The notes under the pieces are model-generated. The model was not told the origin of the DNA and did no database searches. It saw only the letters and a program-made list of their open reading frames with translations. A stretch of DNA of 64,000 nt from Acidobacteriota bacterium (GTDB lineage: Bacteria > Acidobacteriota > UBA6911 > RPQK01 > CBDFMZ01), in assembly GCA_965249865.1 (NCBI GenBank), contig CBDFMZ010000002.1, forward strand, positions 1,483,304 through 1,547,303. Reading direction: 5' to 3'. This document shows, one piece after another, positions 1 through 64,000 of this stretch (position 1 is the first letter of the stretch; each line of letters begins with the position of its first letter). Position numbers and translations under genes: made by a program.

Positions 1-374
1 CCCCTTCCCCGGTGTGAACCGGGGTGGGCAACCAGGTAACTCAAACCCAGACGCTCACATCGCTCCATCTCGTCCAAAAAGGCTGTAATCGAGCGTTGCC
101 AGAGCACCTCATCCGATCCCGCTAGATTGATCAAATAGCTGTCGTGAGCCACAATCGCGCGAATTCCGGAATCGGACCAAATCTGACGAAAAGCTTCCAC
201 TTCTTCCCCGGACAAGGGTTTCCCCTGCCATCGATTGTTGTTTTTAACAAAGATTTGAAGTACGTTGCAGCCAACCTCCAGAGCACGATGAAGGGCCAGT
301 GGTGCACCACCAGCGATCGACATGTGAGCTCCCAATAAGGGGGCACCTCGGATCCCTTGCTTTACTCGTGCCAT
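1..374 (-). CDS. nfo: Endonuclease IV (Nfo), 5' part only; gene continues beyond window start
   Basis: Minus-strand translation from ATG at 374 gives MARVKQGIRGAPLLGAHMSIAGG...HDSYLINL...FLDEMERCERLGLSYLVAHPGSH, which carries the Nfo/AP-endonuclease family 2 signatures (GAHxSxAGG, HDSYLINL, HPGSH). The ORF track splits it across frames because it runs off the window. Confidence 0.7.
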   Translation of the reverse strand, partial: MARVKQGIRGAPLLGAHMSIAGGAPLALHRALEVGCNVLQIFVKNNNRWQGKPLSGEEVEAFRQIWSDSGIRAIVAHDSYLINLAGSDEVLWQRSITAFLDEMERCERLGLSYLVAHPGSHRGR

Positions 375-540
375 TGACTATAGCCGGAAATGATACAAGA
401 AAACATATGGACGTTCAGAATCTCCAGCGCCCGCAACCCGTGATAAAGTCCCATGGAGTCGCACACCAGGGATCTGTCATCGTCGACCAGAGCCAGGAAG
501 AGTCAATATCGACACATCGGTTCTCGCATGGATGAGTTGC

Positions 541-1970
541 CTACTCTCTCTGCCAGGAAGCCGGAGTAATTCCACCTACTAGTAAGAAGACAAGAAACGA
601 ACAAATGAGCGAAAGGGCAGAGGGTGCAACCTCCAAAGAATAGAATCCTGTACGGTCTATAATCTCTAGAACTGAGTTGGTCACAATCCCGAAGAGAATA
701 CTGGATCGAGCCGCCCAATACCCAGCACATTTCCAGTTCAAACCCAAGGCCAATGCAGGTGTCAGAGCAGCGGCAAAGGTACCGAAACCAAAAATACCAA
801 GATATGCAACCAGTTCACTCATTCTCCTGGCAAAGAAAAACGCTAAAATGAACAAGAGTAGTGAGAAAAACGTCCCCAGGCCACTTCATTTCTGAGAGTC
901 AGACGAGTCGCACGTGGCAAATCCCGGGTGAGCACGGCCGCCCCAACATTGGCGAAACTGTCGGCTGTCGACATGATCGCTGACAAAATCCCTGCGTACG
1001 TCAGGGTGATCAGCCAAGTCGGAGTGTATTTCTCCAGAAAAACAGTGATCGTCTGGTCAGGATTGGGCAGAGGGACTAATACTCCTTTTAAAACCAGACT
1101 CTTGACAGTCAACCCACATCCCAGCCAAATCAATCCGCACAGGATCATCGATACTGCCAGAATAAGCGGAAAATACTTGAGCACCTTCAGATCACAAACC
1201 ATCATGAACTTGTGAACCACATGAGGTTGACCCAACGATCCCACCGCAAAAACAAAAAACCAGCTTAAGGAGTGGAAAGGACTGGTCATACCCCAGGGGT
1301 GAAAGAAGGCTGGCTGCTGATCCAGTAGTGTTCTCGAAATAGAATCCATCCCTCCGCCGGTTTGCAGAGCAAAGAAGAAAACTAATGTGGCGGCGCCGAG
1401 CATGATGACTCCTTGAAACATGTCAGTTACAACACTGGCCATCATACCCCCCGCTACACAGTAGAAGACAAGTACCCCAATTCCAAGCAAGACGGCCTTC
1501 TCAGTCGAAATGGAAAGCATGGAAGACAGAATGATCCCTAGAGCCTGCAATTGGGTTGCAAGATAACCAACGACTCCTATGAGGATACCTATTCCAGCCA
1601 TCCCACTGGAAAATCGACAGCCATAGCGGAAATAGATCACATCGGGAATGGTCAGGCAATCTCCACGAGAGGCCATTTCTTTCAAAGGGCGCGCCAGAAC
1701 CCAACACATCATTGCTCCAGTAAATGAACTGGAAATTATGATCCAAAAGGAACTTAACCCCAGGCTGTAAAACAATCCAGGTCCCCCAACAAACACAAAC
1801 CCACTCATGATGGAAGCCATAGTGGCAAGAGCCACCGGAATCAGCCCCAGTCTTTTTCCTGCCAGAAAAAAGTCATTGGCATCACGGGTCTTCCCCAGAC
1901 TCCAAAAGCCAATTACTAACAGGAAGAGCAAATAAACGAGAGCTGCTCCGAATATCATCTGCGCATCCAC
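541..1970 (-). CDS. Sodium:solute symporter (SSS/SSF family) transporter, interrupted by an apparent frameshift near 860-880
   Basis: ORF 843..1970 encodes the N-terminal ~375 aa of an SSS-family permease (FFLAGKRLGL, multiple TM segments). ORF 541..855 in another frame continues with the expected C-terminal TM segments (FFARRMSELVAYLGIFGFGTFAAALTP...GLNWK). The join lies at an A5/T5 homopolymer. Confidence 0.6.
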
Positions 1971-2302
1971 TGTTTATGAGTCAGCGCAAATCCTAGAGGC
2001 CACAGAAAAACGGGAAAAATCCAAATACCAAAGAGCATCCAAAAAGCAGACACAGGAAGACCTAATAGAAGATAGACGGTATCCGGGTTCGGCTCTTCTG
2101 TAACCACAGGTTGGCTGCACAGGTACACCAGTACCAGATTCATCCAAATCCAAAACAATAACAGTAGTAAGCGCGAACAGGATCCGTTTGCTACAAGTGC
2201 CACGATAAAACTCACCATGCCGATGGCGAAAAGAGTTACATTGGAGACAACCATTGAAACCAGCAGCACTAGCAATGAAGTGGTTAAGAAAGCAATTCTC
2301 AT
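1955..2302 (-). CDS. Small two-TM membrane protein directly upstream of, and overlapping, the symporter start; putative symporter-associated subunit
   Basis: Internal Met MRIAFLTTSLLVLLV... gives a ~115-aa hydrophobic two-TM protein whose stop overlaps the symporter start. This mirrors the small-subunit plus SSS pairing seen in other systems. The family is not recognised and the start is uncertain. Confidence 0.35.
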   Translation of the reverse strand: MRIAFLTTSLLVLLVSMVVSNVTLFAIGMVSFIVALVANGSCSRLLLLLFWIWMNLVLVYLCSQPVVTEEPNPDTVYLLLGLPVSAFWMLFGIWIFPVFLWPLGFALTHKQWMRR

Positions 2303-2531
2303 CAGATCAGACCTAACTTCATTGTCAACAGATCCTGACAAACAGTCAATGAGTAGTGCAGGGCAGAGGCTACAGTCCCCTTCTTTGATTTTTCTCCTTG
2401 TCACCCGATGCGACTGCATCGCTTCCTCTTCCTGTCTGAACTAGGGTTGTCATTTCTGGAGAAGCGTGGTGGAATGATGGCTTCCGAGACCTTCGAAGGG
2501 TGTTGGTATTTATGAATTCAAGAAAGACGCA

Positions 2532-3326
2532 ATGGGGGAGACGACCATGAGAAAAAATAAATTGAGAGAGCTGCTCAAAGCGGGACAGCCCACTCTCGGC
2601 ACTCACATTCACAGTACATGGCCATCAATAGTAGAGGTAGTCGGACACACCGGCGTCTTTGATTATGTGGAGTTTGTGGCAGAATACGCACCCTTTGACC
2701 TTTATGCCCTTGACAATATTTGTCGGGCCGTTGAGTTATTCGATATGTCAGCGATGATCAAGGTCGATCAGGAACCCCGAAGCTTTATCGCCCAACGTGC
2801 CATTGGTTCTGGCTTTCATAGCGTCTTGTTTGCCGACTGTCGCAACGTGGAAGATGCTCGTGAATGTGTCCGTATCGTGCGTCCGGAGACACCTGAAGCC
2901 GGTGGCACTTATGGTGTCGCTACTCGCCGTATGTCGTACATGTCCTACGGAGGAACACCCGACTATGTCCAGTTCTTGAACAACATTGTCGCCGTCTTGA
3001 TGATTGAAAAAAAGTCTACTGTGGACCACCTCGAAGAGATCCTGTCCTTGGACGGCATTGACATGATCCAGTGGGGACCGTCGGACTATTCTCTGAGCGT
3101 CGGTCGAGATAGGAAGGATCCTGAAATCAAAGCGGTGGAACGCACGGTCATTGAGACAAGTCTAAAAATGGGAGTGCCGCCTCGGGCAGAGGTCAATAGT
3201 GCAGATCAGGCCAAATATTACCTGGATCTAGGTGTACGCCACTTCTGCATTGGCACGGACATTACTATCCTCCATGATTGGCTGAAACGTAGTGGAGACG
3301 ATTTGCGGAAACTGATCGGAAAATGA
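2532..3326 (+). CDS. HpcH/HpaI-family aldolase (2-keto-3-deoxy-acid / 4-hydroxy-2-oxo-acid aldolase)
   Basis: The 264-aa product (LKAGQPTLGTHIHSTWPSIVEVVGHTGVFDYVEFVAEYAP...) matches the HpcH/HpaI aldolase/citrate-lyase family in length and N-terminal motif pattern. Confidence 0.65.
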   Translation: MGETTMRKNKLRELLKAGQPTLGTHIHSTWPSIVEVVGHTGVFDYVEFVAEYAPFDLYALDNICRAVELFDMSAMIKVDQEPRSFIAQRAIGSGFHSVLFADCRNVEDARECVRIVRPETPEAGGTYGVATRRMSYMSYGGTPDYVQFLNNIVAVLMIEKKSTVDHLEEILSLDGIDMIQWGPSDYSLSVGRDRKDPEIKAVERTVIETSLKMGVPPRAEVNSADQAKYYLDLGVRHFCIGTDITILHDWLKRSGDDLRKLIGK

Positions 3327-3336
3327 CTCATTAGGA

Positions 3337-4221
3337 TTAAGCTACAATAGATACGACTTTTCGGACTACTTCATGACCTTCACGTGTCAAGATAGTTACC
3401 GTTGAAACACCATTTTTAAGTAGATAGAGTCGAGCCTCATCAAGTCCAGATCCTACCTCACTAGGAGTATGACTATCATCTCCAAAGCAGAAGCCAATAT
3501 CCATACGCTGAGCCAAACGCACTAACCAGGACGCCGGATAGGGAGCACCGAGGCCTTTTCGATATCCAGCGGTATTCAAGTCGAGGATGCAATTGCACTC
3601 TCGAATCACCCCGAGCGCCTCCTCACCAATTCGGCGGATCGCCGGCGTGTCAACTGGGCCGAGCAACTTCGCATTCTTCGAAATAACGTCAAGGTGACCT
3701 ACCACCTCCGGCTTTAAGGTCTCTACCATCTTAACCACTGTCTGGTAGTAACGAATCGTTAGAGACTCGAGACCTCCCAACTGCTTCAGTGCCCGTTGAT
3801 AAAGTTCTGCAGAACCGTCGATTTGAACTTCATCCACGTAATGGACTGAACCAACCATGTAGTCGAAATGAAAACGGTCCCGATATCCAAGAGTCAATTC
3901 AAGGTAACGATCCGCCGGTACCACTTCGGCTTCGAACCCTCGCAGAACAACCAGGCGGTCGGCGAATTCTTCAACCAAAGAGTCCAAAGCACTAGCGTAG
4001 CTCTCAAAATCGTTCACCGTTCTGGCTGGAGTCCAACTCTTGGCAATCTCGTTTTTGTACAAAAACCGTTCTTCTACCCGAGGGGCATGCTCGCTAACTC
4101 CAAATGTGTGATATCCGGCGTCAACCGCAGCCTCCAGCACATTCCTAAGGGAACCTGCAGCATGTTCACAGAATTCTTCGCTATGTCCCCCATGTAAAGA
4201 CACTTTCCAAACTGAACTCAT
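3337..4221 (-). CDS. PHP-domain histidinol-phosphatase, HisJ family
   Basis: The N-terminus LHGGHSEEFCEHA...GYHTFGVSEHAP has the His-rich PHP metal-binding motifs of HisJ/HisK-type phosphatases. Length is 294 aa. Confidence 0.65.
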   Translation of the reverse strand: MSSVWKVSLHGGHSEEFCEHAAGSLRNVLEAAVDAGYHTFGVSEHAPRVEERFLYKNEIAKSWTPARTVNDFESYASALDSLVEEFADRLVVLRGFEAEVVPADRYLELTLGYRDRFHFDYMVGSVHYVDEVQIDGSAELYQRALKQLGGLESLTIRYYQTVVKMVETLKPEVVGHLDVISKNAKLLGPVDTPAIRRIGEEALGVIRECNCILDLNTAGYRKGLGAPYPASWLVRLAQRMDIGFCFGDDSHTPSEVGSGLDEARLYLLKNGVSTVTILTREGHEVVRKVVSIVA

Positions 4222-4344
4222 CTAGCTCCTTTTCCAAACCGTGAAAACAATATCAAAAGGAACATTCTTCCACCTCTTCTGTACATAAGTGGGAAAACAT
4301 GGTCAGTAGACGAGTAAAAAGAAGGAAAACAGACTTGCCCCTTT

Positions 4345-5361
4345 TCACTCGAACTCGATGACTGCGCGACCAGAAACACTTCCGTCAGCAAGGAAAGCCA
4401 TGACCTCGTTGATTTGCTCCAGCCGATAGCGGTGAATCCTGGAGTCAATCACGCCGGCTGCTGCCAATTCGAAGAGCTCCCGAAGCTCTTGACGACTACA
4501 GACACGGGAAGGAACTACTCGGGTACCAGCCCGAACCAGATCGCCAGCTGATAGGACCAGAGGATGTGACGGCAGTCCCACCACCAAGAGAATTCCATTC
4601 TTCCGTAGACTTTGGAGAGCCCCCTGATAGGCTTCTACAGAATCTGCACACACCAGAGCGATCCCCACCTTGTTTTCGGCTTCTCCAAACCACTCTGTTG
4701 CCTGACTGGCTAAGACCGTGACGTCAGCACCCAACTCCTTCGCCAACTTCAGCTTACTTGGAACTAAATCGACCGCGGTAATTCGGGCTCCAGACCGTCT
4801 AGCTAGTTGGACTGCAAAATGCCCTAGTCCCCCCACCCCCCAAACAGCCAGGTGATCCGACTCTTTAAGATCGACCTTACTAAGGGCGCTGAAAACTGTT
4901 CCTCCAGCACAAAAGAGTGGGGCTGCCTCGCTTAAAGGAAACCCTTCGGGGATGGGGATGCTATGGCTCTCCCAGGCCAGCAGATATTCCGCAAACCCAC
5001 CATTGACAGTTGCACCTGTAATGGTGGGGACATCACAAAATACTTCCAAGTCCTGAAGACAGTACGTACACTGTCCACACGTATGATGAAACCATGACAC
5101 TCCGACCGGATCGCCTTCGCAAAAGCGGGTCACCGCTGGTCCGACTCCAGCCACCCTGCCCGCAACTTCATGCCCTAAAACAAGAGGCAGGGACATCAGA
5201 TTCTTAAAGCTTTCCCACTCCCCTAGAGCCAGATGCACATCGGTATGACAGACTCCGCAAGCAGCGACCTGAACTAGGATCTGACCCGGCCCGGGCACGG
5301 GCTTACTAACAACCTCAATCGCCAGAGGCTGTCCAAACTTCTTCAGGACAGCTGCCTTCAC
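4345..5361 (-). CDS. Zn-dependent alcohol dehydrogenase (MDR superfamily, AdhP-like)
   Basis: MKAAVLKKFGQPL...AACGVCHTDVH...GHEVAGRV...GVGGLGH carries the catalytic-Zn GHE motif, the structural Cys cluster and the GxGxxG NAD fold. Confidence 0.85.
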   Translation of the reverse strand: MKAAVLKKFGQPLAIEVVSKPVPGPGQILVQVAACGVCHTDVHLALGEWESFKNLMSLPLVLGHEVAGRVAGVGPAVTRFCEGDPVGVSWFHHTCGQCTYCLQDLEVFCDVPTITGATVNGGFAEYLLAWESHSIPIPEGFPLSEAAPLFCAGGTVFSALSKVDLKESDHLAVWGVGGLGHFAVQLARRSGARITAVDLVPSKLKLAKELGADVTVLASQATEWFGEAENKVGIALVCADSVEAYQGALQSLRKNGILLVVGLPSHPLVLSAGDLVRAGTRVVPSRVCSRQELRELFELAAAGVIDSRIHRYRLEQINEVMAFLADGSVSGRAVIEFE

Positions 5362-5801
5362 TCTGTAGTCACTCCAGTACTCTTTCTACTACCAACTATC
5401 CCTATCAGTCCCCAAGTCTGAGGGGTAACCAATTCCACGCTATTACCTGAAGGATCACGAAAATAAATCGAATATCCTCCGCCGGGCCAAGAAATCTCTT
5501 TCTCAATGACCACTTCTTGCTTGATCAGATGTTGGCGCCACCTAACTACTTCGCTTTCCTGGATGCTAAAGGCCACATGTCCAGCCCCGTTTGCCCCGTG
5601 AGGTGGAACATCACCATTTGGCTTCAGACTCTCTCCTGGGTTGAAGAGTAAAAAAATGGCCTTCCCGCAGCGGAAGAAAACGTGTCGATCTCCACCTCGT
5701 GAAAAAGCTGACAAACCCAGAACTCTACTATAAAACCTTTCCGCAGTACTCAGGTCGTCTGCGTACAGACAGGTTTCCACTACCCCTCTTACCTGTATCA
5801 C
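5358..5801 (-). CDS. VOC/glyoxalase-bleomycin-resistance family protein
   Basis: A 147-aa protein with VOC-fold features (HVAFSIQE...YFRDPSGNSVEL). Its stop overlaps the ADH start by 4 bp (ATGA), which indicates operon coupling. Confidence 0.6.
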   Translation of the reverse strand: MIQVRGVVETCLYADDLSTAERFYSRVLGLSAFSRGGDRHVFFRCGKAIFLLFNPGESLKPNGDVPPHGANGAGHVAFSIQESEVVRWRQHLIKQEVVIEKEISWPGGGYSIYFRDPSGNSVELVTPQTWGLIGIVGSRKSTGVTTE

Positions 5802-5827
5802 CAGTTCCTAAAGAGTCGTTTCAAAGC

Positions 5828-6313
5828 TCATCTACCCTTTCCTAAAGAAGTTTCTCTCAACTCGAATTCTCGCTGACAACACCAGCAAGGACCGGGAGCA
5901 TCAGTCGTGATATTGCACAGGTCACAACGGTAATAGAGGTCATAGACTTCGCCATCACGAACTGAGTAAACGTCGATTATTTCCAACTGATTTTCAGAGC
6001 GCTTCCACGCCTTGACCTGCAGCTCTCGTTCCCGGATCCGTGGGTCAGTGAAGATTTTTGTCTTTGGATCCTCCGGCAAAAACAAGTAAAGCTTTCCATC
6101 CACGGTATTCATGCCAAACAAAGGTAGCACCGTCAGATCATCTTTGAGTTCTGCCGGGTAAGCGTTCTCCGACTGGTCTAGGGTCACGATCGAACCTCGG
6201 ATATTCACCTCTTTAGACCGACGGTTGTCTTTAGCCTGGAGGTTGGGCGACAGAATTATCGACAGCATGAAACCAATACATACAACCAGTTGATCCCAGT
6301 GAATTCGTCCCAC
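5828..6313 (-). CDS. Secreted hypothetical protein with a C-terminal Cys cluster (CxxC...CWCC)
   Basis: It has an N-terminal signal peptide (MGRIHWDQLVVCIGFMLSIILSPNLQA) and a C-terminal YYRCDLCNITTDAPGPCWCCQ. No family was recognised. Confidence 0.4.
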   Translation of the reverse strand: MGRIHWDQLVVCIGFMLSIILSPNLQAKDNRRSKEVNIRGSIVTLDQSENAYPAELKDDLTVLPLFGMNTVDGKLYLFLPEDPKTKIFTDPRIRERELQVKAWKRSENQLEIIDVYSVRDGEVYDLYYRCDLCNITTDAPGPCWCCQREFELRETSLGKGR

Positions 6314-6730
6314 TTGACCTACCCTCGCAGATTACCAAGGCCTTTGATGTGTAAGTGTGTCGTGTATAAATACGCCTCCACTTGTGGCGAGTGCGCCAGC
6401 GTTGAGTTTGCGAAGCAACGATGATGTGATGCGAGATATCGGAGAGGGAACATCACAAAGAAAACCGCGCCATCTTTTAGACAGGTGGAGTGTTCCTGTT
6501 GATCTCGGTGTTCTTCTTCGTCGACGATGTCTCGCATCGCCTCTTTCTCGATCCTTGACTCCACCTTGCCAACCCCATCGGCTAGCATTACTGCGTTCAT
6601 ACTACTAAAACACTAAGCATACTATGACATTTCACTTTTTCGTAACAGAGTACAAAGTAGGTGAGAGCCTCAATTACCTATCAGCCCAAAATTTAGAAAA
6701 GACTTCAGTCGATGTTATATTCTTTTCAGC

Positions 6731-8428
6731 ATGAATATCCTGGGCGTAAACTTTTTTCACGCAAATGCCTCGGCAGCGGTTTTCGTCGATGGACAGCTGG
6801 TTGCGGCAGCCGAAGAAGAACGTTTTAACCGGGTGAAATTTTCGGCAGGTATCCCACTGGCAGCCATTGGTTTCTGCCTGAAGCAGGCAGGGCTTCAATT
6901 CAAGGACATCGACGTGATCACTTACGCGCGTTCAACAAACACTCGTGTTGTGAATAAGGACCAGATCCACTTCCAGGATCGTATTTACAAAATCAACTCA
7001 CTGTACGATCGTTACCGGATCAATTTCAAGATCATCAATTTCAAAGAAACGCTGGCTGAATACTTTGGAGTGCCAGTGGAGACGCTAGTTTTCAAGCTTC
7101 GTGAGGAGGACCATCATCTATCTCACCTGTTGTCTGGATTTTTTTACTCTCCCTTCGACAAGGCACTGTTGCTATCCTGCGATGCCTTCGGAGATTTCGT
7201 ATCGTTGAAAACCGGGGTTGGACAGGCTCTCCGGGTTGAGACTGTGCACGAGGTCCATTTTCCTCATTCAGTGGGGCTATTTTACACCACGGCTACACAA
7301 TTTCTAGGGTTTCCAGGCTACGGAGACGAAAGCAAAGTCATGGGACTTTCAACTTTTGGGGATCCCGAATACACCAATCGCCTTCGTACTATCATTTCCT
7401 TCGAAAACGGCTCACCGAGACTTAACCTCAAATACTTTGATCCAGAGAGCGGAGTAGGAACCTCTTGGTCAGAACAAACTCCGGATATCGGCCAGCTATT
7501 CGATCACAACCTCACGCGTCTGATGGGTGCTCAGAGACAGCCAGAGGAAGCGATTACGAACCGTCATCAAAACATTGCTGCCTCCTTACAACATCTGACC
7601 GAGGAAATTCTCTTCTCGATCATCGAGGACCTTTACGTCCAACATCCGATCCCTCGCTTGGTCTTCACCGGAGGGATTGCCTACAATTCCCTGCTCAATG
7701 GACGTATTTTTTCCAAAACTCCAATCGAGGAAGTTTTCATACCACCGGCACCCGGAAACAGCGGGTTGTGTGTGGGTTCGGCCCTGGCTTTTCTGGGAGA
7801 TTCGGCGCCACGTTGTGAAATGAAACAGGCCCTCTGGGGATCCGAATATTCCTCGGACGAGATAGCCCAACGCTTAAAAGACATGGGAGTGCACTTCGAA
7901 AGGCTCTCTGACCCGGTGTCAAAGGCTATACAGTTTCTCGATGACGGTCACACCATCGCTTGGTTTCAAGGCCGAATGGAGTTCGGACCGAGGAGCCTGG
8001 GGAGTCGCTCTATCTTAATCAGTCCGAAGACCCCTGATCCTCACAAGATCAAGAAACGAGATTTCTTAAAACCCTTTGGAATCTCTATCTTGGAAGACAG
8101 TGTAGGAGCTTATTTTCACGATGGTCATCGGTCCCCTTTCATGTCTTTCATGGGTAGAATTCGGGGTAAGTACAAACACGAGTTTGAGAACGTCCTGCTC
8201 AACAATTACTGTCGCTATCAGACTGTGGGGCCTGAGAATCTGCTTTTGTACGAGCTGTTGACCCGTTTTCGGGAAAAGACGGGCCTCCCTTTTTTGATCA
8301 ACACCTCACTCAATCCGGAGGGTGAACCCATTATCGAATCGCCCGAGCAACTAATTCAGCATTTCACCCGCATGCACCTGGACGCCGCTATCATCGGTGA
8401 TTTCCTGGTCTCTGCTCCCAACATTTAG
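6731..8428 (+). CDS. Carbamoyltransferase, NodU/CmcH family
   Basis: The N-terminus MNILGVNFFHANASAAVFVDGQLVAAAEEERFNRVKF is the canonical Kae1/YgjD-like opening of NodU/CmcH/TobZ carbamoyltransferases. The 565-aa length is typical. Confidence 0.8.
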   Translation: MNILGVNFFHANASAAVFVDGQLVAAAEEERFNRVKFSAGIPLAAIGFCLKQAGLQFKDIDVITYARSTNTRVVNKDQIHFQDRIYKINSLYDRYRINFKIINFKETLAEYFGVPVETLVFKLREEDHHLSHLLSGFFYSPFDKALLLSCDAFGDFVSLKTGVGQALRVETVHEVHFPHSVGLFYTTATQFLGFPGYGDESKVMGLSTFGDPEYTNRLRTIISFENGSPRLNLKYFDPESGVGTSWSEQTPDIGQLFDHNLTRLMGAQRQPEEAITNRHQNIAASLQHLTEEILFSIIEDLYVQHPIPRLVFTGGIAYNSLLNGRIFSKTPIEEVFIPPAPGNSGLCVGSALAFLGDSAPRCEMKQALWGSEYSSDEIAQRLKDMGVHFERLSDPVSKAIQFLDDGHTIAWFQGRMEFGPRSLGSRSILISPKTPDPHKIKKRDFLKPFGISILEDSVGAYFHDGHRSPFMSFMGRIRGKYKHEFENVLLNNYCRYQTVGPENLLLYELLTRFREKTGLPFLINTSLNPEGEPIIESPEQLIQHFTRMHLDAAIIGDFLVSAPNI

Positions 8429-8499
8429 AAGTCGTGGCCAACCCTAAGACTCAAAACCTCAAATCGGGAACCTGTCCGTGCTATACTCTGCCGGTGCGC

Positions 8500-9195
8500 A
8501 TGGTTCTTTTCGACATCGACGGCACCTTGTTGCTATCCGGTGGTGTGGGGAGCCGGGCTCTCGGATTTGCTTTAAAAGATATTTTCGGTCTGACAGACGG
8601 TCTCGGCAACACCCGACCAGATGGGAAGACCGATCCCCAAATTGTGCGTGAGGTACTAGCCTACTCCGGTCAAGTCCAGGAGAACAGCGATCATCTGGAG
8701 ACTTTTTTTTCTAGCTATCTTTCTTATCTCCGCCGCGAACTTAGCGCTGCAAAAAATTTCCGAGTACTTCCCGGAGTTCGTGAATTACTGGCACGTTTAA
8801 CCCCTCAGGCTGGGTTTTTATTGGGACTGGCTACGGGAAATATTGAAGATGGGGCACGAATGAAGCTGGAGCGGGCAAGATTGAGCTCCCTCTTTACATT
8901 TGGTGCCTTTGGTTCAGACGCTGAAGATCGCACCGAGTTGATTAAAATTGCCATCGAGCGAGGGACAGAGATAATCAGACCCGCGACACCGAAAGATGTT
9001 ATTGTCATTGGTGATACTCCTAGAGATATTGTCCACGGTAAGGATGCCGGGGCAAAAACCGTCGCAGTGGCTACGGGTTCCTATTCCCTAGAACGTTTAC
9101 TTTTACATAACCCCGATCTCGCCATCTCCAGTTTTGAACCGATCGAACCCGTGTTCTCCTTTTTAGCGGAAGGTTTGAGGAGTGCTAAAATCTGA
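8500..9195 (+). CDS. HAD-superfamily hydrolase (phosphatase)
   Basis: From the internal ATG at 8500 the product reads MVLFDIDGTLL, the HAD motif I DxDGT. A later GDTPRDI matches motif IV. The ORF-track start at 8434 is probably too far upstream. Confidence 0.75.
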   Translation: MVLFDIDGTLLLSGGVGSRALGFALKDIFGLTDGLGNTRPDGKTDPQIVREVLAYSGQVQENSDHLETFFSSYLSYLRRELSAAKNFRVLPGVRELLARLTPQAGFLLGLATGNIEDGARMKLERARLSSLFTFGAFGSDAEDRTELIKIAIERGTEIIRPATPKDVIVIGDTPRDIVHGKDAGAKTVAVATGSYSLERLLLHNPDLAISSFEPIEPVFSFLAEGLRSAKI

Positions 9196-11310
9196 ATCCT
9201 GAGAGCGACTTCGTTCATTTTTTTTTCTCGCCACCGGCCAAGTCAGCTCCCTGACCGTTTTCACGTGCTTCATCAACTCCACCCTGTCGAGGAAATAGCT
9301 TGATTTGAACTGGCTTTTGCTAAAAAGCTGGCGGGACTGATCATCCCAGTGGGGTGAATCCGAATGATCGCTCTGACCCAGCGGGACTACGGTGAAGGAA
9401 TAGGGCGGACGGGCCAGGATAACTACCTGTGTGAAAGCCTGGCCGCCATATCCCAGGAAGGTATGATCTGGTCTTTCCTCAAAACCAATTGCCCGAGGAG
9501 TGGCCATGCCGGAGGCAAGAAGTGATCCTCCACCTACTGGATAGTGCTCATCGGCTCCTTTCCGACCCAAACGGAACACACGACCATAATTCACTTCCAA
9601 GCTTCCGAAGTGGCTGTGTAAGCGATCTCGTCCATCTCCGAGGGCCTTGAGTAACTGTTCCGAAGTGAGTGTACCCTTAGTAACTTGACCGGCGTCCACC
9701 ACACGAGCCAGGGTTGCTCCCAAACTATCCTTCCAGTACTTGTACGCGATGGCTCCCAGAGAATCCGTGTCCATACGCCGGTTCCACCCGATTATCCGCT
9801 CATAAAACGTTGTCAGGTCACTTTCTGGAGGTGCACCCACGTTCTCGAGAAGGGCCTGCCACGATTCGGCCTGGTACACTCTAGAACTCACAGCAATTTC
9901 TAGAGCTTGATCGACACTGATTTGGTCGTCATCGTGAAGGAGTTGCAGAACCATCGCTGCCCGCTGATGTAGGTCATCATCTCCATTGTAAAGATATGGT
10001 CTTTCCCGCACTGTATCACGAACCAGCGGACTGGATTTCATGATCAGAGCAGGTGAGATATTACAGTTCTGCATATATTCCTGCGCGGGATTGGTGATTT
10101 GAATCAGATCGGAAAGCGGGTGGATTCCCTGCCACTCGCTGGCTGAAGTGTTTCCGGGAACAGGTCGGCTAAAATCGAATCCTTTGGGGCGAATCGGGAC
10201 TCGTCCGTTCCGGAGGTAATAAATATCTCCATGCACGGTGCCCACCATAACGTTTTGGGCCATCAACTGTAGCATACCCAGGGCCTTTTTGATCTGGTCC
10301 AATGTCCGTGCGGTCACCATCCTGTAAATCTGATCCGTAAGCTTCACTTCGTTGGCATAAGGTACAGCCATGGCGTAAGCCTTATCCCCTTTTCGTGCCA
10401 GCACGGGTCCATGATGCGTGGACTCTATTTCGACTTCCAGCCAGCGAACTCCATCCCCTTCCTTCATTCCAATCTTCTCTGTCCTGACCGTGATCTCTCG
10501 CCATGCCCCATCATACCTGTATTGACGTGAATTCGATGGATTGATTTCCTCCTCGTAAATGTCCGAAGTGTCCGGACCACCTGTGGTCATGGCGATGGAG
10601 ACGTAGCGACTGTGTCCCAGGGCTGGAAACGGGATTCCCACCACAGTCACCCCGGAAAACTGTATCTCTCCTCCATAGAGCCGGCACTCGTAAAAACGAA
10701 AGTGATCATACCAACTCAGATGAGGATCAATCAGCGCAATTGGCGCTCCTATCGTGGTCCGCTGAGGTGCAACTAACCATTCATTAGACCCTAAGTAAGG
10801 TCTGGACGTCAGCTCAATGCCTCCGCGGCGCAGGTCTGCAGACACCTCACCAAAAGGCCAGCTCCAGATCACAAAGCGTGCAAGTGCCACCACTTGCCAG
10901 GGATGCAGCTTCGGGGCCCAGTCGGGAACTTGGTCGGGATACTCACGCATAAAAAATCTGACACCTTCCTGAAAGGCTTCGATGACAACCCGAGTCCTGG
11001 CACTGAGTTCGCGATAACCCCGCTGGCTGACCTCGGCATGCCGAAAAACTCGCTGCATATAGTCGCTCCGAAAATTCTCTTGCCCTCCTAGTGCTTCCGC
11101 CAGGGTCCCCTCGGCTTTTCGATAATTTCTCAGGAGTTGTTCCAGGCGATCCTCTGCTTGAGCATAACCTGTGCCAAAAGCAACCCCTTGGTCGGTTTCC
11201 GCGAAAATATGAGGAACACCGTATTGATCCCGATAAATAGTGACCCGCTCGGCCCAAAGGAAAGACGACAACAGAAACAAAACGACCAGAGGGAGGATCC
11301 TCGTAACCAT
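9163..11310 (-). CDS. Penicillin amidase/acylase-family Ntn hydrolase (secreted; possibly an N-acyl-homoserine-lactone or similar acylase)
   Basis: The product carries a signal peptide (MVTRILPLVVLFLLSSFLWA|ERV). The alpha-subunit region reads YGVPHIFAETDQGVAFGTGYAQAEDRLEQL, and the beta-subunit N-terminal nucleophile context reads GSNEWLVAPQRT...LIDPHL. The start was moved to an internal Met at 11310, because the 775-aa track ORF overlaps the divergent gene. Confidence 0.8.
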   Translation of the reverse strand: MVTRILPLVVLFLLSSFLWAERVTIYRDQYGVPHIFAETDQGVAFGTGYAQAEDRLEQLLRNYRKAEGTLAEALGGQENFRSDYMQRVFRHAEVSQRGYRELSARTRVVIEAFQEGVRFFMREYPDQVPDWAPKLHPWQVVALARFVIWSWPFGEVSADLRRGGIELTSRPYLGSNEWLVAPQRTTIGAPIALIDPHLSWYDHFRFYECRLYGGEIQFSGVTVVGIPFPALGHSRYVSIAMTTGGPDTSDIYEEEINPSNSRQYRYDGAWREITVRTEKIGMKEGDGVRWLEVEIESTHHGPVLARKGDKAYAMAVPYANEVKLTDQIYRMVTARTLDQIKKALGMLQLMAQNVMVGTVHGDIYYLRNGRVPIRPKGFDFSRPVPGNTSASEWQGIHPLSDLIQITNPAQEYMQNCNISPALIMKSSPLVRDTVRERPYLYNGDDDLHQRAAMVLQLLHDDDQISVDQALEIAVSSRVYQAESWQALLENVGAPPESDLTTFYERIIGWNRRMDTDSLGAIAYKYWKDSLGATLARVVDAGQVTKGTLTSEQLLKALGDGRDRLHSHFGSLEVNYGRVFRLGRKGADEHYPVGGGSLLASGMATPRAIGFEERPDHTFLGYGGQAFTQVVILARPPYSFTVVPLGQSDHSDSPHWDDQSRQLFSKSQFKSSYFLDRVELMKHVKTVRELTWPVARKKNERSRSQDSDFSTPQTFR

Positions 11311-11474
11311 CAAGCTTAAGAAGATAAATCGATTCAAGCTGCTTGTGATCATAACACGGCTACTAAAGAAAAAAAGCGCCAGTTTTCCAAATTGATACCG
11401 GTTAAGAAGACTGCGAATAGACACTGACCAACATTGAATACCTTCGCAAAAATCACGTACAATGACCTTTATCA

Positions 11475-12479
11475 ATGCAGGCAAGATCACTTTCCTTCAA
11501 CCTCGAGCCCACGTTTCGTTGCAATCTCGAATGCCCGATGTGTCCCCGTTTTTCGAGCGAAGATCCCCATTTGGACATGTCGATGGAAACATATGCTCGT
11601 ATTCATGAAGCGATGATATCTGCCCACACGGTCGACTTTACGGGGTGGGGCGAACCAATGCTACATGGAAGAATTTTTGAAATGATTCAGATGGCGAAGG
11701 ATCAAGGTTCGACCACTACCATGACTACCAACGGTACCACTTTGAATGAGAAAAACAGCAAGAAGCTCATTGGTACCGGTTTGGATCGACTGGCGGTTTC
11801 GATTGATGGGATGACTCCTGCCACTTACAATTCGATCCGGATTGGTGCAACTTTTGAAAAAGTGACTAGAAACCTTAAGGACCTCTCCCGGTTGGTGAAG
11901 CAGGCAGAAAGTCCCCTGGAATTTTCAGTCGCCTTCACTCTCCAGGAAAATAACGCCCGGGATCTCGAACTTATAGTTCCCTGGATGAGGTCAGTCGATG
12001 CCAGGGTACTACATTTAAAGCACCTCAATGTCATCTCAAACGGCGAGGATTGGAAAAACAGCTTTTTGAAATATCTCCATCCACCTGTTCCGGAAAACGG
12101 AAGTACTCTAGGAAAACTGGAGGAGAATATCGCTGGTCTGGCAAATGCCTGTAAGAGCGCCGAAATCCGTTTGAATATGTATTCAGAATTTCCAATGACC
12201 CCTGAAATAAAGGGACGCCATTGTCTAGCGACCCCTCTCAATGCGGTCTATTTTTCCTATGAAGGACTAGTCTCGCCATGTTGTCACTTTGGGCATCATG
12301 TCAGTCGTTACTTCGAAGGAACGTTCTACCCTCCATCGTCACTCTTTTATGGGGACATTCGTCTGCAAACCTTCAAGGAAGTGTGGAACGATCCTGAATT
12401 TAAAGCCTTTCGGAAGGGTTTTATCACCAAAGAATTTCCACAGGCCTGCCGTACCTGTTATCTTCTTTACGGTAAGTAA
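11475..12479 (+). CDS. Radical SAM enzyme with a C-terminal SPASM/twitch-like Cys-rich domain
   Basis: CNLECPMC is the CX3CX2C motif of radical SAM enzymes. GWGEPML matches the glycine-rich SAM-binding motif (GGEP-type). The C-terminus has additional Cys (CCHFGHH...CRTCY) consistent with an auxiliary Fe-S domain. Confidence 0.7.
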   Translation: MQARSLSFNLEPTFRCNLECPMCPRFSSEDPHLDMSMETYARIHEAMISAHTVDFTGWGEPMLHGRIFEMIQMAKDQGSTTTMTTNGTTLNEKNSKKLIGTGLDRLAVSIDGMTPATYNSIRIGATFEKVTRNLKDLSRLVKQAESPLEFSVAFTLQENNARDLELIVPWMRSVDARVLHLKHLNVISNGEDWKNSFLKYLHPPVPENGSTLGKLEENIAGLANACKSAEIRLNMYSEFPMTPEIKGRHCLATPLNAVYFSYEGLVSPCCHFGHHVSRYFEGTFYPPSSLFYGDIRLQTFKEVWNDPEFKAFRKGFITKEFPQACRTCYLLYGK

Positions 12480-12497
12480 ACTCCAATCCAGGACGTT

Positions 12498-12863
12498 TTA
12501 GAACCAGACGGAAGCGTTGTTTGAATCTTTACTCTTACCCACTTCGTTAAAGGCGAAGACTTTGTAAACAAACACACCGGTGATGTATTTACCAATCTTG
12601 TCCCTGTAACGACTGGTGTTTGTTCCTACCATTCCAATCACTCGGAATTCTCCCCCATTATCAGAACGAATTATCTCGAAACCCACTTCATTGTCAGACT
12701 GGTCCTGCCAGGCTAAAGTAGCAACGGCAGTGCCGCCTTCAAAACTGCTGGAAACCTTTAAGTTAATCGGTTTCTTTGGCGCCCGTTGGGCCTCTTGAGG
12801 TTCAGCCCCAGCAACCCCTGCTGTCCAGGCTGTAAAGAATATCCCTAGGATGAATCGTTTCAT
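12498..12863 (-). CDS. Small secreted protein with an FN3-like beta-sandwich domain
   Basis: A signal peptide (MKRFILGIFFTAWTAGVAGA) is followed by EVGFEIIRSDNGGEFRVIG...NTSRY...YKVFAFNEVGKS, an FN3-like pattern. It converges on the rSAM gene. Confidence 0.4.
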   Translation of the reverse strand: MKRFILGIFFTAWTAGVAGAEPQEAQRAPKKPINLKVSSSFEGGTAVATLAWQDQSDNEVGFEIIRSDNGGEFRVIGMVGTNTSRYRDKIGKYITGVFVYKVFAFNEVGKSKDSNNASVWF

Positions 12864-12982
12864 TTGGTGTCTCCCCTATTTAGGTTGCCCTAAATCCCCT
12901 CCCAAAACCAACTTGTTATAAGATGGTTGGATTTTGCACTTGTTGCATAAAATCAATCCATCTGCTCTTGCGGAGACAGTTT

Positions 12983-14665
12983 ATGTTTCGATCCATTGCC
13001 TGCACCGGAGCTTTACTTCTTTTTTTAGCTTGCGTGGCTGAAAAACAATACGACTTAGTGCTGCGCAACGGCCTTATATATGACGGCAGCGGATTGCCTC
13101 CATTCGTTGGGGATATCGCTGTTAACGGTGACAAGATCCAAGCGGTCAGATCCTTGCTGGATACGCGAGCCAAAACGGAAATTGATATCTCCGGCCTAGC
13201 CGTTGCTCCCGGTTTCATCAACATGCTTAGCTGGGCCACCGCCTCGTTAATTGAAGATGGTCAATCTCAAAGCGATATTCGTCAAGGGGTAACCCTTGAG
13301 GTCTTCGGTGAGGGGTGGTCCATGGGTCCTCTGAACGAATCCATGAAGAAGGAGATGTGCGAGCGGCAGGGGGATATTCAATACGAGATCCATTGGACAA
13401 CCCTAGGAGAGTACTTAGAGCATCTAGTGAGACGAGGAGTCTCACCCAATATTGCTTCCTTTGTAGGAGCCACCACGGTGAGAGTCTATGTTCTAGGCTA
13501 CGAGAACCGTGCTCCAAACGCCGAAGAGCTTGAAAAGATGCAAGGCTTGGTACGGCAAGCAATGGAGGAAGGCGCACTTGGTCTTGGTTCGTCACTAATT
13601 TACGCGCCGGCTTTCTACGCTAAAACCGATGAACTGATCGCGCTGGCAGAAGCAGCGGCCGAATATGATGGCCGGTACATTTCACACCTACGAAGTGAAG
13701 GAAATAGTGTTTTGGAAGCGGTTGACGAGCTACTCAGCATCGCACGAATCGCCAAAATACCGGCCGAAATATATCATTTGAAGGCGGCAGGGCAAATAAA
13801 TTGGCACAAACTGGACAGCGTCATCAAAAAGGTGGAAGCAGCACGTGCTGAGGGTCTTCGCATCACGGCCAACATGTACTGCTACACAGCCGCAGCGACC
13901 GGTCTCGATGCCGCTATGCCTCCCCAGGTTCAGGAAGGAGGACTGCAAGCGTGGATTAAACGACTCAAAGATCCCTCCGTCCGACGCCGGGTCAAGCTAG
14001 AAATGTCCACGCCGACCAACCAGTGGGAAAACATGTACTTGGCAGCAGGCTCACCCGAACGAGTCATCCTGATCGGATTCAAGAGCAAATCGCTAAAAAG
14101 CCTTACGGGAAAGACACTGGCCGAAGTTGCTGCCGAGCGTGGAAAATCCCCGGAAGAGACTGCTATGGACCTCGTCATCGAAGATGAAAGTCAGGTGGAC
14201 ACCATTTATTTCGTCATGTCCGAGGAAAACGTACGCAAAAAGATCGCCCTCTCCTGGATGAGCTTTAGCTCGGACTGGGCTTCGATGGGTGCCGAAGGAG
14301 TCTTTCTGAACTCGATTCCTCACCCGCGGGCCTACGGCAATTTCGCACGACTCCTTGGAAAATATGTACGTGAGGAAAAAGTGGTTCGACTCGAAGAAGC
14401 GGTGCGGCGTCTGACTTCTTTTCCTGCCTCCAACCTCAACATCGACCGCCGAGGATCTCTCGTTCCTGGCTATTTCGCCGACATGGTGGTTTTCGATCCA
14501 GCTAATATCCAAGATCTTGCCACCTATGCGAGTCCCCATCAGTACGCGAGCGGAGTTGTGCACGTCTTCGTTAATGGGGTACAAGTGCTTAAAGACGGAG
14601 AGCACACAGGAGCAAAGCCTGGTCGCGTCGTTCGGGGCCCGGGCTGGAAGGGGCCCGAACGGTGA
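12983..14665 (+). CDS. N-acyl-D-amino-acid deacylase (D-aminoacylase) family amidohydrolase, probable lipoprotein
   Basis: After a lipobox-like signal (LLLFLAC) the product reads YDLVLRNGLIYDGSG...GFINMLSWATASLIEDGQSQSDIRQGVTLEVFGEG, as in D-aminoacylases. The start was moved to the ATG at 12983. Confidence 0.75.
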   Translation: MFRSIACTGALLLFLACVAEKQYDLVLRNGLIYDGSGLPPFVGDIAVNGDKIQAVRSLLDTRAKTEIDISGLAVAPGFINMLSWATASLIEDGQSQSDIRQGVTLEVFGEGWSMGPLNESMKKEMCERQGDIQYEIHWTTLGEYLEHLVRRGVSPNIASFVGATTVRVYVLGYENRAPNAEELEKMQGLVRQAMEEGALGLGSSLIYAPAFYAKTDELIALAEAAAEYDGRYISHLRSEGNSVLEAVDELLSIARIAKIPAEIYHLKAAGQINWHKLDSVIKKVEAARAEGLRITANMYCYTAAATGLDAAMPPQVQEGGLQAWIKRLKDPSVRRRVKLEMSTPTNQWENMYLAAGSPERVILIGFKSKSLKSLTGKTLAEVAAERGKSPEETAMDLVIEDESQVDTIYFVMSEENVRKKIALSWMSFSSDWASMGAEGVFLNSIPHPRAYGNFARLLGKYVREEKVVRLEEAVRRLTSFPASNLNIDRRGSLVPGYFADMVVFDPANIQDLATYASPHQYASGVVHVFVNGVQVLKDGEHTGAKPGRVVRGPGWKGPER

Positions 14666-14701
14666 ATATCTCAGGTTCCCGGCTGATCAGAAAACCAGAA
14701 A

Positions 14702-15520
14702 TCAGCCACCAATTGCTGAGATCTGTTCCTTCAAGAGGGAGGACTCATGGACATAATTTTGGATTTTTCCCAGAGATTCAGCTAATCGGACGACCTCGCC
14801 GATGACGAGAAGCGCTGGAGATCGGATGCCAGCTTGGGTCGATTTGGCAACGATGGTCTGAAGTGTTGCGCTCACGTACCGTTGTGTTTCTAAAGTACCT
14901 GCATGAATTAAAACCGCCGGTGTGCCTAGTGCCCGTCCATGAAGGATCAGCTGAGAGATAATATGCCGGAGGTTTTGCAGTGGCATTAAGACCACCAGGG
15001 TGTCGCTAGCCCGGGCGATTACGTCCCAGCGCACTGGTTCATCGCAGCCCGTTGGCTGGTATCCGGTCACAATAGTAACTGATGAAGCCAGGTTGCGGTA
15101 GGTCACCGGGATACCTACAGAGGCAGGAACAGCCAACGCCGAACTCACACCGGGAACCACTTCATAGGGAATCTTTTTTTGAGCCAGGTAGAGGGCCTCT
15201 TCACCTCCGCGCCCAAACACAAATGGATCACCCCCTTTTAGCCGAACCACCTGTTTACCCTCCCTAGCACGAGCCACCAGCATCTCATTGATTTTACCCT
15301 GTGGAAAGCTGTGACGACCCCCTTTTTTTCTCACCGAGACACGCTCTGCTCCGGCGGGTGCCAAAGCGAGAACACGCCGGTCAACCAACCGATCGTAAAC
15401 AATGACATCTGCCCGTTGGAGATATCGTAACCCTTTCACGGTCAGCAGCTCCGGGTCCCCCGGACCCGCTCCCACCAGGTAAACTTTACCAACCTTAGAA
15501 AATAATACTCTCACCTTCAT
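14702..15520 (-). CDS. cobA: Uroporphyrinogen-III C-methyltransferase (SUMT)
   Basis: VYLVGAGPGDPELLTVKG...GGDPFVFGRGGEE...GVSSA are the classic SUMT/tetrapyrrole methylase motifs. Confidence 0.85.
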   Translation of the reverse strand: MKVRVLFSKVGKVYLVGAGPGDPELLTVKGLRYLQRADVIVYDRLVDRRVLALAPAGAERVSVRKKGGRHSFPQGKINEMLVARAREGKQVVRLKGGDPFVFGRGGEEALYLAQKKIPYEVVPGVSSALAVPASVGIPVTYRNLASSVTIVTGYQPTGCDEPVRWDVIARASDTLVVLMPLQNLRHIISQLILHGRALGTPAVLIHAGTLETQRYVSATLQTIVAKSTQAGIRSPALLVIGEVVRLAESLGKIQNYVHESSLLKEQISAIGG

Positions 15521-16089
15521 TCCTCCCCTATCGCCTTTTTCAATTGTACGCGTACCGCTTCCACTCCCCCATCACGAGCAGCTTCCAGGAGATCTATTTC
15601 CAGCAAATGGTGATAAAAACCTTTCCGTTCCTCGAAAGATCGGAAACGCTGCTTCACCAACGACCGGATTTCTCCCAAGGCATTCAGGAGATCGGCGTAT
15701 TCGGGTCCAAACTGCTGCTCTAACTCGCCTCGGATTCTTGAAGCCAAAGCCGGGCTCTTCCCGGAAGTTGATACGGCAATGAGAAGGTCACCCTGCTCGA
15801 GGATAGCAGGGGCGATGAAATGACAGTTCTCGATCTGGTCCACCACGTTTAGTAAGATCTGATTTTGATCGGCAAACTTTCGAATTTTGCGCCCTTCTTC
15901 GTCATTATCCACCACGGCGACCATCAGAAACACCTCAGATGCCTCGGCTGGATTGAAGATCGTACTGCGACGAACCTGGGCACCTGCTCGCTGCAGGACA
16001 AATGCCTTTTCCTCGGCTAACTTGCCCTGTCCGACGACTAGACAAGGTTGACTCCGAATGTCGAGAAAGACTGGGTAGTATCTCACCAC
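15517..16089 (-). CDS. sirC: Precorrin-2 dehydrogenase / sirohydrochlorin ferrochelatase (siroheme synthase N-terminal-domain type)
   Basis: YPVFLDIRSQPCLVVGQGKLAEEKAFVLQRAGAQV matches the CysG N-terminal / Met8 / SirC Rossmann opening. The 190-aa product overlaps cobA by 4 bp. Confidence 0.75.
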   Translation of the reverse strand: MVRYYPVFLDIRSQPCLVVGQGKLAEEKAFVLQRAGAQVRRSTIFNPAEASEVFLMVAVVDNDEEGRKIRKFADQNQILLNVVDQIENCHFIAPAILEQGDLLIAVSTSGKSPALASRIRGELEQQFGPEYADLLNALGEIRSLVKQRFRSFEERKGFYHHLLEIDLLEAARDGGVEAVRVQLKKAIGEE

Positions 16090-16404
16090 GCCCTGTTAAG
16101 GTATCCACCAGGGTAGAATTTTCGATAGCAGCCTGCGGTAAAAGTCGCGTCGGGTCGCGCCCCAATGATCTGTGGTCGTTGGCCAGACGCGAGGAAGAAT
16201 CGATGCCTTCGCAACCGCGAGGATGACCGACACAGTCCAACGGCTACAAACCCCCAGAGGCTCTTCGAGGGGCGGCATGAACCCGTCTGCAATGTGGTAC
16301 CTCCTCGAAGATGGCACGGCATCAACTCACCGTCACATCCCAAATCAGAAATAATTTCGCCAGTAACCGATGGCTTGTTCTTCATTGGACAGGACACTGT
16401 GTCG

Positions 16405-17073
16405 TTAGGCGTGTAATCCACATTCCTTAAAACACTCCTGTTCCCACCACCAACGACCGGCTCGCAAATCCTCACTCGGGCGGACCGCTCGGGTACACGG
16501 AGCACAACCAATACTGCGATAATTCAAGTCATGCAGTTTATTATAGGGAACCTTGTGTTCTTGGATATATTTCCATACCTCCTGCTCGGACCAGTCCGCC
16601 AGAGGATTAATCTTCACGCGCCCGCTTGCCTCCCGTTCTAGTTTAGGGACCTTGGCTCGGTTTGCCGACTGCTCACGACGCAGGCCGGTGATCCACGCGT
16701 CCAGCCCGACAAGAGCACGTTCCAACGGCTCAACCTTCCGTATCTGGCAACAGAGTTTCCTGAACTCTACACTCTTATAAAACAGGTTGATACCGTGACC
16801 GCACACCATCTCCTCCACCTTTCGAGAATTGGGAAAATAGACTTCCATAGAAAACGGATAACGTTGTTCCACTTCTTCCATGAGCTGATAAGTTTCCTGC
16901 GGAAGCCGACCAGTATCCAGGGTAAGAATACGGGTCTTGCTACTGATTTTACTCAGCAGATCAATCAAAACCATATCTTCTGCACCAAAGCTGGAGGCCA
17001 AAGCGACCCGATCCTCGTACTTTTTAACTGCCCAGCGAAGTAAATCTTCTGCGTTTACGTTTTCCTTACTCAT
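16405..17073 (-). CDS. cysH: Adenylyl-sulfate (APS) reductase, thioredoxin-dependent, Fe-S type (CysH family)
   Basis: The PAPS-reductase fold is present (SFGAEDMVLIDL, ECGLH at the C-terminus). CC (KLCCQIRK) and CxxC (GCAPCT) pairs characterise the [4Fe-4S]-containing APS-reductase subclass. Confidence 0.85.
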   Translation of the reverse strand: MSKENVNAEDLLRWAVKKYEDRVALASSFGAEDMVLIDLLSKISSKTRILTLDTGRLPQETYQLMEEVEQRYPFSMEVYFPNSRKVEEMVCGHGINLFYKSVEFRKLCCQIRKVEPLERALVGLDAWITGLRREQSANRAKVPKLEREASGRVKINPLADWSEQEVWKYIQEHKVPYNKLHDLNYRSIGCAPCTRAVRPSEDLRAGRWWWEQECFKECGLHA

Positions 17074-17448
17074 CCCTTCCTTACTCCTCCAATCCCGATA
17101 AATTGTATCGACTTAATAGACAATGCTTACTATACTGCTCAAAGACTTAGTATTCAAGTCAGTTTTTCACTTTTTTTGGGATGAGTACGTCTGGAAGCAG
17201 TCGCGCTACTCAACATCATAGTCTCAGCACTGTCCCTGTGGATACCCCCCCTTGACTCGTCAAACACTTCAAGGCGGCGGCACGACCATCACGGGTTTGC
17301 TCGGAAGCAGATATGCCGTTGGAGAACGTGCAGTAGCTGGTTGACCCATACGGATCCGCGCACTACTCATTTGTACGATCGCCGATAGCCAAGAGTCACG
17401 CGGAATATCGTGGAACAGATCTCCACTTAGTAGATCTCCCTAGACGTC

Positions 17449-18180
17449 ATGCTGTTATCCTTCAGGACCATGGGGGAAGGGGAGAGCTTTCTCAATCGTC
17501 TGGGGGAGATCTGTAGGACACTCAGCTCGGGTGACCTGTGCCGTAGAACCCGCATGTGCAGGTGGAAAATACAGGATCCAACAGAATCGATCTCTTCTTC
17601 CAGGACCTTTTTCCCAATGCTCCCTTTGATCCTGCCCTCTCCATCCCAGATTTTTTTCATTCAAGCTGCCACCACCTGTTTTCCTTCTGGAATCGAAAAG
17701 TCTTCCCGGCTCGGAAAGACGGTGGTCCAACAGGCAATCTGACCCGAAACACTTATGCTGGCCAGCCGTTACCTGGAGCGCGTGCAACGAGTCCCATGGT
17801 CGGATCGTATCTTGGATAAAAACCGTTCCGACTCGGGCAGTGACTGGTGGGTGGTCAGCAAGGCATTCACGGGAAAGGGCAACCCCATGCTCATCAACGA
17901 TCCCCACCTGGTCCTGTACACTCCCGCCAAGCTCTGCGAGATCCATCTGACTGTCTCGAAGGACTTGACCTATGAATTTTCTACCAGCAAGGAAACGTAT
18001 GGTTTGCCAGAACTCTCATCCTCAGCTTGGGATCCAGCAAAAGTCTACCTGCTAGGACAACACTGTCCATCCCATGGATGTGACGGATACTTTGTGCTGG
18101 ACAATACGAAAAGAAAAACAGGCTTGCATTATAACCCACTACCGATGGCATATTCTAATTCCGACTCCGCGATTTTATAA
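17449..18180 (+). pseudogene. Degraded penicillin-acylase-family paralogue (fragments in three + frames)
   Basis: The + frames contain ...ATSPMVGSYLG then SDWWVVSKAFTGKGNPMLINDPHLVLYTP. These parallel GSNEWLVAPQRT...LIDPHL of the intact acylase at 9163-11310. There is no continuous ORF, and the 3' end is overrun by the TolC-like gene. Confidence 0.45.
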
Positions 18181-19430
18181 TCGTAAAGGGCTTCCGCATA
18201 CTCACTTTCTGTAGTAGTTAAAATTGTCTGTGCTGCGACCAATTCTACAAAATCCGCCAACTCCATCTGATACCTTGCCCTGGCAAGACGTAGTGCTTCC
18301 TCTGCTTGGTTCATAATCTGTTCGCTCGTCGTGACTGACTCTATGGTGATGATCAGGTCGTTGTACGCTCTACTGACTTGCAGACGAATTTTCTGGATCA
18401 GCTCATCTCGGGCTGCTTCCGTTTTCCCGAGATTCTGCTTGGCTTCCTCAATACCAGCTTTGAGACGATGCCCCGTAAACAGAGGCAACTTAATTCCAAA
18501 ACCCCCAAACAACAACTTGCCCAATGTCAAGTCCGCGAAGCGCGTCCAACCTCCACTTAACAAACCCATCAATCTCGGATACCGTTCACTTTCAGCCCTT
18601 TCCAACCAGCTCCCGGTCGCCTTCATTCGTGCTTCAACAGCGCGCAGCTCGGGACGATGCTCAAGGCTCTTCGCCAACAAGTTTTCAAAGGATGGAGGTT
18701 TAGCCAGCTCGATATCAGGTTCTTCAAGAGCGTAGCCGTCCTGCGGAGCCTCCACACCGAGAGCATGGTCCAAAACAGCAAAGGATTGTTGCAGCGAATT
18801 GGAGGCTTTTACGAGACCAAGCTCGGCTCGAGATAGTTCTACTTCAGCGACACGAACGCCCAATTTAGATCTCAGTTGAGCCCGATAAAAGGCTTCAGCT
18901 TGCCTCAGGGTTAACTTTCTGTTCTTCACAGTTCCCTGAGCAACCTCAATCAACTCCTGAGCCTGGAGCGTCCTGAAATAGGCTTTTTTTACCTCTAGGA
19001 CAAGTTCGGCCTGTTCAGCCAGAATACTCTCCTTAAAGTAGACCAGTTCAGAGCGCCGGGCTGCACTTTGATGGGTAGTACGACCAAAGTCCAACAGATC
19101 CTGATAAACATTGGTTGAGATAGCCATGTCGTCAGGAAGTGGCGAAGATGCTAAGCCGCGAAGCGCAAAAGCATTTCCTGAACCTGACAAACCCTGCTTG
19201 ACAATCCCTCCAACATCCACTTGTGGAAAGCGATTTGAGCGGGCTTGCTTAATACGAGCCTCTGCTGCTGCTATCTCTAATTGAGCTGTGCGCAACCGTG
19301 GATGATGAACAAGAGCTGTTTTAATGGCCTCGTCCAGACTCAAAAACCGTCCCTTTTCAGGAGCTTGATCTGCTGTGGTGGCCACACCACTAAACAATGC
19401 TGCGACCAAGACGGCTAACTTCAATTGCAT
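18129..19430 (-). CDS. Outer-membrane efflux protein (TolC-like OMF)
   Basis: Signal peptide plus the two-repeat OEP architecture (PRLRTAQLEIAAAEARIKQARSNRFPQVDVGG). The 433-aa product is last in the RND operon. Confidence 0.8.
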   Translation of the reverse strand: MQLKLAVLVAALFSGVATTADQAPEKGRFLSLDEAIKTALVHHPRLRTAQLEIAAAEARIKQARSNRFPQVDVGGIVKQGLSGSGNAFALRGLASSPLPDDMAISTNVYQDLLDFGRTTHQSAARRSELVYFKESILAEQAELVLEVKKAYFRTLQAQELIEVAQGTVKNRKLTLRQAEAFYRAQLRSKLGVRVAEVELSRAELGLVKASNSLQQSFAVLDHALGVEAPQDGYALEEPDIELAKPPSFENLLAKSLEHRPELRAVEARMKATGSWLERAESERYPRLMGLLSGGWTRFADLTLGKLLFGGFGIKLPLFTGHRLKAGIEEAKQNLGKTEAARDELIQKIRLQVSRAYNDLIITIESVTTSEQIMNQAEEALRLARARYQMELADFVELVAAQTILTTTESEYAEALYDYKIAESELEYAIGSGL

Positions 19431-19433
19431 GAT

Positions 19434-20717
19434 TTACTCCTTTCGCGCTTCAGATCGTATTACATTAACTTTCCTGCCCTCAGTGAGAAAACCTCTTGTC
19501 GCCACCACGACGTTTTCACTACCGTCAAGACCCTTTTTGACCTCGATCTTGATGCCATCAGTGAAGCCAGTTTTGACCTGAACCTTTCTTGCTATGCTGT
19601 CCACCACGCAGTAAACGAATTCCCTGTCCCCTTCAACCTGTAGTGCCTCAGCGGGAATGCTGATTGCCCTCGGGCGTTCCTCCAGTAGCAGTGTCACTCG
19701 ACCGAACATCCCGGGGCGGAGAAGACGCTGGGGATTAGAGATATCGATCTGGGTCTTCATAGTGCGGGTGGATGGGTTGAGCGCTGTGGCAAAGCGGGTC
19801 ACTTGCCCCTCAAACTTCTTGCCGGGCAGGGCATCGACTGTGATGACGGACGCATCGCCTACCTGAACAAATGGAACCTCTGACTCTGGGACATCGAGAA
19901 ACAGGCGAAGCCTATCCATGCTCGCCAGAGTGATGATTGGCTGCACATCTCGCGAGGTTGTGGCAGCCTGGATGAGGGCTCCTTCATCCACGAACCGTGC
20001 CGTCACTACCCCACTGAACGGGGCTTTGATCTCGGCGTAAGCCATTAAGGTCTGCACACGATGGAGAATTGCTTCAGACTGCTTAATCTTGCTAAGGACC
20101 TGTTTGATTCTACTTTTTACGACTTTAACTGTTGCTTCGGCAACTCGGAACTTTTCCTTGGCCTCATCAACTGTTTGTTGAGACATTACATCCGGCTCTG
20201 TCTCACGAATCGCTTGAAGTCGCTTATAAGTAATCTCCCCAAGTTCATAATTGGCTCTGGCACTTTCAAGCTCCGCTTGAGCGTTCTCCAGATCGGCCTT
20301 CACGCCATCTCGTTCTGCTTCGGCTTCCTTATATTGGCTCAACATCTCAGGCACCTCGAGCTTAGCGATCACCTTGCCTTTTTTCACTCGGTCGCCTATA
20401 TCTACTTTAATCCATTCGAGATAACCACTAACCTTGCTGTGTATGGTCGTTTCCTTAAACGCCTCGAACTCGGCCGGTATGGTAATTCGGCGTAGCAGAT
20501 CTTCTCGAAAAGGCTTTGCAATCTCGACACCCACCACGGACCGGGCATGCGAGTCCTCTTGATCCTGAACCTGGATGGAGACTACATCTCCCTGGGGTTG
20601 GCTGCTGCAACTCATCAACGAGGCGACCGATACAAAAATAACCGTCCACCCCAAAAATCCACTGACGAACAAGAGGGTGTTTTTTTTCTTTTCGGCTACC
20701 ATCTCATGTATTTCCAC
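19434..20717 (-). CDS. RND efflux periplasmic adaptor (membrane fusion protein, HlyD family)
   Basis: An N-terminal TM anchor is followed by a long coiled coil (KEAEAERDGVKADLENAQAELESARANYELGE) and beta-barrel/lipoyl-like domains. Confidence 0.8.
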   Translation of the reverse strand: MEIHEMVAEKKKNTLLFVSGFLGWTVIFVSVASLMSCSSQPQGDVVSIQVQDQEDSHARSVVGVEIAKPFREDLLRRITIPAEFEAFKETTIHSKVSGYLEWIKVDIGDRVKKGKVIAKLEVPEMLSQYKEAEAERDGVKADLENAQAELESARANYELGEITYKRLQAIRETEPDVMSQQTVDEAKEKFRVAEATVKVVKSRIKQVLSKIKQSEAILHRVQTLMAYAEIKAPFSGVVTARFVDEGALIQAATTSRDVQPIITLASMDRLRLFLDVPESEVPFVQVGDASVITVDALPGKKFEGQVTRFATALNPSTRTMKTQIDISNPQRLLRPGMFGRVTLLLEERPRAISIPAEALQVEGDREFVYCVVDSIARKVQVKTGFTDGIKIEVKKGLDGSENVVVATRGFLTEGRKVNVIRSEARKE

Positions 20718-20807
20718 TCCCTAAACCTTAACTTCAATTGACTGTCGCTGTGGCAGCTCCCCAAAATCCTCCACTGCCCTCCATTAATGAACAATAAAAC
20801 TAGACAC

Positions 20808-23800
20808 TCAGGGCTCTCTCTTGAGCGTAACATAGAGGCAGGGCACCACGAGTAAAGATAGAGAAGCGGCACTGATGACCCCTCCGATAATAGCCCGCGC
20901 CAAAGGAATGTTCGCCTCCGCCCCTTGTCCTCCGATGGCCATCGGTGCCAAGCCCAGGATCGTGGTAAGCGCTGTCATCAGAATCGGGCGCAGGCGCGCC
21001 CGTGCCCCGGCACATACCGCCTCCTGCAACGACCCGCCCTGTTCCAGCTGACGGTTAGCAAAGTCGACCAGAAGGATACTGTAGGAAACAACAAGACCCA
21101 CGACCATTATGATTCCCATCGCAGCCATGATGCTCAGGTGGGTATCTGTCACAAAGAGCATGACACCCACCCCGATCAGCCCTAGCGGCACAGTCAGCAG
21201 TACTACAAGGGGATCCAAGAACGAGCGGAACTGGAGCACCAGAACAAGGTAGACCAAGATGACAGCGAGCAGGAATCCTTCTAGAAATTGATCGAGTGCT
21301 TCTCGCATCGTGGCAACCTCTCCAGTCAGAACATAGCTGTAACCTGAGCCTACGAACTCGGGACCGCTGACCTCAAAATAGGGACCACGGTCGGAGGACT
21401 TGAGAGTTGGCCTAAGTTGGTGAGAACTATCAAGACGTTGTTCAATGTCGGATACTACCGAGCCAATGTCGTAACCTGGCAGGACCGAAGCATAGATATC
21501 GGTCACCCGAGTGATGTTTCTATGGCTAATAACTGCTGGACCTGTTTTTCGACTCATCTTGACCAGAGTGCGCAGTGAAACCGGGGGAGTGTTGTCACTT
21601 CCTTTGATGGGGATATCCTTCAGCGCCTCCATCGAAAACAGTTTATCCTCAGCATACTGCGCCCCGATGAAGTAGTGGTTCCCAGTCTGCTCATCGATCC
21701 AGAAGGCAGGGTCGAAGCCAATGCTAGAGTTGGTGGCCGTAACCAGATTCTTCATGATGTTTTCCACGTCGATCCCAGCCAAAGCCGCTTTTACCCGGTC
21801 AATCTCAATGTGGATGATCGGATAATCCATTCGTTGTGCGATCCGGACGTCAGTCGCACCTTTCAGCTGTTCGACCTCGCCTGCAATGATCACCGCAATA
21901 CGATGAGAGGTCTCGAGGTTGCTCCCAGAAACCTGGATATGGATGGGAGCGGGCTCACCCATGTTCAGGGCCGCGGTCAACATTCCGCCCGTATCGAAGG
22001 AAAACTCAACACTCGGAAAACGCTCATTGAGTTTACTACGAAGCCGATCGACGTACTCAAAGGTTCCCGGTAGGTCTCGCTTATTCTTGAGTTGGACTAA
22101 TACGAACGCATCCATGGGACCCGTGTTGGGAGTATAGGCGGCCGGCCAATCCATCAAGACCCCAATGTTCGTGATTAACATTCGAAGATTGGACTCCGGA
22201 TGTCGTTCTTCTTTCCAGGGATCCGGTTGGCCTATCTCGTTGATGAGAACTTGTTCGATCTCAGCCAAAGTAGCTTCCGTCCTCTCAATTCGAGTACCCG
22301 AAGAGAGACGAACTAAAATCTGAAACTGACCAGCATCGACCGAAGGGAACAACTCCTGTCCGGTACTCAGCAGAAGGAACACAGAGAGGACACAAAATAG
22401 AGCTGCGACAATCAGAACCCCCCAGCGCACGCCCAGCAGTCTTTGGACTAGCTGGGCGTAGAGTGCGGCCATTTCTGGAGTCGTGCTCTTTGCCTGTTTT
22501 GAACCCCAATTACTCCCTTTAAGAAGTCGGGCACATAAGGCTGGCACCAGAGTCATAGCAAACAGGTACGATGCGCCCATAGCCAAAGTAGCAGCGATAG
22601 CGACAGGACTGAACAGATAGCTAGTAATTCCGGAAAGGAAGATCACGGGGAAAAACACTACACAGAAAGTGACGGTTGAGATCAGTACGGGACCAGCCAC
22701 CTCTGTGGCTCCGTTCAGCGCCGCCTCAAATGCGTCCTCTCCTTCCTCGATGTGCCGCACTATTGCTTCGACCACAACGATGGACTGGTCGACCAAGATA
22801 CCCATTACCAAGGCTAATCCACCGATTGTCATGGCGTTCAGAGTGGCTCCGGAGAAGAAAAGGCCAACCACGGCTGAGAGGATAGCCAGAGGAAGGCTGA
22901 CTAGAACCACCACCGTGGAACGCCACCTGCGTAGGAACAACAGCACCACCAGAGCAGCGAAGCCTGCTCCGAGAAGCCCCTGGAGCTGAAGCGCCTTAAG
23001 GGAACTACGAACATAGACAGACTGGTCCAGTACAACTTCGAGGGCCAGATCACGGGCACGGGGGTCCATCTCCCGAAGACGTTGCAGAATTCGTTCGAGA
23101 TTCCGTTCGATAGCATCCACAATCTGGATAGTATTTGCCCCCGGCTGGCGATAAATGGGGATATAGACCTCCCGACGGCCGTTAATCCGTACAACATTAG
23201 TCTGAATCTGGCTTGAGTCCTTGACTTGGGCTACATCCCGCATCATCACCAGAACACCCTGCCGGACAGCGATGGGCATGTCATTCAGATCTTCCACCTC
23301 TGGCGGCATGGAATTGGCAAAGATCTGATAGTCGATGTTACCCATCTTAATATTCCCAGCCGGGATAAAAACATTCTGCTTCTTGAGGGCCTGGACCACA
23401 TCCATGGGCGAAAGTCCTCGGGCTTCCAACTTCTCCCGGTCAACATAGGCCAGAATCCTCCGCAGCTTGCCACCGTAAACCGCTGGCGCGATGACACCCT
23501 GAATCGATTGCAATCGATTGCGGAGTTCATAGTAAGCGATGTCGTAGAGTTCCTTTTCATTCATGCTCGGGCTCGAAACACTGACCAAGCAAAGAGGCAC
23601 AGATGCCGTTGGATCAAAAGGCATGACCATTGGAGGGATGGTTCCCGGCGGCAAGTAGAACATATCACTGACGGCGTAAGAGGTAACTTGACTCATGGCC
23701 GTCTCCAAGCTGATCCCCTCGCGGAAGAAGTCCTTGACCACCGAGACACCTAGCATCGCTTTGGCCTCCTGGTGCTCGATGCCCACCGACTGCCCAGTCC

Positions 23801-24002
23801 ACCGCTCTAAACGGCTCATAATGTCGCGTTCCATTACCTCCGGCGGCATGCCCGGGTAAAATGTCACAATCTGTACCGCCGGCGTTTTGAAAATTGGCAG
23901 CAGGTCTGCAGCGATCTTACGAAACGAATAGAACCCCAACACCACAGTCACCAAAGCCACAACGACAATGATGTACGGGTTCCTCAGCGCTAGTTTAATC
24001 AT
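20808..24002 (-). CDS. RND efflux permease (AcrB/HAE family)
   Basis: The 1064-aa product starts MIKLALRNPYIIVVVALVTVVLGFYSFRKIAADLLP... and has the 12-TM two-large-loop architecture typical of AcrB/CzcA-type pumps. Confidence 0.9.
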   Translation of the reverse strand: MIKLALRNPYIIVVVALVTVVLGFYSFRKIAADLLPIFKTPAVQIVTFYPGMPPEVMERDIMSRLERWTGQSVGIEHQEAKAMLGVSVVKDFFREGISLETAMSQVTSYAVSDMFYLPPGTIPPMVMPFDPTASVPLCLVSVSSPSMNEKELYDIAYYELRNRLQSIQGVIAPAVYGGKLRRILAYVDREKLEARGLSPMDVVQALKKQNVFIPAGNIKMGNIDYQIFANSMPPEVEDLNDMPIAVRQGVLVMMRDVAQVKDSSQIQTNVVRINGRREVYIPIYRQPGANTIQIVDAIERNLERILQRLREMDPRARDLALEVVLDQSVYVRSSLKALQLQGLLGAGFAALVVLLFLRRWRSTVVVLVSLPLAILSAVVGLFFSGATLNAMTIGGLALVMGILVDQSIVVVEAIVRHIEEGEDAFEAALNGATEVAGPVLISTVTFCVVFFPVIFLSGITSYLFSPVAIAATLAMGASYLFAMTLVPALCARLLKGSNWGSKQAKSTTPEMAALYAQLVQRLLGVRWGVLIVAALFCVLSVFLLLSTGQELFPSVDAGQFQILVRLSSGTRIERTEATLAEIEQVLINEIGQPDPWKEERHPESNLRMLITNIGVLMDWPAAYTPNTGPMDAFVLVQLKNKRDLPGTFEYVDRLRSKLNERFPSVEFSFDTGGMLTAALNMGEPAPIHIQVSGSNLETSHRIAVIIAGEVEQLKGATDVRIAQRMDYPIIHIEIDRVKAALAGIDVENIMKNLVTATNSSIGFDPAFWIDEQTGNHYFIGAQYAEDKLFSMEALKDIPIKGSDNTPPVSLRTLVKMSRKTGPAVISHRNITRVTDIYASVLPGYDIGSVVSDIEQRLDSSHQLRPTLKSSDRGPYFEVSGPEFVGSGYSYVLTGEVATMREALDQFLEGFLLAVILVYLVLVLQFRSFLDPLVVLLTVPLGLIGVGVMLFVTDTHLSIMAAMGIIMVVGLVVSYSILLVDFANRQLEQGGSLQEAVCAGARARLRPILMTALTTILGLAPMAIGGQGAEANIPLARAIIGGVISAASLSLLVVPCLYVTLKREP

Positions 24003-24242
24003 GAAATTACTTCACTCAGTGTTTCGTTCCATATGTACGATGGTGTTTGCGGATGGGGATTTTGAGGCTAGATCAAGTAACGAGGAGGAGACGATGCGAG
24101 GCATCGTCGACGAATCGACCACAAAGCCCTTCTTCCTAAAGGCTAGCGGCGGTGCGGCGTCGTGCTCGCCACAAACGTTACTGTATTTATGATACGAAAC
24201 ACTAAGTGGGCTGCCTCTCACGGTTCTCCGGTGGGGAGAAAA

Positions 24243-25070
24243 TCAGTCCTCGATTAACAATTCGCCTGCTCTGCGGGCTGCCTTCAAGACCGCCTTGATC
24301 AAAGTAACTCGCAGCTTGCCTTCTTCTAGTTCTAAAATCCCATCAATGGTACATCCAGCTGGTGTGGTAACCGTATCCTTGAGCAAGGCAGGATGGCGGC
24401 CGGTGTCGAGAACCACACGGGAGGCTCCCAGCATAGTTTGCGCTGCTAGAAGTGTTGACACGTCGCGCGGTAGTCCCACCTTGACTCCAGCCTCAGCCAA
24501 CGATTCTAGAATGATATAGATAAAGGCAGGACCACTGGCCGAAAGCCCGGTAACGGCGTTCATGTGTTTCTCATCCACTACCACCGTCTTACCCACGGTT
24601 TCAAACAACCTGCGCGCCGTCTCGAGGTGAGGTCCACCCGCTGATTTACCTCGACAGATCCCGGTCATCCCATCACCAACCTCACAGGGAGTGTTCGGCA
24701 TGGCCCGCACCACCGGAATCCCGGATCCTAAGGATTCTTCGATATAGTGTGTGGGAACGGAAGCCGCAATGGAAATCACCAACCTGTCGGGTTTGAGTTG
24801 AGAAGTAATCTCCCGACAGACCTCTCGTACAGTCGGTGGCTTTACACAGATCAAGATGACTTCGGCCCGCCGAACCGCTTCCGCATTGTCGGTGATCACG
24901 GGAATCTGGAATTGACTGCTCAATACCTCCGTTTTCTCCGAGTGCCTGACTGTGGCCACGACCTGTCCAGGAGTCAGCAGACCCTGCTTCAGGAGAGCCT
25001 CCAACAGGATACCTCCCATTTTACCCAATCCCAACAAGGCAATACGCTTGTCAAAAGTAAGTTTTGTCAT
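24243..25070 (-). CDS. proC: Pyrroline-5-carboxylate reductase
   Basis: IALLGLGKMGG (Rossmann fold) ...ICVKP...MPNTP... match the ProC family. The start was moved to the internal ATG at 25070 (MTKLTFDKRIALLG). Confidence 0.85.
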   Translation of the reverse strand: MTKLTFDKRIALLGLGKMGGILLEALLKQGLLTPGQVVATVRHSEKTEVLSSQFQIPVITDNAEAVRRAEVILICVKPPTVREVCREITSQLKPDRLVISIAASVPTHYIEESLGSGIPVVRAMPNTPCEVGDGMTGICRGKSAGGPHLETARRLFETVGKTVVVDEKHMNAVTGLSASGPAFIYIILESLAEAGVKVGLPRDVSTLLAAQTMLGASRVVLDTGRHPALLKDTVTTPAGCTIDGILELEEGKLRVTLIKAVLKAARRAGELLIED

Positions 25071-25374
25071 ACCCGACCTATAGTGAAGTATGGAAAGCCA
25101 AGCAGTCAATAGGGATTAGGCTGCATACTCACTTCTGCTGCCGATAGCACTCGGCATAAGTACGTCTGAGTGGAGCCAGGCAGTAATTTTCGATCAGACC
25201 TAGCAGTAAGTCTTTCCGACCCATCAGGGAGTCTTCGTGTCTTGGATTGAACGGGAAGGAGAGACGAACAATATCCGCTTTTTCTTCGCGCACATCAAGA
25301 GACACGAAGCGCCCCAGGCGGGGCTCAAAGGGAAGCAGATCTGTGTAGGTGAAGCGATCAAAATCGGGGTCAGT

Positions 25375-25719
25375 CTAGGGTTTCTCGTGGCGACTTCGCC
25401 AGTAGTGGTTTTTTAGTTTTTCCAAAAAGGAGTCGTAGTCAAACCCGGCAGACTTATTATTGACACTGGACTCAATATAGATTCGTTCATCCTTTGAAAC
25501 CGCACCGACACCATAAGTCACATCCAATTCTTTCTCGCGAGCGAACTTGATACGGTGATTCCCGAAACCATGAAATCGCTTCAGCTCAGCCTCTACGCCG
25601 AGCGCTAGACCGTCTTCTTCAGTCACATACTTTCCCTTCAAACGTTCATACCAGTCGTCGATAATCTCGGCTAGAACACGATCGAGTTGTTTTAGTTTTT
25701 CTTCCTGGCGACCGGTCAA
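25375..25719 (-). CDS. Hypothetical protein (114 aa), no recognised family
   Basis: A clean ORF divergent from the VWA gene. It is charged and Lys/Glu-rich, and no motif was recognised. Confidence 0.35.
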   Translation of the reverse strand: MTGRQEEKLKQLDRVLAEIIDDWYERLKGKYVTEEDGLALGVEAELKRFHGFGNHRIKFAREKELDVTYGVGAVSKDERIYIESSVNNKSAGFDYDSFLEKLKNHYWRSRHEKP

Positions 25720-25775
25720 GACACTCCATTGTCCGGAATTGTTACCGAAAAGTAAATAAGGTACATTACAAGAAG

Positions 25776-26669
25776 ATGCGGAAAGCTCACAGCATGTTGG
25801 TCTGTATACTCGTCACGCTGATTGTTTGCGCATTTCAACGGGAACCGCAAATACGTGTCGAGGTTGAGGCGGTTAACGTTCTCGTTACGGTCACAGACAA
25901 AAAGGGTCGATTTGTGATTGATCTACCTGAAAATCGTTTCCAGGTCTACGAAGAGGGGATTCAGCAGAGTATCACCAATTTCAGCTACCAGACCAATCTT
26001 CCACTCCTGATTGCTTTACTGATCGATACCAGTTCAAGTGTACGGATGAAGCTGGATTTCGAAAAGACAGCAGCAACTTACTTCGTTTATTCTGTAATGA
26101 GACCTCGAGATCAGGCGCTCCTAGTGGAGTTTGATCATGGTGTTTCACTACTTTACGACTTCACCGACCGACCGGGCGCCATCGCAAAGGAGATCCAGAC
26201 CCTCCGGGCTGGTGGAGGCACCGCCCTTTTGGACGCTATCTATGTGGTGTGCCGAGAAAAACTCACTGACCGTTCCGGTAGAAAAACCATGGTGGTTGTC
26301 TCCGATGGAGTCGATCTCAACAGCGAGCACTCGCGGAAAGAAGTTCTGGAAATAGCGCATCGTTCTGGAGTCACCATCTACGCCATAGGAACGACGCGTT
26401 TTGGAGCCGATCAAGAACATGAGGGTGAAGAAATGCTGGAAAAGCTAGCCGTGGAAAGCGGTGGGCAAGTTTTTTTCCCCTACTCGGCTGAACGACTGGC
26501 CGAGGCCTTCGATCAAATCAGTGAAGAACTTCGCAGTCAGTACAGCCTCACCTATATCCCCACCGATGCGGCCAAAGATGGCCGGTTTCGAAAGATTAAG
26601 GTCAAAATCATCAAGGACCGAGAACTCGACATTCGCCACCGCGCAGGTTACTACGCTCCGACAGGATAG
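25776..26669 (+). CDS. Secreted von Willebrand factor A (VWA) domain protein
   Basis: Signal peptide plus the MIDAS motif LIDTSSSV (DxSxS), then downstream T...D metal-coordination positions. The 297-aa length is typical of Acidobacteria/PVC VWA proteins. Confidence 0.75.
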   Translation: MRKAHSMLVCILVTLIVCAFQREPQIRVEVEAVNVLVTVTDKKGRFVIDLPENRFQVYEEGIQQSITNFSYQTNLPLLIALLIDTSSSVRMKLDFEKTAATYFVYSVMRPRDQALLVEFDHGVSLLYDFTDRPGAIAKEIQTLRAGGGTALLDAIYVVCREKLTDRSGRKTMVVVSDGVDLNSEHSRKEVLEIAHRSGVTIYAIGTTRFGADQEHEGEEMLEKLAVESGGQVFFPYSAERLAEAFDQISEELRSQYSLTYIPTDAAKDGRFRKIKVKIIKDRELDIRHRAGYYAPTG

Positions 26670-26915
26670 TGAGTGTGTTGATGAACCCATCGTCAAGTCG
26701 AGCAGCCCGTGGTAAAAGTCGTGTGGAGTAGCACGCCAGGGATCCGCGGTCTCTAGCTAGCTTGACCGAAATTCGTCGGAGACAATTCCAATGGACAGAT
26801 CAGATTCTATTCCTTTCGGATCGTGTTTCTCGTGGCCAAAGCCAGCTCCTGGAGGCTTCCAAACAGTCCTACTGAGCAGCGGACGGGCGGCGTGCAATTA
26901 CCCCAGTTTCTCCGG

Positions 26916-27587
26916 TCAGGGATGCTCTAAAATGGTCAGTATTTCTGAAAGGTTACGGAGGATCCACCGGGGAGATACTAGAGGTGATACCCGTTGATCC
27001 ACCTCAACCAACCAAGCAACTTGGAAACCGGCTATACCTCCCCCATAGACATCAGCCACAGGATCATCCCCAACATATAAACAACGCTGAAGATCAAAAC
27101 CACTTTTTTCTCTTACGACTTGGAAGAATCTTTCGCTGGGCTTACACCAACCCACCTCCTCGGAAATAAAGATCTGTGTGAAGCACTCCTCCAACCCAAA
27201 CTTTTGCAGAGCTTGGCGAGCCGTTGCCGCATGATCGAAGTTCGACACCAAGATCAGAGGATGTCCCCGAAGTTTTCCCAGTACCTTTTTTTTTCCCGGC
27301 GGACAATACATGATCCGGGACATCTCGTTCATATGCACTTCAACCATCAAAGTGGCTGCATCATTATCTCCTAGACCCACTAGTTCTTGCAGAATCTCAA
27401 AGCGTCTGAAGGATGAGAATTCACGCTGCTCTTGCTGCCGCATCTTTCCAACAATCTGTCGACTTTTCAAGAATTCTTCAAGAAATCGTTCATAGGAAAA
27501 TACCAGCCTAAACTCTTGCTTCAACCGACGGTAAACTTCGACGCTGGTGGTGCGAAAGTGTTGGTCTTCGAACTCAACTTTCGGCAA
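26916..27587 (-). CDS. HAD-superfamily hydrolase (subfamily IA-like); N-terminal motif I not in the called frame
   Basis: The C-terminal part LYVGDDPVADVYGGGIAGFQVAWL matches HAD motif IV. The track ORF starts with TTG and lacks DxDGT. An upstream out-of-frame piece, MKFEAIFFD, sits behind an A8 homopolymer, which suggests a frameshift. Confidence 0.55.
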   Translation of the reverse strand: MPKVEFEDQHFRTTSVEVYRRLKQEFRLVFSYERFLEEFLKSRQIVGKMRQQEQREFSSFRRFEILQELVGLGDNDAATLMVEVHMNEMSRIMYCPPGKKKVLGKLRGHPLILVSNFDHAATARQALQKFGLEECFTQIFISEEVGWCKPSERFFQVVREKSGFDLQRCLYVGDDPVADVYGGGIAGFQVAWLVEVDQRVSPLVSPRWILRNLSEILTILEHP

Positions 27588-28022
27588 CAGGGAATAATCA
27601 AAGTGAAGGAGTGTGTTAAAAAGATCTGATCAAAAAAAATGGCTTCAAATTTCATTCTATTTTTCCGGTTTTTGATCGGTTAAAATAGCATTTTTCACAA
27701 CGATTTACTACCGAGGCGCAAGAGTTACAGCAAAGGAAAATTGCGTGGAGTCACTCTCCAGGGGTCTGGAGTCGATACTTAGACATCGGCGATTTCGGGG
27801 AGAGACAACATCCAGTGGTACAATCCTGCCCTTCTGGTTGAAGCTGCTCAGGACAAGTTCGGACCTGCGACCAAGCTGATGAACTTTGACAACCGCTTTT
27901 GAAACGACTACATTCGTGAAAGAAAAAAATGTAATGTTGCCTCAAGAGTTTGTACTACAAGTGAAGTCGACCTAACGACCAAAAAGTTTTAACAAAACTG
28001 CAAAGGATGGGAGAGACATCAC

Positions 28023-28328
28023 ATGACTGAGTTTGTTTCTGTTGCGAAAACTGGCGACATCTCTGCTGGCCAAGGGCGAGTTGTAGAGGTGAATGGGAAA
28101 CCCATTGCACTTTTCAACGTAGATGGAACCTATTTCGCCATCGATAATATCTGCCTGCATCAAGGTGGCCCTCTTGGGGAGGGGGCATTAGATGGCAAGG
28201 TCGTTACCTGCCCTTGGCATGCCTGGACTTACGATGTCAGCACAGGAGAGTGCACCTTTAATTCCTCAATCCGCGTGGACCGATTCGAGGTCAAAGTCGA
28301 AAATGGGGAAGTCAAAGTAACAATATAA
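28023..28328 (+). CDS. Rieske [2Fe-2S] ferredoxin (NirD / dioxygenase ferredoxin-like small protein)
   Basis: CLHQGGPL (CxH) and CPWHAW (CxxH) are the two Rieske ligand boxes, in a 101-aa protein. Confidence 0.85.
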   Translation: MTEFVSVAKTGDISAGQGRVVEVNGKPIALFNVDGTYFAIDNICLHQGGPLGEGALDGKVVTCPWHAWTYDVSTGECTFNSSIRVDRFEVKVENGEVKVTI

Positions 28329-28336
28329 CCCTGCGA

Positions 28337-28903
28337 TCAGGCGCCCACCGCTTTCTCTGTCTTGGTCTGGAATTGTGGCTCTAATTCCACTTCCAGTGAA
28401 AGCACGAAGCGATTGATCATGTTGAAAAAACCAATCAGGATAATCATCTCAACCACCTGATCGGAAGTGAAATGGTTGTCAAGCTGGGTCCAATACTCCA
28501 ATTGTGGAATCTCATCGGGCTCAAAGGTGATGAGTTTAGTGAGTTTGAGAACTTCCTTTTCGTAGTAAGTGAAAAGATCACTCTGGGCGTAATCGTCCAT
28601 AGCTTGAATCTGTTCCTGTGTCCAGCCGGCCTTTTTGGCTAGTTCCGTGTGGTGAGAGACTGTGTATTTACATTTTTCTAGCTTGCAGGTCTTTAAGATG
28701 ACCAACTGACGAATCTTTTCACTCAGATTGGTATCGCCCAGGAGCCTGCCATAAAGATCCGCCACAGTCTGCAAGAAATTGTCGCTGTGAGCCAGGGTCT
28801 TGATGAAATTGGGAATAAACCCAGTTCGATCCTCCACTTCGGCGTAGACCGCCTTTATCTTTTCGTTGGCTGCATCCAACTGCACAGGTAAGTATCTTGG
28901 CAT
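28337..28903 (-). CDS. Carboxymuconolactone-decarboxylase / AhpD-like family protein
   Basis: The ~188-aa product contains CKLEKCKYTVSHH, a CxxxxC...H AhpD-core-like motif. The start was placed at the internal Met (MPRYLPVQ). Confidence 0.5.
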   Translation of the reverse strand: MPRYLPVQLDAANEKIKAVYAEVEDRTGFIPNFIKTLAHSDNFLQTVADLYGRLLGDTNLSEKIRQLVILKTCKLEKCKYTVSHHTELAKKAGWTQEQIQAMDDYAQSDLFTYYEKEVLKLTKLITFEPDEIPQLEYWTQLDNHFTSDQVVEMIILIGFFNMINRFVLSLEVELEPQFQTKTEKAVGA

Positions 28904-29008
28904 CACTCCCTCCGAGATTTCGAGTCTTAACCCCGTCAACTTCTAAATACAGTGTAAAGCTATCAACCGATTGCCATGTGTTTCATTCGATGTATTTCCT
29001 GGATGTGA

Positions 29009-29920
29009 TCAACGGTCAATGGTTTGTGGGAAGCGCTCTTTCTTGAGCGCCGCAAACTGTTGGTCAGCAAGATAACTGGAGCGTACCAGTGGACCGCTCT
29101 CGACATGATTAAAACCGATCTGCTCGCCAACCTGCTTCCAGTAGCGAAACTCATCCGGGTGATAATAGCGCTCTACGGGTAGGTTCCAGCTTTTCGGACG
29201 CAGGTACTGGCCCACGGTCAAGATACTCACCCTTCGATTGACCAGGTCGCGCATCACTTGTTGGATCTCTGCGGCCGTTTCTCCCAAGCCGACCATCATT
29301 CCTGTCTTGGTCGTGATTTCCGGGGCTAGTTTCTTAGAACACTCCAGAACCCACAGAGAGATCTTATAGTCCCCACCTCCCCGCGCCTTGGGATAAAGTC
29401 GAGGAACAGTCTCGATGTTATGATTGAGGATCTCAGGTTTGGCATCGAGCACTGTTTCTAAGGCTTTTCGGCAGCCCTTAAAGTCAGGGATCAGGACCTC
29501 AACGATACACTCAGGACTCCTTTTGCGGATTTCGCGGATGGTTGCCGCAAAAATTCCAGCACCTCCATCCTCCAGATCATCCCGGTCCACCGAAGTGATC
29601 ACGGCATGTTTTAGACCCATCACCTCGACTGCCTGCGCTACACGCTTCGGCTCCTGCCTATCCAACTGGAAAGGTTTTCCCTTACTAACCGCACAGTAAC
29701 GGCATCCTCGGGTACAGATATCGCCTAGGATCATAAACGTCGCTACCCCATGGCCCCAACATTCCCCCATATTGGGACACATCGCTTCCTCGCACACCGT
29801 GTGTAAACTTAAACCGCCGATGATTTTTTTAAGTGCGTGTACCTGCTCTCCGAAGGGAGCCCGAACTCTCAACCAGGAAGGATGTTTGCCCGGGAGTCTG
29901 CTTTTCGTTTGATCCTGCAT
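29009..29920 (-). CDS. lipA: Lipoyl synthase
   Basis: CEEAMCPNMGECW is the auxiliary-cluster Cys triad and CTRGCRYCAV is the radical-SAM CX3CX2C. These are the diagnostic LipA motifs. Length is 303 aa. Confidence 0.9.
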   Translation of the reverse strand: MQDQTKSRLPGKHPSWLRVRAPFGEQVHALKKIIGGLSLHTVCEEAMCPNMGECWGHGVATFMILGDICTRGCRYCAVSKGKPFQLDRQEPKRVAQAVEVMGLKHAVITSVDRDDLEDGGAGIFAATIREIRKRSPECIVEVLIPDFKGCRKALETVLDAKPEILNHNIETVPRLYPKARGGGDYKISLWVLECSKKLAPEITTKTGMMVGLGETAAEIQQVMRDLVNRRVSILTVGQYLRPKSWNLPVERYYHPDEFRYWKQVGEQIGFNHVESGPLVRSSYLADQQFAALKKERFPQTIDR

Positions 29921-29951
29921 CTGCGCTTAACAATAGCAAATTTGGGCCTAA

Positions 29952-30284
29952 TTGCACAGAGCTGCTAGTGTCCCCCTGACCAAGAGGCTGACCAAAGTCA
30001 CCTCCGCTCCGCAGAACACCAGCACCTGTTTGTTACAATGTGAGCCGCCAACAGATGATCAGGTTGGTGTTTGTCTGGTCCTGGTTTTCACCGGTTGGTG
30101 GCGACAGGACACCAGGATGTCCATTGCCGACAATTGCGCTGGACAACGCGATCCAAATACGTTTTGGGAGATTAGTTGCTCCTTATTTTGCCGAAATCAC
30201 GGCAGGAGGGGATGGTTACCTTCAGTCACTGGCTGGATCCTGGCCGAAAGAGTCCCACTCAAGATGTATTGTTCGTATACTTAA
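29952..30284 (+). CDS. Orphan small ORF (110 aa, Cys/Trp-rich) ending immediately at a strong intrinsic terminator; alternatively a non-coding RNA
   Basis: The ORF stop TAA at 30282-30284 abuts the hairpin at 30283-30317. There is no recognisable family and codon usage was not assessed. Confidence 0.25.
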   Translation: MHRAASVPLTKRLTKVTSAPQNTSTCLLQCEPPTDDQVGVCLVLVFTGWWRQDTRMSIADNCAGQRDPNTFWEISCSLFCRNHGRRGWLPSVTGWILAERVPLKMYCSYT

Positions 30285-30317
30285 AACTGCCCAAAGAGAT
30301 CGTACGAGGGCAGTTTT
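30283..30317. terminator. Palindromic intrinsic-terminator-like hairpin (bidirectional)
   Basis: AAAACTGCCC-(15 nt)-GGGCAGTTTT is a perfect 10-bp inverted repeat with a GC-rich core, flanked by A4/T4. Confidence 0.5.
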
Positions 30318-30676
30318 CGGTTAGATCTTCCTAGTGGTACTACTATTGCGGGATTTCCTCCATGTCGGGATCGCGCGAAAGGGTCACGTTCAAGTCATCT
30401 GATAAGCCATCACCGCCGCTTGACAGAGGGCTCTACACCCCTTACCTTGAGTGGGCCGGGCGATCAGAAAACGCCCTTATTACCCTGGAACTGCAGGCCA
30501 CAATCGGAGAGGGTGTGTAACAACATGACCAACCAGTACTTCCAAAACGTCCTGGTCGTGAAGTGGGAGAAGGTTGTCTCAAGTTGTTGCCCTGTCAACA
30601 TTGTTAACTGGATCATTACGACTCGGGATAGCACAATCCGAAAGCGCAAGAACATCTCCGTCAACCACCTAAGTTA

Positions 30677-31219
30677 ATGACCTTCTTTACCGCACAAACG
30701 GCCTTCTATTATATGGCGACGGCTAGCATCACGAGCGCTCTCTTAGCCGTGACGCGAAAGAATCCTGTCCATAGCATGCTTTGGGTGCTGGCCTTATTCC
30801 TGCACGTGGCAGGCATCTTCTTGTTGTTGGGCGCGGAGTTCCTGGCAGCGGTACAGGTCATTGTTTACGCAGGCGCCATTTTGGTTTTCTACCTCATCGT
30901 CCTGATGCTTCTCGACCTGCCGAGCGAGGAGGCTCGGCCCCGGTTCGGCGCCCATTGGCCGTTCGCCGCTGCCGGTGGACTGGGTCTGGTGATAGCCGGG
31001 GCCTGGATCGCCCAGATCGAGAAGCTCGACCCTGTTAGAACGGGAGCGGCGCCAGTTGCTGCAGGTATAGCATCGGAAGCTCCGCCTCCGGGCAGTCTAT
31101 CGCAGGTGGGCATGGCTCTCTTCGGCCCATTCGCCCTACCCTTTGAGATAACCTCACTGGTCCTCCTCGCCGCCATCGTAGGGGCGGTCGCGGTCGCAAG
31201 GAGGAGGGAACGATCATGA
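30677..31219 (+). CDS. nuoJ: NADH-quinone oxidoreductase subunit J
   Basis: A 180-aa membrane protein (...MLWVLALFLHVAGIFLLLGAEFLAAVQVIVYAGAILVFYLIV...) matching the ND6/NuoJ pattern, followed by nuoK with a 4-bp overlap. Confidence 0.8.
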   Translation: MTFFTAQTAFYYMATASITSALLAVTRKNPVHSMLWVLALFLHVAGIFLLLGAEFLAAVQVIVYAGAILVFYLIVLMLLDLPSEEARPRFGAHWPFAAAGGLGLVIAGAWIAQIEKLDPVRTGAAPVAAGIASEAPPPGSLSQVGMALFGPFALPFEITSLVLLAAIVGAVAVARRRERS

Positions 31220-31521
31220 TTGTTCCCCTGGGCGGGGTTCTGGTCTTGAGCGCCGTCCTCTTTGGGATCGGAGTATTCGGCTTTCTGGCCCGGCGCAACA
31301 TCATCCTGATGCTGGTCTCTGTTGAGATAATGCTCAATGCAGTGAACCTCAGCCTAGCCGGATTCAGCCAACACTTCGGTGACCAACGCGGCCAGGTCCT
31401 TGCACTCTTCGTGATTGCCGTTGCAGCTGCAGAGGCAGGAGTCGGTCTTGGTCTTGTGATTGCCTTGAACCGGAACAGGCCTGGTGCCGGCGTGGGTGAC
31501 CTGACCCAGCTCAAATGGTGA
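31216..31521 (+). CDS. nuoK: NADH-quinone oxidoreductase subunit K
   Basis: The 101-aa three-TM protein has the conserved membrane Glu (VEIMLNAVNL...AAAEAGVGL), the ND4L signature. Confidence 0.85.
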   Translation: MIVPLGGVLVLSAVLFGIGVFGFLARRNIILMLVSVEIMLNAVNLSLAGFSQHFGDQRGQVLALFVIAVAAAEAGVGLGLVIALNRNRPGAGVGDLTQLKW

Positions 31522-33006
31522 CTACGATGGAAACAAACGGCATCTTGGTTTCGCTCATGCCACTACTCACAGTACTGGTGCCGGCCGTGGGTGCACTCCT
31601 CATCGCTTTCACTGGGGAAAGGCGAGCCAATTTGAGAGAGTTCTGGTCCGTTGCTGCCGGTGTCCTGATGTTTGCCCTTGTAGTGGGCATGATCCTGGAG
31701 GTCCGGGCTGGCGACACGCCGGAATGTGTACTCTTCCGTATTCTCCCCGGAATTGAACTAGCGTTTCAGGTGGATACCTTTCGGCCTGCTCTTCGCCTCG
31801 GGGGCATCGCTACTATGGATCTTGACCTCGTTTTACTCGATCGGCTATATGCGTTCTCTTCAAGAGCACGCTCAAACCCGCTACTTTTCCTGCTTCGCTC
31901 TGGCTCTTTCTGCCACCGTGGGGGTGGCCTTCTCAGCCAATCTGTTCACCATGTTTCTGTTTTACGAGGCCTTGACCCTGGTTACCTACCCCCTGGTGGG
32001 CCACAAGCAGACGGCCGAAGCCAAGGCAGGCGCCCGCAAATACGTTATTTATCTACTGGGTGCTGCCAAGCTGTTCCTCCTGACCGCCATTATCCTGACC
32101 TACAATGTAACCGGAACCCTGGAGTTTCGCAAAGGCGGGATCCTGTCGGTTGAGCAGATCAGAGAACATCCTATCCTTCTCTATGTGATCTTCGCGCTGT
32201 TCCTTTTCGGATTCGCAAAGAACGCACTTATGCCGCTGCACAGCTGGCTGCCGGCAGCCATGGTGGCCCCCACCCCTGTGAGCGCCTTGCTACATGCCGT
32301 GGCCGTCGTGAAAACCGGAGTGTTCTGCACGCTGAGGGTCTTTCTATTTGTTTTCGGAACTGGCGCGATACACGATCTCGGCGCGGACCACTTGGCACTA
32401 GGAGCAGCCTCGGTCACGATCATTCTTGGGTCGCTCCTTGCGCTTGGGCAAGACAACCTCAAAGCCCGACTGGCTTTCTCCACCGTCAGTCAGCTCTCCT
32501 ATATCATCTTGGGAGCGGCGCTCTTGAACCAGAACGGGATGCTAGGCGGGATAGCCCATATCACCAACCATGCCGTGTCGAAGATTACCCTCTTCTTGTG
32601 CGCCGGCTCTATTTACGTATCATCACATAAGACCGAAATTAGCCAGATGTCTGGTCTTGCCAAGCGTATGCCGTGGACCATGGCTGCGTTTGCTCTTGCG
32701 TCCCTGAGCGTGGTGGGCATTCCTCCTACCTCCGGATTCGTCTCCAAGTGGTACCTGGTACTAGGTTCGGTAGAGCAACACAGCCTTACTTTTTTAGGGG
32801 TACTTCTAGTGAGCTCACTTCTCAACGCTGCGTACCTGGGACCGGTCGTGTATAAGGGATACTTCGAAGAGTCACCGCAGGCACAGGAAGAGGTCCGCGA
32901 GGTTCCCTGGATGGTTGTGCCCTTGACAATCAGCGGGGCCGCAAGCTTGCTCCTAGGCCTTTATCCGAACCCTGTACTGGAGCTAGCCGGGGGGGCTATA
33001 CCGTGA
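31515..33006 (+). CDS. Extra complex-I antiporter-like subunit, MrpD/NuoM-N-type (about 497 aa), with an apparent +1 frameshift near 31776-31795
   Basis: The N-terminus is in frame 0 (...ILPGIELAFQVD). The remainder is in the +1 frame (WIPFGLLFASGASLLWILTSFYSIGYM...HSWLPAAMVAPTPVSALLHAVAVVKTGVF...HITNHAVSKITLF...GFVSKWYL). All canonical antiporter residues are retained (TM5 Glu, TM7 Lys, HxxxHxxxK, TM12 Lys). There is no NuoL-type C-terminal helix. Confidence 0.65.
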
Positions 33007-33266
33007 TTTTTTTTCAAAAGTCCCTGGAAGATCCAGTCCGCTTGGCCCGGCTCAAATATTGGTTCTATATGGGCCTGGCGGCGGCGGCTCTAGCAGAAAT
33101 CGTTGTGCCGGTTGTCTTCCAGGCCGATCATCCCCACTTCTCGTTTGAGCGTTTCCCAGCTTGGGGATCGCTCTATGGATTGGTCTCCTGTCTCGCGATC
33201 GTAGTCGTGTCTAAATTGATCGGGAAGGTGTGGCTCACTCGCCGCGAAGACTATTATGACTCTTGA
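33003..33266 (+). CDS. Small two-TM membrane protein embedded in the nuo antiporter module (87 aa)
   Basis: A GTG start overlaps the stop of the preceding gene, and its own stop overlaps the nuoL start. Two hydrophobic helices (WFYMGLAAAALAEIVVPVVF; LYGLVSCLAIVVVSKLIG). No known Nuo subunit was recognised. Confidence 0.45.
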   Translation: MIFFQKSLEDPVRLARLKYWFYMGLAAAALAEIVVPVVFQADHPHFSFERFPAWGSLYGLVSCLAIVVVSKLIGKVWLTRREDYYDS

Positions 33267-35022
33267 GTGGATCCACCCAGGGCTTTTGCTGATCCTAGGC
33301 TCTTGGGGATTACCCTTCCTTCAAGGCCGTGCCAAACGGTTGGCTATGCTCCTCCTGCCTGCCGGGTCACTGGCTATCTGCCTCAGCATGACGCCAGGCA
33401 ACTATGGCGAGGTCAGTTTCCTCGGACAGGTTCTTGTGTTTGGTCGAGTGGACAAGTTAAGTCTAATCTTCTCCTATGTCTTCTCGATCATGACCTTTCT
33501 CGGCATGGTGTACGCCCTCCATGTGAAGGAGGATGCTCAGCACGTAACGGCACTGACCTATGCGGGGGCTGCACTCGGGGTGACGTTTGCTGGGGATCTC
33601 CTCTCCCTGTATGTGTTCTGGGAACTCCTGGCGATCTCATCGGTGCTTCTGATTTGGCAGTGCCGGAAACCGGCTGCGGTGGCAGCCGGTTTCCGCTACC
33701 TCCTGATTCACGTCTTTGGGGGGCTTATCCTCCTGGCAGGAATTATACTGCACTGGTCCCAAACCGGGTCGATCGCCTTCGTGGAAATGGGTCCTTTTGC
33801 CAGCGGGCCGGCCTGGGTTTTGATCCTGTTGGCCTTCCTGCTCAACGCCGCGGTACCGCCCCTTGGAGCATGGCTCCCGGATGCCTATCCGGAAGCTACG
33901 GTCACGGGCGCAGTCTTCATGACTGCTTTCACCACCAAGTCCGCAGTCTACGTCTTGATTCGGGGCTTCCCCGGATCCGAGCTTCTGGTCTGGCTGGGAG
34001 CCGCAATGGCCGTCTACGGTGTGGTATACGCTGTGTTGGAAAACGACGCGCGCCGTTTGCTAGCCTACCATATCATAAGCCAAGTTGGCTACATGGTCTG
34101 CGGAGTGGGAATCGGGACCGCACTGGCCCTAAACGGCGCTGCAGCCCACGCATTCGCGCACATCATCTACAAAGGTCTCCTCTTCATGGGAGCCGGCGCC
34201 GTCCAGGAGGTGACTGGACACAGAAAACTAAGTGATATGGGTGGGCTCTACAAGACCATGCCGATCACCCTCGGCCTCTATCTGGTAGGCGCCTTCGCCA
34301 TTTCAGCCGCGCCTTTCTTTAGTGGTTTCGTGAGCAAGTCCATGGTGGTCTCTGCCGCCGGTGATTCCCACCGAACGCTGGTTTTTCTCATGCTCACTCT
34401 AGCGTCTTCCGGAACGTTTCTTCACACGGGCCTTAAACTCCCATACTACATGTTCTTCGGCAAAGATTCAGGCCTACGCGGCCAGGAGCCACCTAGGAAC
34501 ATGCTTGTGGCTATGGGCTTGGCTGCAATTGTGTGCATAGGGATAGGGATCTTCCCTGGCCTACTTTACCGGTACCTTCCTCAGCCGGTCGACTACGCCC
34601 CATACACCTTGCAGCACATCACGGCCACCTTGGGAATGTTGGGCTTCACAGCCCTGGGTTTTTTCCTGCTGCTCAAACATCTCGACCCTGAGCCCAAGAT
34701 CAGCCTTGACACAGACTGGTTTTACCGCAAAGGTTTTTCGGCCGCCATAGGCCTAACCCAAAGCCCACTGAAACGTCTAGAGTCTAGCTTTGTGGGGGAG
34801 ATCTATGAGGCTGTCGTGCGGCGTCTCGTGTTAGGTGGTGCGGCTCTCATGCGCAGGTTTGACACTCACGTCGTTGATTCCACAGCGCTGGGCATAGGTC
34901 GATTGACCCAGGCCTTCGGTCAAATTTTGAAGACCACGGTAAGCGGCAACACCCAACACTACGGGTTAATCATGATTGCGGGTGTCTTATTGTTGCTCGT
35001 TCTAGCAGTACTTGCACTATGA
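33256..35022 (+). CDS. nuoL: NADH-quinone oxidoreductase subunit L (with C-terminal long-helix region), divergent core
   Basis: The product is 588 aa. LAYHIISQVGYM, AAAHAFAHIIYKGLLF (H..H..K) and GFVSKS (TM12 Lys) are NuoL-like. The C-terminus DTHVVDSTALGIGRL...NTQHYGLIMIAG matches the NuoL horizontal-helix/TM16 region. The TM7 KSAQ Lys position reads LLNAAVPPLGAWLPDA (Lys to Asn), and GPTPVSALIH is replaced by EATVTGAVFM. Confidence 0.7.
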   Translation: MTLEWIHPGLLLILGSWGLPFLQGRAKRLAMLLLPAGSLAICLSMTPGNYGEVSFLGQVLVFGRVDKLSLIFSYVFSIMTFLGMVYALHVKEDAQHVTALTYAGAALGVTFAGDLLSLYVFWELLAISSVLLIWQCRKPAAVAAGFRYLLIHVFGGLILLAGIILHWSQTGSIAFVEMGPFASGPAWVLILLAFLLNAAVPPLGAWLPDAYPEATVTGAVFMTAFTTKSAVYVLIRGFPGSELLVWLGAAMAVYGVVYAVLENDARRLLAYHIISQVGYMVCGVGIGTALALNGAAAHAFAHIIYKGLLFMGAGAVQEVTGHRKLSDMGGLYKTMPITLGLYLVGAFAISAAPFFSGFVSKSMVVSAAGDSHRTLVFLMLTLASSGTFLHTGLKLPYYMFFGKDSGLRGQEPPRNMLVAMGLAAIVCIGIGIFPGLLYRYLPQPVDYAPYTLQHITATLGMLGFTALGFFLLLKHLDPEPKISLDTDWFYRKGFSAAIGLTQSPLKRLESSFVGEIYEAVVRRLVLGGAALMRRFDTHVVDSTALGIGRLTQAFGQILKTTVSGNTQHYGLIMIAGVLLLLVLAVLAL

Positions 35023-36482
35023 CAGCTTCCCCGATTTTGACAGTCATAACCTTTCTGCCTCTCGTCGGCGCGATCCTTATACTGCTCTTTCGCAGCGAGC
35101 AGCTATCGCGCTGGATTGCACTGGCCACCACGCTGGCCACCCTGGCTGTCTCGACCCCGCTCTACTGGAGCTTCGACAAGACCTCAAGCACCCTGCAATT
35201 CGTCGATTCTGCGGACTGGATCCCGACGTGGAACATCTCCTATCGAATGGGTGTGGACGGACTCAGCCTCCCATTTATCTTCCTCGCAGCGCTCCTAAGC
35301 CTCCTGTGTGTTGGTGCCTCATGGACCGCGGTCAGCACGAAAGTACGAGAGTTTTACGGGGTGCTCCTATTTGCCGAAACCGCAATGATCGGGCTCTTCG
35401 CTGCTGCAAATCTTTTTCTTTTCTTTATCTTCTGGGAACTCATGATCATCCCCATCTTGATCCTCATCGGTGTCTGGGGCGGCTCAGAACGAGTCTACGC
35501 CGCAGTCAAGTTTTTGCTTTTCACGCTGGCCGGCAGTGTGTTGATGTTGGTGGGCATAATCACCCTCTACCACACTTGCGGTACTCTGGACTTCAAAGCC
35601 CTTGCCAGATTTGGGCTTCAGCCCGAGCTACAGGCCTGGCTCTTCCTAGCATTCCTGACTGCCTTCGCCGTCAAGGTACCCATGTTCCCAGTGCATACAT
35701 GGCTCCCGGACGCTCACACCCAGGCTCCTACCGCGGGGAGCGTGATCTTGGCCGGGATCCTTCTGAAGATGGGGGCCTATGGATTCCTACGGATTTCACT
35801 GCCCATACTTCCCGACGCCGTGCAGCTCTTCCTCTATCCAATGCTCGTCGTCTCTGCAGTTGCCATCGTCTATGGCGCCTACGTGACCTTAGCCCAAACG
35901 GACCTCAAGCGCCTCATTGCTTATTCGAGTGTCAGCCACATGGGCTTTGTCACCCTGGGTATTTTTACCCTCAACCGCAACGGTGTCGAAGGCGCGATCC
36001 TGCAAATGATCAACCACGGAATCATCAGCGCCGCTCTTTTCTTGTGTGTCGGCATAATCTACGAGCGCACCCACACACTGGATATTAAGGAATACGGTGG
36101 AGTTGCCAAAAACGCTCCTGCTTATTCCACTTTCTTGGCTCTCTTCTGCCTGGCCGCTGCTGGATTTCCGGGTTTGAACTCTTTCGTAGGGGAGTTCCTC
36201 ATCATCGGAGGGGCGTTCGAAACCACGGCCTGGCTTGGGGCAATGGCCGTCTGGGGAGTTGCCTTGGGAACAGCTTACTTGGTTTGGCTCTACTACCGGG
36301 TCGTCATGGGAGAGATGAACCCAGGCCTTGAAGGGCTCAAACTCGAGCTTAACATCCGTGAGGTGGCGACTTTGGCCCCTCTGGCCTTCCTCGCCTTGTA
36401 TCTGGGTCTCTACCCTGAGTGTGTGCTTTCCTATCTTCGCGTTCCCGTCGCCGAACTCTTGGCTGCTGGAGCCACGCCATGA
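35019..36482 (+). CDS. nuoM: NADH-quinone oxidoreductase subunit M
   Basis: HTWLPDAHTQAPTAGSVILAGILLKMGAYGF is the diagnostic NuoM/ND4 motif. The 487-aa product has ATGA overlaps on both sides. Confidence 0.9.
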   Translation: MTASPILTVITFLPLVGAILILLFRSEQLSRWIALATTLATLAVSTPLYWSFDKTSSTLQFVDSADWIPTWNISYRMGVDGLSLPFIFLAALLSLLCVGASWTAVSTKVREFYGVLLFAETAMIGLFAAANLFLFFIFWELMIIPILILIGVWGGSERVYAAVKFLLFTLAGSVLMLVGIITLYHTCGTLDFKALARFGLQPELQAWLFLAFLTAFAVKVPMFPVHTWLPDAHTQAPTAGSVILAGILLKMGAYGFLRISLPILPDAVQLFLYPMLVVSAVAIVYGAYVTLAQTDLKRLIAYSSVSHMGFVTLGIFTLNRNGVEGAILQMINHGIISAALFLCVGIIYERTHTLDIKEYGGVAKNAPAYSTFLALFCLAAAGFPGLNSFVGEFLIIGGAFETTAWLGAMAVWGVALGTAYLVWLYYRVVMGEMNPGLEGLKLELNIREVATLAPLAFLALYLGLYPECVLSYLRVPVAELLAAGATP

Positions 36483-37888
36483 ACCTAGGTGACCTAACCC
36501 TAATCTTACCGGAGCTGATTCTGGTTACTGCCGCATTGGCGTTCATCCTTGCGACGCGCCGAATCCGAAGCGCACCTGTATTCACGGTAGGGGCGGTTTT
36601 AGCTGGGCTGGCAGCTGCCTCAAGCTCGGTTTGGCTCCTGCCAGGGACACCCAAGACGGGGTTCGGAGACATGATCATCTTGGACGGCTACTCCCAATTC
36701 TTCAAGGTTCTCATCGCGTTTGCCCTAGTCCTCGCTGTACTTCTGTCGGTAAACCGGTACGACGCAGGACATGTTCGGTCCGGTGAGTACCATGCTTTGC
36801 TCCTCTTGGCCACGACGGGAATGATGTTCGCGGCCTCAGCCCTCGATTTCCTGACCCTATACTTGAACCTCGAGCTCATGACTCTTTGTTCGTACATCTT
36901 AGTTGGGATCACGGTCGAGAAGTCGGTATCAAACGAGGCTGCGGTCAAGTACCTCCTCCTGGGTTCCTTCGCTTCGGCTCTGCTCCTCTACGGGATCGCC
37001 CTGACTTACGGAGTTACGGGTACTACGAACTTTACAGGTATTGCCTCGGCTCTCTCAGCGCACGGATTAGGAAATAACCACATCCTTTTGGCGGCGGTTG
37101 GTCTGTTGGTCGCGGGGCTTGCATTTAAGATTGCGGCGGTCCCGTTTCATGCCTGGGCGCCGGACGCTTATCAGGGCGCGAGCGCTCCGGTCGCAGCCTT
37201 TTTGGCAACCGCCTTCAAGGCCGCTGGCTTTGCCGCACTGGGACGGGTCTGCCTGGTCGCATTGCCTACTGCCCATACTTTACCCGTCGTTCTGATGGGC
37301 CTCGCCACGCTCTCCCTAGTCGTGGGAAGTGTCATTGCCCTGTCCCAAACGAACATGAAACGCTTATTGGCATATTCCTCGATTGCACATGCCGGCTACG
37401 CCCTTCTGGGCTTGATTTCCGGGACACCCGAAGGAGCTTCGGCTACCATGACCTATGTCTTCCTATATGTCTTCATGACGTTGGGGGCCTTTGGCGTTGT
37501 CATCGCACTGGGTGAACGAGGGGAAAGCTTGGACGGTTATCGTGGTATAGCCGCGCAACGGCCAGGAACAGCCGCTCTCATGCTACTTTTCCTCCTTTCC
37601 CTGACCGGAATCCCGCCCACAGCCGGATTCGCGGCCAAGTTTCTCGTGATTCTCAGCGTGATCCGCGCAGACCATTTGGTGTTGGCAGTCCTGGCCGTAG
37701 TCTGTAGTGTGATCTCGGCCTTCGTCTACCTGCGTGTGGCGGTTCTCATGTACATGAAGGAACCACAGGAACCCGAACCCTCGGGCTACCCGCTGGCGAT
37801 CTCTGCCGTGCTTGCTGTGGCGGCTCTGGTCACGGTGATCGGGGGAATTTTCCCAGATAACCTCACCTTTTGGGCGGTGGCCCCGTGA
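36479..37888 (+). CDS. nuoN: NADH-quinone oxidoreductase subunit N
   Basis: HAWAPDAYQGASAPVAAFLATAFKAAGFAAL is the diagnostic NuoN/ND2 motif. The start was set at ATG 36479 (MNLGDLTLILPEL), which overlaps the nuoM stop. Confidence 0.85.
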   Translation: MNLGDLTLILPELILVTAALAFILATRRIRSAPVFTVGAVLAGLAAASSSVWLLPGTPKTGFGDMIILDGYSQFFKVLIAFALVLAVLLSVNRYDAGHVRSGEYHALLLLATTGMMFAASALDFLTLYLNLELMTLCSYILVGITVEKSVSNEAAVKYLLLGSFASALLLYGIALTYGVTGTTNFTGIASALSAHGLGNNHILLAAVGLLVAGLAFKIAAVPFHAWAPDAYQGASAPVAAFLATAFKAAGFAALGRVCLVALPTAHTLPVVLMGLATLSLVVGSVIALSQTNMKRLLAYSSIAHAGYALLGLISGTPEGASATMTYVFLYVFMTLGAFGVVIALGERGESLDGYRGIAAQRPGTAALMLLFLLSLTGIPPTAGFAAKFLVILSVIRADHLVLAVLAVVCSVISAFVYLRVAVLMYMKEPQEPEPSGYPLAISAVLAVAALVTVIGGIFPDNLTFWAVAP

Positions 37889-37895
37889 TGAGAAC

Positions 37896-37922
37896 GAGCA
37901 CCGGGTTGCGGCGATGGTGCTC
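37896..37922 (+). terminator. Terminator-like hairpin after nuoN
   Basis: GAGCACC-(13 nt)-GGTGCTC is a 7-bp perfect stem 8 nt after the nuoN stop, followed by TCTTCC, a weak U-tract. Confidence 0.35.
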
Positions 37923-37928
37923 TTCCGT

Positions 37929-37958
37929 ATAATGCGTATAGTGTGAAATAGGTATAAT
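37929..37958 (+). promoter_or_regulatory. Tandem TATAAT -10-like boxes upstream of nuoA
   Basis: cgTATAATgcg (37929-37934) and ggTATAATgtg (37953-37958) sit 21-45 bp upstream of the nuoA ATG at 37979. No clean -35 was identified. Confidence 0.35.
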
Positions 37959-37978
37959 GTGAAAACGATGGTCCAGCG

Positions 37979-38332
37979 ATGAGCGAGTACATCGGTATAG
38001 CAGTCTGTTTTGCCCTAGCCGGAGGCATCACGACAGCTATGGTGTTACTGGCTTCCACCTTGGGTGAGAAGAAGCCCTCACCCGTGAAGTCAGAAACGTT
38101 CGAGTGCGGGAACAAACCCTTCTCTCACCCGAGCGGGAAGTTGGCAATCAAGTTCTATTTGACTGCGATTCTGTTCATCTTATTCGATGTTGAGCTCATC
38201 TTCCTATATCCGTGGGCCGTTATCTACCGCAAGATTGGGATGGTGGGTCTAGTAGAGATGGGGGTCTTTCTGAGCATTTTGATGGTAGGCTACATCTACG
38301 CTTGGGACAACGGTGCCCTGGAGTGGCAGTGA
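37979..38332 (+). CDS. nuoA: NADH-quinone oxidoreductase subunit A
   Basis: The 117-aa three-TM protein (...FECGNKPF...KFYLTAILFILFDVELIFLYPWA...) matches the NuoA/ND3 consensus. Confidence 0.9.
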   Translation: MSEYIGIAVCFALAGGITTAMVLLASTLGEKKPSPVKSETFECGNKPFSHPSGKLAIKFYLTAILFILFDVELIFLYPWAVIYRKIGMVGLVEMGVFLSILMVGYIYAWDNGALEWQ

Positions 38333-38333
38333 T

Positions 38334-38834
38334 ATGCTGAACGATTCGTTCTTAACCAGTCGCCTAGATAAGGCCCTTGGCTGGGCCCGAAAGTTTTCCA
38401 TCTTCCAGTACCCCTTTGTTACCGCCTGCTGCGGGATGGAGTATATGGCAACAGCCTGTTCTCACTATGACGTCGACCGCTTTGGAGCGGGCTTTCCCCG
38501 GTTTTCTCCGCGCCAAGCCGACGTGCTTTTCGTGGTGGGCACGATCAGTCACAAGATGGCACCCGCCCTCAAACGCATCCACGACCAGATGGCCGAGCCG
38601 AAATGGGTCGTTGCTTTTGGAGTCTGCACCTGTACGGGCGGCTTCTATGACAACTATGCAACCGTGATGGGTATTGACACGATCATGCCGGTGGATATCT
38701 ACATTCCGGGTTGCCCACCGAGGCCGGAGTCCGTTCTGGACGGGCTAATGAAGCTCCAGGAAAAGATTCAAAACCAACACACCACAGGCCAACGATCCGC
38801 ACCTGAGCCTCGCCCGGACTCCTTCAAACAATGA
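38334..38834 (+). CDS. nuoB: NADH-quinone oxidoreductase subunit B
   Basis: ACCGMEYM, GVCTCTGG and PGCPPRPE are the N2 Fe-S cluster Cys motifs of NuoB. The start was placed at ATG 38334 (MLNDSF...). Confidence 0.9.
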   Translation: MLNDSFLTSRLDKALGWARKFSIFQYPFVTACCGMEYMATACSHYDVDRFGAGFPRFSPRQADVLFVVGTISHKMAPALKRIHDQMAEPKWVVAFGVCTCTGGFYDNYATVMGIDTIMPVDIYIPGCPPRPESVLDGLMKLQEKIQNQHTTGQRSAPEPRPDSFKQ

Positions 38835-39412
38835 ATAACCCTTCTTTGATTGAGTCTGTCCGTGAACGCTTCCCCGGTGCGGTGTCGACTTCTCACGCCT
38901 ACCGTGGCGACGAAACAGTCGTTCTGCGCCCGGAGTTTCTCCTCGAGGTCGCACGGTTCCTCAAAGAAGATCCGTCCCTGCGGATGAATTTCCTCATGGA
39001 CTTGACCGCTCTGGATTACTCCACCTTTGGCAAAAGTCCTGCGCCGGCTTTCTTTGCTTCCTCGGGTATAACGCTGCGTCCCTTATCCGAGATCCCGGAT
39101 GCGGAACCGTGGCCTGGTCCGCCGGAACAAACACGCTTCGCCGTGGTGTACCACTTCTATTCTCTGAAGCACAAACACCGCCTCAGGCTGGTGGTCTTGG
39201 TGGAAGAGACCGAGCCTGAGCTGGATTCCCTGACCGCATTGTGGGCTGGTGCAAACTGGCTCGAGCGGGAGGTTTGGGACATGTTTGGTATCCGATTCCG
39301 AGGACATCCCGATTTGAAACGAATTCTGATGTACGAAGAGTTCGAAGGACACGCTCTGCGTAAGGACTACCCCGTGAACAAGCGGCAACCCCTGATCGGT
39401 CCGACCAACTGA
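38831..39412 (+). CDS. nuoC: NADH-quinone oxidoreductase subunit C
   Basis: ...WAGANWLEREVWDMFGIRFRGHPDLKRILMYEEFEGHALRKDYPV is the conserved NuoC/30-kDa C-terminal block. Confidence 0.85.
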   Translation: MNNPSLIESVRERFPGAVSTSHAYRGDETVVLRPEFLLEVARFLKEDPSLRMNFLMDLTALDYSTFGKSPAPAFFASSGITLRPLSEIPDAEPWPGPPEQTRFAVVYHFYSLKHKHRLRLVVLVEETEPELDSLTALWAGANWLEREVWDMFGIRFRGHPDLKRILMYEEFEGHALRKDYPVNKRQPLIGPTN

Positions 39413-39421
39413 TGGTAATCC

Positions 39422-39697
39422 GTGGGTCGGTATGTCTTTGGTCTATGGTTCTCCGATGACAACCAGTTCCTCGTGCTTTACTCGGAATCTCATTCGTCGT
39501 CGAGGACAGAAACGATGAGCTTGGACCTTGTCCAGGACTGGAATACGGCAACAATTGCAATTACAACGACCACCATTGAGGGTCTGTGGGTTGTTGGGTT
39601 GCCGGATATTGCCAATGTACGTGGCCCTAAGAAATATCCTCTTCTGAACACCGAGCATCTTTTTGGAGCGATAGTCCAAAGATCCATTAAGCCCTAG
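39422..39697 (+). CDS. Small hypothetical ORF (91 aa) in the atypical 325-bp nuoC-nuoD spacer
   Basis: The ORF fills most of the spacer and no family was recognised. It may be non-coding. Confidence 0.2.
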   Translation: MGRYVFGLWFSDDNQFLVLYSESHSSSRTETMSLDLVQDWNTATIAITTTTIEGLWVVGLPDIANVRGPKKYPLLNTEHLFGAIVQRSIKP

Positions 39698-39737
39698 ACC
39701 CATGAAACCATGCACCCACACACCCACCTCCCCCCCC

Positions 39738-41099
39738 ATGGAGACATCCCAGACGACTTTGAGCAACACCCCGGATCTCGAGACGCGCGATATGATGCTC
39801 AACATTGGCCCAGCCCACCCGGCTATGCACGGCATCATTCGGATCGTGGCCGAGCTCGATGGAGAGCAAATCCGAAGCGCCGAAGTAGAAATCGGCTACC
39901 TTCACCGTGGCTTTGAAAAAATGGCGGAAGTGGTGGATTACAATGGTGTAGTACCCTACACTGACCGGCTCAACTACGTCTCCCCGCTCATAAACAACAT
40001 GGGATACTGCATGACCGTGGAAAAACTGCTCGGGATCTCGGTCCCCGAGCGCTGCCATTACATACGGATCATCGTCTCGGAAATTTCCCGGATCACGGAC
40101 CACCTCACCTGCGTGGGGGCGACCGCCATGGAGTTGGGGGCCTTTAGCGTCTTTCTCTACCTAATCAAGGCCCGCGAGTATCTCTGGGATCTTGTGGAGA
40201 TGGTGACCGGAGCACGTTTGACAGTCAGCTACTGCCGCGTGGGCGGAGTGAAGGCGGACCTTCCCAAAGATTTTTCCGAGGCTTGCCACAAGGCATTCGA
40301 GGAGACACGCAAGGTTCTCGGCGAGGCGGATGGACTCCTCACTCGCAACCGTATCTTCACAGACCGAATGAAAGGAACAGGCGTGATCTCCGTTGAAGAC
40401 GCCATCTCCTATGGAATCACAGGCCCCTTTCTTCGTGCCAGCGGCGCGGACTACGACGTACGTAAGGACTGCCCATATGCCGTCTACGAGCGGCTGCCTT
40501 TCGATGTTCCGGTGGGAACCCATGGGGACAACATGGATCGTTACCTCGTACGTATGGAGGAGATGGAACAGTCTATGCGCATCGTGGAGTCAGCGCTGCG
40601 AGACATGCCGAGCGGTCCGATTCTTACAAATCCTGAGACAGGACGGCCCATCCCAGCCGCGGATATGGTGGACCTGGCCAAGGTAGGTAACATAGAGACC
40701 ATAACAGGTGGATGTGCTGTGGTCGGTCCAACTCTCAGTGGCTCTGGTCGCGCCCAGCATCCCTCGATAGCTGCTGATGAAAAAAGGGCCTTTCTCCCTC
40801 CCAAAGAGGACACCTACGGCAACATCGAAGGACTCATGAACCATTTCAAGCTGGTCATGTTCGGCCACGGGGTTCGACCGCCCAAGGGAGAGGTCTACTT
40901 TCCTGTGGAAGGGGCGAACGGAGAGCTCGGGTTTTACGTGGTGAGCGACGGAGCAGGACGTCCCTACCGAGTTCGGGTTCGTCCGCCCTGTTTCGCCATC
41001 ATGTCGGCCCTATCCAAGCTCCTGGTCGGAGATATGATGGCCGATATGATCCCCACCTTCGGATCGGTCAATATGATCGGAGGAGAGCTCGATCGATGA
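39738..41099 (+). CDS. nuoD: NADH-quinone oxidoreductase subunit D
   Basis: MMLNIGPAHPAMHGIIRIVAELDGE...RLNYVSP is the NuoD/49-kDa N-terminal motif. The start is ambiguous (39702 or 39738), and a C8 homopolymer sits just upstream. Confidence 0.85.
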   Translation: METSQTTLSNTPDLETRDMMLNIGPAHPAMHGIIRIVAELDGEQIRSAEVEIGYLHRGFEKMAEVVDYNGVVPYTDRLNYVSPLINNMGYCMTVEKLLGISVPERCHYIRIIVSEISRITDHLTCVGATAMELGAFSVFLYLIKAREYLWDLVEMVTGARLTVSYCRVGGVKADLPKDFSEACHKAFEETRKVLGEADGLLTRNRIFTDRMKGTGVISVEDAISYGITGPFLRASGADYDVRKDCPYAVYERLPFDVPVGTHGDNMDRYLVRMEEMEQSMRIVESALRDMPSGPILTNPETGRPIPAADMVDLAKVGNIETITGGCAVVGPTLSGSGRAQHPSIAADEKRAFLPPKEDTYGNIEGLMNHFKLVMFGHGVRPPKGEVYFPVEGANGELGFYVVSDGAGRPYRVRVRPPCFAIMSALSKLLVGDMMADMIPTFGSVNMIGGELDR

Positions 41100-41160
41100 G
41101 TATTTTAGATCAGTGAGTCTCACAAATTAAACCCATGAACCTATAAACCAACAAAGAATA

Positions 41161-42957
41161 ATGACCGCGGATTTAGAAGCAAAGGCTCAGCAGATCCTTA
41201 AACTTTACGAGCAACCTAAGGCAGCGATGCTACCGCTCTTATGGCTCGTCCAGGAGAATCAAGGCTATGTATCCCAGGAAGCGGAGACTTGGGTGGGACA
41301 CATCCTGGGTGTGACTCGTTCCCATGTGCGCGAAGCGATCTCTTTCTACACCATGTTCCACACCAAACCAGTGGGCAGACGCGAGCTTCGGGTCTGCACG
41401 AGTCTACCTTGTCTTTTGCGCGGTTCTACGGATGTACTGGGTCAAATCAAGGAAAATCTGAAGATTAGCCCCGGGGAGACCAACCCGGGTCAAGAGGTCA
41501 CCCTCACAGAAGTTGAGTGTTTGTGCGCCTGCGAAATGTCACCGATGGCCCAACTCGACGAAGCCTTCATCGGACCTCTCGAAGGAGAGACCATGGATGC
41601 TGTTCTTCGGGCCTCACTCGAAAATCCTGAATACTCGAATCCTTTACCAGAACCTGAACCTTTCATCTCTACCAATGGGCCAGTGCTCTCCATGCGCTTC
41701 AAGGATCGGGACGGGACTTGGTTGGAAGACTACCTTGCTGACGGTGGATATCTAGCGGCCAAGAAGGCTCTCACCTCAATGGCCCCAGAACAGGTGATCG
41801 AGGAGATCTCCAAAGCCAACTTGCGCGGTCTGGGTGGGGCGGGGTTTCCAGCCGGCAGGAAATGGTCCTTTATTCCCAAAGACACGACCAAACCAAAGTA
41901 CCTGGTAGTCAATGCAGACGAGGGTGAACCAGGCACCTTCAAAGACCGCTACATCATGGAGCGGGATCCGCACGCCCTAGTCGAAGGCATGATTATTTCA
42001 GCCTATGCCATCGGCAGCCACAAAGCCTATGTTTACGTCCGGGGCGAGTACTTCCGGCCGGCTAAACGTTTGCAGCACGCCCTGGATGAGGCCTATGGCC
42101 AGGCGTGGTTAGGCAAGAATATCCAGGGGACCGGTTTTGATTTAGACGTTGTCATTCACCGAGGTGCCGGGGCGTATATCTGCGGAGAAGAGACCGCGCT
42201 CTTGACATCGCTCGAGGGTGGAAAGGGCTTTCCTAGGCTCAAGCCTCCCTTTCCGGCCATTTCGGGCCTGTTCTCCTGCCCTACCATCGTCAACAATGTG
42301 GAGACTCTAGCCTGCGTCCCATTCATCGTGCGGAACGGAGCAAAACATTTTGCCGACATTGGCACGGCCAAACAGGGCGGCACCCGACTCTTCTGCGTTA
42401 GCGGACACGTAGCCCAGCCCGGCCTCCATGAGGCGCCGGTCAGCATAACCCTACGGGAACTCATCGCCGCCGCCGGTGGTGTCCGGGATGGCAAGCAGCT
42501 CAAGGCCGTCATTCCTGGTGGCATCTCAGCCAAGATACTGACGGCCGATGAGATCGACGTAACCATGGACTTCGACTCCCTTATGGCCGCCGGAAGCATG
42601 GCAGGATCCGGAGGAGTGATCGTGATGGACGAGACAACGTGCATGATCGATATACTCTTATCAGCGACCCGGTTCTTCGCCCATGAGTCTTGCGGACAAT
42701 GCTCACCGTGCCGCGAGGGGACCGGTTGGGTCTATCGCATAGTACGCCGAATCGTCGAGGGGCGTGGGAGTCTGAAAGACCTGGACGACCTCCTCGCCAT
42801 TGCCGGCGACATGGAAGGGAATACTATTTGTGTCTTCGCCGATGCAGCTGCCTGGCCGGTCCAATCCTACATCACGAAGTTTCGGAACGAGTTTGAGGAG
42901 TACATTCAGAGTCACCGTGACACTGGGAAGAAGGAGGTATCCGAATGCCCAGTCTAA
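41161..42957 (+). CDS. nuoEF: Fused NuoE-NuoF (24-kDa 2Fe-2S subunit fused to 51-kDa NADH/FMN subunit)
   Basis: The first ~160 aa (CTSLPC...ECLCAC, a thioredoxin-like 2Fe-2S pattern) is followed without a stop by the NuoF motifs GLGGAGFPAGRKWSF (FMN/NADH site) and ESCGQCSPCREGTGW (N3 4Fe-4S). Length is 598 aa. Confidence 0.85.
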   Translation: MTADLEAKAQQILKLYEQPKAAMLPLLWLVQENQGYVSQEAETWVGHILGVTRSHVREAISFYTMFHTKPVGRRELRVCTSLPCLLRGSTDVLGQIKENLKISPGETNPGQEVTLTEVECLCACEMSPMAQLDEAFIGPLEGETMDAVLRASLENPEYSNPLPEPEPFISTNGPVLSMRFKDRDGTWLEDYLADGGYLAAKKALTSMAPEQVIEEISKANLRGLGGAGFPAGRKWSFIPKDTTKPKYLVVNADEGEPGTFKDRYIMERDPHALVEGMIISAYAIGSHKAYVYVRGEYFRPAKRLQHALDEAYGQAWLGKNIQGTGFDLDVVIHRGAGAYICGEETALLTSLEGGKGFPRLKPPFPAISGLFSCPTIVNNVETLACVPFIVRNGAKHFADIGTAKQGGTRLFCVSGHVAQPGLHEAPVSITLRELIAAAGGVRDGKQLKAVIPGGISAKILTADEIDVTMDFDSLMAAGSMAGSGGVIVMDETTCMIDILLSATRFFAHESCGQCSPCREGTGWVYRIVRRIVEGRGSLKDLDDLLAIAGDMEGNTICVFADAAAWPVQSYITKFRNEFEEYIQSHRDTGKKEVSECPV

Positions 42958-44618
42958 GCATCGACAACCGCGACATAAACGTGCCTGAGGGAACCACCGT
43001 CATCCAGGCCGCAGAGACACTGGGGATTTACATTCCGCGTTACTGCTACCACCCGGGGCTATCCATCGCGGGAAACTGTCGTATCTGCCTCGTGGAAGTG
43101 GAAAGGTTCCCCAAGCTCCAGATTGCCTGTAACACGCTCGCGACCAAGGGGATGGTTGTGCACACCAAAAGCCGCAAGGCCGAAGCCGGCCAGCGCGCTG
43201 TGCTGGAGTTCCTTCTAGCCAACCACCCGCTCGACTGCCCGGTCTGCGACCAATCCGGCGAATGTGACCTACAAAATTTCTACATGAATTTTGGGCTCTA
43301 TAATCCGCGGTTCCGAGAACACAAGGTTAAAAAGAAAAAAGCCGTGCAACTGGGCCCCCATGTAATGTTGGACCAAGAGCGCTGTATCCTCTGTTCCCGC
43401 TGTGTGCGCTTCACAGACGAGATCTCCAAGACTGGAGAGTTCGGCATTTTTAATCGTGGGGATCGGGCTGAGTTGGGACTCTACCCTGGCGATGTACTCG
43501 ATAATCCCTACTCGGCCAACGTGGTAGATATCTGCCCCGTGGGAGCACTCACCGAAAGTGATTTTCGTTTCAAGACTAGGGTCTGGTACCTCTCCAGCGC
43601 CCCTACGCTCTGCAACGGCTGTAGCCAAGGATGCAACATGGATATCCATTTCGTGCTCGACCGACCTCATCTGAACAACGGAGCTCGGGTCCTACGCGTC
43701 AAGCCCCGCTATAATCCGGACGTCAATCAATGGTGGTTGTGCGATGAGGGGCGCTACGGCTTTGGCTGGCTGGATCAGGCACGGTTGAATAAGGTACGTG
43801 GACCGTCAGGAGAGGCTACCTGGGAGCAAGCCCTCACAGAGATCTCAACTGCCTTGAAAGGCTCGGACCAGGAAGAGGCCCTTGGGCGAAACACGGCCAA
43901 GGACGAGAGAGGGGCCTACGGTAAAATTGGTGTGATTATCTCCGCCCGACTAACCAGCGAGGAGCTATTTCTGATCCGGGAGATTTTTCAGCGTGTCCTG
44001 GGTGCACAAGTTAGCGCCTCTATCGTGGAGGAAAAAGGGTCCTGTGATGACTTCCTGATCAGGGGAGACAAAAATCCGAACACCCTAGGCGCAACCTGGT
44101 TGGGCTTGGCGGGTCGAGACACACCAGACGCCAGTCAGATTGTGGACCAAGCATTAGACGGAAAACTCGAGGTCCTGTGGGTCTTCGGTCACGATCTGGT
44201 GAAACTTTTCGGGGTAGAGAAAGTCCGAAAGCTCTCAGAAAAATTGCGGCTCTTCGTTTTTTCCGGCACCAACGAAAACCCGACGGTGGCTTTGGCCCAT
44301 TGGGTCCTACCTACTGCAGCCTATGTGGAGAAGGACGGCACCTTCGTGAACTGCCAAGGTCGAATTCAACGCATCGGGCGAGCCTTTCCGCCACTCCATC
44401 ACTCCCGAGAGGACTGGCGTATCCTCCTGGAATTAGCCGGGAAATTGGGTCTGCCGCTCGATTGGCACACCCCGGAGGATATCTTCCAAGGGCTTGCCAG
44501 TGTGTTAGCACCTTTCCAAGGATTGAGCTATGAAAAGATCGGAGCTCAAGGAGTTGACGTCGAGACGACCAAGTCCACCTCAGGGGCAACTGCACCACAA
44601 TGGAAATTTTTCTCATAA
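42945..44618 (+). CDS. nuoG: NADH-quinone oxidoreductase subunit G (short form, 557 aa)
   Basis: N-terminal 2Fe-2S (CYHPGLSIAGNCRIC), then HPLDCPVCDQSGECDLQ and CILCSRCVRF 4Fe-4S motifs. It is shorter than the 700-900 aa proteobacterial forms. Confidence 0.85.
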   Translation: MPSLSIDNRDINVPEGTTVIQAAETLGIYIPRYCYHPGLSIAGNCRICLVEVERFPKLQIACNTLATKGMVVHTKSRKAEAGQRAVLEFLLANHPLDCPVCDQSGECDLQNFYMNFGLYNPRFREHKVKKKKAVQLGPHVMLDQERCILCSRCVRFTDEISKTGEFGIFNRGDRAELGLYPGDVLDNPYSANVVDICPVGALTESDFRFKTRVWYLSSAPTLCNGCSQGCNMDIHFVLDRPHLNNGARVLRVKPRYNPDVNQWWLCDEGRYGFGWLDQARLNKVRGPSGEATWEQALTEISTALKGSDQEEALGRNTAKDERGAYGKIGVIISARLTSEELFLIREIFQRVLGAQVSASIVEEKGSCDDFLIRGDKNPNTLGATWLGLAGRDTPDASQIVDQALDGKLEVLWVFGHDLVKLFGVEKVRKLSEKLRLFVFSGTNENPTVALAHWVLPTAAYVEKDGTFVNCQGRIQRIGRAFPPLHHSREDWRILLELAGKLGLPLDWHTPEDIFQGLASVLAPFQGLSYEKIGAQGVDVETTKSTSGATAPQWKFFS

Positions 44619-45694
44619 AGCTCGTGTTGGCGGGGATCGTTTTTTTCGCGGTCTTAAACTTCGCAGGACTCCATACCTGGGTGGAACGGAAACAGTCCGC
44701 TCTCATCCAGGACCGGATCGGGGCTAACCGAGCCGACATCTTTGGATTCCGATTCTTGGGAGTCTTCCACGGCATCGCCGATGCGATCAAGATGTTCACT
44801 AAGGAGGACATCGTACCTGAGAGAGCAGACAGGACGCTGCACACACTGGCTCCCTTATTCTCGGTCTTCTTCGCTCTGGTGGCCTTTGCCGCAATCCCGT
44901 TTGGAGACCGCTTCATCATGGAAAGCGGCCGGATTATAGAACTCCAAGTGGTCAAGCTGGACGTAGCCCTGCTCTACGTCTTTGCCATGCTCTCTCTGGG
45001 AGTCTATGGTGTGATTCTTGCTGGGTTTGCCTCGGGCAACAACTACGCAATCCTGGGAGGATTAAGGGCCACCGCACAGATAATCTCCTATGAGATCGCC
45101 CTGGGCATCTCCGTCATTGGCGTGGTTATGGTCTACGGGACCATGGATCTGTCTGAGCTAGTGCGGGCTCAAGGCCAGATGATTGGCGGTTGGATCCCTT
45201 TCTGGGGTTTCCTAGTCCAACCCGTGGCCTTCGTGGTCTTCATAACCGCAGCACTGGCTGAAACCAAGAGGCTTCCGTTTGACCTGCCGGAAGCGGAGCC
45301 CGAAATCATTGGGTACTTCGTGGAGTACAGCGGAATGAAGTTCGGCATGTTCTTCCTCACAGACTTCCTGGAGACCATCATGGTGGCATGCCTGGGAACC
45401 ACACTTTTTTTCGGCGGGTGGCAGGTGCCCTTCCTCGAACCGAACGGCTTCCACTTCCCTTGGGGAGGTGAGCTCTTGGTCTCCCAATTGGTCTATGTCT
45501 TACTCGGGGTTTTGAGCTTCTCGATCAAGGTTGTGATCTTTTGCTGGTTCTTCATGCAAATTCGCTGGACTCTGCCGCGTTTCCGTTACGATCAACTTAT
45601 GAAGCTAGGCTGGAAGGCTCTCTTCCCGATTTCGGTGGTCAACGTCGTAGTAACAGGCGTGGTACTGGTCTTTTTCGGGGAGGTGCCTTCATGA
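44600..45694 (+). CDS. nuoH: NADH-quinone oxidoreductase subunit H
   Basis: ERKQSALIQDRIGANR...GIADAIKMFTKED...YEIALGISVIGVVM are the ND1/NuoH signatures. Confidence 0.9.
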   Translation: MEIFLIKLVLAGIVFFAVLNFAGLHTWVERKQSALIQDRIGANRADIFGFRFLGVFHGIADAIKMFTKEDIVPERADRTLHTLAPLFSVFFALVAFAAIPFGDRFIMESGRIIELQVVKLDVALLYVFAMLSLGVYGVILAGFASGNNYAILGGLRATAQIISYEIALGISVIGVVMVYGTMDLSELVRAQGQMIGGWIPFWGFLVQPVAFVVFITAALAETKRLPFDLPEAEPEIIGYFVEYSGMKFGMFFLTDFLETIMVACLGTTLFFGGWQVPFLEPNGFHFPWGGELLVSQLVYVLLGVLSFSIKVVIFCWFFMQIRWTLPRFRYDQLMKLGWKALFPISVVNVVVTGVVLVFFGEVPS

Positions 45695-46314
45695 CCGTAA
45701 AAGTTGTCCGGAGACCCGAGCTGAATTTCTGGGAAAAACTCTATCTCCCCCAGATCTTTTCGGGCCTTAAGATAACCACCAGACACTTCTTCCGTAACCT
45801 TTTTCTCCACATTGCCCACCTTGTGGGTTGTTTCAAGCACTTTCCCGCCTCTGTCACCATCCAATATCCCGAGGAGTTGAGGCCCCTAATGTCGCGATTC
45901 CGCAGCCGCCACCGACTCACCCTCCGCGAGGACAACACCCCCCGCTGCGTGGGATGCATGCTCTGCGAGACGGTCTGCCCGGCCAAGTGCATCACCATCG
46001 TGCCCGGAGAACACCCTGAACCCCACGTCGAGAAGTATCCACTTCGCTTTGACATCGACCTTGGCGTCTGCGTCTACTGTGGTTACTGCGTTGAGGTGTG
46101 CCCTGAGGACGCGATCCGAATGGACACTGGAATTCTGGACATAGCGGCATACTCAAGGGAAGAAATGAAACTAGACATCCATGAACTCATGGACCCCAAG
46201 CTTCGTAAACCGATCCACGAATGCAGCCTGAAATTCCCTCACCAGTGCGGGTTAGCCGATGGAAAGATGAGGGGTAGTTGGGAAAAGATAAAGGGTCGTA
46301 GGGCAGGTCATTAA
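45691..46314 (+). CDS. nuoI: NADH-quinone oxidoreductase subunit I
   Basis: Two CxxCxxCxxxCP ferredoxin motifs (CVGCMLCETVCP; CVYCGYCVEVCP). The start was set at ATG 45691 (MTVKVV), which overlaps the nuoH stop. Confidence 0.9.
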   Translation: MTVKVVRRPELNFWEKLYLPQIFSGLKITTRHFFRNLFLHIAHLVGCFKHFPASVTIQYPEELRPLMSRFRSRHRLTLREDNTPRCVGCMLCETVCPAKCITIVPGEHPEPHVEKYPLRFDIDLGVCVYCGYCVEVCPEDAIRMDTGILDIAAYSREEMKLDIHELMDPKLRKPIHECSLKFPHQCGLADGKMRGSWEKIKGRRAGH

Positions 46315-46613
46315 ATCCACTGAAAAATTTAGATAATAGAACTTGTTATCCTTGGGGTCCAAGTGGGACGATTGGCTTAATAGGCAAGGCAGAATCGACC
46401 CGCATTCGCCTCTTCGTGTTGAACCCCAGAACCAAGGAGGACCCTTTACCCTTAACAAGCGCAAGATTCTTAGGAAATGATACTTTTTGTATCATAAGTG
46501 ATGTCTAGTTTGTTATTTTGGTACTTGAGTTTCACTTTGGGTAACAGCATCTTCACTCAGTTGATGAGTCGTAGGGTCTCGTACCATCGTTCGGCAGCGG
46601 GAAGAATTCAGAA

Positions 46614-49600
46614 GTGACCGGAAAGAGAATCTCCAGCAGTGTTTTCTGCCACATAGCCGTCGCGGCTGGTTTACTGATGATGCTAAGCTCGGGGCCACAT
46701 ACCGTCGCTGAGGCGGCGCCGGCAGGTGGCTCTCCACCTCTTCAGGGAGTCGACTTTTCCAGGGACATTTATCCGATTTTCGAAAAAGCTTGCCACTCCT
46801 GCCACGGTCCCCAGCTCCAGATGGCTAGGCTTCGCCTCGATTCGAAAAGGCCAGCCTTTGCCGGAGGACAGTCCGGAGAGACCATTCACCCAGGCAGACC
46901 ACTGGAGAGTATCCTCTACCAGCGCGTCGCCGGGCTGAACGACCTGGAGCGGATGCCGATGGGCGGGCAGCTGGAGACAGCTGAAATCGAGCTGATTCGT
47001 GCCTGGATTGAACAGGGTGCCGATTGGCCGGACGGGGTAAATGTCGCCGATGCGGAGATCCGCCAACACTGGGCATTCGTCTCGCCGCAGCGTCCCCTGT
47101 TACCGGAGGTTCGTAGAACGAATTGGCCCGCCAACCCCATTGACTCCTTTATCCTGGCACGTCTGGAAAAGGAGGGACTGTCTCCCTCTCCGCAAGTCGA
47201 CCGGGTGGCCCTGCTGCGGCGATTGAGTCTCGATCTGGTTGGCTTACCGCCGACGATTAAAGAAGTTGATGCCTTCGTGGCCGACCGGGACCCCGATGCT
47301 TACGAAAACCAGGTCCAACGGCTTCTGAACTCACCTCACTACGGTGAGCGCTGGGGTCGGCACTGGCTGGATGCGGCCCGCTATGCCGATTCGGACGGCT
47401 TTGAGAAAGACAAGTCTCGCCAAGTCTGGTTCTACCGAGATTGGGTGATCAATGCCCTCAATCGTGACCTGCCTTACGACGAGTTCATCATCGAACAACT
47501 GGCCGGAGACCTGCTGTCTCAGCCCACACAAAACCAAATCGTCGGCACAGGTTTTCTGCGGAATTCGATGATTAATGAGGAAGGCGGGATCAACCCGGAG
47601 CAGTTCCGAATGGAAGCTATGTTTGATCGCATGGACGCCATCGGCAAGGGTATCCTAGGCATTACGATCCAATGTGCTCAGTGCCACAACCACAAATACG
47701 ATCCACTCAAACAAGTAGAGTACTACCGCATGTTTGCTTTTCTAAACAACGCGTACGAGGCAAACATTGCTGTATACACCCCGCAAGAACAAATGAAACG
47801 AGCGCAAATCTTACGGCACATTCAAGAAATTAATGCCGAACTCAAGCACCGTCATCCAGACTGGGACGAGCAGATGAGACGGTGGGAAGAGACGGTCAAA
47901 AAAAACCAGCCGGACTGGGTGGTGGTTCGCCCCACAGTCGAAGACATCTCTACCGGAGGACAAAAGTATCTGCCCCTGGAAGACGGCTCCTTTCTGGCGC
48001 AGAGCTATGCTCCGAGCAAGCACCGGGTAAAGATGACAGTCCAGACAGCACTTCGCGACATTACCGCCTTCCGTTTGGAATTGTTGAACGATCCTAATCT
48101 GCCGATGGGCGGACCAGGCCGCTCCTACAAGGGCACGGGAGCGCTGACAGAGTTCGAGGTAGAGGCAGCACCGGCGGACGATCGGGAAAACACCACACCA
48201 ATAACGATCGCCAAAGCCACGGCTGACATTAACTTCCCAGTAACACCGTTAGAGGCCATTTTCGACGACAAAAGCGACCGGCGGCGCGTGACGGGTCCCA
48301 TCGAGTTTGCCATCGATGGCAAAGAGGAAACGGCCTGGGGAATTGACGCAGGTCCGGTGCGCCGCAATCTTCCCCGCAAAGCCGTCTTCGTGGCCGAAAC
48401 TCCTATTTCACATCCCCAGGGGACACTGCTGACCTTCTATCTGAGTCAAAAACACGGAGGAGAATATTTTCAGAGCAACAATCTCGGTCGGATTCGCCTT
48501 TCGATCACCACGACACCGGAGGCGAGAGCTGATCCACTACCGAAAACGGTTCGCGATACTCTGTCTCTGTCCATCCCTCGTGATCAGCGAAGCCCTGCCC
48601 AGATGCAGGCCATTTTCAGTTATTGGCGAACCACCGTACCGGAGTGGCAGCAGGCCCATTCGAAAATAGAAGAGTTATGGCAACAGCATCCCGAAGGCTC
48701 TGCTCAACTGGTGCTTCAGGAAGGCACCAAGCTACGCAACACCCATGTCCTAACCCGAGGCGATTTCCTCAAACTGGAAAAACAGGTGACAGGAGGCGTG
48801 CCTGCCTTTCTTCATCCATTTCTGGAAGACGCGCCAGTAAATCGTTTGGGCTTTGCCCGGTGGTTGGTGGATCGCCGATCGCCTACCACCGCGCGCTCCC
48901 TAGTAAACCGCGTCTGGCAAACCTACTTTGGCACTGGTCTGGTGGCAACCAGCGAAGACCTGGGCACACAAAGTGAACCACCGTCGCATCCTGAGCTACT
49001 GGATTGGCTAGCAGTTGAATTTATGGACCAGGAGTGGAGGTTGAAAAAGTTGCACCGGCTCATCGTGACTTCAGCCACCTATCAGCAGTCCTCCTCGGTT
49101 ACACCGGAACTACACGAACAGGACCCCTACAATCGTCTGCTGGCTCGGGGTCCACGCTTCCGGGTCGAAGGTGAAATCGTGCGCGACATCGCCTTGGCAG
49201 CAAGCGGCCTATTGAACCTGCAGATTGGTGGACCCAGCGTCTATCCGCCGGCTCCCGCGTTTCTGTTTATGCCTCCGGCCAGCTTCAGACCCAAGATTTG
49301 GCATGAAGCCACGGTAGAGAACCGCTATCGCCGTGCCATCTACACGTTTCGCTATCGTTCGATTCCCTATCCAGTACTTCAGACCTTCGACACGCCCAAC
49401 GCAGATTTTTCCTGCGTGCGCCGTGCCCGATCTAATACACCACTTCAGGCGCTGACGACGCTTAACGAACCGCTATTTCTGGAAGCCGCACAGGCGCTGG
49501 CCTTGAAAACACTACAGGAGGGCGGAGAGACAAATGTTACGCGTGTGACTTACGCTTTTCGCCGCTGCCTGGCGCGAATACCTAACGAGCCAGAGGTCGA

Positions 49601-49793
49601 CGAACTGCTAGCTCTGTTGAAGAAACAAACCGCCCGTTTCGCCCAGGGATGGGTCAGCCCCTGGGACATCGCCGGTTTTGAAGAAAACCAAAAACCACAA
49701 CTCCCCGCTGATACGACTCCTGTCCAGTTAGCCGCCTGGACTGCGGTCTCTCGAGTTTTATTGAATCTAGATGAAACCATCACGAAGGAATGA
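46614..49793 (+). CDS. PSCyt1 (CxxCH cytochrome-c-like) / DUF1549 / DUF1553 domain protein
   Basis: Signal peptide, then the PSCyt1 heme-binding motif [11 protein letters not shown]. The 1059-aa length and the trailing DUF1501 partner gene match the planctomycete-type PSCyt/DUF1549/DUF1553 architecture. Confidence 0.75.
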
Positions 49794-49803
49794 GGGCGGA
49801 GCT

Positions 49804-51249
49804 ATGAATTGTCAAGATCATCTCTATCGAAGTCGTGATCCTCGGTTGGTAAACCGGCGCTGGTTCCTGGAACAATGCCGTGTCGGACTTGGCGCCCTGG
49901 CACTCGGCCAACTCCTGAGCGATGCCGGTTACGCCAAGCCGGCAATTCCGTCGCAAAGCAATCCGTTCACACCAAGAACCCCGCACTACACCGCGAAGGC
50001 CAAGAACATCATCTTCCTCTTCATGGCTGGCGCTCCCAGCCATCTTGAACTGTTCGATTTCAAACCTCAACTAGCCAAGTTTGACGGAACCTTACCACCC
50101 GAAGATTTGATCAAGGACTACCGCACCGCCTTCATCAACCCGAGTTCAACGTTGCTCGGACCCAAGTTTAAGTTTTCTAAGCATGGGGAGTGTGGTACGG
50201 AGCTTTCCGAGTTGCTTCCCCATTTGGCTAATGTCGTCGACGATATTACGATCGTAAAATCGATGGTAACCGACGCCTTCAATCACGCACCTGGTCAGCT
50301 TTTGATGAATACGGGAACACAGCAGTTCGGCCGGCCCAGCATAGGGGCTTGGGTCACCTACGGTCTGGGCAGCCAATCCCAGGACTTGCCCGCCTTCGTG
50401 GTGTGCAGCTCCGGGAAGTCGGGCCCAAGCTGTGGAGAGTCCTGCTGGGGTAGTGGCTTCTTGCCAACTGTCTACCAGGGCGTTCCATTCCGCAGCAGCG
50501 GCGATCCTGTCCTCTATCTATCGAGCCCTCATGGCATGGACCAGGAGCTGCAGCGAGACTCCCTGGACTCAATTCGGCGACTGAACCAGATGCGCCTGAA
50601 CGTAACGGGTGATCCCGAAATTAACACGCGCATCAATTCCTTCGAAATGGCATTCCGGATGCAGACCAGCGTGCCGGAGTTAATGGATATCTCTCAGGAA
50701 CCGCAGCACATCCTGGACATGTACGGCGCCGAGACGGGCAAAGCTTCCTTCGCCAACAACTGCCTGCTGGCTAGGCGCCTGGTCGAGCGTGGCGTCCGCC
50801 TGGTCCAACTCTACCACGAGGCTTGGGATCAACATTCCTATCTAGTCAGAGATATCAAGAAGAACTGTGAAGACACCGATCGAGCTTCAGCTGCCCTAGT
50901 TCAAGATCTCAAACAGCGGGGTATGCTCGACGACGTGCTTGTCATCTGGGGTGGGGAGTTCGGGCGCACTCCAATGGTGCAAACGGGTAACGAGGACGGG
51001 CGCGACCATCACCCCAATGCCTTTTCCATGTGGTTGGCCGGGGGCGGCATCAAGCCGGGTACCACGCTGGGAGAAACGGATGAATTCGGGTTCAACGTGG
51101 TGAGCGATCCGGTTCATGTGCACGATCTGCATGCGACCATCCTGCATCTGCTAGGCTTCGATCACACCCGGCTGACCTACCGCTTCCAAGGACGCGACTT
51201 CCGCCTCACCGATGTCCACGGTGAGATCGTTTCCAAGCTCATTGCTTAG
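49804..51249 (+). CDS. DUF1501 (sulfatase-like fold) protein with a Tat-type signal
   Basis: An RRWFLEQ twin-arginine motif near the N-terminus. The ~480-aa length and its position directly after the DUF1553 gene match the conserved DUF1501 partner. Confidence 0.7.
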
Positions 51250-51283
51250 TACTCCAAGCAGATGGGGCTTGTGAGGCGAGGTC

Positions 51284-51302
51284 AAGGCGGGACGGAGCAC
51301 TC
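51284..51302. terminator. Hairpin between convergent genes (bidirectional terminator candidate)
   Basis: GGAGCAC-tcact-GTGCTCC is a 7-bp perfect stem followed by an AT-rich tract (ATAAATACA). Confidence 0.4.
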
Positions 51303-51339
51303 ACTGTGCTCCATAAATACACCTTACTCGGGGTCAGCA

Positions 51340-53838
51340 TCACTGGGAAGCTTGCAGCGTTTCCAGGGGTGATTCGTCGTAGACGCCACGGCTGTTCACT
51401 GCGCCGATCGCAAGGGTCAGTGCAGTCACGATGAAAAAGGTGATGACGACCGGAGTGGGAGATGGGACAAACACCGCGTCGAAAACGAAATAGGCCAGGC
51501 ACTCGGTAGCGGCCAACGCAATAATTCCCCCGGTCGCCGCGGCAAAAGCGCCCAGCAAAAGATACTCCACCATCAGAATCTTCAGGATTTGAGCGCGCGA
51601 GGCCCCCAGAGTTCTTAAAAGGACGCTCTCCTGCAGTCGCTGATATCGACCCGTGGCAAGCGTTGCGGTCAATACCATGAGTCCCGTGATAACACTGAAC
51701 GAAGCCATGAACCGGATGACAAAGGAAACCTTGTCGAGAACCGCGTCCATGGTGTCCAGGATCAGAGCCAGGTCAATCGAAGATACACTCGGAAACCTTT
51801 GCATGATCGCTCTCTGCAGTTTCGCGAAGAGCGGACGGGAAGGAACGCGGGCCGCCAGAACGTGAAATTGAGGTGCATTCTCGAGCACACCTTCCGGGAA
51901 GAGGATGAAGAAATTGGTCCGTAGTTGATCCCAATCCACACGGCGGATGCTGGCGACTATTGCCATCATCGGCACGCCCTGAACATCAAACTCGAGGGTG
52001 TCGCCGACAGCAACCTTCAGGTTCTCAGCGATTCCTTCCTCAAGCGAGACAGGGACCACCGGTGGGTCGCTATTGACCTTTCCCTGCCAGCTCCCTTCCA
52101 CGATCTCTTCGGTATCGCTAAGACGATTGCGATAGGTGCATCGATATTCCCTCAGCAGGGCCCATTCGGAAGTGGGTGATTCACGCCGCAACTGTTCTAC
52201 ACTTTTTCCCTCGATCGAGCTCAACCTCATGGTCACAATCGGGACATCGTGCAGTACCGGCACGTTGAGGGAACGCAGCAGCTCAGAGACTTGAGATTTC
52301 TGGTCCGATTGAATGTCAAACAAGAGCAGATTTGGCTGATTTCGGCTCGAGCGAGACACCTTGTCCAGCAAGACGTGGTGCGTCAGGTAGAGGGTTAAGA
52401 TCAAAAATGTACCCAGCCCGAGCGAGAGCATCAGCAGAGTGGTCTGATTTAGGGGCCGGTAAAGATTAGCCAGACCTTGCCGCCAGACGTAAGGCCATGA
52501 AGACGGGAACCATCTCCTGACCAAGACCATAATCAGCTTTGCAACGCCGCCGAGCAGACCAAAAATGAGCACCAACGAGACAAAGAATGCTGTACCACGG
52601 CCCCAGTGCCCCGTCTGCGTGATCGCAAAACTGAAAATGGCTCCTCCCAAGAGAAAATAAATCAACCACCGAAGCGGGTCTTTTCGTTGTGAAACACCCT
52701 GTTCATAGTCGGACCGAAGAGCAAGCAGCGGAGACATCTTCCGGATAGGCAAAAGAGGGAGCAGGGCAATGAGTAGGACGATTCCAAAACCGAGCAGCAG
52801 GCCCTCCGCAAGCGCCTTTCCAGAAACGATGAAGGGAACCTCCAAGGGTAGAAAATCGCCCAGGACGAGAGGAAGGAATGCCTGGACTCCCAGGCCTAAG
52901 AACGACCCCAAAATCGATCCCAGCAGCCCCAGAGCAGCCGCTTGGATCAAATAGACCAACACCGTTTTTCCTGAGCTTACCCCCAGACAACGGAGCATGG
53001 CCACGGTGGCGGTCTTCTGCTTGATGTACAAATGAATGGAACTGGCCACACCGATCCCACCCAGCAGCAGGGCAGCGAAAGCAACCAGTTTCAGAAAACT
53101 TCCGAAGTGACCGATCGTGCTTCCCAGTCTTGCTTTACGTTTCTCGACAGTGTCAGCTGCCAGTCTGGACCGGATGAGATCCGGTTCGATCTCTCGAACA
53201 AGTGTTTCGACATCAGCACCTTCCCCCATCTTAAAATAGACCGTATACCTGGCCCGGCTCCCAAACTGTATAAGTCCGGTCTGGTCCAGATACTCCAACG
53301 GGATAAAAACCGTCGGACCGATCAGGGAACGCACGGCCGCCTCACCGGGCGTGCTCTTGAGCCGACCAGCAATGTTAAAAATGAACGAACCCAACTGGAT
53401 TGGATCCCCCACTCCGGCACCAAACTGCAGCATCAGAGCGTCATCCGCCAGGGCGCTGGGTCCTGATTTAATGTGGTGAGCAGCGGCGGCTGGTTCAGTC
53501 TCCAGCGTGCCGTAATAGGGAAAGCCACCTTCTATCGCTCTCACCCTCACCAGCCTGCTCTTTCCACTTTCGGGGAAATGGGCCATCGACAGGAAACTGA
53601 CCTGCCGGGAACGCTCTCCCTGGATGGCGTTGATCAGCTTTTGGGCCTGGTGGGTGAAAGGCTGATTCCCGAAAATGGCCAGATCAGCCCCCAGCAATGA
53701 CCTCGCCTGCCGGTCAATAGCCCTCTCAAGGCCCTTACTGAAGGAACTGATCGCGACCAGCGCGGAAACACCAACGACAATCGAGGACATAACCCAGAGC
53801 ATCCGTTTCCGGCTGGAACGGCTGTCACGCCAGGCCAT
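51340..53838 (-). CDS. FtsX-family ABC transporter permease (two FtsX domains; YbbP/MacB-like)
   Basis: A membrane protein of more than 800 aa with two 4-TM FtsX-like modules and large periplasmic loops. It lies downstream of the ABC ATPase in the same orientation. Confidence 0.7.
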   Translation of the reverse strand: MAWRDSRSSRKRMLWVMSSIVVGVSALVAISSFSKGLERAIDRQARSLLGADLAIFGNQPFTHQAQKLINAIQGERSRQVSFLSMAHFPESGKSRLVRVRAIEGGFPYYGTLETEPAAAAHHIKSGPSALADDALMLQFGAGVGDPIQLGSFIFNIAGRLKSTPGEAAVRSLIGPTVFIPLEYLDQTGLIQFGSRARYTVYFKMGEGADVETLVREIEPDLIRSRLAADTVEKRKARLGSTIGHFGSFLKLVAFAALLLGGIGVASSIHLYIKQKTATVAMLRCLGVSSGKTVLVYLIQAAALGLLGSILGSFLGLGVQAFLPLVLGDFLPLEVPFIVSGKALAEGLLLGFGIVLLIALLPLLPIRKMSPLLALRSDYEQGVSQRKDPLRWLIYFLLGGAIFSFAITQTGHWGRGTAFFVSLVLIFGLLGGVAKLIMVLVRRWFPSSWPYVWRQGLANLYRPLNQTTLLMLSLGLGTFLILTLYLTHHVLLDKVSRSSRNQPNLLLFDIQSDQKSQVSELLRSLNVPVLHDVPIVTMRLSSIEGKSVEQLRRESPTSEWALLREYRCTYRNRLSDTEEIVEGSWQGKVNSDPPVVPVSLEEGIAENLKVAVGDTLEFDVQGVPMMAIVASIRRVDWDQLRTNFFILFPEGVLENAPQFHVLAARVPSRPLFAKLQRAIMQRFPSVSSIDLALILDTMDAVLDKVSFVIRFMASFSVITGLMVLTATLATGRYQRLQESVLLRTLGASRAQILKILMVEYLLLGAFAAATGGIIALAATECLAYFVFDAVFVPSPTPVVITFFIVTALTLAIGAVNSRGVYDESPLETLQASQ

Positions 53839-53874
53839 CTTGCATACCCACGTGTAAGACACTGTTTCCCCCGG

Positions 53875-54588
53875 TTACTTGGGCGACGGATTTGCACCGT
53901 CCGATACCACCCTCCCTGCTCGGAGACGAATGATTCGACTAGCCTGGCTGGCTAGTTCCAGGTTATGGGTAACCACAACCAGAGTTGTTCCGGCCTCCCT
54001 GTTCAGGTCGAATAGGAGCTGTCGGACCAAGCCGCCTGTTTCCGTGTCGAGGTTACCCGTCGGCTCGTCAGCAAAGAGGATTTGTGGTTGGTTGACAAAG
54101 GCGCGAGCCAGAGCAACTCTTTGTTGCTCACCTCCAGAAAGCTGCGCGGGGTAGTGGTGGAGACGCTCTCCCAAACCAACCCGCTCCAGCAGTCCGCAGG
54201 CTCGGTGTCGACTATCATTGTCGCCACGCAGTTCGACCGGCACCATCACGTTTTCCAGGGCGGTCAACGTAGGAATCAATTGGAAAGTTTGAAAAACGAA
54301 ACCCACATGTTGGTTTCGCACCAGTGCCAATTCTTCTTCCTCGAGCTGGTTAAGTGGCATTCCGCTGAAAAGCACGGTTCCCGAGGTCGGGCGGTCCAGA
54401 CCAGCACACAAGCCCAGAAGCGTGGTCTTTCCGCTCCCGGACGGACCTACAACGGCTACGGAGGCCCCCTGCTCGATGGAAAAAGAAACTTCGGTGAGCA
54501 CCGTCAGAGTGCGATTTCCACTCCGGTAGGTCTTGGTCAGACGCTCAGCCCTGAGAAGTCCGTTCAATAATTGCGCTCCTTCCTCCAC
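53875..54588 (-). CDS. ABC transporter ATP-binding protein (YbbA/LolD/MacB-NBD-like)
   Basis: Walker [11 protein letters not shown]-loop, signature [14 protein letters not shown] and Walker [14 protein letters not shown] probable GTG start lies near 54588. Confidence 0.8.
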
Positions 54589-54893
54589 ATCCCCGCAACA
54601 CGATCGCAATGGTGAGAAGAGTACGTTGTATAATCTAGCCCAGGTTATGCATAAGCTGCCTGCTGCATCGGTGAAATCGTCCGTCCTGACTGCGTTGCGC
54701 TCGATCGGCCTCATCGACGTACTGCGCGAGTACGCCTGCTGGGCTTCGGTTGAGACGCTTTGTCAGGCCGGCGCTTTCACCGTTTCGCTACGACACCTTA
54801 TGTATAATCCGGGCTAGTGTCCTGTCTCATAAATAACATGCTATTTGTTGCAGGCAAAACGTTTTCTGATTCGAGGCGTGACGACGAGTCGAA

Positions 54894-55556
54894 GTGATGA
54901 GAAAGCCTTCGCTTCGGGCCATCTTTTTCGGCTTCATCGTCCTGGCTTCCCCGGCAGCCGATGTGTATTGGCTTTCGGCGGGGGAAAAAAGCTCGACCAG
55001 GTCGAATGTCGTTCTCTTTCTGGGAACCAGCCTCACCGCGGGGTATGGGTTGACACCCTCTCAAGCTTTTCCCGCTTTGATCCAGCAAAAGATCCGGTCT
55101 CTCGAGTGGGACGTGGAGGTCGTCAACGCCGGACTGAGCGGAGAAACGTCGGCTGGAGGGCTTCGCCGTATCGAATGGTTATTAAAGCGGAAGATTGATG
55201 TTATGGTTCTCGAACTCGGTGCTAACGACGGCCTGCGCGGCATTCCAGTCGAGATCACAAAAGGAAACCTGCAAGCCATCATTGATCGAGCAAAAAGTAC
55301 CTGTCCGGGTGTGAAGGTTGTGATTGTGGGCATGCAAATTCCTCCCAGTCTGGGGCTGCTTTACAGCAAACAGTTTCGGTCGCTTTTCTCGGAGTTGGCT
55401 GGGGAAAATGACGCTTTGTTGATCCCCTTCTTGCTGGAGGGAGTGGCGGGGAGACCCGAGTTGAATCTGCCCGACGGCATTCATCCTACAGCCCAGGGTC
55501 ACCAGATCATGGCCGAAAACATCTGGAAGATCTTGAGGCCCCTCCTCATTCCATAA
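54894..55556 (+). CDS. SGNH/GDSL-family esterase (TesA / lysophospholipase L1-like), secreted
   Basis: Signal peptide, then the block-I GTSLTAGYG (GDS(L)-like Ser), the block-III GANDG and a C-terminal DGIHP. It is divergent from the ABC ATPase-permease pair. Confidence 0.7.
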   Translation: MMRKPSLRAIFFGFIVLASPAADVYWLSAGEKSSTRSNVVLFLGTSLTAGYGLTPSQAFPALIQQKIRSLEWDVEVVNAGLSGETSAGGLRRIEWLLKRKIDVMVLELGANDGLRGIPVEITKGNLQAIIDRAKSTCPGVKVVIVGMQIPPSLGLLYSKQFRSLFSELAGENDALLIPFLLEGVAGRPELNLPDGIHPTAQGHQIMAENIWKILRPLLIP

Positions 55557-55567
55557 ATAGGGTACGG

Positions 55568-56572
55568 TTAGCCAACCCGCTCGGGTCGTTTCACACAACG
55601 CTCCAGGGCGTTGACGACCCGCGCGGCCGGGAAGCTGACGACCAGATAAAGGAGCGCGGCTCCCGTGTAGACTTCAAAGAAACGGAAGGTGGTGGAAGCC
55701 TGCCAGCGGGTGCTCCACAGGATTTCTTCGATCCCAATAATCGAGACAAAAGTCAAAGCCTTGAACATACCGATCAGATAGTTCCCCATGGCAGGGATCA
55801 TGGTGCGGACGGCTTGGGACAGAACAATACGCCGCATGGCCAGGCTTCTCGACATACCCAGGACGGTGGCCGCTTCGAATTGTCCCCGATCGACCGATCC
55901 GATTCCGGCCCGATACACTTCGGAAAGATAGGAGGAGACAGGTAGTATGATGCCAAAAACCGGCAAGACCCAGAACGCAACGTAGAGCTGAACCAGAAAA
56001 GGCGTGTTCCGGATGAACTCAAGATAGGCCGTAAAGGGTATGCGGAGCCAGCGCCGGCGCGACATCCGAGCCAGGGCTACAAACAACCCCAGAATGGCGG
56101 CGAGCAGAAAATCCAGCAGCGTCACCTCAACGGTAATGACGCGCTCTTGAGGAATACCGAAGTCCTCTCGGGCGATGGTCAATTCCGCTGCACCGACGGT
56201 ACCGCCCATCTTGATGTCGTCGCGCTCTACAAAGTCCTTATAGCCATGGATGTTCTTGGGGTTGCCGGCTCGAACCATGGCTCCAAACGTGCTCAAGTAA
56301 ATGGGATCGGAAAAATTGACGACTTCACAGCGCTCGGGCCGAATCGCCATACCGATCGGGATGATGTCGAAGCGCCCGGCCAGCAAACCTGGGGTCAATC
56401 CTCCCCAGCCCATATACACCCCGATGATCTTCTCAATTCCCAGACGCCGGGCTGCTTCGCGGGTCACTTCAATGTCAAAACCGGTCAGGTTGCCCTGATC
56501 ATCGAGGTGCCCGTAGGGGATTTCCTGCCCGAACCCGACACGCAGGCCGGATTCTCGCGCTTGTTCCAGCAA
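55568..56572 (-). pseudogene. Polar-amino-acid ABC transporter remnant: substrate-binding domain lacking its signal peptide, fused to the permease
   Basis: The N-terminal part LRVGFGQEIPYGHLDDQGNLTGFDIEVT...DIIPIGMAIRPERCEVVNFSDPIY matches the SBP_bac_3 family. The C-terminal part is a HisM/GlnP-type permease (FLVQLYVAFWVLP...). There is no signal peptide, and it is joined out of frame to the ATPase fragment upstream. Confidence 0.5.
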
Positions 56573-56973
56573 AGCCGGTGGGCCGTAGCATCGGCCTCCT
56601 TCTGATGAATTTTCTTAACCCAAACGGGTGCTTCGGTGACGTTTTCCAGCACCGTCATATGAGGAAAGAGGTTGAATTGCTGGAAAACCATGCCCATCTT
56701 ACCGTGTAACCGTCGCATATTCTTTTCAGTGCCGGACGTCAACTTTTTCTCTCGACCGGCTTGAAAGAGTTCTCCCTCGATCTCAATAGTACCGTCGTCG
56801 ATGGTTTCCAAGCCGATCACACAACGCAGCAGCGTAGTCTTTCCGGAGCCACTGGCGCCGATGATCACCAACTTTTCGGAGCGAGTGACCGTCAGATCGA
56901 CGCAATCCAGAACTTTCAGGTCACCGTACCGTTTGTCCACGTTACTCAAGCGAACCATCACGTCTGTGGCCAT
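56485..56973 (-). pseudogene. Truncated amino-acid ABC ATPase (Walker A and Q-loop only; signature and Walker B missing)
   Basis: MVRLSNVDKRYGDLKVL...[14 protein letters not shown]...MVFQQFNLFPHMTVLENV, after which the frame decays. The expected LSGGQ and Walker B blocks are not encoded downstream. Confidence 0.55.
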
Positions 56974-56977
56974 GGCG

Positions 56978-57364
56978 TCACCGCCGACTGTCACTCTGCC
57001 GGCACCACGCCTGAGTACAGGCGGCCGAGGCTGGAGATGCTGTGTTGGACTCCCACAAGCCGCAGAAGCTGCCAAACCGTGGCCTGGTTTGCAGTGACGA
57101 CGGGCTTTCCTGCGATACCCTCGGCATTGGCGATAATGGTCGCATCATACCGGTACAGGAGACGAAGATGCCGTCGGCCTCCGGCAGGTCCAAACCGGCG
57201 ACCAGCTCCAGAATTCTCGCCGATGGCAATTCCTCGATGGACTCGCGCATGTTCAGCCCCTCGATCACCTCCCGGCCAATAAGACCACCTGCCAGGCTGT
57301 GGTGGACGGACGGGTTCATATCAGGGAGTTTCCTGTTTAACCGGAACAGTCCTGACCCGCTCAT
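56978..57364 (-). pseudogene. Fragment of an Asp/Glu/hydantoin-racemase or maleate-isomerase-family gene
   Basis: ...ILELVAGLDLPEADGIFVSCTGMMR matches the C-terminal block of the Asp/Glu-racemase / arylmalonate-decarboxylase superfamily. The N-terminal half is absent and the tail decays. Confidence 0.35.
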
Positions 57365-58344
57365 CCGAGGCCAATTTCGCGCAGATACTGGCGGGTGCGT
57401 TTCGCGATCGGCAGAGGCTTATCAAAGGGTGCCGGATACATGTCTTGTTCAACGATGCCCCAGCCGCTGTAGCCGACTTCTCGCAGCACATCGCTAAGAG
57501 CCACGAAATCCACGGTACCTTTGGACGGTTCGCAAAACATATCCATGCCGACTGCCACGGCGAATGGAACATTCTCCGCCTCAACTTTCGCCCGCACTTC
57601 GGAATCGACGCTTTTGAAATGCATGTAGGGAATACGATCATGACGACGCCGCATCAGATCAACAGGGTCACCACGGCGGTACGCGTAATGGCCCGTGTCC
57701 AGGCAAAGACTTACCGTAGAATCCGTTTGGTCAAGAAACGCCTCGACCTGGTCCGGGTACTCCACGTGCGAGTCGGCATGAGGATGAAAAACCAGCTGAA
57801 GGCCGAAACGATCTCGAACGAGCTGGGCCAGTGTGTAGGTCGTTTCCAGCAGCTGCTTCCACCCGTCGCTGTCGAGACTGACGGGTCGCAGCCTTTCTCC
57901 GGTGAACATATCTGAATAGGTTTCGTCAATCAACACCAGGAATTTTGCGTCTATACCGGCCAGCAATTCACCGATGGGTGTAACCTGCTGCTCGAGTTCC
58001 GCATACTGGAAAGGGTCCTCGAGGTGCCTCGTGATGAACGTCCCGGTGGCCTCGAGATTCCGAGTTTTTAACTCTTGGCGAAGGGTGGTCAGATCGGTCG
58101 GGAGGTAACCATAAGGACCCAACTCCGTCCCTTGGTAACCCACCTCGACTACCTCATCCAAATACCGGCGCCATGGAATCTGCTTGGGGTCATCGGCGAA
58201 CCACACTCCCCAGAAGTCAGGCCCAGTGCCAACCTTGACCTTCGGTCTTTCCGGGACCGTCCCCACTTCGGAGGAGCACCGGGTGGACAGAGCCGCCGCC
58301 CCCAGGCTCAAAAAGGAGTTTTTCAAAAACTTCCTTCTATGCAT
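57361..58344 (-). CDS. Sugar phosphate isomerase/epimerase (xylose-isomerase-like TIM barrel), Tat-secreted
   Basis: A twin-arginine signal (MHRRKFLKNSFLSLGAAAL) and an AP-endonuclease-2/xylose-isomerase-like TIM-barrel length and His/Asp/Glu pattern. Confidence 0.6.
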   Translation of the reverse strand: MHRRKFLKNSFLSLGAAALSTRCSSEVGTVPERPKVKVGTGPDFWGVWFADDPKQIPWRRYLDEVVEVGYQGTELGPYGYLPTDLTTLRQELKTRNLEATGTFITRHLEDPFQYAELEQQVTPIGELLAGIDAKFLVLIDETYSDMFTGERLRPVSLDSDGWKQLLETTYTLAQLVRDRFGLQLVFHPHADSHVEYPDQVEAFLDQTDSTVSLCLDTGHYAYRRGDPVDLMRRRHDRIPYMHFKSVDSEVRAKVEAENVPFAVAVGMDMFCEPSKGTVDFVALSDVLREVGYSGWGIVEQDMYPAPFDKPLPIAKRTRQYLREIGLG

Positions 58345-58455
58345 CGGACTTCCCTCCTACTAGGGCAGTGTATCAGACGGGCACACGGATTTCTTCGACA
58401 ATCCTGAACTCCAACGGAAGGCTGCCGTACTCCTGGCAGTCGACAATGCCGAACA

Positions 58456-59538
58456 TCAGGGCCGGGTCGAATCTTCGCGAACCACAGGTAACTCGATTTT
58501 CAGCTTTCGCGCGACGATACGCAGATTACGGACGGTTCCTTCCGGTAGCGGGATACCGGAGCGGAGACGCTCCCGGTAGACCCTTTCTTCCGGTTCACCA
58601 GGGACAAAAATTTCATCGACTCCTTCGGCTCTGGGAAGGGCTTTCAGGGCGTCGATGAGTTGATCTACCTGGCCCTTGTAGCTGGCCATGTCGGTGAACG
58701 CGGCGATGTCAACCGCCGCCAGAAACCCGTTCTGTTGAGCAAAGTTGATCCGTCCTTCACGGAGCAGCGCAGGCACGATGAGTGGATTGCCCACCATGAG
58801 GCTGGAGAGGCACTCCAACATGAGGGCCAGCCCTGAACCCTTGGGTCCTCCGGCCGGCAGCAGGGTCGTACACAGTTTCGGATCGGTGGTCGGGTTACCA
58901 TCCTGGTCCAGACCCCAGCCCTCCGGGAGAGGAATACCCTTGTCGATGGCGAGCAGGACTTTTCCTCCTGCCGCTACGCTTGTCGCCATATCGAGAATGA
59001 GGGGTTGATGGCGCTCAGCCGGCACGGCAATCGCTATCGGGCTGTTGTGCACACCTGCTGCCCGGGCCCCGTAAGGAGCCATGTTGGGTGGGCTACACAC
59101 CGAGGCGATCCCAGCCATGTCTTCCTTTGCGGCCATGAGAGAATAGTAGCCCATGGCACCCTGATGTGACGTATTGTGGATGAGACACCACCCGATACCG
59201 AGTTCCTTGGCCTTTTTCATTACCCGGTCCATGGCCATCGTGGTCACCACGGGACCGAGGGCGCAGTCTGCATCGATCAGCAAAGTGGCGGGTGTCTCCC
59301 GGAGAATGCGGATGTTGGGCCTGGGGTTCATAAGACCCTCTTCCAGGTTTGCCACGTAGTTGGGAATCAACAGCACACCGTGCGAGTCCACCCCGCGCAG
59401 ATTGGCCCAGATGAGCACTTCGGCCTCCGTCTCCGCATCTTCGGGTGGCACACCCACCCGCATGAATACCTCCCTGGTGAATTGTTTCAGGTCTTCCCAC
59501 CTAACACGAACTCCTTGCTGTGACATGGTTTCCTCCAT
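58456..59538 (-). CDS. Ldh2-family (malate/L-lactate/ureidoglycolate/sulfolactate) dehydrogenase
   Basis: LIWANLRGVDSHGV...IHNTSHQGAMGYY...ATSVAAGGKV matches the type-2 Mdh/Ldh family. The start was set at the internal Met. Confidence 0.7.
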   Translation of the reverse strand: MEETMSQQGVRVRWEDLKQFTREVFMRVGVPPEDAETEAEVLIWANLRGVDSHGVLLIPNYVANLEEGLMNPRPNIRILRETPATLLIDADCALGPVVTTMAMDRVMKKAKELGIGWCLIHNTSHQGAMGYYSLMAAKEDMAGIASVCSPPNMAPYGARAAGVHNSPIAIAVPAERHQPLILDMATSVAAGGKVLLAIDKGIPLPEGWGLDQDGNPTTDPKLCTTLLPAGGPKGSGLALMLECLSSLMVGNPLIVPALLREGRINFAQQNGFLAAVDIAAFTDMASYKGQVDQLIDALKALPRAEGVDEIFVPGEPEERVYRERLRSGIPLPEGTVRNLRIVARKLKIELPVVREDSTRP

Positions 59539-60218
59539 TGACTGACACGCGCCTGCAAGCGGAACCAGCCGCCGGGCTGGTTTCCCTTGTAACTGACCAA
59601 CTTCCAGCACGACAAAACTTCGAGGTGACCCGAGTGAAGAACTTCGAACTTCTAGCTAGGGGCTTGATTTGTTGACTCCGGCCAGCCAGTCTGCGAAGTC
59701 ACCCTGTCGCCACGTGTACTGAGGCTGGTAGCCCAACAGCCGGGTGGCCTTTTGGTTCGACCAGAGGGAGGCGTAACCCTGCAGGGGCCTCTTTAGAGGT
59801 ACATGTGAGTAGTATCGAGAGAGGAGTTCAGGGGTCTCCACCCTGGAAGACGTGTCATAGCCACCGAACACGAAGACCTCATACTTAAGGTCCTCATTTT
59901 CCACCGCCAGCCGGACGGCTTGCGCCGTATCCCTTGCATCCGTAAAACCCCACAATATGTTGCGCGGTGCCGGTGGACCCGGTACGGGCCACTCCTCTTC
60001 AGGAGCATCTTCTACGGTCTTGAGGTATCTCCTGGTCCAAATGTCTTCGACCGTAAGTCCCTTAGCCCAGCTTGACTGAGTGGCTACTTCGGCCTCGTTC
60101 CTCTTGATGTACCAACTGTTGTTGATACGCAAGCAGAGGGTTCGTATCCCGTAAGCGTCCGAGTATCTCTTGCAGGTGATTTCAGCCAACAGTTTGCTCA
60201 ATCCGTATTCGTCGTGTG

Positions 60219-60231
60219 GCCGGCAAGGATG
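60219..60231. repeat. 13-bp direct repeat GCCGGCAAGGATG (left copy) flanking the IS remnant
   Basis: The sequence is identical to 60754-60766. It encodes the duplicated HPCR peptide of the split epimerase. Confidence 0.75.
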
Positions 60232-60753
60232 AATTCTCCGCACGATTGTTCAGCCAGCGGCCGGCTTGTTGCAGACCGAATCCGCCCAGTTCGCGCAACG
60301 CCGCTCGGTAAGACCTCAGCCGATCAGTGATGATCGCATCCGGCCTGCCGTAGCGCTTCATTAGTTTCCTGAGGAATTTCAAAGCGGCTTCGCGGTCTCT
60401 CTTCTTCGAGACAAAGGCCTCAAGCACCTCGCCTTCCTGGTCGACGGCTCGCCAAAGGTAATGACCTTCGCCGTTGATCTTCACGAACATCTCATCGAGG
60501 TGCCACCGCAACCCGAAAACGCGCGCATTCGATCCATCCGCTTCTTGCGGATCTCGGCGGCTAAATCGGGCCGAACCGGTTCCACCAGAACCGGACTCGT
60601 GGCTCACCTCGATCCCACGCTCGTGAAGAAGGTCCTCGACATCACTGCCAGGCGGATGATCTCGGGCGAGGTCTTGAAATAGCGAAAGGGGTTCTTCATC
60701 CGAAGACACTACAAGGCGCATCTCGCCGACTCAAGCCAGTTTCCTCTGACAAT
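60232..60753 (-). mobile_element. Degraded IS6-family (IS26-like) insertion sequence remnant
   Basis: The minus strand encodes WHLDEMFVKINGEGHYLWRAVDQEGEVLEAFVSKKRDREAALKFLRKLMKRYGRPDAIITDRLRSYRAAL...RWLNNRAENS, matching the IS6 DDE transposase core (W-H-x-D-E...YLWRAVD...ITD). The N-terminal HTH part is spread over three frames (EVSHES / VRFWWNRFGP / DLAAEIRKKR). The C-terminal ~60 aa and a clear right IR are missing. Confidence 0.65.
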
Positions 60754-60766
60754 GCCGGCAAGGATG
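60754..60766. repeat. 13-bp direct repeat GCCGGCAAGGATG (right copy)
   Basis: Identical to 60219-60231. Confidence 0.75.
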
Positions 60767-61222
60767 TTCTTCGTCGATAGGGAGGTAGTCCGGAACGATC
60801 TCATGCTTTTGAAAGCAGAACCCCGTCGCCGCACAGGAAGAAGCAAAGACCACCTTCCCTACACCTGCCCGAAGGGCTCCCTCCAGAACGTGTACGGTTC
60901 CCACTACGTTGACTTCGATCATTCGCTCGGGCCGGGGGCCCGCCCGGGCCCCGGTACAGCGGCCAGGTGGATCACGGCGTTGGTACCGTGACACGCTTGG
61001 GCGAGCTTCTCCGAATCCATTATGTCGCCCCGAATGGACTCGGCTCCTTTCACCTTCGGTCCACTGCGGCTATAGTCCGCTACAGTATGACCGGCTTGGA
61101 GCAACTCACGGAGCACATAGCTCCCGAGAAGACCACTGCCGCCCGTGACGAGGATTTTCATGAGATCTCCCTTTCAAGGTGAACCTTCTTCTCTCCTGAC
61201 CGCCCGCAAGTCAAAGCCTGGT

Positions 61223-62357
61223 TCATCCCTTCAACACCTCTCGAAGGGTTGCCTCGATGCCCTCCAGAGCGTCGTCGATATCTTTTTCCGTATGGACCCA
61301 GGAAAAACCATGTTGCCAGCCGCTCATTAAATAGACACCGTGTTGGAGGGCCGTGCGATAGAAGCGAAGCTGAAGTTCCCAGTCGATTCTTGCCGTATCC
61401 CCCCACTCCCGCAAGAGGTCTCCGGTGCTAAAATACATGCCGAAGCGGTTGCCGACAGCCTGGATGTGCCCTGCGCCGTAACGCTGGAATAATTCACCCA
61501 GCCCGTCATAGAGGCGCTTTTCCAATCGTTTCTGGTGCTCCCACACGGCCTGTGTTGCGGCAATTTCTAAAAACACCTCGGCCGCGTGCATCACCAAAAC
61601 CTGACCATAGTAGGTTCCCTGGTTGATGACCTCACTCACCGGAGCGAGGCAATAGACCTTCGAGATAGCCGGTGAAATTGATCGGCTCCATGATGACAGC
61701 GGCAGTCCTGTCTCCCTCTCGCTTCAGTAGATCCTCCAAAAAGTTCCAGGTCCTTCCACGGGAGTATGGACACATAGTTACCTACCTCCGGGATGGTGCC
61801 GGCGCTCTCCCCCCCGAACAGTGGACGAAGCTCGCGGTCCTGTCTCGTCGAGTCGAGTGAAGCAGTTGAACTGCAGTACATCGTTGTGTCCGTGGTAGTG
61901 CCCTTCAAACTTGACGACCTTGAGTTTCCCCGTAAACGCCCGAGCTACCCTTACAGCCAGTGCCGTGGCCTCCGTACCCGTGAACATGAGTCGCACGAGC
62001 TCGGCACAGGGGAGCATCTCCACAAGCCGTTGCGCCACGCGGCTGGGGAACACGGTCTCCTTGCCCGCACATAATTCCCCTCTCGATCCCCTTGTGAAGG
62101 GCCGCCTTGATAGCCGGATGACTGTGTCCAACGAGCGCGGCACCATGCCCACAATTGAGGTCGACATATCTTCTGCCGTCCAAGTCAAACAGGTAGGCCC
62201 CACTGCCACGAGAGACAAAGAACGGACGACCGTCCAGCTCCTCGCGCCGGCGGCCCGGTGTGGTCATGCCTGCCACAAGGTAGCGAGATGCAAACTCAAA
62301 GGCCTCATCGCTGCAAAGCTCTCTCTCGGCGTACGTATCAGACTCTGCTCTGGACAT
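61223..62357 (-). pseudogene. Class-III (GSA-aminotransferase/HemL-like) aminotransferase broken by at least four frameshifts
   Basis: The ordered pieces are FVSRGSGAYLFDLDGRRYVDLNCGHGAALVGHSHPAIKAAL, ELVRLMFTGTEATALAVRVARAFTGKLKVVKFEGHYHGHNDVL, IPEVGNYVSILP (other frame), and the C-terminus RFGMYFS...GVYLMSGWQHGFSWVHTEKDIDDALEGIEATL. Different frames are used, and there are gaps between the pieces. Confidence 0.55.
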
Positions 62358-62595
62358 CCCCTAAATCTCTTCTGTGATCCAATCTTTCATCGCTCTGCAA
62401 AGATGAGTGCATTGATGAACCCGAGCACACAAGGAATTCAGTTCATCATAGAACAGCCGTTCTCGTGCAGGTAAGCATACTCGACAATTTGTTGAAATTC
62501 ATCCCCGCAGCATCTAGAATGGTGTTTCTTCACGGAGGTGAAGTGCGGTGGTGTGCACACCTCTTGGCTGCACATTTTTCCAGGAACGATCCTAA

Positions 62596-63066
62596 ATGAC
62601 ACACGAAGTACAGATGGCCACAAGACTGACCATCATTGTAGTTATGACGTTTACCATCACTCTGGGGCTCCAGAGACATGTCGCCACTCAGGAAGCATCT
62701 AACCAGGAAAAGAAAACGGAGCGGATCGCTATTTCGGAGTTGAAGAAAAAGCTCGACAGCGGCGAAGAGTTCCTGTTGATCGATGTCCGTGAAGACTGGG
62801 AACTAGAAAAAGACGGCGCCATCCCCGGCGTCATCCACATCCCAGTGGCCGAGCTCGATCAACGAATGAAGGACATCCCCAAAGACATTGAGCTCGTCTT
62901 TTACTGAAGGGGTGGAGGGCGTGCGGCGCGCGCTGCCGAGAAATTCATCCAAGCGGGTTACAAAGCGGGGGGGTTTTGTAGCCTTAGCGATTGGAAGAAA
63001 GCAGGACAGGAAATCGTTGAAAAGGTGGACCGGCCAACAGAAGGATCAATCCAGCCGAAACACTAA
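62596..63066 (+). CDS. Periplasmic single-domain rhodanese (sulfurtransferase) with in-frame TGA at the active-site Cys position: candidate selenoprotein, or alternatively a nonsense pseudogene
   Basis: Signal peptide/TM, then the rhodanese fold (LIDVREDWE...GVIHIPVAEL...IELVFY-TGA-RGGGRAARAAEKFIQAGYKAGGF...W). The TGA at 62905-62907 sits exactly where CxxGxR rhodaneses have the catalytic Cys. The frame continues cleanly to TAA at 63064-63066. Confidence 0.55.
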
Positions 63067-63371
63067 GTGTCTCGTTTTATCGATACGATGACATTTGTGG
63101 CACTCGCCACAATTATGAAACCAAGTACTAAACGTATCAGTGTCACTTCGAATTCAAAAGTATCCCTGCTAGTTCGGACGGAGTCCGGGTCGAGGCACCC
63201 GGTTTTGAAACCTATCAGTCTCTTCAATCCATCAGCTACTCCATCATAGATTCATCATCTAATTAGAAAGTAGCAGATTGGCACTGTAAATCGTGGGCCA
63301 ACCTTCCCGAAGCTACATGACTATGAAAATTGACCACCGAAGGACAATATCTATCGATGAGTGGGAAGCCA

Positions 63372-63980
63372 TTAAAACTGAGTTCGACTCAAGATGGATT
63401 CGGCGTATCGGAGCTCTCCCGTCAACCCATCGTAGTATTGGAAGACCACCTGAGGATGGGGAAAAGCCACCCATCGCTCCCGGCCGAGCTCTACAGGATT
63501 ATTGAAGACATTGTTGACCTGAACGACGCAATAGAAGGGGTGAAACCTGAGAGAAGCGGAAGTCATATCGTTGAGCAAGTAGCTCGACCAGCGGATCTCG
63601 CACTGGCGGCCCTGAGAGTCGAAAACACCATTGGCCGGTCGATTCCCCTCGTCACTGGCCATATGGTTGGCTGAGTTGTGCGGTCCTGAGGCGAACTCCC
63701 AGACCCGGTCGGTGATCTTAATCACAAAACTGTTGTGCAAATCTCCCGTGAGAACGAAAACAGGTTTTCCTAAAGAGTCCCAGAACTGAATAAGTTGTTC
63801 GCGCTCTTCAAGAAACACAGTCCAGGCATCGTCCTTGTTGACTGGGGCGACTTTCCAACTGCCCCCCGCCGTGTGGGGAACCATAAGGTTGACCGAGGAG
63901 ACGACGAAGAGGAACTCAGAGTCACTCTCAACCATCGCTTTCATCAACCAGTCCTTCTGTCGTGTCCCCAGCATCGACAA
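63372..63980 (-). CDS. PhoD-like/metallophosphoesterase family protein (C-terminal part)
   Basis: VFVLTGDLHNSFV is the GDxHN metallophosphatase motif. The ORF starts 20 bp from the window edge, so the N-terminus may be incomplete or misassigned. Confidence 0.35.
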   Translation of the reverse strand: MSMLGTRQKDWLMKAMVESDSEFLFVVSSVNLMVPHTAGGSWKVAPVNKDDAWTVFLEEREQLIQFWDSLGKPVFVLTGDLHNSFVIKITDRVWEFASGPHNSANHMASDEGNRPANGVFDSQGRQCEIRWSSYLLNDMTSASLRFHPFYCVVQVNNVFNNPVELGRERWVAFPHPQVVFQYYDGLTGELRYAESILSRTQF

Positions 63981-64000
63981 GCCCGGCTGGTCGGGATGCT

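Follow-up and report, generated by a model that had tools for sequence, protein, structure and literature searches.

The DNA analysed here, a 64,000-nucleotide stretch of a contig from an uncultured Acidobacteriota bacterium (the window), carries six genes within 8 kb that had been predicted to encode a carbamoyltransferase, a HAD phosphatase, a penicillin-acylase-family hydrolase, a radical-SAM enzyme, an FN3 protein and a D-aminoacylase. All six open reading frames were found at the predicted positions and match the predicted superfamilies, which confirms this observation. The genes and the features next to them are as follows.

5358..5801, minus strand: VOC/glyoxalase-family protein (Pfam Glyoxalase, E = 3e-10; Fos-like NCBIfam matches weak and far below cut-off)
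5828..6313, minus strand: hyp161, predicted secreted protein with a C-terminal CxxC...PGPCxCC zinc-ribbon-like motif
6731..8428, plus strand: carbamoyltransferase, NodU/CmcH family (Carbam_trans_N, E = 2e-45; Carbam_trans_C, E = 9e-43)
8434..9195, plus strand: HAD-superfamily (type IA) phosphatase (Pfam HAD_2, E = 6e-15; also Pfam Hydrolase)
9163..11310, minus strand: penicillin-acylase family Ntn-hydrolase (Penicil_amidase, E = 8e-120)
11311..11474, no strand: divergent acylase/radical-SAM spacer, 164 bp
11475..12479, plus strand: radical-SAM enzyme (Radical_SAM, E = 3e-16; SPASM, E = 2e-10)
12498..12863, minus strand: small121, FN3-like protein of 121 aa (profile match to consensus FN3)
12920..12947, minus strand: promoter-like motif TGCAAC-N17-ATCTT upstream of small121, within the divergent 119-bp spacer that separates small121 from the amidohydrolase gene
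12923 or 12983..14665, plus strand: amidohydrolase (Amidohydro_3; best solved relative D-aminoacylase 1M7J)
14702..16089, minus strand: gene for uroporphyrinogen-III C-methyltransferase plus siroheme synthase N-terminal domain (NCBIfam above cut-off; context only)

Since the strands of the six genes alternate (+ + - + - +), there must be four or more transcription units. A run of six enzyme genes as such is unremarkable on a bacterial chromosome. The 164-bp region from which the acylase and radical-SAM genes were said to diverge holds if the acylase starts at the Met at 11310. This juxtaposition is confined to the window's genus (in locus L002 the spacer measures about 365 bp) and the arrangement was found in none of the other radical-SAM loci.

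The comparison set comprised about 130 related loci, all from one phylum (Acidobacteriota), so that inherited order and function are not cleanly separable in it. The full six-gene arrangement occurred only in contigs of 86-100% identity from one genus, i.e. in two to three close relatives. A scan of GTDB species with the radical-SAM gene as anchor covered 53 orthologous loci beyond the genus: small121 occurred in 27 of them, siroheme synthase in 14-15, the HAD and amidohydrolase genes in 3 each and the carbamoyltransferase gene in none; roughly half of the species-level loci have an FN3-like gene adjoining the radical-SAM gene. Of the 29 radical-SAM loci flanked on each side by 3 kb or more, 15 contained small121 and none contained the HAD, amidohydrolase, carbamoyltransferase or acylase gene. 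A metagenome scan anchored on small121 revealed the radical-SAM gene downstream in 10 of 25 loci, the HAD gene in 8 of 25 and the amidohydrolase gene upstream in 5 of 23. The acylase gene was never near the amidohydrolase, FN3-like or radical-SAM genes in the 53 radical-SAM-anchored loci outside the window's genus and the 45 small121-anchored loci. Subsets of the genes remain neighbours in other Acidobacteriota, in variable order and orientation, but all six are together in one genus only.

The partial arrangements overlap and agree with a single ancestral order, namely amidohydrolase, FN3, radical SAM, (AP_endonuc_2), acylase, HAD, carbamoyltransferase, hyp161 and glyoxalase, and adjacency was kept through inversions of the radical-SAM gene in the window's genus and of the HAD gene in locus L020. 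Selection on a loose functional neighbourhood would give the same picture of partial arrangements collinear with one six-gene order and of adjacency surviving inversions. The neighbourhood can also be counted as three or four small units. Its hub is small121. At the outer end, hyp161 orthologues (39-62% identity; Pfam and NCBIfam searches with hyp161 gave no match) adjoin the carbamoyltransferase or HAD gene in 10 dereplicated loci, and the glyoxalase gene is a recurrent member that lies with hyp161 beside one of these two genes in L013, L017, L020, L086 and L095. Siroheme synthase genes are the commonest neighbours of small121 and the radical-SAM gene (adjacent in 12-15 radical-SAM-anchored loci), and ProC, ThiC, LptFG and an LpxL-like acyltransferase are encoded in the same conserved block. 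Such housekeeping genes stay nearby with a frequency similar to that of the weaker links, so that inherited gene order probably accounts for much of the linkage.

The N-terminus of small121 resembles a signal peptide, and the protein is predicted to be exported. The FN3 identity assigned originally is plausible: a profile of 17 small121 sequences matched a consensus FN3 (FN3con) in the PDB over the whole length, albeit weakly (E = 0.005), whereas Pfam gave no match at threshold (fn3 marginal only). GH85_C and CatAgl_D2, which are FN3-like glycosidase domains, were matched weakly as well. Orthologues share 46-70% identity; small121 contains neither Cys nor an obvious modification motif, and its conserved residues are those of the FN3 core. 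In 34 of the 37 loci that hold both genes, small121 lies directly upstream of the radical-SAM gene and in the same direction (median gap 106 nt, range 4-389). In the window's genus the radical-SAM gene is inverted relative to this usual partner; the two genes are convergent in the window and thus not co-transcribed there. The pair spans most radical-SAM clades with varying flanks (LptFG/LpxL-like, siroheme synthase/AP_endonuc_2, ProC) and the trees of both proteins show similar clades, but whole radical-SAM clades have no small121 nearby and one small121 clade has no radical-SAM gene nearby. No other pairing outlasts the replacement of both flanks, so that this one is probably functional, and among the units it alone seems to be kept by selection. 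By eye, the motif TGCAAC-N17-ATCTT recurs 5' of small121 in many of 60 loci, and a related motif in the fetched loci occurs almost exclusively upstream of small121. The window contains 2 matches versus 0.29 expected, the second one inside a pseudogene. Small121 would be an exported FN3-like protein with its own conserved putative promoter, and most relatives carry the radical-SAM gene behind it in the same direction.

The radical-SAM enzyme, for which the public gene call is shortened to 298 aa, has its CX3CX2C core at C16, C20 and C23, and C250, C269, C270, C325 and C328 are invariant. Like BlsE, DesII and BtrN, and like SkfB, SuiB, CteB and PqqE, it combines this core with a C-terminal auxiliary-cluster domain, but the seven-Cys SPASM motif is replaced by five conserved C-terminal Cys (C-X18-CC...C-X2-C). 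Judged by this pattern, the enzyme is Twitch-like with an abbreviated SPASM domain. Top Foldseek matches of its AF2 model (pLDDT 82) were DesII and BlsE (TM 0.66-0.71), and the peptide maturases SkfB, SuiB and CteB gave TM 0.58-0.66. The sugar modifiers BlsE and DesII are the nearest solved relatives both by sequence and by fold, and remote homologues sit in NDP-sugar/O-antigen operons; this leaning towards sugars is based on remote similarity, as identity amounts to 14-18% with DesII/BlsE and 25-33% with the homologues from O-antigen clusters. The best NCBIfam matches were all below cut-off, with the W-cofactor oxidoreductase maturase and rSAM_Geo_metal models at about 40% of theirs. A Pfam search detected no RRE domain in the enzyme, and no PqqD-like partner is encoded in the neighbourhood. 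The family named in the original prediction was correct, but the proposed maturation of a peptide is disfavoured by the Cys pattern, the missing RRE domain and the sugar-enzyme relatives. With a single Twitch-type auxiliary cluster, hydrogen abstraction from a sugar-like small molecule would be likelier than from a peptide.

The carbamoyltransferase and HAD genes are the first and second gene of a predicted two-gene operon for cytoplasmic enzymes. In every carbamoyltransferase locus recovered the HAD gene adjoins downstream, a comparison that comprises four lineages with good flanks. The HAD protein carries the motifs DIDGT and GDTPRD; gene calls in public records place its start at about 8500 (231 aa), and the true start is likely near this position. 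In the window, 5-71 nt separate it from the carbamoyltransferase gene. The nearest solved relatives of the carbamoyltransferase are TobZ, NovN and GdmN (E = 1e-57 to 1e-63), with which it shares both Pfam domains over the full length and the HHxxH motif (HHLSH at residue 128). Unlike them, it lies outside any antibiotic or Nod-factor cluster and belongs to a tight Acidobacteriota-only orthologue group (65-76% identity; next identities drop to 59, 52 and 41%) that always has the HAD phosphatase as partner. With the NodU equivalog model it scored 99.5 bits versus a cut-off of 1000. TobZ and NovN carbamoylate sugar hydroxyls. By analogy with TobZ, NovN and GdmN, the window enzyme may convert carbamoyl phosphate and ATP to carbamoyl-adenylate and then O-carbamoylate a hydroxyl, and the HAD phosphatase probably dephosphorylates the same sugar-phosphate-type metabolite.

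Export had been claimed for both hydrolases, and both carry sequence signals for it, a signal-like segment in the acylase and a lipobox-like Cys in the amidohydrolase. The acylase, predicted to be periplasmic, is its own transcription unit, convergent with the HAD gene. It resembles the cephalosporin/glutaryl-7-ACA acylases and the PvdQ-type AHL acylases as a penicillin-acylase-family Ntn hydrolase with a putative signal peptide and a Ser aligned to residue 1 of the beta-chain. This nucleophile, Ser189, stands in LG|SNEW, where the beta-chain alignments begin, and the enzyme would self-activate at Gly188|Ser189. Among solved enzymes, class I cephalosporin/glutaryl-7-ACA acylases (e.g. 1KEH, 4E57) come closest to it, at 162 bits only; PvdQ is farther away (71 bits) and the score with the PvdQ HMM stayed below threshold (94.7 versus a cut-off of 950), which speaks against the suggested association with AHL and lipopeptide-siderophore acylases. 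The family is very common among soil bacteria; environmental homologues number more than 2000, and 52-58% identity is frequent among them. The acylase gene is linked to the neighbourhood, adjoining the HAD gene, in the three closest lineages only. The acylase-anchored comparison covered three distinct lineages with good flanks.

The amidohydrolase gene adjoins small121 in every amidohydrolase locus. The protein aligns with D-aminoacylase 1M7J at E = 2e-71 and shares the fold of subtype V D-aminoacylases (1M7J, 3GIP) and of OngB (9KB1) over the full length, beta domain included. Both His ligands of the metal are conserved, as is the catalytic Asp (in SD), but all orthologues have NMLSW instead of HxH and FGE-G instead of GNCG, so that Glu replaces the Cys ligand; they also carry a lipobox Cys, and the window protein has a longer insertion. 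Subtype V amidohydrolases are defined by Cys/His/His, HxH is essential in OngB, and OngB itself is a carbohydrate (sugar-acid) deacetylase (PMC12017989). The predicted cleavage of N-acyl-D-amino acids is contradicted by the loss of these residues, which are both defining and indispensable for D-aminoacylases. The no-HxH/Glu pattern occurs in 38 of the 113 full-length representatives of the family, the window protein among them, and defines at the sequence level a separate uncharacterised branch of the D-aminoacylase family. The enzyme would be membrane-anchored in the periplasm, share its 119-bp divergent control region with small121, and probably bind one metal via Glu/His/His as in NagA-type deacetylases, hydrolysing an N-acyl amine, which is not necessarily a D-amino acid.

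How these genes belong together can be explained in several ways. The original prediction saw one pathway for the processing or recycling of an exported N-acylated compound, possibly with D-amino acids: the acylase would take off the acyl chain, the D-aminoacylase act on N-acyl-D-amino acids, the radical-SAM enzyme serve as peptide maturase and the carbamoyltransferase add a decoration. This interpretation is partly supported, as the family assignments are correct, both hydrolases have predicted export signals, two to three close relatives show synteny of all six genes and an ancestral order with all six can be reconstructed. As a whole we regard it as very improbable: the chemistry read from the family names fails for the amidohydrolase, whose fold family also includes a sugar-acid deacetylase, for the glutaryl/cephalosporin-like acylase and for the Twitch-like radical-SAM enzyme, the acylase gene never accompanies the FN3-like, radical-SAM or amidohydrolase genes beyond the closest lineages, and the genes fall into four or more transcription units. 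A nearby NRPS or precursor peptide had been suggested as a check; the 64-kb window contains neither of these, no PKS gene and no RiPP gene that could be recognised.

Alternatively, the neighbourhood may tailor an envelope glycan or amino sugar, with the radical-SAM enzyme, HAD phosphatase and carbamoyltransferase modifying a cytoplasmic sugar or nucleotide-sugar, the lipoprotein amidohydrolase de-N-acylating the exported glycan in the periplasm, the FN3-like protein as glycan-binding helper and the acylase optional. The sugar-modifying relatives of the radical-SAM enzyme and of the carbamoyltransferase, the O-antigen context of remote radical-SAM homologues, the carbohydrate deacetylase OngB, a Glu/His/His site typical of CE9 NagA enzymes, the glycosidase-domain matches of small121 and the frequent LpxL-like and LptFG neighbours all point this way. 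Nevertheless, we consider this explanation unlikely, since every similarity is remote, glycosyltransferase, flippase and nucleotidyltransferase genes are absent from the window's neighbourhood, adjacency to LpxL-like and LptFG genes may be inherited as with ProC or ThiC, and in most genomes the radical-SAM/FN3 pair lies apart from the carbamoyltransferase-HAD and amidohydrolase genes. Modification before export has precedents in anSME acting on sulfatases and QhpD on QhpC, and the radical-SAM enzyme might likewise modify the FN3-like protein in the cytoplasm prior to Sec export, after which it would act with the amidohydrolase lipoprotein. The persistent co-directional order, the similar clades of both trees, the invariable small121-amidohydrolase adjacency and the strong putative promoter, a frequent trait of precursor genes, would fit. 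We judge it quite unlikely, however, given a target protein without Cys or modification motif, an enzyme without RRE domain or PqqD-like partner, clades in which either gene lacks the other, and convergent genes in the window that cannot be co-transcribed.

The preferred explanation, which we hold to be probable, is that the 8-kb stretch is one genus's remnant of an older, slowly decaying Acidobacteriota neighbourhood, consisting of separate units and not of one pathway. Four units would be transcribed separately: carbamoyltransferase-HAD, the FN3-like and radical-SAM genes, the amidohydrolase and the acylase. The block differs from biosynthetic gene clusters in that it holds unrelated housekeeping genes and no core scaffold enzyme. 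It resembles ‘uber-operons’, as its gene set stays close despite rearrangements within one clade.

The six open reading frames placed within 8 kb by the original prediction, which took them to suggest a dedicated pathway, were all confirmed in position:

6731-8428, + strand: carbamoyltransferase, both carbamoyltransferase domains (Pfam)
8434-9195, + strand: HAD hydrolase, HAD_2
9163-11310, - strand: acylase, Penicil_amidase E = 8e-120
11475-12479, + strand: radical-SAM enzyme, Radical_SAM plus SPASM
12498-12863, - strand: small121, encoding an FN3-like protein of 121 aa, no above-threshold Pfam match
12923/12983-14665, + strand: amidohydrolase (the "D-aminoacylase"), Amidohydro_3

With the strand pattern + + - + - + the genes do not form co-oriented operons, which argues against one pathway; the carbamoyltransferase and HAD genes (gap 5-71 nt) are the only pair among the six able to form an operon. 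To survey the surroundings, the flanking ORFs and every ORF of at least 200 aa across the rest of the 64 kb were scanned with Pfam. The upstream flank consisted of ordinary chromosomal genes (sodium:solute symporter, HpcH aldolase, PHP, Zn-ADH, glyoxalase); downstream were genes for uroporphyrinogen-III methyltransferase, a siroheme synthase N-terminal domain, APS/PAPS reductase and an RND efflux system, and the remaining genes included ProC, lipoyl synthase, complex I, PSCyt/DUF1501 and MacB. No NRPS or precursor peptide, for which the original prediction had proposed to look nearby, and no PKS or RiPP machinery were found in the 64-kb window, in which the longest ORF was at most 1064 aa. An Rfam scan of 1-26 kb gave no match to a riboswitch or RNA family. 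The GC content was 0.46-0.53 in positions 1-30000 and 0.54-0.58 in 30000-64000, the part containing complex I and others.

Three comparison contigs, L001 (99-100% identical), L002 and L003 (both 86% identical), share the window's gene order from HpcH through the PAPS reductase, showing that the arrangement is stable within one genus, to which the window and these three contigs probably all belong. Only at 86-100% identity did the six genes occur together, so the linkage in relatives on which a common pathway would depend did not extend further. Transfer of the region as a horizontally acquired island was rejected, as mobile-element genes are missing on either side of the six genes in the window and relatives share the synteny of the region. 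Another gene of the penicillin-amidase family is represented by a 141-aa ORF fragment at 17755-18180 (+) (Pfam E = 1.7e-8), probably a decayed remnant; in L002, roughly the corresponding place with respect to the PAPS reductase gene is taken by a 1446-aa Penicil_amidase ORF that follows a Transposase_mut gene. Near-identical contigs also showed frameshift differences, for which errors of assembly or incipient pseudogenisation may be responsible: the acylase C-termini (window 9163-9230 (-), L001 7585-7644) are unlike, and the amidohydrolase is broken into two ORFs in L002 (11451-13132) and whole in L003.

Linkage outside the genus was then counted from several anchor genes. An alignment of radical-SAM orthologues was run against one genome per GTDB species, yielding 76 loci in which the window proteins were searched by tblastn; the counts cover the 53 of them that are orthologous (47-68% identity) and do not belong to the window's genus. 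Radical-SAM homologues carrying a taxon name were all from Acidobacteriota or Acidobacteria.

Genes detected at the 53 radical-SAM-anchored loci
small121: 27
siroheme synthase genes: 14-15
HAD: 3
amidohydrolase: 3 (one weak)
glyoxalase / hyp161 (hyp161, secreted protein, window 5828-6313 (-)): 3
carbamoyltransferase: 0
acylase: 0

When only the 29 loci with at least 3 kb on each side were considered, small121 was present in 15, and HAD, amidohydrolase, carbamoyltransferase and acylase in none. A metagenome scan anchored on small121 gave 45 loci. After dereplication, among loci with enough flank, radical SAM lay downstream in 10/25 and HAD in 8/25, the amidohydrolase lay upstream in 5/23 and the carbamoyltransferase occurred in three; the acylase was found in none of the 45. 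Metagenome contigs were short. The lineages with good flanks numbered three for the acylase anchor and four for the carbamoyltransferase anchor. In the two lineages closest by acylase, L086 (66% identity) carried acylase, HAD, carbamoyltransferase, hyp161 and glyoxalase, and L087 (61%) hemerythrin, small121 and, further along, AP_endonuc_2, acylase and HAD. The carbamoyltransferase-anchored loci L090 (72%; carbamoyltransferase, HAD, HAD, one other gene, small121(-), amidohydrolase(+)) and L092 (65%; hyp161(-), carbamoyltransferase, one other gene, HAD, small121(-), amidohydrolase(+)) contained neither a radical-SAM nor an acylase gene.

Three pairs stood out. Of the 37 dereplicated loci that carry the two genes, 34 have small121 followed by the radical-SAM gene on the same strand (median gap 106 nt), the only exceptions being the window's genus and locus L102. 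On the radical-SAM tree this adjacency runs across most clades while both flanks vary: some pairs sit between LptFG and an LpxL-like acyltransferase, others have siroheme synthase with AP_endonuc_2 as neighbours, and others ProC; persistence through such turnover is the signature of a selected pair. The carbamoyltransferase and HAD genes were adjacent at each locus where the carbamoyltransferase was seen, and the same held for the amidohydrolase and small121 wherever the amidohydrolase was seen. The partial arrangements all follow a single order, amidohydrolase, (hemerythrin), small121, radical SAM, (AP_endonuc_2), acylase, HAD, carbamoyltransferase, hyp161, glyoxalase, and the window has this ancestral order with the radical-SAM gene inverted. 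Genes for siroheme synthase, ProC, VWA, ThiC, LptFG and LpxL-like proteins are found in the block too, with frequencies like those of the weaker links. Since such housekeeping genes are part of the block and all comparison genomes come from one phylum, inherited order is sufficient to explain everything except the three tight pairs.

Shared regulation was also considered. Scans with sigma-70 and terminator consensus sequences gave counts modestly above shuffled controls and no site supporting co-transcription or shared regulation of the genes. A promoter-like motif, TGCAAC-N16-18-(T)ATCTT, precedes small121 by 35-95 nt in many of the 60 loci that were inspected, and in the fetched loci it occurred almost nowhere else. 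The window copy (12920-12947 (-)) lies within the 119-bp spacer common to small121 and the amidohydrolase gene. Small121 is thus predicted to have its own conserved promoter, with no motif common to the six genes; a shared regulatory motif was rejected, as this one is not repeated before the other genes. We hold with moderate confidence that the cluster represents genus-specific retention of an ancestral neighbourhood, comprising four transcription units and no single pathway.

The radical-SAM enzyme has the CX3CX2C motif (C16, C20, C23). The public gene call of 298 aa starts at Met37 and lacks this motif (window 11475-11582 (+)); full-length homologues back the 334-aa ORF. As for its proposed role as a SPASM peptide maturase, the seven-Cys motif for two auxiliary clusters is absent and only C250, C269, C270, C325 and C328 are invariant; judged by their spacing, C-X18-CC...C-X2-C, these five C-terminal Cys mark a Twitch-like abbreviated SPASM domain. 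In the AF2 model (pLDDT 82) the best fold matches were DesII and BlsE (TM 0.66-0.71), which were also among the few sequence-level PDB matches, whereas the known peptide enzymes SkfB, SuiB, CteB and PqqE ranked lower. The 334-aa protein lacks an RRE domain, and its annotated or recurrent neighbours include no PqqD-like gene. In other phyla, homologues of 25-33% identity share operons with genes for nucleotidyltransferase, 4,6-dehydratase, DegT aminotransferase, Wzx, RmlD-like reductase, GT4 and Wzt. The literature yielded no relevant work on radical SAM/SPASM enzymes together with FN3, nor on TIGR04317 or TIGR04311. The siroheme synthase neighbour, the Mo-hydroxylase clusters of one clade and one homologue named Fe-coproporphyrin III synthase had prompted the idea of an AhbD, NirJ or MoaA function, which was rejected because the scores of 75, 63 and 61-70 bits are far under the cut-offs of 500, 515 and 231-325. 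In one clade (L007, L031, L032, L034, L035, L039 and L040, about 10000-19500 in each) radical-SAM orthologues of 57-60% identity head a co-directional run of a different HAD, CoxS/L/M-type molybdenum hydroxylase subunits, AAA, VWA, MocA-like and XdhC maturation genes, with a divergent acyl-CoA dehydrogenase upstream and small121 not nearby.

The conserved upstream neighbour, the 121-aa FN3-like protein, has zero Cys and is predicted to be exported from its signal-peptide-like N-terminus; signal peptides were called by eye. Its FN3 label is tentative. The family profile matched FN3con in the PDB over the full length (E = 0.005) and titin FN3 likewise (E 0.2-0.3), but Pfam fn3 was hit in only 2/17 members, with E = 0.019 or weaker. 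As the single-sequence AF2 model was poor (pLDDT 51), the assignment is based on the profile matches. In at least eight lineages (L004 (9133-9504), L011, L015, L017, L020, L087, L095, L119) the gene immediately upstream of small121 encodes a hemerythrin-domain protein; the window lacks this gene. The selected pairing may be read as the radical-SAM enzyme modifying the FN3-like protein, which seems quite unlikely to us: small121 has neither a Cys nor a modification motif, the enzyme lacks an RRE, and in some clades either gene is found with the other not nearby.

The amidohydrolase resembles the solved D-aminoacylase 1M7J (E = 2e-71), and the motifs behind this name were retained only partly. 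The catalytic Asp is conserved among orthologues in SF[GSAC]SD (the phmmer alignment places the SD Asp a few residues off), whereas the Cys ligand is absent, FGE-G replacing GNCG in 9/9 orthologues with both His kept, and the HxH is lost, NMLSW replacing xHxHx in a segment devoid of His in the same number of orthologues. In E. coli, NagA functions with Glu/His/His and lacks the HxH. The beta-site metal ligands that define subtype V amidohydrolases are Cys/His/His, whereas Glu/His/His is the CE9 NagA-type site; the HxH, which comes after strand 1, is essential for OngB, a deacetylase of carbohydrates that shares the fold (PMC12017989). An exhaustive search returned 113 full-length family representatives: 62 with HxH and Cys, nine with HxH and Glu, 38 with Glu and no HxH, and four with neither ligand (three with HxH, one without). 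Glu thus replaced the Cys ligand in 38/39 representatives that had lost HxH, and this group, including the window protein, appears from its motifs to be a sizeable, uncharacterised branch. In all orthologues the hydrophobic stretch at the N-terminus ends in a Cys, which would fit a lipoprotein.

None of the six genes was assigned to a named NCBIfam equivalog (scores against cut-offs: NodU, NF041651, 99.5/1000; PvdQ/AHL acylase, NF051460, 94.7/950; W-cofactor radical-SAM maturase 157/380; PRK09061 211/340), and membership of the NodU (nodulation) and PvdQ groups was rejected on these bit scores. Broader family names held. The carbamoyltransferase belongs to the NodU/CmcH O-carbamoyltransferases, with Carbam_trans_N at 156 bits and Carbam_trans_C at 146 bits (gathering thresholds 24 and 27) and end-to-end alignment with GdmN, NovN and TobZ; its orthologues form a tight group of 65-76% identity, the next proteins having 59, 52 and 41%. 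The HAD phosphatase (HAD_2, 56 bits against 23.8) has the catalytic motifs DIDGT and GDTPRD (for DxDGT and GDxxxD). Hyp161 has no family assignment and adjoins carbamoyltransferase or HAD genes in 10 lineages; its C-terminus, YYRCDLCN...PGPCWCC, resembles a zinc-ribbon or heavy-metal-binding motif. The acylase is a penicillin-acylase-family Ntn hydrolase (Pfam 402 bits), and since solved beta chains start at Ser189 of the query, in LG|SNEW, the Ntn nucleophile is present. Nearest among solved enzymes were class I cephalosporin/glutaryl-7-ACA acylases (E = 2e-46), followed by penicillin G acylases (7e-29) and PvdQ (5e-19; 71 bits vs 162 for glutaryl/cephalosporin acylases). The family is very large, with 2076 proteins at E <= 1e-20, many of 52-58% identity, including proteins of Blastocatellia and Gemmataceae.

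The N-acyl-D-amino-acid or lipopeptide substrate chemistry originally proposed is very improbable, because the proteins fall outside the families whose names stood behind it. Tailoring of an envelope glycan fits the remote similarities better than that chemistry; this reading is still weak, and we regard it as unlikely. As a long shot, small121, the radical-SAM enzyme of Twitch type and the lipoprotein amidohydrolase with Glu/His/His would constitute an Acidobacteriota envelope system not described before. In it, either small121 would be modified by the radical-SAM enzyme ahead of its export, or the three would share a single envelope glycan as substrate, with carbamoyltransferase-HAD as a frequent accessory; the hemerythrin gene, often found ahead of them, may belong to it as well.

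Alongside the favoured retention of an ancestral neighbourhood, three leads emerge: the persistent FN3-like/radical-SAM gene pair in uncultured Acidobacteriota, the D-aminoacylase-fold branch with Glu for Cys and no HxH, and the clade-specific carbamoyltransferase-HAD operon. None of them touches a long-standing open question. The main value of the finding lies in caution: in a poorly studied phylum, enzyme names that sound like tailoring functions looked like a pathway, two of them, D-aminoacylase and SPASM peptide maturase, were given to proteins lacking the features that define these families, and comparison revealed mostly inherited gene order.

Follow-up and report, generated by a model that had tools for sequence, protein, structure and literature searches.

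The canonical 14-gene nuoA-N (nqo) operon of complex I, as in E. coli and Thermus thermophilus, runs in order from A to N behind one upstream promoter and carries a single NuoL. A rearranged form, green complex I, was reportedly described in 2016 (Degli Esposti & Martinez-Romero) as having a "peculiar rearrangement of gene order", and its hallmark, as we take it to be, is the presence of two Mrp-type (MrpD-like) antiporter subunits in place of NuoL. Rhizobial examples are the clusters of S. meliloti pSymA (SMa1545-SMa1523) and Ensifer canadensis pT173d, the latter annotated as J, K, an MrpD-family protein, a hypothetical protein of 84 aa, a 'Na+/H+ antiporter subunit D', M and N, then a gap and A to G.

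Paired antiporter-like subunits are also known from MBS, in which a plain subunit is found with one bearing a lateral helix. Among solved structures, the Mrp antiporter and the MBS/MBH membrane modules (7qru, 6u8y, 6cfw) contain near relatives of the two MrpD-like subunits considered here, although in the window the two belong to a complete NADH-oxidising complex I cluster that includes NuoEFG. Further pumps are known in two other forms of complex I. According to the summary in PMC9040806, the '2M' complex I of the Nitrospira type (Chadwick et al. 2018) has a duplicated NuoM and a NuoL with a 26-aa lateral-helix insertion. Complex_I_3 of 'Ca. Manganitrophaceae' has five pumping subunits (two NuoM, two MrpD-like and NuoN) and a lengthened lateral helix (PMC9040806).

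The locus described here lies in the window, the whole 64-kb stretch of DNA that was analysed. Judged from its sequence it specifies a single, complete NADH:quinone oxidoreductase of the already known green complex I family, to which it is assigned from secondary citations and by comparing it directly with sequences from rhizobia. Our overall reading, to which we give a probability of roughly three in four, is of a green complex I with a fixed gene order, two coupled blocks, an internal promoter before nuoA, read-through from the nuoJ side and a frameshift in X that is an error or a recent mutation.

Gene order and its conservation

Pfam and NCBIfam identities give the order J-K-X-small-L-M-N and then A-B-C-D-EF-G-H-I, all on the + strand, in agreement with the order proposed in the initial annotation. 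The first block consists of nuoJ (30677-31219; Oxidored_q3, E = 1.3e-37), nuoK (31216-31521; Oxidored_q2, E = 9.2e-26), a first MrpD-like antiporter subunit gene, X (31515-33006; NCBIfam PRK08375.1-1, in two ORF pieces), a small ORF of 87 aa (33003-33266), a second MrpD-like gene, 'L' (33256-35022; NCBIfam PRK12668, 738.9 bits), nuoM (35019-36482; TIGR01972, 587.9 bits) and nuoN (36479-37888; TIGR01770, 405.4 bits). After a promoter-like spacer of 90 nt (37889-37978) the second block continues with nuoA (37979-38332; Oxidored_q4, E = 4.3e-36), nuoB (38313-38834; Oxidored_q6), nuoC (38831-39412; Complex1_30kDa), nuoD (39702-41099; TIGR01962, 472 bits in two stretches), a fused nuoEF (41161-42957) with 2Fe-2S_thioredx, Complex1_51K, SLBB and NADH_4Fe-4S domains in one ORF, a short nuoG of 557 aa (42945-44618; Fer2_4, NADH-G_4Fe-4S_3, Fer4_Nqo3 and a partial Molybdopterin domain), nuoH (44600-45694; NADHdh, E = 4.3e-103) and nuoI (45691-46314; Fer4 domains).

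Most neighbouring genes overlap, as had also been read initially from the junctions. J/K, L/M, M/N, B/C and H/I are ATGA junctions, X/small is GTGA, and overlaps of 7-20 nt are found at K/X, small/L, A/B, EF/G and G/H. The start of nuoN is probably the ATG at 36479, within its overlap with nuoM, and that of nuoI is placed at the ATG at 45691, within its overlap with nuoH. The cluster is best taken to be two translationally coupled blocks joined at N|A.

Two more non-overlapping junctions, which the initial annotation did not mention, are found in the window, with 61 nt between nuoD and nuoEF and 289 nt of non-coding DNA between nuoC and nuoD (39413-39701). The C-D spacer is 71% identical to the matching region of a close relative (L001), in which the longest ORF is 56 aa and there is no single ORF of 91 aa; a 91-aa ORF inside the spacer of the window has no family match and is probably not a gene, and the spacer itself has no match in Rfam.

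The placing of the membrane-arm block ahead of A-I had been considered a notable permutation, subject to a check of synteny in related genomes. The same 15-gene order is found in 80 of the 80 closest relatives, wherever the contig permits a view, these loci being related to each other and spanning Acidobacteriota, Planctomycetota and others; the order is therefore a clade-wide norm, an outcome that the initial annotation had itself named as refuting its reading, and the permutation loses its singularity. On this comparison the family has a fixed layout, J-K-MrpD1-small-MrpD2-M-N and then A-B-C-D-EF-G-H-I, which is no peculiarity of one genome. The rhizobial megaplasmids share it as far as J-K-MrpD-small-MrpD-M-N, a spacer and A-G, so that the J-K...M-N block lies upstream of the A-G block in the window, the 80 loci, pT173d and pSymA alike. 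Both types have a non-overlapping N-A spacer, which measures 154 nt in Ensifer and 215 nt in S. meliloti.

The correspondence with the rhizobial cluster also holds for the single subunits, as judged by tblastn identity, with all 15 products 33-59% identical to those of Ensifer and collinear between J and G. Conservation is highest in the MrpD-like pair (57-59%).

There are also differences. In the window, nuoE and nuoF are fused, as they are in 68 of 69 loci, whereas the rhizobial genes are separate; NuoG has 557 aa against about 872 aa in Ensifer (a gene of 2619 nt); nuoH-nuoI follow nuoG on the same strand, whilst those of Ensifer lie divergently on the opposite strand; NuoD aligns with an insertion of about 50 aa relative to rhizobial NuoD; and the hosts are Acidobacteriota or Planctomycetota-like, not rhizobia. 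The E-F fusion, the short NuoG and the same-strand H-I are treated here as differences between sub-lineages. With the canonical operon the window shares the core subunits A-K, M and N, the cofactor-binding domains and the tight translational coupling of neighbouring genes, but it lacks their collinear A to N order and single NuoL: J-N precedes the other block, a three-gene module stands in the place of NuoL and a promoter-like spacer lies inside the cluster.

The nuoN-nuoA spacer and transcription of the two blocks

Upstream of nuoJ there is a promoter-like element (30420-30448, + strand) made of TTGACA (30420-30425), a 17-nt spacer and TACCTT (30443-30448), with a leader of about 225 nt between it and nuoJ. 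The block is conserved at 81-86% over about 55 nt in four relatives (L011, L017, L006 and L009), and as a putative promoter it would drive J-N.

The N-A spacer does contain the two TATAAT hexamers first noticed there, at 37928-37933 and 37953-37958 (25 nt start to start), with a third box, TATAGT, at 37937-37942. Such a pair is beyond chance, there being 13 TATAAT in the whole 64-kb window on both strands and 7 on the + strand. The first hexamer lies 16 nt downstream of a conserved -35-like TTGCGG (37906-37911), and in the window and its three closest relatives (L001, L007 and L009) the -35-like GGGTTGC and TATAATG are invariant while the other bases of the spacer drift. A -10 box, a -35-like box at 16 nt and conservation are thus all found before nuoA, as for a promoter of the sigma-70 type. 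A simple consensus promoter scan did not list TTGCGG-16-TATAAT, since the -35-like box matches only 3 of 6 positions.

In 54 of 76 sequences (the window and 75 relatives), TAnAnT occurs on the coding strand in the 70 nt that lead up to nuoA, a count that overstates the number of independent observations as the loci are related to each other, against 13 on the opposite strand and 13 +/- 3.2 (maximum 23) in shuffles. A TG directly precedes the box, the G being present in 39 and the T in 37 of 52 distinct sequences. Of all the junctions N|A alone has a spacer that is consistently positive, with a median of 70 nt and more than 30 nt in 71 of 75, and it tolerates IS elements, pntAB, recombinase genes or even full separation of the two halves. 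In five loci it carries long inserts, and in all five the box stays next to nuoA. In S. meliloti 1021 a primary-transcript-enriched 5' end (mTSS SMa_TSS2147) has been mapped within the N2-A2 spacer, 75 nt upstream of nuoA2, although its authors caution that processing could account for some of the 5' ends that they mapped (PMC3616915); no obvious -10 box is seen just upstream of it. Taken together, the boxes, the spacer, the inserts and the rhizobial 5' end indicate that A-I is very probably served by a promoter of its own, which in the window would be TTGCGG-16-TATAAT with the further -10 boxes and would supply additional A-I transcripts.

It could also be that the whole cluster is one polycistronic operon transcribed only from upstream of nuoJ, in which case the TAnAnT/TG motif would bind a regulator, act in the processing or stability of the RNA, or be left over from the ancestral operon start. 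There is no terminator between N and A, N2 and A2 of S. meliloti are predicted to belong to one operon, and TGTACA-type half-palindromes occur in several spacers. TG abuts the box, whereas in the classical extended -10 it stands one base away, so the motif may not be a sigma-70 -10 box. A lone upstream promoter is nevertheless unlikely, as the strand bias (54 against 13) and the 5' end in the homologous S. meliloti spacer both speak against it, and so does the constancy of the box beside nuoA even in clusters with IS elements or unrelated genes (in some cases on the opposite strand) between it and nuoN; without a promoter before nuoA, expression of those clusters is hard to envisage.

Two fully separate operons, with J-N ending at a hairpin after nuoN and A-I transcribed only from the tandem TATAAT boxes, are quite improbable. 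The boxes are real, five loci have N|A inserts of 1.4-6 kb, and in L011 and L017 there is no A-I block within 8-10 kb downstream. The inverted repeat on which such a split would depend also exists, as GAGCACC (37896-37902) and GGTGCTC (37916-37922), forming a 7-bp stem with a 13-nt loop, its arms flanking the -35-like TTGCGG. It lacks a U-tract, however, with the stem followed by TTCCGTAT, its fold is not significant (z-score +0.74, 153 of 200 shuffles folding at least as well) and the terminator scan did not call it. The arms are neither conserved nor covarying in the three closest relatives, a hairpin with a T-rich tail follows nuoN in only 2 of the 80 relatives, and many N-A spacers are just 28-45 nt long, too short for a terminator plus a promoter. 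As an intrinsic (Rho-independent) terminator at 37896-37930 it is rejected, and it is best read as a chance inverted repeat across a -35-like box. Of the earlier proposal of separately transcribed units, the promoter for A-I is retained and the terminator-like split is given up. As there is no terminator after nuoN, transcription from the nuoJ side probably reads past nuoN into A-I.

The MrpD-like subunits and the interruption of X

The gene labelled 'L' had been taken for nuoL, yet neither it nor X is a canonical NuoL, with scores of 193 (X) and 142 ('L') bits against a cut-off of 407.5 for TIGR01974. 'L' exceeds the curated cut-off of PRK12668, 'Na+/H+ antiporter subunit D' (738.9 against 564 bits), and the X pieces align to positions 5-81 and 96-489 of PRK08375.1-1 (555 + 55 bits over two frames), so that two MrpD-like genes take the place of a single nuoL. 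The best solved homologues of X are MbsH (6u8y_H) and MrpD (7qru_D) and the closest of 'L' are NdhF, MrpD and MbsH', with no match to a solved structure closer than E = 5e-37. The alignments of 'L' with Nqo12 (4he8_L, residues 65-581) and with the mycobacterial NuoL (8e9g_L, residues 62-587) run from end to end, and with its NuoL-type C-terminal extension it takes, on these alignments, the functional place of NuoL. Its homologues on rhizobial plasmids show 59-60% identity, the best plasmid matches being from Ensifer, Rhizobium and Sinorhizobium.

The small ORF between the two genes is conserved, being found in 78 of 80 loci. Its 87-aa product has two hydrophobic, membrane-spanning stretches, as read from its sequence, no match in Pfam, NCBIfam or PDB, and 37% identity to the 84-aa 'hypothetical protein' at the equivalent position in Ensifer.

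The window resembles the 2M complex I, as PMC9040806 describes it, in that the membrane arm gains a fourth antiporter-like subunit, from which a higher H+/e- ratio is predicted, but its extra subunit is MrpD-like and not a duplicated NuoM. Only the gene at 35019-36482 passes TIGR01972 (587.9 against a cut-off of 263.8 bits), X and 'L' scoring 189.5 and 146.2 bits, and the 26-aa insertion is absent, 'L' and Ensifer MrpD2 aligning in 574 columns for 572 residues. Complex_I_3 has the same kind of MrpD-like subunits replacing NuoL, with five pumping subunits against four in the window.

An observation absent from the initial annotation is that the frame of X is broken. A single-base insertion in GAT ACC TTT C GGC, at about 31779-31782, gives a +1 frameshift, whilst 73 of 74 comparable relatives lack it and read ...ACC TTT/TTC GGC... 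in one frame. On the evidence of that comparison, an error in sequencing or a mutation of very recent date is the most likely cause. That the window holds a decaying pseudo-operon, or that +1 slippage on UUU-C is programmed and regulates the fourth pump, is barely credible: re-pairing of tRNA-Phe from UUU to UUC is formally possible and an ABC ATPase gene at about 56488-57144 is also truncated, but every other nuo gene is intact, with 58-92% identity to its counterparts in relatives, a programmed site is not conserved because the shift is missing from 73 of 74 related loci, the CGG codon that follows is not rare (49 of 217 Arg codons), and two MAG loci (L007 and L075) carry scattered frameshifts of their own, as expected of assembly errors.

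Consequences for the enzyme

With X read as an intact gene, NuoL would be replaced by a three-gene module, made of an MrpD-like subunit, a small protein with two hydrophobic stretches and a second MrpD-like subunit with a NuoL-style C-terminal extension. The membrane arm would then have four antiporter-like subunits (N, M, MrpD1 and MrpD2) rather than three, and on the analogy of other complexes with four pumps the predicted ratio of H+ per 2e- would rise from 4 to about 5. If the frameshift in X is real, the enzyme may be defective or down to three pumps. The cluster is a further example of a variant of complex I that has already been described and not a new kind.

Composition of the cluster and its rhizobial counterpart

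The genes at 30677-46314, fifteen in number and all on the + strand by an ORF listing and profile searches, run in the order nuoJ, nuoK, an antiporter-like gene (X), an 87-aa ORF, a further antiporter-like gene labelled 'L', nuoM, nuoN, nuoA-D, a fused nuoEF, a short nuoG, nuoH and nuoI. The permuted order described in the initial annotation, with the J to N genes ahead of the A to I genes, is thus real. The stop/start-type junctions it reported are also confirmed by sequence, with ATGA at J/K, L/M, M/N, B/C and H/I, GTGA between X and the small ORF, and overlaps of 7-20 nt at the remaining overlapping junctions, although the C-D (289 nt) and D-EF (61 nt) junctions do not overlap and had been missed. 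The overlaps would provide translational coupling inside each block, and it is most likely that one enzyme is made from the one cluster.

The C-D spacer (39413-39701) is non-coding and is 71% identical to that of L001, one of the three closest relatives; it is shorter in the other two (L007 and L009), and in most of the family the junction overlaps. A 91-aa ORF within it (39422-39697) was rejected as a gene, since it matches no family and the corresponding region of L001 does not form a single ORF as long as this. Directly downstream of nuoI, at 46614-49793, is a gene for a 1059-aa protein with the planctomycete-type cytochrome domains PSCyt1, PSCyt2 and PSD1, for which no synteny with the related loci was found.

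A scan with NuoN, using one genome per species, gave 489 relatives, of which the best 80 were analysed. These are labelled Acidobacteriota (Vicinamibacteria, Terriglobia, Bryobacterales, Thermoanaerobaculia), Planctomycetota, Dadabacteria and others, and the nearest NuoN among the relatives, from an Acidobacteriota MAG, is 84% identical. All 80 loci have J-K-X-small-L-M-N, followed by A-B-C-D-EF-G-H-I wherever the contig extends far enough. A rhizobial cluster with such an order is reportedly known as 'green complex I', a complex I variant with two MrpD-like subunits in place of NuoL, defined in a 2016 study. With the order found in 80/80 relatives and in rhizobia, and known by this name, it is a clade-wide norm already catalogued, an outcome that the initial annotation had itself set against its reading; the window cluster belongs to a known family and its order is the norm of that family.

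Megaplasmids of Ensifer, Rhizobium and Sinorhizobium carry genes that share 59-60% identity with the 588-aa product of 'L'. On Ensifer canadensis pT173d (RefSeq) the genes are J, K, 'antiporter subunit D family', an 84-aa hypothetical, 'Na+/H+ antiporter subunit D', M and N, then after a gap of 154 nt A-G, with H and I on the opposite strand; all fifteen window products match this cluster at 33-59% identity, collinear from J to G. The window clade differs from the rhizobial type in that nuoE and nuoF are fused (68/69 loci), NuoG is short, H-I is collinear with the other genes, and NuoD, in all the related loci that were aligned, has an insertion of ~50 aa relative to rhizobial NuoD (NPETGRPIPAADMVDLAKVGN...EKRAFLP, encoded at 40620-40790 within nuoD), which is conserved among the Acidobacteriota and Planctomycetota loci of that alignment.

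The MrpD-like genes and a frameshift

The label of 'L' (33256-35022) as a canonical NuoL fails, as its product scores 738.9 bits with NCBIfam PRK12668 'Na+/H+ antiporter subunit D', above that model's curated threshold of 564, and falls far short of the NuoL model; it aligns over its full length, C-terminal extension included, with Thermus Nqo12 and mycobacterial NuoL. X (31515-33006, + strand) is a second MrpD-like gene, split across two frames, with two ORF pieces that cover positions 5-81 and 96-489 of one 493-position profile, and its nearest solved structures are MbsH and MrpD. The 87-aa ORF between them has no family match and no PDB match, and two hydrophobic stretches can be read in its sequence. 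The enzyme would carry four antiporter-like subunits, and by analogy with 2M complexes we infer that about one extra proton would be pumped per NADH.

The split in X is due to a single-base insertion at 31770-31790, where the window reads GAT ACC TTT C GGC and the relatives GAT ACC TTT GGC or GAT ACC TTC GGC, with 73 of 74 comparable related loci in frame there. The extra base probably reflects either an error in sequencing or an inactivating mutation of very recent origin, both of which are far likelier than programmed +1 frameshifting, which was rejected because the site is not conserved and the CGG codon after the insertion is not rare. None of the other nuo genes of the window is damaged. 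Frameshifts of their own, in nuoN and the first MrpD-like gene and at different positions, are seen in the related loci L007 (~11270-11630) and L075 (~5860-5960 and 10001-12066), and would look like the pattern expected of scattered assembly errors in such MAGs. Elsewhere in the window, a suspected frameshift in the sirohaem genes at 14.7-16.1 kb proved to be two separate genes. An ABC-transporter ATPase gene at 56488-57144 (- strand) is apparently truncated past ~130 residues, with the LSGGQ and Walker B motifs absent in every frame; a deletion or pseudogene is likely here, as the gene runs into the start of a solute-binding protein-permease fusion gene.

The junction between nuoN and nuoA

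The initial annotation placed a terminator-like hairpin and tandem -10 boxes in the 90-nt spacer between nuoN and nuoA (37889-37978, + strand), and proposed that the two halves of the cluster are separately transcribed. The hairpin is present as described, an inverted repeat GAGCACC/GGTGCTC at 37896-37902 and 37916-37922 with a 13-nt loop, but its role as a terminator was rejected, as it is not called in a terminator scan, it folds no more stably than shuffled sequence does (z = +0.74), no U-tract follows it, and when the window is aligned with its three closest relatives the arms show differences that do not compensate each other. Among the best 80 of the 489 relatives only two have a hairpin and T-rich tail after nuoN, and many of the relatives' N-A spacers are just 28-45 nt.

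The tandem TATAAT boxes are present, at 37928 and 37953 on the + strand, with a third box, TATAGT, at 37937. As TATAAT is rare in the window, with 13 copies on both strands of the 64 kb, two within 90 nt are not chance. The parts of the spacer conserved in the alignment with the three closest relatives are GGGTTGC, in the hairpin loop, and TATAATG, 16 nt apart, forming a promoter-like element, TTGCGG-16-TATAAT. Of 76 sequences, one from the window and 75 from relatives, 54 have a TAnAnT box on the coding strand no more than 70 nt ahead of nuoA, compared with 13 on the opposite strand and 13 +/- 3.2 in shuffles; its modal position is -26 relative to nuoA, and the bases directly before it are T in 37 and G in 39 of 52 distinct sequences. 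The N-A junction has a median spacing of 70 nt (>30 nt in 71/75) and is the only one with a positive median, all others being zero or below.

Insertions and rearrangements also concentrate at this junction. Inserts of 1.4-6 kb lie exactly here in five relatives, and in all five insert-bearing loci the box is retained directly upstream of nuoA. The genes found at the junction include DDE and IS110 transposases (L023, 11.9-14.6 kb), a UPF0236 gene (L028, ~13.9-15.2 kb), pntB with an alanine dehydrogenase/PntA-type gene (L049, 11.2-13.8 kb) and a serine recombinase (L011, 11.6-13.3 kb); in L011 and L017 nothing of the A-I block was found within 8-10 kb downstream. In six N-A spacers (L029, L012, L080, L008, L026, L009) tandem heptamers GTTCCAC/GTTCCAG occur in 3-5 copies just upstream of the TGTGTATAAT box; these are confined to one sub-clade, with none in the window, and may be either an array of binding sites for a regulator or just a simple repeat.

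Experimental support for a promoter before nuoA comes from a homologous system. In Sinorhizobium meliloti 1021 an mRNA start, SMa_TSS2147, was mapped at 845781 from libraries enriched for primary transcripts; it falls within the 215-nt N2-A2 spacer, 75 nt upstream of nuoA2. Starts were also mapped upstream of nuoJ2, and the authors caution that some of the 5' ends may have arisen by processing (PMC3616915). No convincing -10 box was found upstream of the nuoA2 start.

A promoter-like box, TTGACA-17-TACCTT, lies upstream of nuoJ at 30420-30448, and is separated from it by a partly conserved leader of ~225 nt (30420-30676 with the box), both being common to L011, L017, L006 and L009. ORFs of 85, 94 and 110 aa upstream of nuoJ match no family and resemble sequence in the relatives only weakly and in patches; they were rejected as genes and are treated as non-coding leader. 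A search of the whole window with Rfam at gathering thresholds, including this leader and the N-A and C-D spacers, gave no match. The putative promoter before nuoJ would transcribe the membrane-arm block, and transcription probably runs on from nuoN into A-I because there is no terminator after nuoN, with the conserved internal promoter predicted before nuoA supplying additional, or separately regulated, A-I transcripts. Of the proposal of separately transcribed halves, it is therefore the predicted promoter before nuoA that is supported, and not the terminator after nuoN.

A possible separate lineage

Subunit identities are ~60-90% between genomes assigned to different phyla, synteny among the 80 loci ends at the cluster borders, and the flanking genes of the window (lipoyl synthase and the PSCyt/PSD1 protein) are syntenic with no related locus. 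This high cross-phylum identity, together with the non-syntenic flanks, points to a cluster that is transferred horizontally in one piece, or else to mislabelled MAGs. No description of these clusters in Acidobacteriota or Planctomycetota was found in the literature searched, which excluded the defining 2016 paper, nor any account of such gene order outside rhizobia in searches that covered neither that paper nor Chadwick et al. 2018; the published work searched reports the enzyme only in rhizobia, with a hybrid form in Manganitrophus.

It is possible, at a probability of roughly 0.4 for the whole, that the Acidobacteriota and Planctomycetota clusters, including that of the window, form a separate and apparently undescribed green complex I lineage, consisting of two promoter-driven modules with the N-A boundary as a conserved regulatory point and insertion hot spot, which spreads by horizontal transfer in one piece and may have given rise to the copies on rhizobial plasmids. 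The traits that these clusters share are the fused NuoEF, the ~50-aa NuoD insertion, the truncated NuoG and the fifteen collinear genes.

The predicted internal promoter offers a testable model in which membrane-arm and Q/N-module genes are expressed separately. For annotation, a gene named 'Na+/H+ antiporter subunit D' that lies between nuoK and nuoM encodes a subunit of complex I rather than of an Mrp antiporter. A four-pump complex I without a solved structure has this permuted order as its signature, and as soil and marine members of the Acidobacteriota and Planctomycetota commonly carry the cluster in this analysis, there is a wider range of hosts in which to look for the enzyme. The cluster may have a bearing on the way in which these slow-growing bacteria obtain more proton-motive force per NADH, or operate complex I in reverse.

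Follow-up and report, generated by a model that had tools for sequence, protein, structure and literature searches.

What takes the place of NuoL in a nuo operon that carries four antiporter-like genes, a small membrane protein and no canonical nuoL? The operon lies in a 64,000-nucleotide stretch of DNA (the window), and a sequence-only reading of it had described nuoK as followed by a four-part series: an MrpD-like subunit (X), an 87-residue membrane protein (s), a NuoL-like subunit with Asn in place of the TM7 Lys (L2), and then nuoM and nuoN. Every part of this series was located where that reading had placed it. We interpret the locus, with a probability of roughly 75%, as a complete operon for an NADH:quinone oxidoreductase of the kind known as green complex I: an X–s–L2 module stands in for NuoL, and the enzyme would have four antiporter-like units.

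The operon runs nuoJ-K-X-s-L2-M-N-A-B-C-D-EF-G-H-I (Table 1). The window holds four antiporter-like genes only, which bears out the claim that the operon encodes four such subunits, together with a small membrane protein that is conserved. Canonical nuoL was not found in the window, X and L2 both falling under the cut-off of the NuoL model TIGR01974; genes for MrpA, B, C, E, F and G are absent from the operon, and scanning the window for Rfam families and for tRNAs gave no match. Neighbouring genes overlap by GTGA (X/s), 11 nt (s/L2) and ATGA (L2/nuoM), as the sequence-only reading had described, and nuoC and nuoD are separated by a 290-bp spacer.

Table 1. Features of the operon, with positions in the window.
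Feature	Position	Strand	Evidence or remark
nuoJ	30677..31219	+	Pfam Oxidored_q3 1.3e-37; NCBIfam NuoJ models; opens operon
nuoK	31216..31521	+	NCBIfam NF004320 105.6 bits (cut-off 57); Pfam Oxidored_q2
X, first MrpD-like antiporter subunit (green complex I 'MrpD1'), frameshifted	31515..33006	+	
Extra C, one-base insertion in X	31782..31782	+	alignment with metagenome contig L002
s, 87-aa two-helix membrane protein	33003..33266	+	homologue searches
L2, 588-aa MrpD-like subunit with NuoL-type C-terminus (green complex I 'MrpD2')	33256..35022	+	NF009310
nuoM, canonical	35019..36482	+	TIGR01972 587.9 bits
nuoN, canonical	36479..37888	+	TIGR01770 405.4 bits; start from ATGA overlap, as in L002 (called there as a 469-aa gene)
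nuoA	37979-38332	+	Pfam Oxidored_q4
nuoB	38313-38834	+	Pfam Oxidored_q6
nuoC	38831-39412	+	Pfam Complex1_30kDa
nuoD	39702-41099	+	Pfam Complex1_49kDa
nuoE-F fused, 598 aa	41161-42957	+	Pfam 2Fe-2S_thioredx, Complex1_51K and NADH_4Fe-4S in a single protein
nuoG	42945-44618	+	NuoG domains
nuoH	44600-45694	+	NADHdh
nuoI, longest ORF	45541-46314	+	Fer4 dicluster

The X region of the window consists of two ORFs in different frames (31515..32153, 212 aa, with an alternative ATG start at 31527; and 31822..33006, 394 aa), and a 496-aa product can be read only by passing over a single base near 31782. Alignment with a metagenome contig that is 99.4% identical over 16.3 kb (L002) revealed an extra C at 31782, the sole single-base indel across that length, and the contig encodes an intact X of 492 aa. 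Among the 80 loci surveyed, X is full-length (477–502 aa) in most and visibly split in none, which, together with the unshifted contig, rules out a programmed frameshift. Because a one-base insertion interrupts the gene, the copy in the window has either been mis-sequenced or been recently inactivated. The sequence-only reading passed over the frameshift: it was right about the motifs and MrpD-like nature of the extra subunit but wrong in taking its ~497 residues as one ORF.

Once reconstructed, X scores 644.6 bits on the MrpD-type model NF006236, slightly below the cut-off of 663, and an orthologue from another surveyed locus (L085) reaches 765.5 bits, whereas scores on NuoL models are far under their cut-offs (TIGR01974, 205.6 bits against 407.5; NF005141, 215 against 556). 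With motif positions numbered against E. coli NuoL, NuoM and NuoN, X carries the TM5 Glu, the TM7 Lys, a His and a Lys in TM8, the HxxxHxxxK motif and the TM12 Lys; these channel residues are all invariant in 79/79 orthologues, and the protein ends 85 residues past the TM12 Lys. X is a 14-helix MrpD-like subunit with a complete set of proton-path residues.

L2 is recognized by NF009310 (738.9 bits, cut-off 564) over model positions 3–582 of 584. Its alignment to the NuoL model TIGR01974 stays collinear up to position 628 of 630 but scores only 142.3 bits (cut-off 407.5), and on NF005141 it reaches 164.8 bits (cut-off 556). The position of NuoL K229, the TM7 Lys, is occupied by Asn in all 77 orthologues, from seven phyla, although this lysine is described in NuoL as universally conserved and functionally critical (PMC4938563). 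The sequence EATVTGAVFM stands where NuoL has GPTPVSALIH, and the NuoL-specific Asp178 is Gly in 77/77. The TM5 Glu, a NuoM-type TM8 Lys, HxxxHxxxK and the TM12 Lys are retained, each again in 77/77. The E144/K229 pair of NuoL (E. coli numbering) is thus Glu and Asn in L2, X having both residues, and because L2 has lost Asp178 as well as the TM7 Lys, the net charge of its Glu/Asp/Lys site equals that of NuoL. Median identity to the window proteins is 78% for X, 75% for L2, 78% for NuoM, 67% for NuoN and 65% for s. Since the Asn and the other channel residues are invariant and overall conservation approaches that of NuoM, L2 is specialised, not degenerate. The details of L2 described from the sequence alone (Asn for the TM7 Lys, EATVTGAVFM, the retained HxxxHxxxK and TM12 Lys, and a NuoL-type C-terminus) all hold against E. 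coli numbering. That reading had named a Lys-to-Asn change common in the clade as an outcome that would count against it, and the change is in fact universal; its picture of a degenerate NuoL channel does not survive.

Past the TM12 Lys, L2 extends for 227 residues (the family median is also 227) compared with 214 in E. coli NuoL. This C-terminus comprises TM15, an amphipathic lateral helix and TM16, aligns with NdhF residues 577–654 and has no equivalent in X. In a low-confidence monomer model (pLDDT 55.7), helices are predicted at residues 453–473, 487–562 and 567–587. In a Foldseek search with this model, every top match was an L-type chain (NdhF, MrpA or NuoL) but, because of the low confidence of the model, these matches support only a general L-type fold. 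A PDB sequence search found no close homologue of L2.

The small protein s had also been singled out before, with the caution that its ORF might not be conserved. It is strongly conserved: a word-indexed search retrieved 512 homologues, and an exhaustive one gave 597 clusters when sequences were grouped at 50% identity. Among the best 150 of the 597 clusters, nearly all members are 43–134 aa long, with a few of 154–179 aa; the longest match is a 282-aa protein, aligned only in part, and none of these 150 is a fusion to X or L2. The hallmarks of the family are an Asp or Glu at position 32 in the middle of TM1, H43, E49, P52, G59, C63, an invariant K71, G74 and a C-terminal EDYYD, and the AlphaFold2 monomer has helices at 11–39 and 54–86 (pLDDT 66.7, low confidence). 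No Pfam or NCBIfam model matched s, the only PDB sequence hits were to the transmembrane helices of alphavirus E2 and due to chance (E 0.34), and no counterpart was found among solved structures. A relationship to NuoK was considered and rejected, as profile–profile comparison with the NuoK family of the operon returned a probability of 0.5%. The small protein s represents a real and widespread family whose gene is always found between those of the two pump subunits; this pair is accompanied throughout by an unannotated small subunit.

The series of genes picked out in the one genome recurs widely. In a survey of 80 genomes, drawn from 250 species, the order J-K-X-s-L2-M-N is complete in 67, the other 13 loci having the order only in part, and the X and L2 genes lie inside a nuo operon in 80/80. 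Most of the hosts belong to the Acidobacteriota; the others are Planctomycetota, Alpha- and Betaproteobacteria, and one member each of three further phyla. The variant is thus not confined to rhizobia but common among Acidobacteriota and Planctomycetota of soils and sediments. The nearest operon in an Acidobacteriota metagenome-assembled genome is 87–90% identical. Trees of X, L2, NuoM and NuoN group the same lineages in each case and therefore indicate that the operon evolves as a unit. The X–s–L2 module holds together even in other gene orders: one locus (L085) reads NuoN-X-s-L2, and in another (L088) a third MrpD-like gene precedes X-s-L2.

How the module might be placed in the membrane arm is suggested by the lateral helix. 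As this helix is of canonical length in L2, L2 would occupy the NuoL position, adjoining NuoM. The MrpD2 subunit of 'Ca. Manganitrophus' has a 26-residue insertion in its lateral helix that is needed to span a second NuoM (PMC9040806), implying that the helix of such subunits lies over NuoM and NuoN and not over MrpD1. X would then lie beyond L2, at the distal tip, with s at or near the X–L2 contact. Substituting X and L2 for NuoL would raise the number of antiporter-like units from three to four, and thus could allow up to five ions to be translocated per NADH; run in reverse, such an enzyme would require less proton-motive force per step. At high proton-motive force or with low-potential quinones, however, a yield of five protons for each NADH leaves little thermodynamic margin. 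Moreover, with its TM7 Lys missing, L2 may not pump as such subunits usually do, in which case four could still be the stoichiometry. A bolder version, which we consider unlikely, is that X–s–L2 forms a self-contained, previously uncharacterised two-pump cassette in which s would supply D/E32 and K71 in trans at the X–L2 contact, replacing the TM5-Glu/TM7-Lys switch lost from L2. The conservation pattern and strict gene adjacency are observed; the contacts are hypothetical. If true, this would be a new way for adjacent pump modules to be coupled, and it would put the ion-pair relay model of complex I to a natural test. More generally, a subunit that always has Asn where every characterised antiporter-like subunit carries a "universally conserved" TM7 Lys bears on the role of charge relay between these subunits in driving pumping, and the variant as a whole on whether bacteria tune the stoichiometry of complex I.

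The same residues can be read more conservatively, with NuoL split between two proteins and the stoichiometry unchanged: X would pump in its stead, and L2 would be a scaffold or transmission subunit that contributes the lateral helix, passes on the conformational or electrostatic signal and releases no ion. The absence from L2 of a lysine described as universal fits this proposal, as do the matches to E. coli NuoL, whose core finds X as its best hit in the window (130 bits, against 85.5 for L2), and the division of NuoL features between the two, with the NuoL/MrpA-type TM8 His in X and the NuoL-type C-terminus in L2. A pure scaffold, however, would have no need of the full central axis that L2 preserves in every orthologue, and the additional loss of Asp178 suggests a re-engineered site and not a dead one; we therefore regard a split NuoL as possible but clearly less probable than four pumps. 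Movement of Na+, or Na+/H+ exchange, by an Mrp-derived module would make this a sodium-coupled or pH-homeostatic complex I. X and L2 both belong to NCBI families named Na+/H+ antiporter subunit D, and the L2 site together with the TM12 Glu of NuoM (present in 76/76 orthologues) would offer a pair of carboxylates plus an Asn, and no Lys, a combination that could in principle bind a cation. Yet the operon has no MrpB, C, E, F or G, the names of the families come from transferred annotation and not from tests, and MrpD itself is generally considered a proton path, which leaves the sodium reading improbable. Least probable by far is a 2M-type complex I with X as the second NuoM of the lineage. The presence of four antiporter-like genes in the same nuo operon would fit, but X reaches only 207.2 bits on the NuoM model TIGR01972 (cut-off 263.8; 588 for the true NuoM), is 31% identical to the NuoM of its own operon and forms a separate clade outside that of NuoM, and the lateral helix of L2 lacks an insertion of ~26 residues. 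On these grounds we rule the 2M arrangement out, in agreement with the earlier judgement that the locus is not identical to that type and against its alternative that the 497-aa protein is simply a NuoM1.

A separate question is whether the operon is still functional in this genome. If the frameshift in X is real, the complex may be a decaying remnant, either non-functional or working without X, and we give this a substantial chance, somewhat short of even. Besides the extra C relative to a near-identical contig, an HAD-hydrolase gene in the same 16 kb has lost its frame through a tandem duplication of 5 nt, which does not resemble a base-calling error, and two truncated genes lie elsewhere in the window, one for an ABC ATPase and one, beside an IS transposase, for an epimerase. 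Against decay, the operon genes other than X are intact and 99–100% identical to L002, and no assembly error is commoner than the insertion of a single base; X is likewise split in two in a further metagenome contig (L087), showing that such splits occur in assemblies.

We return to the reading of the locus as a green complex I, for which there is a described precedent. Green complex I, reported from rhizobia in 2016, has two MrpD-like subunits in place of NuoL (PMC9040806; PMC7415380), and induction under symbiotic or micro-oxic conditions is reported only for Rhizobium and Sinorhizobium (PMC7415380). The locus on an S. meliloti plasmid (L001) encodes J, K, an MrpD-family protein of 487 aa, a hypothetical protein of 84 aa and a Na+/H+ antiporter subunit D of 586 aa, followed by M, N and A–G; it thus has the same order as the window, including the small gene between the MrpD-like pair, so the arrangement is not novel. 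Identity to the window is 59% for L2, 56% for X and 43% for s, and in trees the rhizobial X and L2 nest inside the X and L2 clades of the window proteins. The window locus is another green-type complex I, differing from that of S. meliloti in several respects: its host is probably an acidobacterium and not a rhizobium, nuoE and nuoF are fused, nuoG encodes 557 aa as opposed to 853 aa, nuoH and nuoI lie downstream on the same strand, and X is frameshifted.

Other relatives share parts of this design. Complex_I_3 of 'Candidatus Manganitrophaceae' has the same MrpD-like pair replacing NuoL plus a second NuoM (PMC9040806), whereas the window has one NuoM and no lateral-helix insertion. In complex I of the 2M type, known from Nitrospira and other organisms (Chadwick et al. 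2018, ISME J 12:2668) and outlined in PMC9040806, a NuoM paralogue is combined with an extended NuoL lateral helix; the window shares the fourth antiporter-like subunit but has neither of these features. Mrp antiporters (MrpA/MrpD) and Pyrococcus MBS (MbsH/MbsH'; PDB 7qru, 6z16 and 6u8y) likewise pair a subunit bearing a lateral helix with one that has none, and their chains are among the closest solved structures, at ~140 bits for X against MbhH, MbsH and MrpD and 117–131 bits for L2 against NdhF, MrpD and MbsH', although identities are only ~20–25%. In alignments MrpD, MbsH' and NdhF retain the TM7 Lys, unlike L2. With Mrp antiporter subunit D, finally, the window proteins share membership of a sequence family but not the context of a stand-alone mrpABCDEFG operon.

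A complete set of complex I genes is encoded in the window by a single long, tightly packed operon on the plus strand (30677–46314), in which a first MrpD-like antiporter subunit (X), a two-helix membrane protein (s) and a second MrpD-like subunit with a NuoL-type C terminus (L2) stand where NuoL would be. As the sequence-only reading had noted, s is coupled on both sides by gene overlaps: GTGA is common to X and s, and 11 nt are shared by s and L2. ATGA is common to L2 and nuoM. Searching the 64 kb by tblastn with E. coli NuoL, NuoM and NuoN returned X, L2, nuoM and nuoN as the only antiporter-like genes. Downstream, nuoE and nuoF form one fused 598-aa protein and nuoG is short, at 557 aa (41161–44618). 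The nuoC–nuoD spacer is 290 bp long, compared with 0–44 bp in most related operons and 68–437 bp in several others; it has no match in Rfam and contains a weakly conserved 91-codon ORF. Its identity is 99% in L002, a metagenome contig, and 79% over 188 nt in L039, the locus of an Acidobacteriota metagenome-assembled genome (MAG). Directly 3′ of nuoI lie genes for a 1,059-aa PSCyt1/PSCyt2/PSD1 protein and a 492-aa DUF1501 protein, a combination characteristic of Planctomycetota and of some Acidobacteriota.

Coordinates of the operon, its neighbours and genes that look damaged (window positions)
Feature	Position	Strand
HAD-family hydrolase gene	26916–27660	−
nuoJ	30677–31219	+
nuoK	31216–31521	+
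X (MrpD-like)	31515–33006	+
X, first ORF (212 aa)	31515–32153	+
X, second ORF (394 aa)	31822–33006	+
s (87 codons)	33003–33266	+
L2 (588 codons)	33256–35022	+
nuoM	35019–36482	+
nuoN	36479–37888	+
nuoA, B, C, D	37979–41099	+
nuoC–nuoD spacer	39413–39701	
fused nuoE-F	41161–42957	+
nuoG, H, I	42945–46314	+
PSCyt/PSD1 and DUF1501 genes	46614–51249	
ABC-transporter region	55568–57075	−
ABC-transporter ATPase ORF	56485–57075	−
Epimerase fragment	59656–60243	−
DDE transposase	60182–60721	−

NuoM and NuoN are canonical (588 and 405 bits). Reconstructed X scored 644.6 bits on NCBIfam NF006236 ("putative monovalent cation/H+ antiporter subunit D", cut-off 663), and 207 and 206 bits on the NuoM and NuoL models, both under cut-off. 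L2 covered the whole profile of NF009310 ("Na(+)/H(+) antiporter subunit D") with 738.9 bits against a cut-off of 564; on the NuoL model TIGR01974 it reached just 142 bits, yet the alignment extends to profile position 628 of 630, and a NuoL-type C terminus is thus kept. The closest solved chains are only distant, at about 20–25% identity (MbhH, MbsH and MrpD for X; NdhF, MrpD and MbsH′ for L2). Neighbour-joining trees of X, L2, NuoM and NuoN gave one clade per family with the same lineages grouped in each, and neither X nor L2 was nested in NuoM or NuoN or fell with E. coli NuoL. These scores and trees bear out the initial view that the arrangement is neither canonical nor of the 2M type.

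We surveyed relatives in 250 species-representative genomes with a pattern scan derived from the s alignment and kept 80 loci. Classed by their record titles, 45 are from Acidobacteriota, 21 from Alphaproteobacteria, 8 from Planctomycetota and 2 from Betaproteobacteria; Gemmatimonadota, Nitrospirota and Actinomycetota have one each, and a last one is unclassified. The order J-K-X-s-L2-M-N is complete in 67 of them and partial in the remaining 13, mostly short contigs cut at an end, with s undetected in one; X-s-L2 are consecutive in 76. The closest operon is that of L039 (X 90% and L2 87% identical), which makes an acidobacterial host probable. At L085 (1–4908) NuoN-X-s-L2 stands ahead of unrelated housekeeping genes, and at L088 (1–4385) a third MrpD-like gene precedes X-s-L2. 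Because the triad is kept in these and other distant loci, it is the conserved unit. At a further locus, L090 (40–3368), the L2 homologue has just 529 aa, its match to the family profile stops at position 505 of 584, and it may be without the lateral helix.

X had been taken for a single ORF of about 497 aa, but in the window it is split into two ORFs in different frames. A three-frame translation has the protein switching frame near 31782, where …ELAFQVDTF (frame 0) gives way to FGLLFASGASLLWILTSFYSIGYM… (frame +1), and skipping one base restored a 496-aa product. L002, which is 99.4% identical to window positions 25013–41266 and carries the same genes, has X intact at 492 aa; in the alignment the window carries a single additional C, at 31782. 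Among the 80 related loci X is full-length in most and visibly split in none. Given the intact copy in L002 and the lack of visible splits, we therefore rejected a programmed frameshift; the extra C stems either from an error in base calling or assembly or from an inactivating mutation of very recent date. The chance of recent inactivation is not negligible because other genes in the window also look damaged. Within the same 16 kb, a 5-nt tandem duplication (27623–27627) shifts the frame of the HAD-family hydrolase gene after codon 9, leaving the catalytic N-terminal motif in another frame, and compared with L002 the gene also lacks 12 nt, in frame, at about 27401. The ABC-transporter ATPase ORF follows its Pfam profile only as far as position 91 of 137, lacks the C-terminal half and runs into an ORF joining solute-binding and permease domains; the signature motif and Walker B are absent from every frame of this region, which looks like a deletion or gene remnant. 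The epimerase fragment matches the middle of its Pfam profile only and adjoins a DDE transposase of the IS240/IS6 type, the gene appearing to have been truncated by an insertion sequence. On another metagenome contig (L087, 138–1659) the X homologue also lies in two ORFs, of 228 and 262 aa; frameshifts in X therefore recur in assemblies.

The small subunit s matched no Pfam or NCBIfam model and nothing real among solved structures, and it has no detectable relation to NuoK. A word-indexed search found 512 relatives, the best 120 of which are all 86–91 aa long and 66–98% identical; an exhaustive profile search gave 597 clusters at 50% identity, and among the best 150 of these nearly all are 43–134 aa and none is fused to a large protein. 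The genes of distant members lie between genes of about 490 aa and about 580–600 aa, whose products both belong to Pfam Proton_antipo_M, an antiporter-like family. Across 136 diverse representatives, an acidic residue in the middle of TM1 (D or E at position 32), His43, Glu/Asp49, Pro52, Gly59, Cys63, Lys71, Gly74 and a C-terminal (R/K)(R/K)EDYYD are each kept in 80–95%. The AlphaFold2 model has two long helices (11–39 and 54–86; pLDDT 66.7), and the pattern of charges would put both ends in the cytoplasm.

To compare the proton-path residues, we aligned X (79 orthologues) and L2 (77 orthologues) with E. coli NuoL, NuoM and NuoN.

Proton-path residues of X and L2 (E. coli NuoL numbering unless stated)
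Position	X	L2
TM5 Glu (E144)	Glu, invariant	Glu, invariant
TM7 Lys (K229)	Lys, invariant	Asn, invariant
TM8 His (H254)	His, invariant	Thr or Ser
TM8 Lys (NuoM K265 type)	Lys, invariant	Lys, invariant
TM11 H334, H338, K342	invariant	invariant
TM12 Lys (K399)	Lys, invariant	Lys, invariant
NuoL-specific D178	Ala or Ser	Gly, invariant
NuoL-specific D400	Trp	Ser

The TM7–TM8 segment of L2 is near-identical from rhizobia to Acidobacteria (FLLNAAVPPLGAWLPDAYPEATVTGAVFMTAFTTKSAVY), and the surveyed L2 sequences have a median identity of 75% to that of the window, compared with 78% for X, 78% for NuoM, 67% for NuoN and 65% for s. L2 is thus held by purifying selection as strong as that acting on NuoM. 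The proposal that L2 is a degenerate NuoL channel is therefore wrong; its Asn, at a position called universally conserved as Lys (PMC4938563), is a fixed design feature. As L2 is without both the TM7 Lys and the NuoL-specific Asp (D178), the net charge of the site would be the same as in NuoL.

L2 probably takes NuoL's place beside NuoM, because its C-terminal region is of canonical length, with 227 residues beyond the TM12 Lys versus 214 in E. coli, and because, according to PMC9040806, the counterpart in 'Ca. Manganitrophus' spans an added NuoM only by virtue of a 26-residue insertion. X would lie beyond the reach of the L2 helix and so on the distal face of L2. The resulting physical order, N-M-L2-X, would be the reverse of the gene order X-s-L2-M-N, just as the L-M-N gene order of canonical operons is the reverse of theirs. 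Encoded between X and L2 and translationally coupled to both, s may sit where the two meet or close by. Four antiporter-like units might allow the enzyme to transport five ions per NADH, following a suggestion in PMC9040806. The main rival to five ions is that L2 relays without releasing an ion, in which case the stoichiometry stays at four; the invariant residues along the central axis of L2 argue against a pure scaffold but are not decisive. A sodium-linked function of the complex is conceivable but unlikely.

The K-X-small-L-M-N order is already described, which the initial reading did not recognise: the window operon is of the green complex I type, the name given to this arrangement in PMC9040806, where it is set against the 2M type of Nitrospira. 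The invariant Asn of L2 and the s family may both be previously undescribed, and neither is illuminated by any solved structure. Searching plasmids with L2 by tblastn returned 154 records, mostly from Sinorhizobium, Rhizobium and Ensifer, at about 59% identity. The S. meliloti plasmid locus is annotated as nuoJ, nuoK, "monovalent cation/H+ antiporter subunit D family protein" (487 aa), "hypothetical protein" (84 aa), "Na(+)/H(+) antiporter subunit D" (586 aa) and nuoM, N, A, B, C, D, E, F and G, gene for gene the order of the window, small ORF included. PMC7415380 describes green complex I as having a peculiar gene order and being up-regulated in symbiosis. Rhizobia have, in addition, a canonical nuo operon that includes a true nuoL. 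The rhizobial version has separate nuoE and nuoF and an 853-aa NuoG, whereas in the window nuoE-F is fused and NuoG has 557 aa.

Follow-up and report, generated by a model that had tools for sequence, protein, structure and literature searches.

The PSCyt1-DUF1549-DUF1553 gene (gene 1) and the DUF1501 gene (gene 2) at 46614-51249 on the + strand of the window, a 64-kb stretch of DNA from an uncultured Acidobacteriota bacterium (contig CBDFMZ010000002.1), form a self-contained two-gene unit, present once in the window, and the position of this unit next to the nuo genes of complex I is a coincidence of one genome. We propose, with about even confidence, that the two products constitute a periplasmic complex of a haem-bearing scaffold and a metalloenzyme that acts on a glycan-like ester substrate, and that the location downstream of nuoI is incidental to this role. 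The original prediction of a conserved, functionally uncharacterised two-gene module was borne out both by the literature and by a Pfam scan for PF07635, PF07583, PF07587 and PF07394, which confirmed all four domains.

Results

Evidence for a two-gene unit comes from the constancy of the pairing. In 73 of 80 orthologous loci the DUF1501 gene is preceded on its own strand by the partner gene; of the remaining seven, four have enough flanking sequence and lack the partner, and three are too short to judge. The same arrangement is found in all seven pairs on six plasmid loci, and divergence in one protein tracks that in the other (correlation of pairwise distances, r=0.79, 54 loci). The orthologue group is highly conserved across Acidobacteriota, Planctomycetota and Verrucomicrobiota, with DUF1501 proteins 71-83% and haem partners 55-89% identical. 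Paralogues also occur in Gammaproteobacteria and Bacteroidota, beyond the Planctomycetes, Verrucomicrobia and some Acidobacteria that had been named originally. When a conserved third gene was sought by clustering all ORFs in 81 loci, no family was present in more than 7 loci, and a Pfam census of 122 immediate neighbour genes returned 190 families, each represented in at most 4 of the genes. The genomic context of this orthologue group is uninformative.

Within the window, nuoI ends at 46314 and is separated from gene 1 on the same strand by an intergenic region of 299 bp (46315..46613; 43% GC versus 56% in the flanking genes), in agreement with the AT-rich gap of about 300 bp noted originally. 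A promoter-like site, TTAACA-18-AATGAT, is located in this gap at 46452-46481, although shuffled sequence gave such matches at least as often. Between 45500 and 52000, scans for Rfam families and terminators yielded nothing relevant, including no terminator-like site between nuoI and the module. The TGA stop of gene 1 and a 10-nt spacer occupy 49791..49803, where a purine-rich GAGGG overlaps the stop, a layout typical of translational coupling, by which the two genes may be linked. Downstream of gene 2, a 7-bp GC-rich hairpin (GGAGCAC-TCACT-GTGCTCC, 51294..51312), seen in the sequence and by RNA folding, sits in the 90-nt gap ahead of a convergent MacB-type permease gene (end 51340). It lacks a T-run and the terminator scan did not pick it up, but it likely marks the end of the two-gene unit.

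Gene 1 (46614..49793, +) encodes a protein of 1059 aa from a GTG start. It is 100% identical to the public protein P0121, whose called start, at 46677, lies later and removes the signal peptide. The GTG at 46614 is the correct start: the signal peptide that results from it aligns with those of the orthologues, most of which have a similar N-terminus. This predicted Sec-type signal peptide (aa 1-34; 46614..46715, +), recognised from sequence and hydropathy, has a KR n-region, a hydrophobic core and an AEA cleavage-like site, consistent with export and cleavage. It is followed by a class I c-type cytochrome domain (PSCyt1, 46746..47018, +), matched by PF07635 at aa 60-115 (E 1.2e-10, 42.2 bits against a gathering cut-off of 22). 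The CxxCH that had been said to open the protein is CHSCH at aa 60-64 (nt 46791-46805), and C60, C63, H64 and M114-P115, which include the candidate distal ligand Met114, are invariant in 60 orthologues. The modelled region has a cytochrome c fold and matches the cytochrome FoxE.

A second CxxCH motif had been overlooked. The DUF1549/PSCyt2 helical domain (47136..47753, +; PF07583 at aa 175-380, E 6e-88, 294.6 bits against a cut-off of 29.8) closes with C354-A-Q-C357-H358-N-H360-K361-Y-D-P364 (nt 47673-47705), residues that are likewise invariant in the 60 orthologues. Gene 1 has two invariant CxxCH motifs, not one, and that of DUF1549 (CAQCH in gene 1, aa 354-358) is the more universal: a CxxCH is kept there in seven of seven distant paralogues, which come from three phyla and among which one protein has no PSCyt1. 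Conservation suggests that this site probably also carries haem, but in the model it has a pLDDT below 50 and no structural neighbour, and metal binding or a disulfide is an alternative role for it.

The remainder of the protein consists of a beta-sandwich and a second helical domain. The beta-sandwich (aa ~435-635; 47916..48518, +) was modelled confidently and resembles galactose-binding-domain, CBM and discoidin folds. This region had no Pfam match at E<=10 (aa 378-736), and the predicted ligand binding is drawn from its fold. The DUF1553/PSD1 helical domain (48840..49616, +; PF07587 at aa 743-1001, E 4e-96, 321.6 bits against a cut-off of 28.5) is followed by a C-terminal tail in which all residues from L1050 to E1059 are invariant or nearly so in the 60 orthologues. 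Other searches with gene 1 returned little: NCBIfam gave nothing but a sub-threshold dihaem cytochrome match, a PDB sequence search gave one chance match and no solved relative, and Foldseek of the model against the PDB gave no match at E<=1e-3.

Gene 2 (49804..51249, +) encodes a DUF1501 protein of 481 aa, with PF07394 matched over its full length (profile positions 1-390 of 390, E 4e-162, 540 bits). Its start is the ATG at 49804 rather than 49771: M1 is conserved in the orthologues and the 481-aa product is already on public record, whereas an exact database look-up of the 492-aa ORF beginning at 49771 found no match. With this start, the two genes are therefore non-overlapping and 10 nt apart. 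The predicted RRWFL twin-arginine signal is present within a signal peptide of 44 residues (49804..49935, +), in which N-R18-R19-W-F-L precedes a hydrophobic stretch and AGYA forms an A-x-A-like site. Across 56 orthologues, R18, R19, W20 and F21 do not vary. In a family-wide alignment of 68 sequences, R18 is invariant and R19 at least 90% conserved, and the RR motif occurs in the DUF1501 protein of seven of seven distant paralogues. These features point to export of the gene 2 product by the Tat pathway; the protein has no membrane segment besides the signal peptide.

The DUF1501 core (49999..51243, +) belongs to the alkaline-phosphatase superfamily by fold and profile similarity. All of its structural and profile neighbours are hydrolases, transferases or mutases of phospho- or sulfo-esters, those closest in fold are enzymes of the NPP/PhoK type, and Pfam Phosphodiest matches weakly. 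Residues G76, K87, P88, H161, D342, H344, E385, G387, R388, R400 and H402 are invariant family-wide. The AlphaFold2 model of DUF1501 had a pLDDT of 48 from a shallow alignment (all sequences at least 75% identical) and was used for fold class only; active-site geometry and the nucleophile therefore stay out of the assignment. Neither a PDB sequence search nor an NCBIfam search with DUF1501 gave a match. The possibility that gene 2 encodes a type I formylglycine sulfatase was rejected. A C/S-x-P-x-R formylglycine motif is absent from the sequence and from the aligned region, Pfam Sulfatase (PF00884) gave no match even at E<=10, and the sulfatase metal-ligand positions (the beta-1 Asp-Asp and the Asp-His/Asn of 'SDHG') align to Ala75-Gly76 and Glu385-Phe386.

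Discussion

We propose that the gene 1 product is exported unfolded by the Sec pathway and, once in the periplasm, would be loaded covalently with haem c at C60xxC63H64, where Met114 would serve as the distal ligand. A second haem would probably be attached at C354xxC357H358. The same protein contributes the CBM-like beta-sandwich and a helical DUF1549/DUF1553 scaffold. The gene 2 product, which has an alkaline-phosphatase (NPP/sulfatase-like) fold with its own conserved His/Asp/Glu/Arg set rather than that of a formylglycine sulfatase, would fold and take up metal in the cytoplasm and then be exported folded by Tat. The two proteins may form a 1:1 periplasmic complex in which the large subunit would provide substrate recognition and an electron-transfer link, and DUF1501 would carry out catalysis on an anionic ester-type substrate, probably borne on a glycan. 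Because the context of its own orthologue group is uninformative, the glycan assignment draws on the fold of a single domain and on paralogues with ~42-55% identity. The paralogues lie beside GH43/GH115/GH98 genes in Catenovulum, beside GH88, CBM9, pectate lyase and TonB receptor genes in Saccharobesus, and beside sulfatase, glycoside hydrolase and SusC/D genes in Chondrinema. A redox link is favoured by extra c-type cytochrome genes at three paralogue loci, and by cytochrome c and cytochrome b genes in Saccharobesus. Searching the literature by domain name and Pfam accession turned up neither biochemical nor genetic work on a member of the family.

A bolder extension of this proposal, which we consider rather doubtful, is that the reaction of DUF1501 depends obligately on coupling to c-type haems, which would be a first among alkaline-phosphatase-fold enzymes, the haems of DUF1549 and PSCyt1 serving a redox step in cleavage or modification of a glycan ester. 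It is difficult to see how hydrolysis and electron transfer would fit together here, since we know of no enzyme of the alkaline-phosphatase superfamily that needs a cytochrome. If the haem-coupled reading is true, the module would represent a new class of periplasmic redox-coupled enzyme feeding or drawing on the cytochrome c pool.

A simpler arrangement, to which we assign a smaller but appreciable probability, is that DUF1501 is a plain periplasmic esterase of phosphodiesterase/phosphatase or sulfatase-like type that scavenges P or S, its partner presenting the substrate and the haems being structural or regulatory, as in redox or oxygen sensing. The phospho- and sulfo-ester neighbours of DUF1501, with NPP/PhoK-type folds nearest, and its weak Phosphodiest match are those expected of such an enzyme, and Tat export may serve metal selection alone, e.g. 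in MncA. In addition, Proteobacterial DUF1501 proteins pair with DUF1800, for which the extract of Goncalves et al. 2016 available to us (PMC5122149) gives no link to haem. The conservation of the DUF1549 CxxCH, invariant in the orthologues and retained in every distant paralogue, argues against this explanation, as does the recurrence of cytochrome genes next to the paralogues; such conservation would be unexpected if the haem part were a dispensable accessory. Furthermore, the sulfatase catalytic signature is missing.

We regard it as improbable that DUF1501 is a periplasmic polysaccharide-modifying transferase that decorates or trims an exported glycan, like BcsG, LtaS or OpgB, while its partner holds the polymer. 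Known transferases of this kind are membrane-anchored to reach lipid donors, whereas DUF1501 is a predicted soluble Tat substrate with no membrane segment past the signal peptide, and no glycan synthase was found at the module or at the 80 orthologous loci. In favor of a transferase are the CBM-like domain of the partner and the DUF1800-DUF1501 operons that adjoin bacterial chitin synthase and sugar epimerase genes (PMC5122149).

Far less probable still is that the module is a respiratory accessory of complex I, co-expressed with nuo and exchanging electrons at that complex. This idea draws on the same-strand position of the module 299 bp downstream of nuoI, with no terminator-like site between them, and on the c-type haem motifs of gene 1. 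However, the NADH side of complex I is cytoplasmic, and the enzyme uses quinone rather than periplasmic cytochrome c. The AT-rich gap, moreover, has its own promoter-like site. At none of the 80 orthologous loci of other species was NuoD, NuoH or NuoI encoded within 10 kb. A NuoEF/G-like pair downstream at one of them (locus L012; 39%/29% identity) resembles a different enzyme. The closest relatives (DUF1501 82%, haem partner 89% identical) have no linkage to complex I and instead neighbor genes for p450, 2-hydroxyacid dehydrogenase, a GSDH-family sugar dehydrogenase or GGT. Because nuo is absent from these loci and from the closest relatives, and no other neighbour is conserved, a link to complex I is unsupported. 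The original suggestion of a respiratory or periplasmic redox role therefore loses its basis in nuo placement, while a general periplasmic redox role is plausible because c-haem motifs are intrinsic to the family, not because of nuo.

Acidobacteriota have abundant orthologues at 71-80% identity (52 of 80 loci), and neither this phylum nor the Gammaproteobacteria or Bacteroidota, in which paralogues occur, is known to us to possess the intracellular compartments of PVC bacteria. This distribution already weakens the least probable explanation, that the module is tied to the intracellular membranes and complex cell plan of PVC bacteria (Kamneva et al. 2012), which stems from a 0.85 correlation of one four-gene module variant with compartmentalised PVC species (PMC3542564).

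The picture of a periplasmic haem scaffold and metalloenzyme is sharpened by our analysis to an alkaline-phosphatase-fold enzyme and a partner with a universal CxxCH and a CBM-like domain, a pair that travels alone and for which genome context, including complex I here, is a poor guide to function. The family is large: DUF1501 comprises 29,544 clusters at 50% identity in a representative library, and Rhodopirellula baltica has 41 copies each of DUF1549 and DUF1553 (PMC2754498). Solving its chemistry would make interpretable a sizeable part of the uncharacterised periplasmic proteins in soil Acidobacteria, Planctomycetes and Verrucomicrobia. The present orthologue group, a clean two-gene unit of high identity across three phyla, would offer the best entry for biochemistry.

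Comparison with known systems

The gene pair is widespread and already described, its exact proteins are in public databases, and it adds no new kind of system. PMC3542564 credits the first definition of its domains to Studholme et al. 2004. For the PVC superphylum, the pair of PSCyt1/PSCyt2/PSD1 and DUF1501 proteins appears in Kamneva et al. 2012 (PMC3542564) and also in He et al. 2017 (PMC5615132). The PVC module and the pair in the window share the four Pfam domains, gene order, strand, the twin-arginine motif of DUF1501 and a carbohydrate-binding-like domain inserted between DUF1549 and DUF1553. In contrast, the host here is an acidobacterium, the orthologue group is unusually conserved (71-83% identical over three phyla), and the beta-sandwich matches no Pfam family, whereas some PVC copies carry a Laminin_G_3 or F5_F8_type_C insert. 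A four-gene variant, also described in PMC3542564 and found on Catenovulum and Chondrinema plasmids, joins the same core pair (a DUF1553 protein and DUF1501) to a beta-propeller or hypothetical protein and a separate c-type cytochrome protein, while in the window only the two core genes precede the convergent MacB-type permease gene. The DUF1800 and DUF1501 Proteobacterial operon of Goncalves et al. 2016 (PMC5122149) similarly combines a Tat-motif DUF1501 with a larger uncharacterised partner, but this partner is from another Pfam family than gene 1, in which the DUF1549 and DUF1553 parts gave no DUF1800 signal in Pfam even at E<=10. The DUF1800-linked DUF1501 proteins were too distant to be reached by a plasmid tblastn with the DUF1501 protein of the window.

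At the level of individual domains, the beta-sandwich of gene 1 has no sequence-family match to CBM32, CBM6 or discoidin/F5_F8 type C. DUF1501 has the same core fold as the alkaline-phosphatase superfamily (NPP/ENPP, PhoK/PafA, type I sulfatases and LtaS/EptA/BcsG) and shares with it the C-terminal block '...GL..T.V...(D/E)(H/F)G...' and 'D...T.L.L.G'. It differs in lacking C/S-x-P-x-R, in carrying Ala-Gly at the position of the beta-1 Asp-Asp and Glu-Phe at that of the Asp-His in 'SDHG', and in having an invariant set of its own (H161, D342, H344, E385, R388, R400 and H402). To our knowledge, no characterised member of the superfamily is obligately paired with a haem protein, unlike DUF1501. 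Periplasmic enzymes such as SorAB sulfite dehydrogenase and NapAB nitrate reductase join a catalytic subunit exported by Tat to a c-type cytochrome subunit exported by Sec. Whereas the catalytic subunits of these enzymes carry molybdopterin and DUF1501 has a hydrolase-type fold with no recognised redox cofactor motif, the module may share their export logic, in which the loaded catalytic subunit would use Tat and the cytochrome would use Sec for haem attachment, with the two genes adjacent and co-inherited.

Gene identities and boundaries

The open reading frame at 46614-49793 (+; gene 1, the haem partner, 1059 aa) matched the Pfam families PSCyt1 (aa 60-115), PSCyt2/DUF1549 (aa 175-380) and PSD1/DUF1553 (aa 743-1001), all well over gathering scores, and the DUF1501 match of the second, on the same strand (49804-51249; gene 2, 481 aa), spanned the entire 390-position profile (E 4e-162). 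The domain scan thus bears out the PSCyt1, DUF1549, DUF1553 and DUF1501 assignments originally predicted at 46614-51249. The predicted CHSCHG motif (CHSCH at aa 60-64 of gene 1) and the RRWFL sequence near the N-terminus of gene 2 are both present, and the AT-rich gap of about 300 bp expected after the nuo locus was confirmed at 299 bp, with 43% GC against 56% in the flanking genes. Based on the Pfam domains and on earlier descriptions of the module in 2012 (Kamneva et al., PMC3542564) and again in 2017 (He et al., PMC5615132), its identity is near certain, and the prediction is a correct identification of a known, uncharacterised system. Literature searches returned no functional study of it, and the exact proteins of both genes are already in NCBI and ENA.

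Public assemblies record gene 2 as a 481-aa product that begins at ATG 49804, an exact look-up there found no 492-aa form, and the methionine at 49804 aligns with the first residue in 55 orthologues; the two genes therefore do not overlap. The TGA of gene 1 (49791-49793) is followed by a 10-nt spacer and overlain by a purine-rich GAGGG, a layout typical of coupled genes. The public call for gene 1 starts at 46677 (1038 aa). Initiation at GTG 46614 yields an N-terminus that has a basic n-region, a hydrophobic core and an AEA site and that aligns with most orthologues; we place the start at 46614. A 7-bp GC hairpin separates gene 2 from a convergent MacB-type permease gene downstream, which ends at 51340. 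The unit is bicistronic and occurs once in the 64-kb window.

Pairing, distribution and genomic context

A scan with one genome per species yielded 80 loci encoding DUF1501 proteins 71-80% identical to gene 2; going by record titles, 52 belong to Acidobacteriota, 20 to Planctomycetota and 6 to Verrucomicrobiota, and two are metagenome bins with improbable labels (L010, Acidimicrobiia; L060, Heliobacteriaceae). In 73 of the loci an upstream gene on the same strand encodes the haem partner (55-73% identical); of the other seven, three are too short to tell and four (L005, L014, L030 and L040) carry an orphan DUF1501. Pairwise distances of the two proteins correlate across 54 loci (Pearson 0.79), and on plasmids of Catenovulum, Chondrinema, Saccharobesus and Singulisphaera all seven pairs examined are adjacent, at about 42-55% identity. 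Beside the closest homologue of gene 1 (89% identity; L088 8001-18006, L089 8001-19183), an IS element with an opposite-strand DDE transposase gene occupies the expected place of DUF1501, and the same genome holds a second, paralogous PSCyt-DUF1553 and DUF1501 pair within a few kb.

Across three phyla, the orthologue group is conserved at 71-83% identity for DUF1501 and 55-89% for the haem partner, which is slightly unusual. Cross-phylum identity of 71-80% in DUF1501 exceeds what is known between phyla for most housekeeping proteins, and may reflect either extreme constraint or few and old transfers between phyla. The Planctomycetota copies group as one clade in the neighbour-joining trees of both proteins; those of Verrucomicrobiota lie close to the base, forming a clade in the haem-partner tree and not quite one in that of DUF1501.

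Upstream of the module lies a complete nuo cluster, with the end of nuoI at 46314, and this adjacency had been taken as a possible hint at a respiratory or periplasmic redox role. The comparison across genomes refutes the link to complex I: NuoD, NuoH and NuoI were found within 10 kb in none of the 80 loci, nor was the MacB/ABC pair or any other window neighbour, and the closest relatives are flanked by p450, 2-hydroxyacid dehydrogenase, GGT, GSDH-family sugar dehydrogenase and MFS transporter genes. In a single locus of the 80 (L012) the module is followed downstream by a distantly related NuoEF/NuoG-like pair (39% and 29% identity). When all ORFs in 81 loci were clustered, no third family was shared by more than 7 of the loci, and a Pfam census of 122 immediate neighbours matched 190 families, each in 4 genes at most. 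The two genes have no constant companion, and in this orthologue group their surroundings carry no information on function; the location of the pair beside complex I is almost certainly incidental.

Within the nuo cluster itself (30677-46314) the genes are unusually arranged: J, K, two MrpD/NuoL-like antiporter subunits, M, N, A, B, C, D, a fused NuoE-NuoF (41161-42957, 598 aa), G, H and I. None of its four antiporter-like subunits reaches a NuoL equivalog cut-off, and the ORF at 33256-35022 (588 aa) matches 'Na+/H+ antiporter subunit D' (PRK12668) with 739 bits; the cluster is presumably akin to complex I variants that possess an additional pumping subunit. The first MrpD-like subunit (31515-33006) is split over two reading frames that match the same NCBIfam model (31515-32153, model positions 5-81; 31822-33006, positions 96-489), through either a real frameshift or a low-coverage long-read assembly error. 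Two efflux systems, neither conserved beside the module in other loci, flank the module area: an RND pump with membrane-fusion protein and outer-membrane factor (18129-24002) and the convergent MacB-type permease with its ABC ATPase (51340-54714). An insert of 522 bp at 60232-60753 (region 60219-60766), bounded by the 13-nt direct repeat GCCGGCAAGGATG, sets the window apart from a 99.8%-identical ENA contig (L001). The insert disrupts a gene for an NAD-dependent epimerase whose counterpart in L001 is intact (323 aa), and the fragment it encodes looks transposase-like.

Glycan-associated paralogues and the anatomy of gene 1

In marine polysaccharide degraders, paralogues of the module lie among glycan-processing genes: GH43, GH115 and GH98 at one Catenovulum locus and a fucose permease at another; two GH88 copies, a CBM9 protein, pectate lyase, a LamG protein and a TonB receptor in Saccharobesus; and sulfatase, glycoside hydrolase and SusC/D genes in Chondrinema. 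This context agrees with the sulfatase neighbours and CBM insertions described for the module by He et al. (2017; PMC5615132), and with a CBM-like domain in gene 1. That domain, a beta-sandwich at approximately aa 435-635, is the confident part of the AlphaFold2 model (mean pLDDT 66); the cytochrome domain and the helical DUF1549/DUF1553 parts are partially confident, and the surroundings of the second CxxCH poor. It matched no Pfam family even at E<=10, and Foldseek with the model gave no significant match, the weak ones also being CBMs.

In 60 orthologues (66-89% identical), C60, C63, H64 and M114-P115 are invariant, as are C354, C357, H358, H360, K361 and P364 around the second CxxCH, a motif absent from the original prediction. 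Four of the seven cysteines of gene 1 fall in these two motifs. Because the Saccharobesus partner lacks PSCyt1 and keeps the DUF1549 CxxCH, the haem-type motif looks like a core feature rather than an ornament. Three paralogue loci have an extra, separate c-type cytochrome gene, Saccharobesus adding genes for cytochromes c and b. The ten C-terminal residues of gene 1 (aa 1050-1059; 49761-49793) are invariant or nearly so in the 60 orthologues, and distant paralogues end in similar tails, (N/M)-x-(D/N)-E-x-x-x-(K/R)-(E/R); the tail may be a docking peptide for DUF1501.

Proposed function and relation to known systems

A sequence search of DUF1501 against the PDB found no relative, and an AlphaFold2 model from a shallow alignment was poor (pLDDT 48). 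A family-wide profile (68 sequences, 40% mean identity) gave weak PDB matches only, of which 12 of the 16 were to sulfatases or LtaS, with the alignments falling on the same motif block; hhalign of this profile with four sulfatases from the compared loci gave a probability of 93.5% (E 2.3e-7). Both results are among three independent lines that place DUF1501 in the alkaline-phosphatase superfamily despite the poor model, and a weak Pfam Phosphodiest match points the same way. In the 68-sequence alignment, G76, K87, P88, H161, D342, H344, E385, G387, R388, R400 and H402 are invariant, and S79, D85 and S135 are conserved at 90% or more. Of the twin arginines, R18 is invariant family-wide and R19 at least 90% conserved, and all seven distant paralogues have the RR motif.

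The c-type cytochromes cross the membrane unfolded via Sec to receive haem, and Tat carries folded, cofactor- or metal-loaded proteins. With a Sec route for the cytochrome and a Tat route for DUF1501, the two products would therefore meet only in the periplasm. There they would form a 1:1 complex, which we consider likely, with the large subunit binding a glycan-like substrate through its beta-sandwich and connecting, by way of one or two c-haems, to the electron pool of the periplasm, and with DUF1501 as the catalytic subunit, metal-dependent and directed at an anionic group of ester type. For the substrate class and for the redox step alike we would put the chances at somewhat under even. 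The main rival, a plain esterase with regulatory haems, suits the DUF1501 fold better than this redox-linked proposal and the conservation of the motifs worse.

In Proteobacteria, DUF1501 is paired with DUF1800 instead (PMC5122149), and no sequence link was found between DUF1800 and the gene 1 protein. A type I sulfatase was rejected for DUF1501, which does not have the C/S-x-P-x-R motif. Relative to these enzymes, the Asp-Asp of sulfatase beta-1 aligns to Ala-Gly in DUF1501, and the Asp-His of SDHG aligns to Glu385-Phe386.
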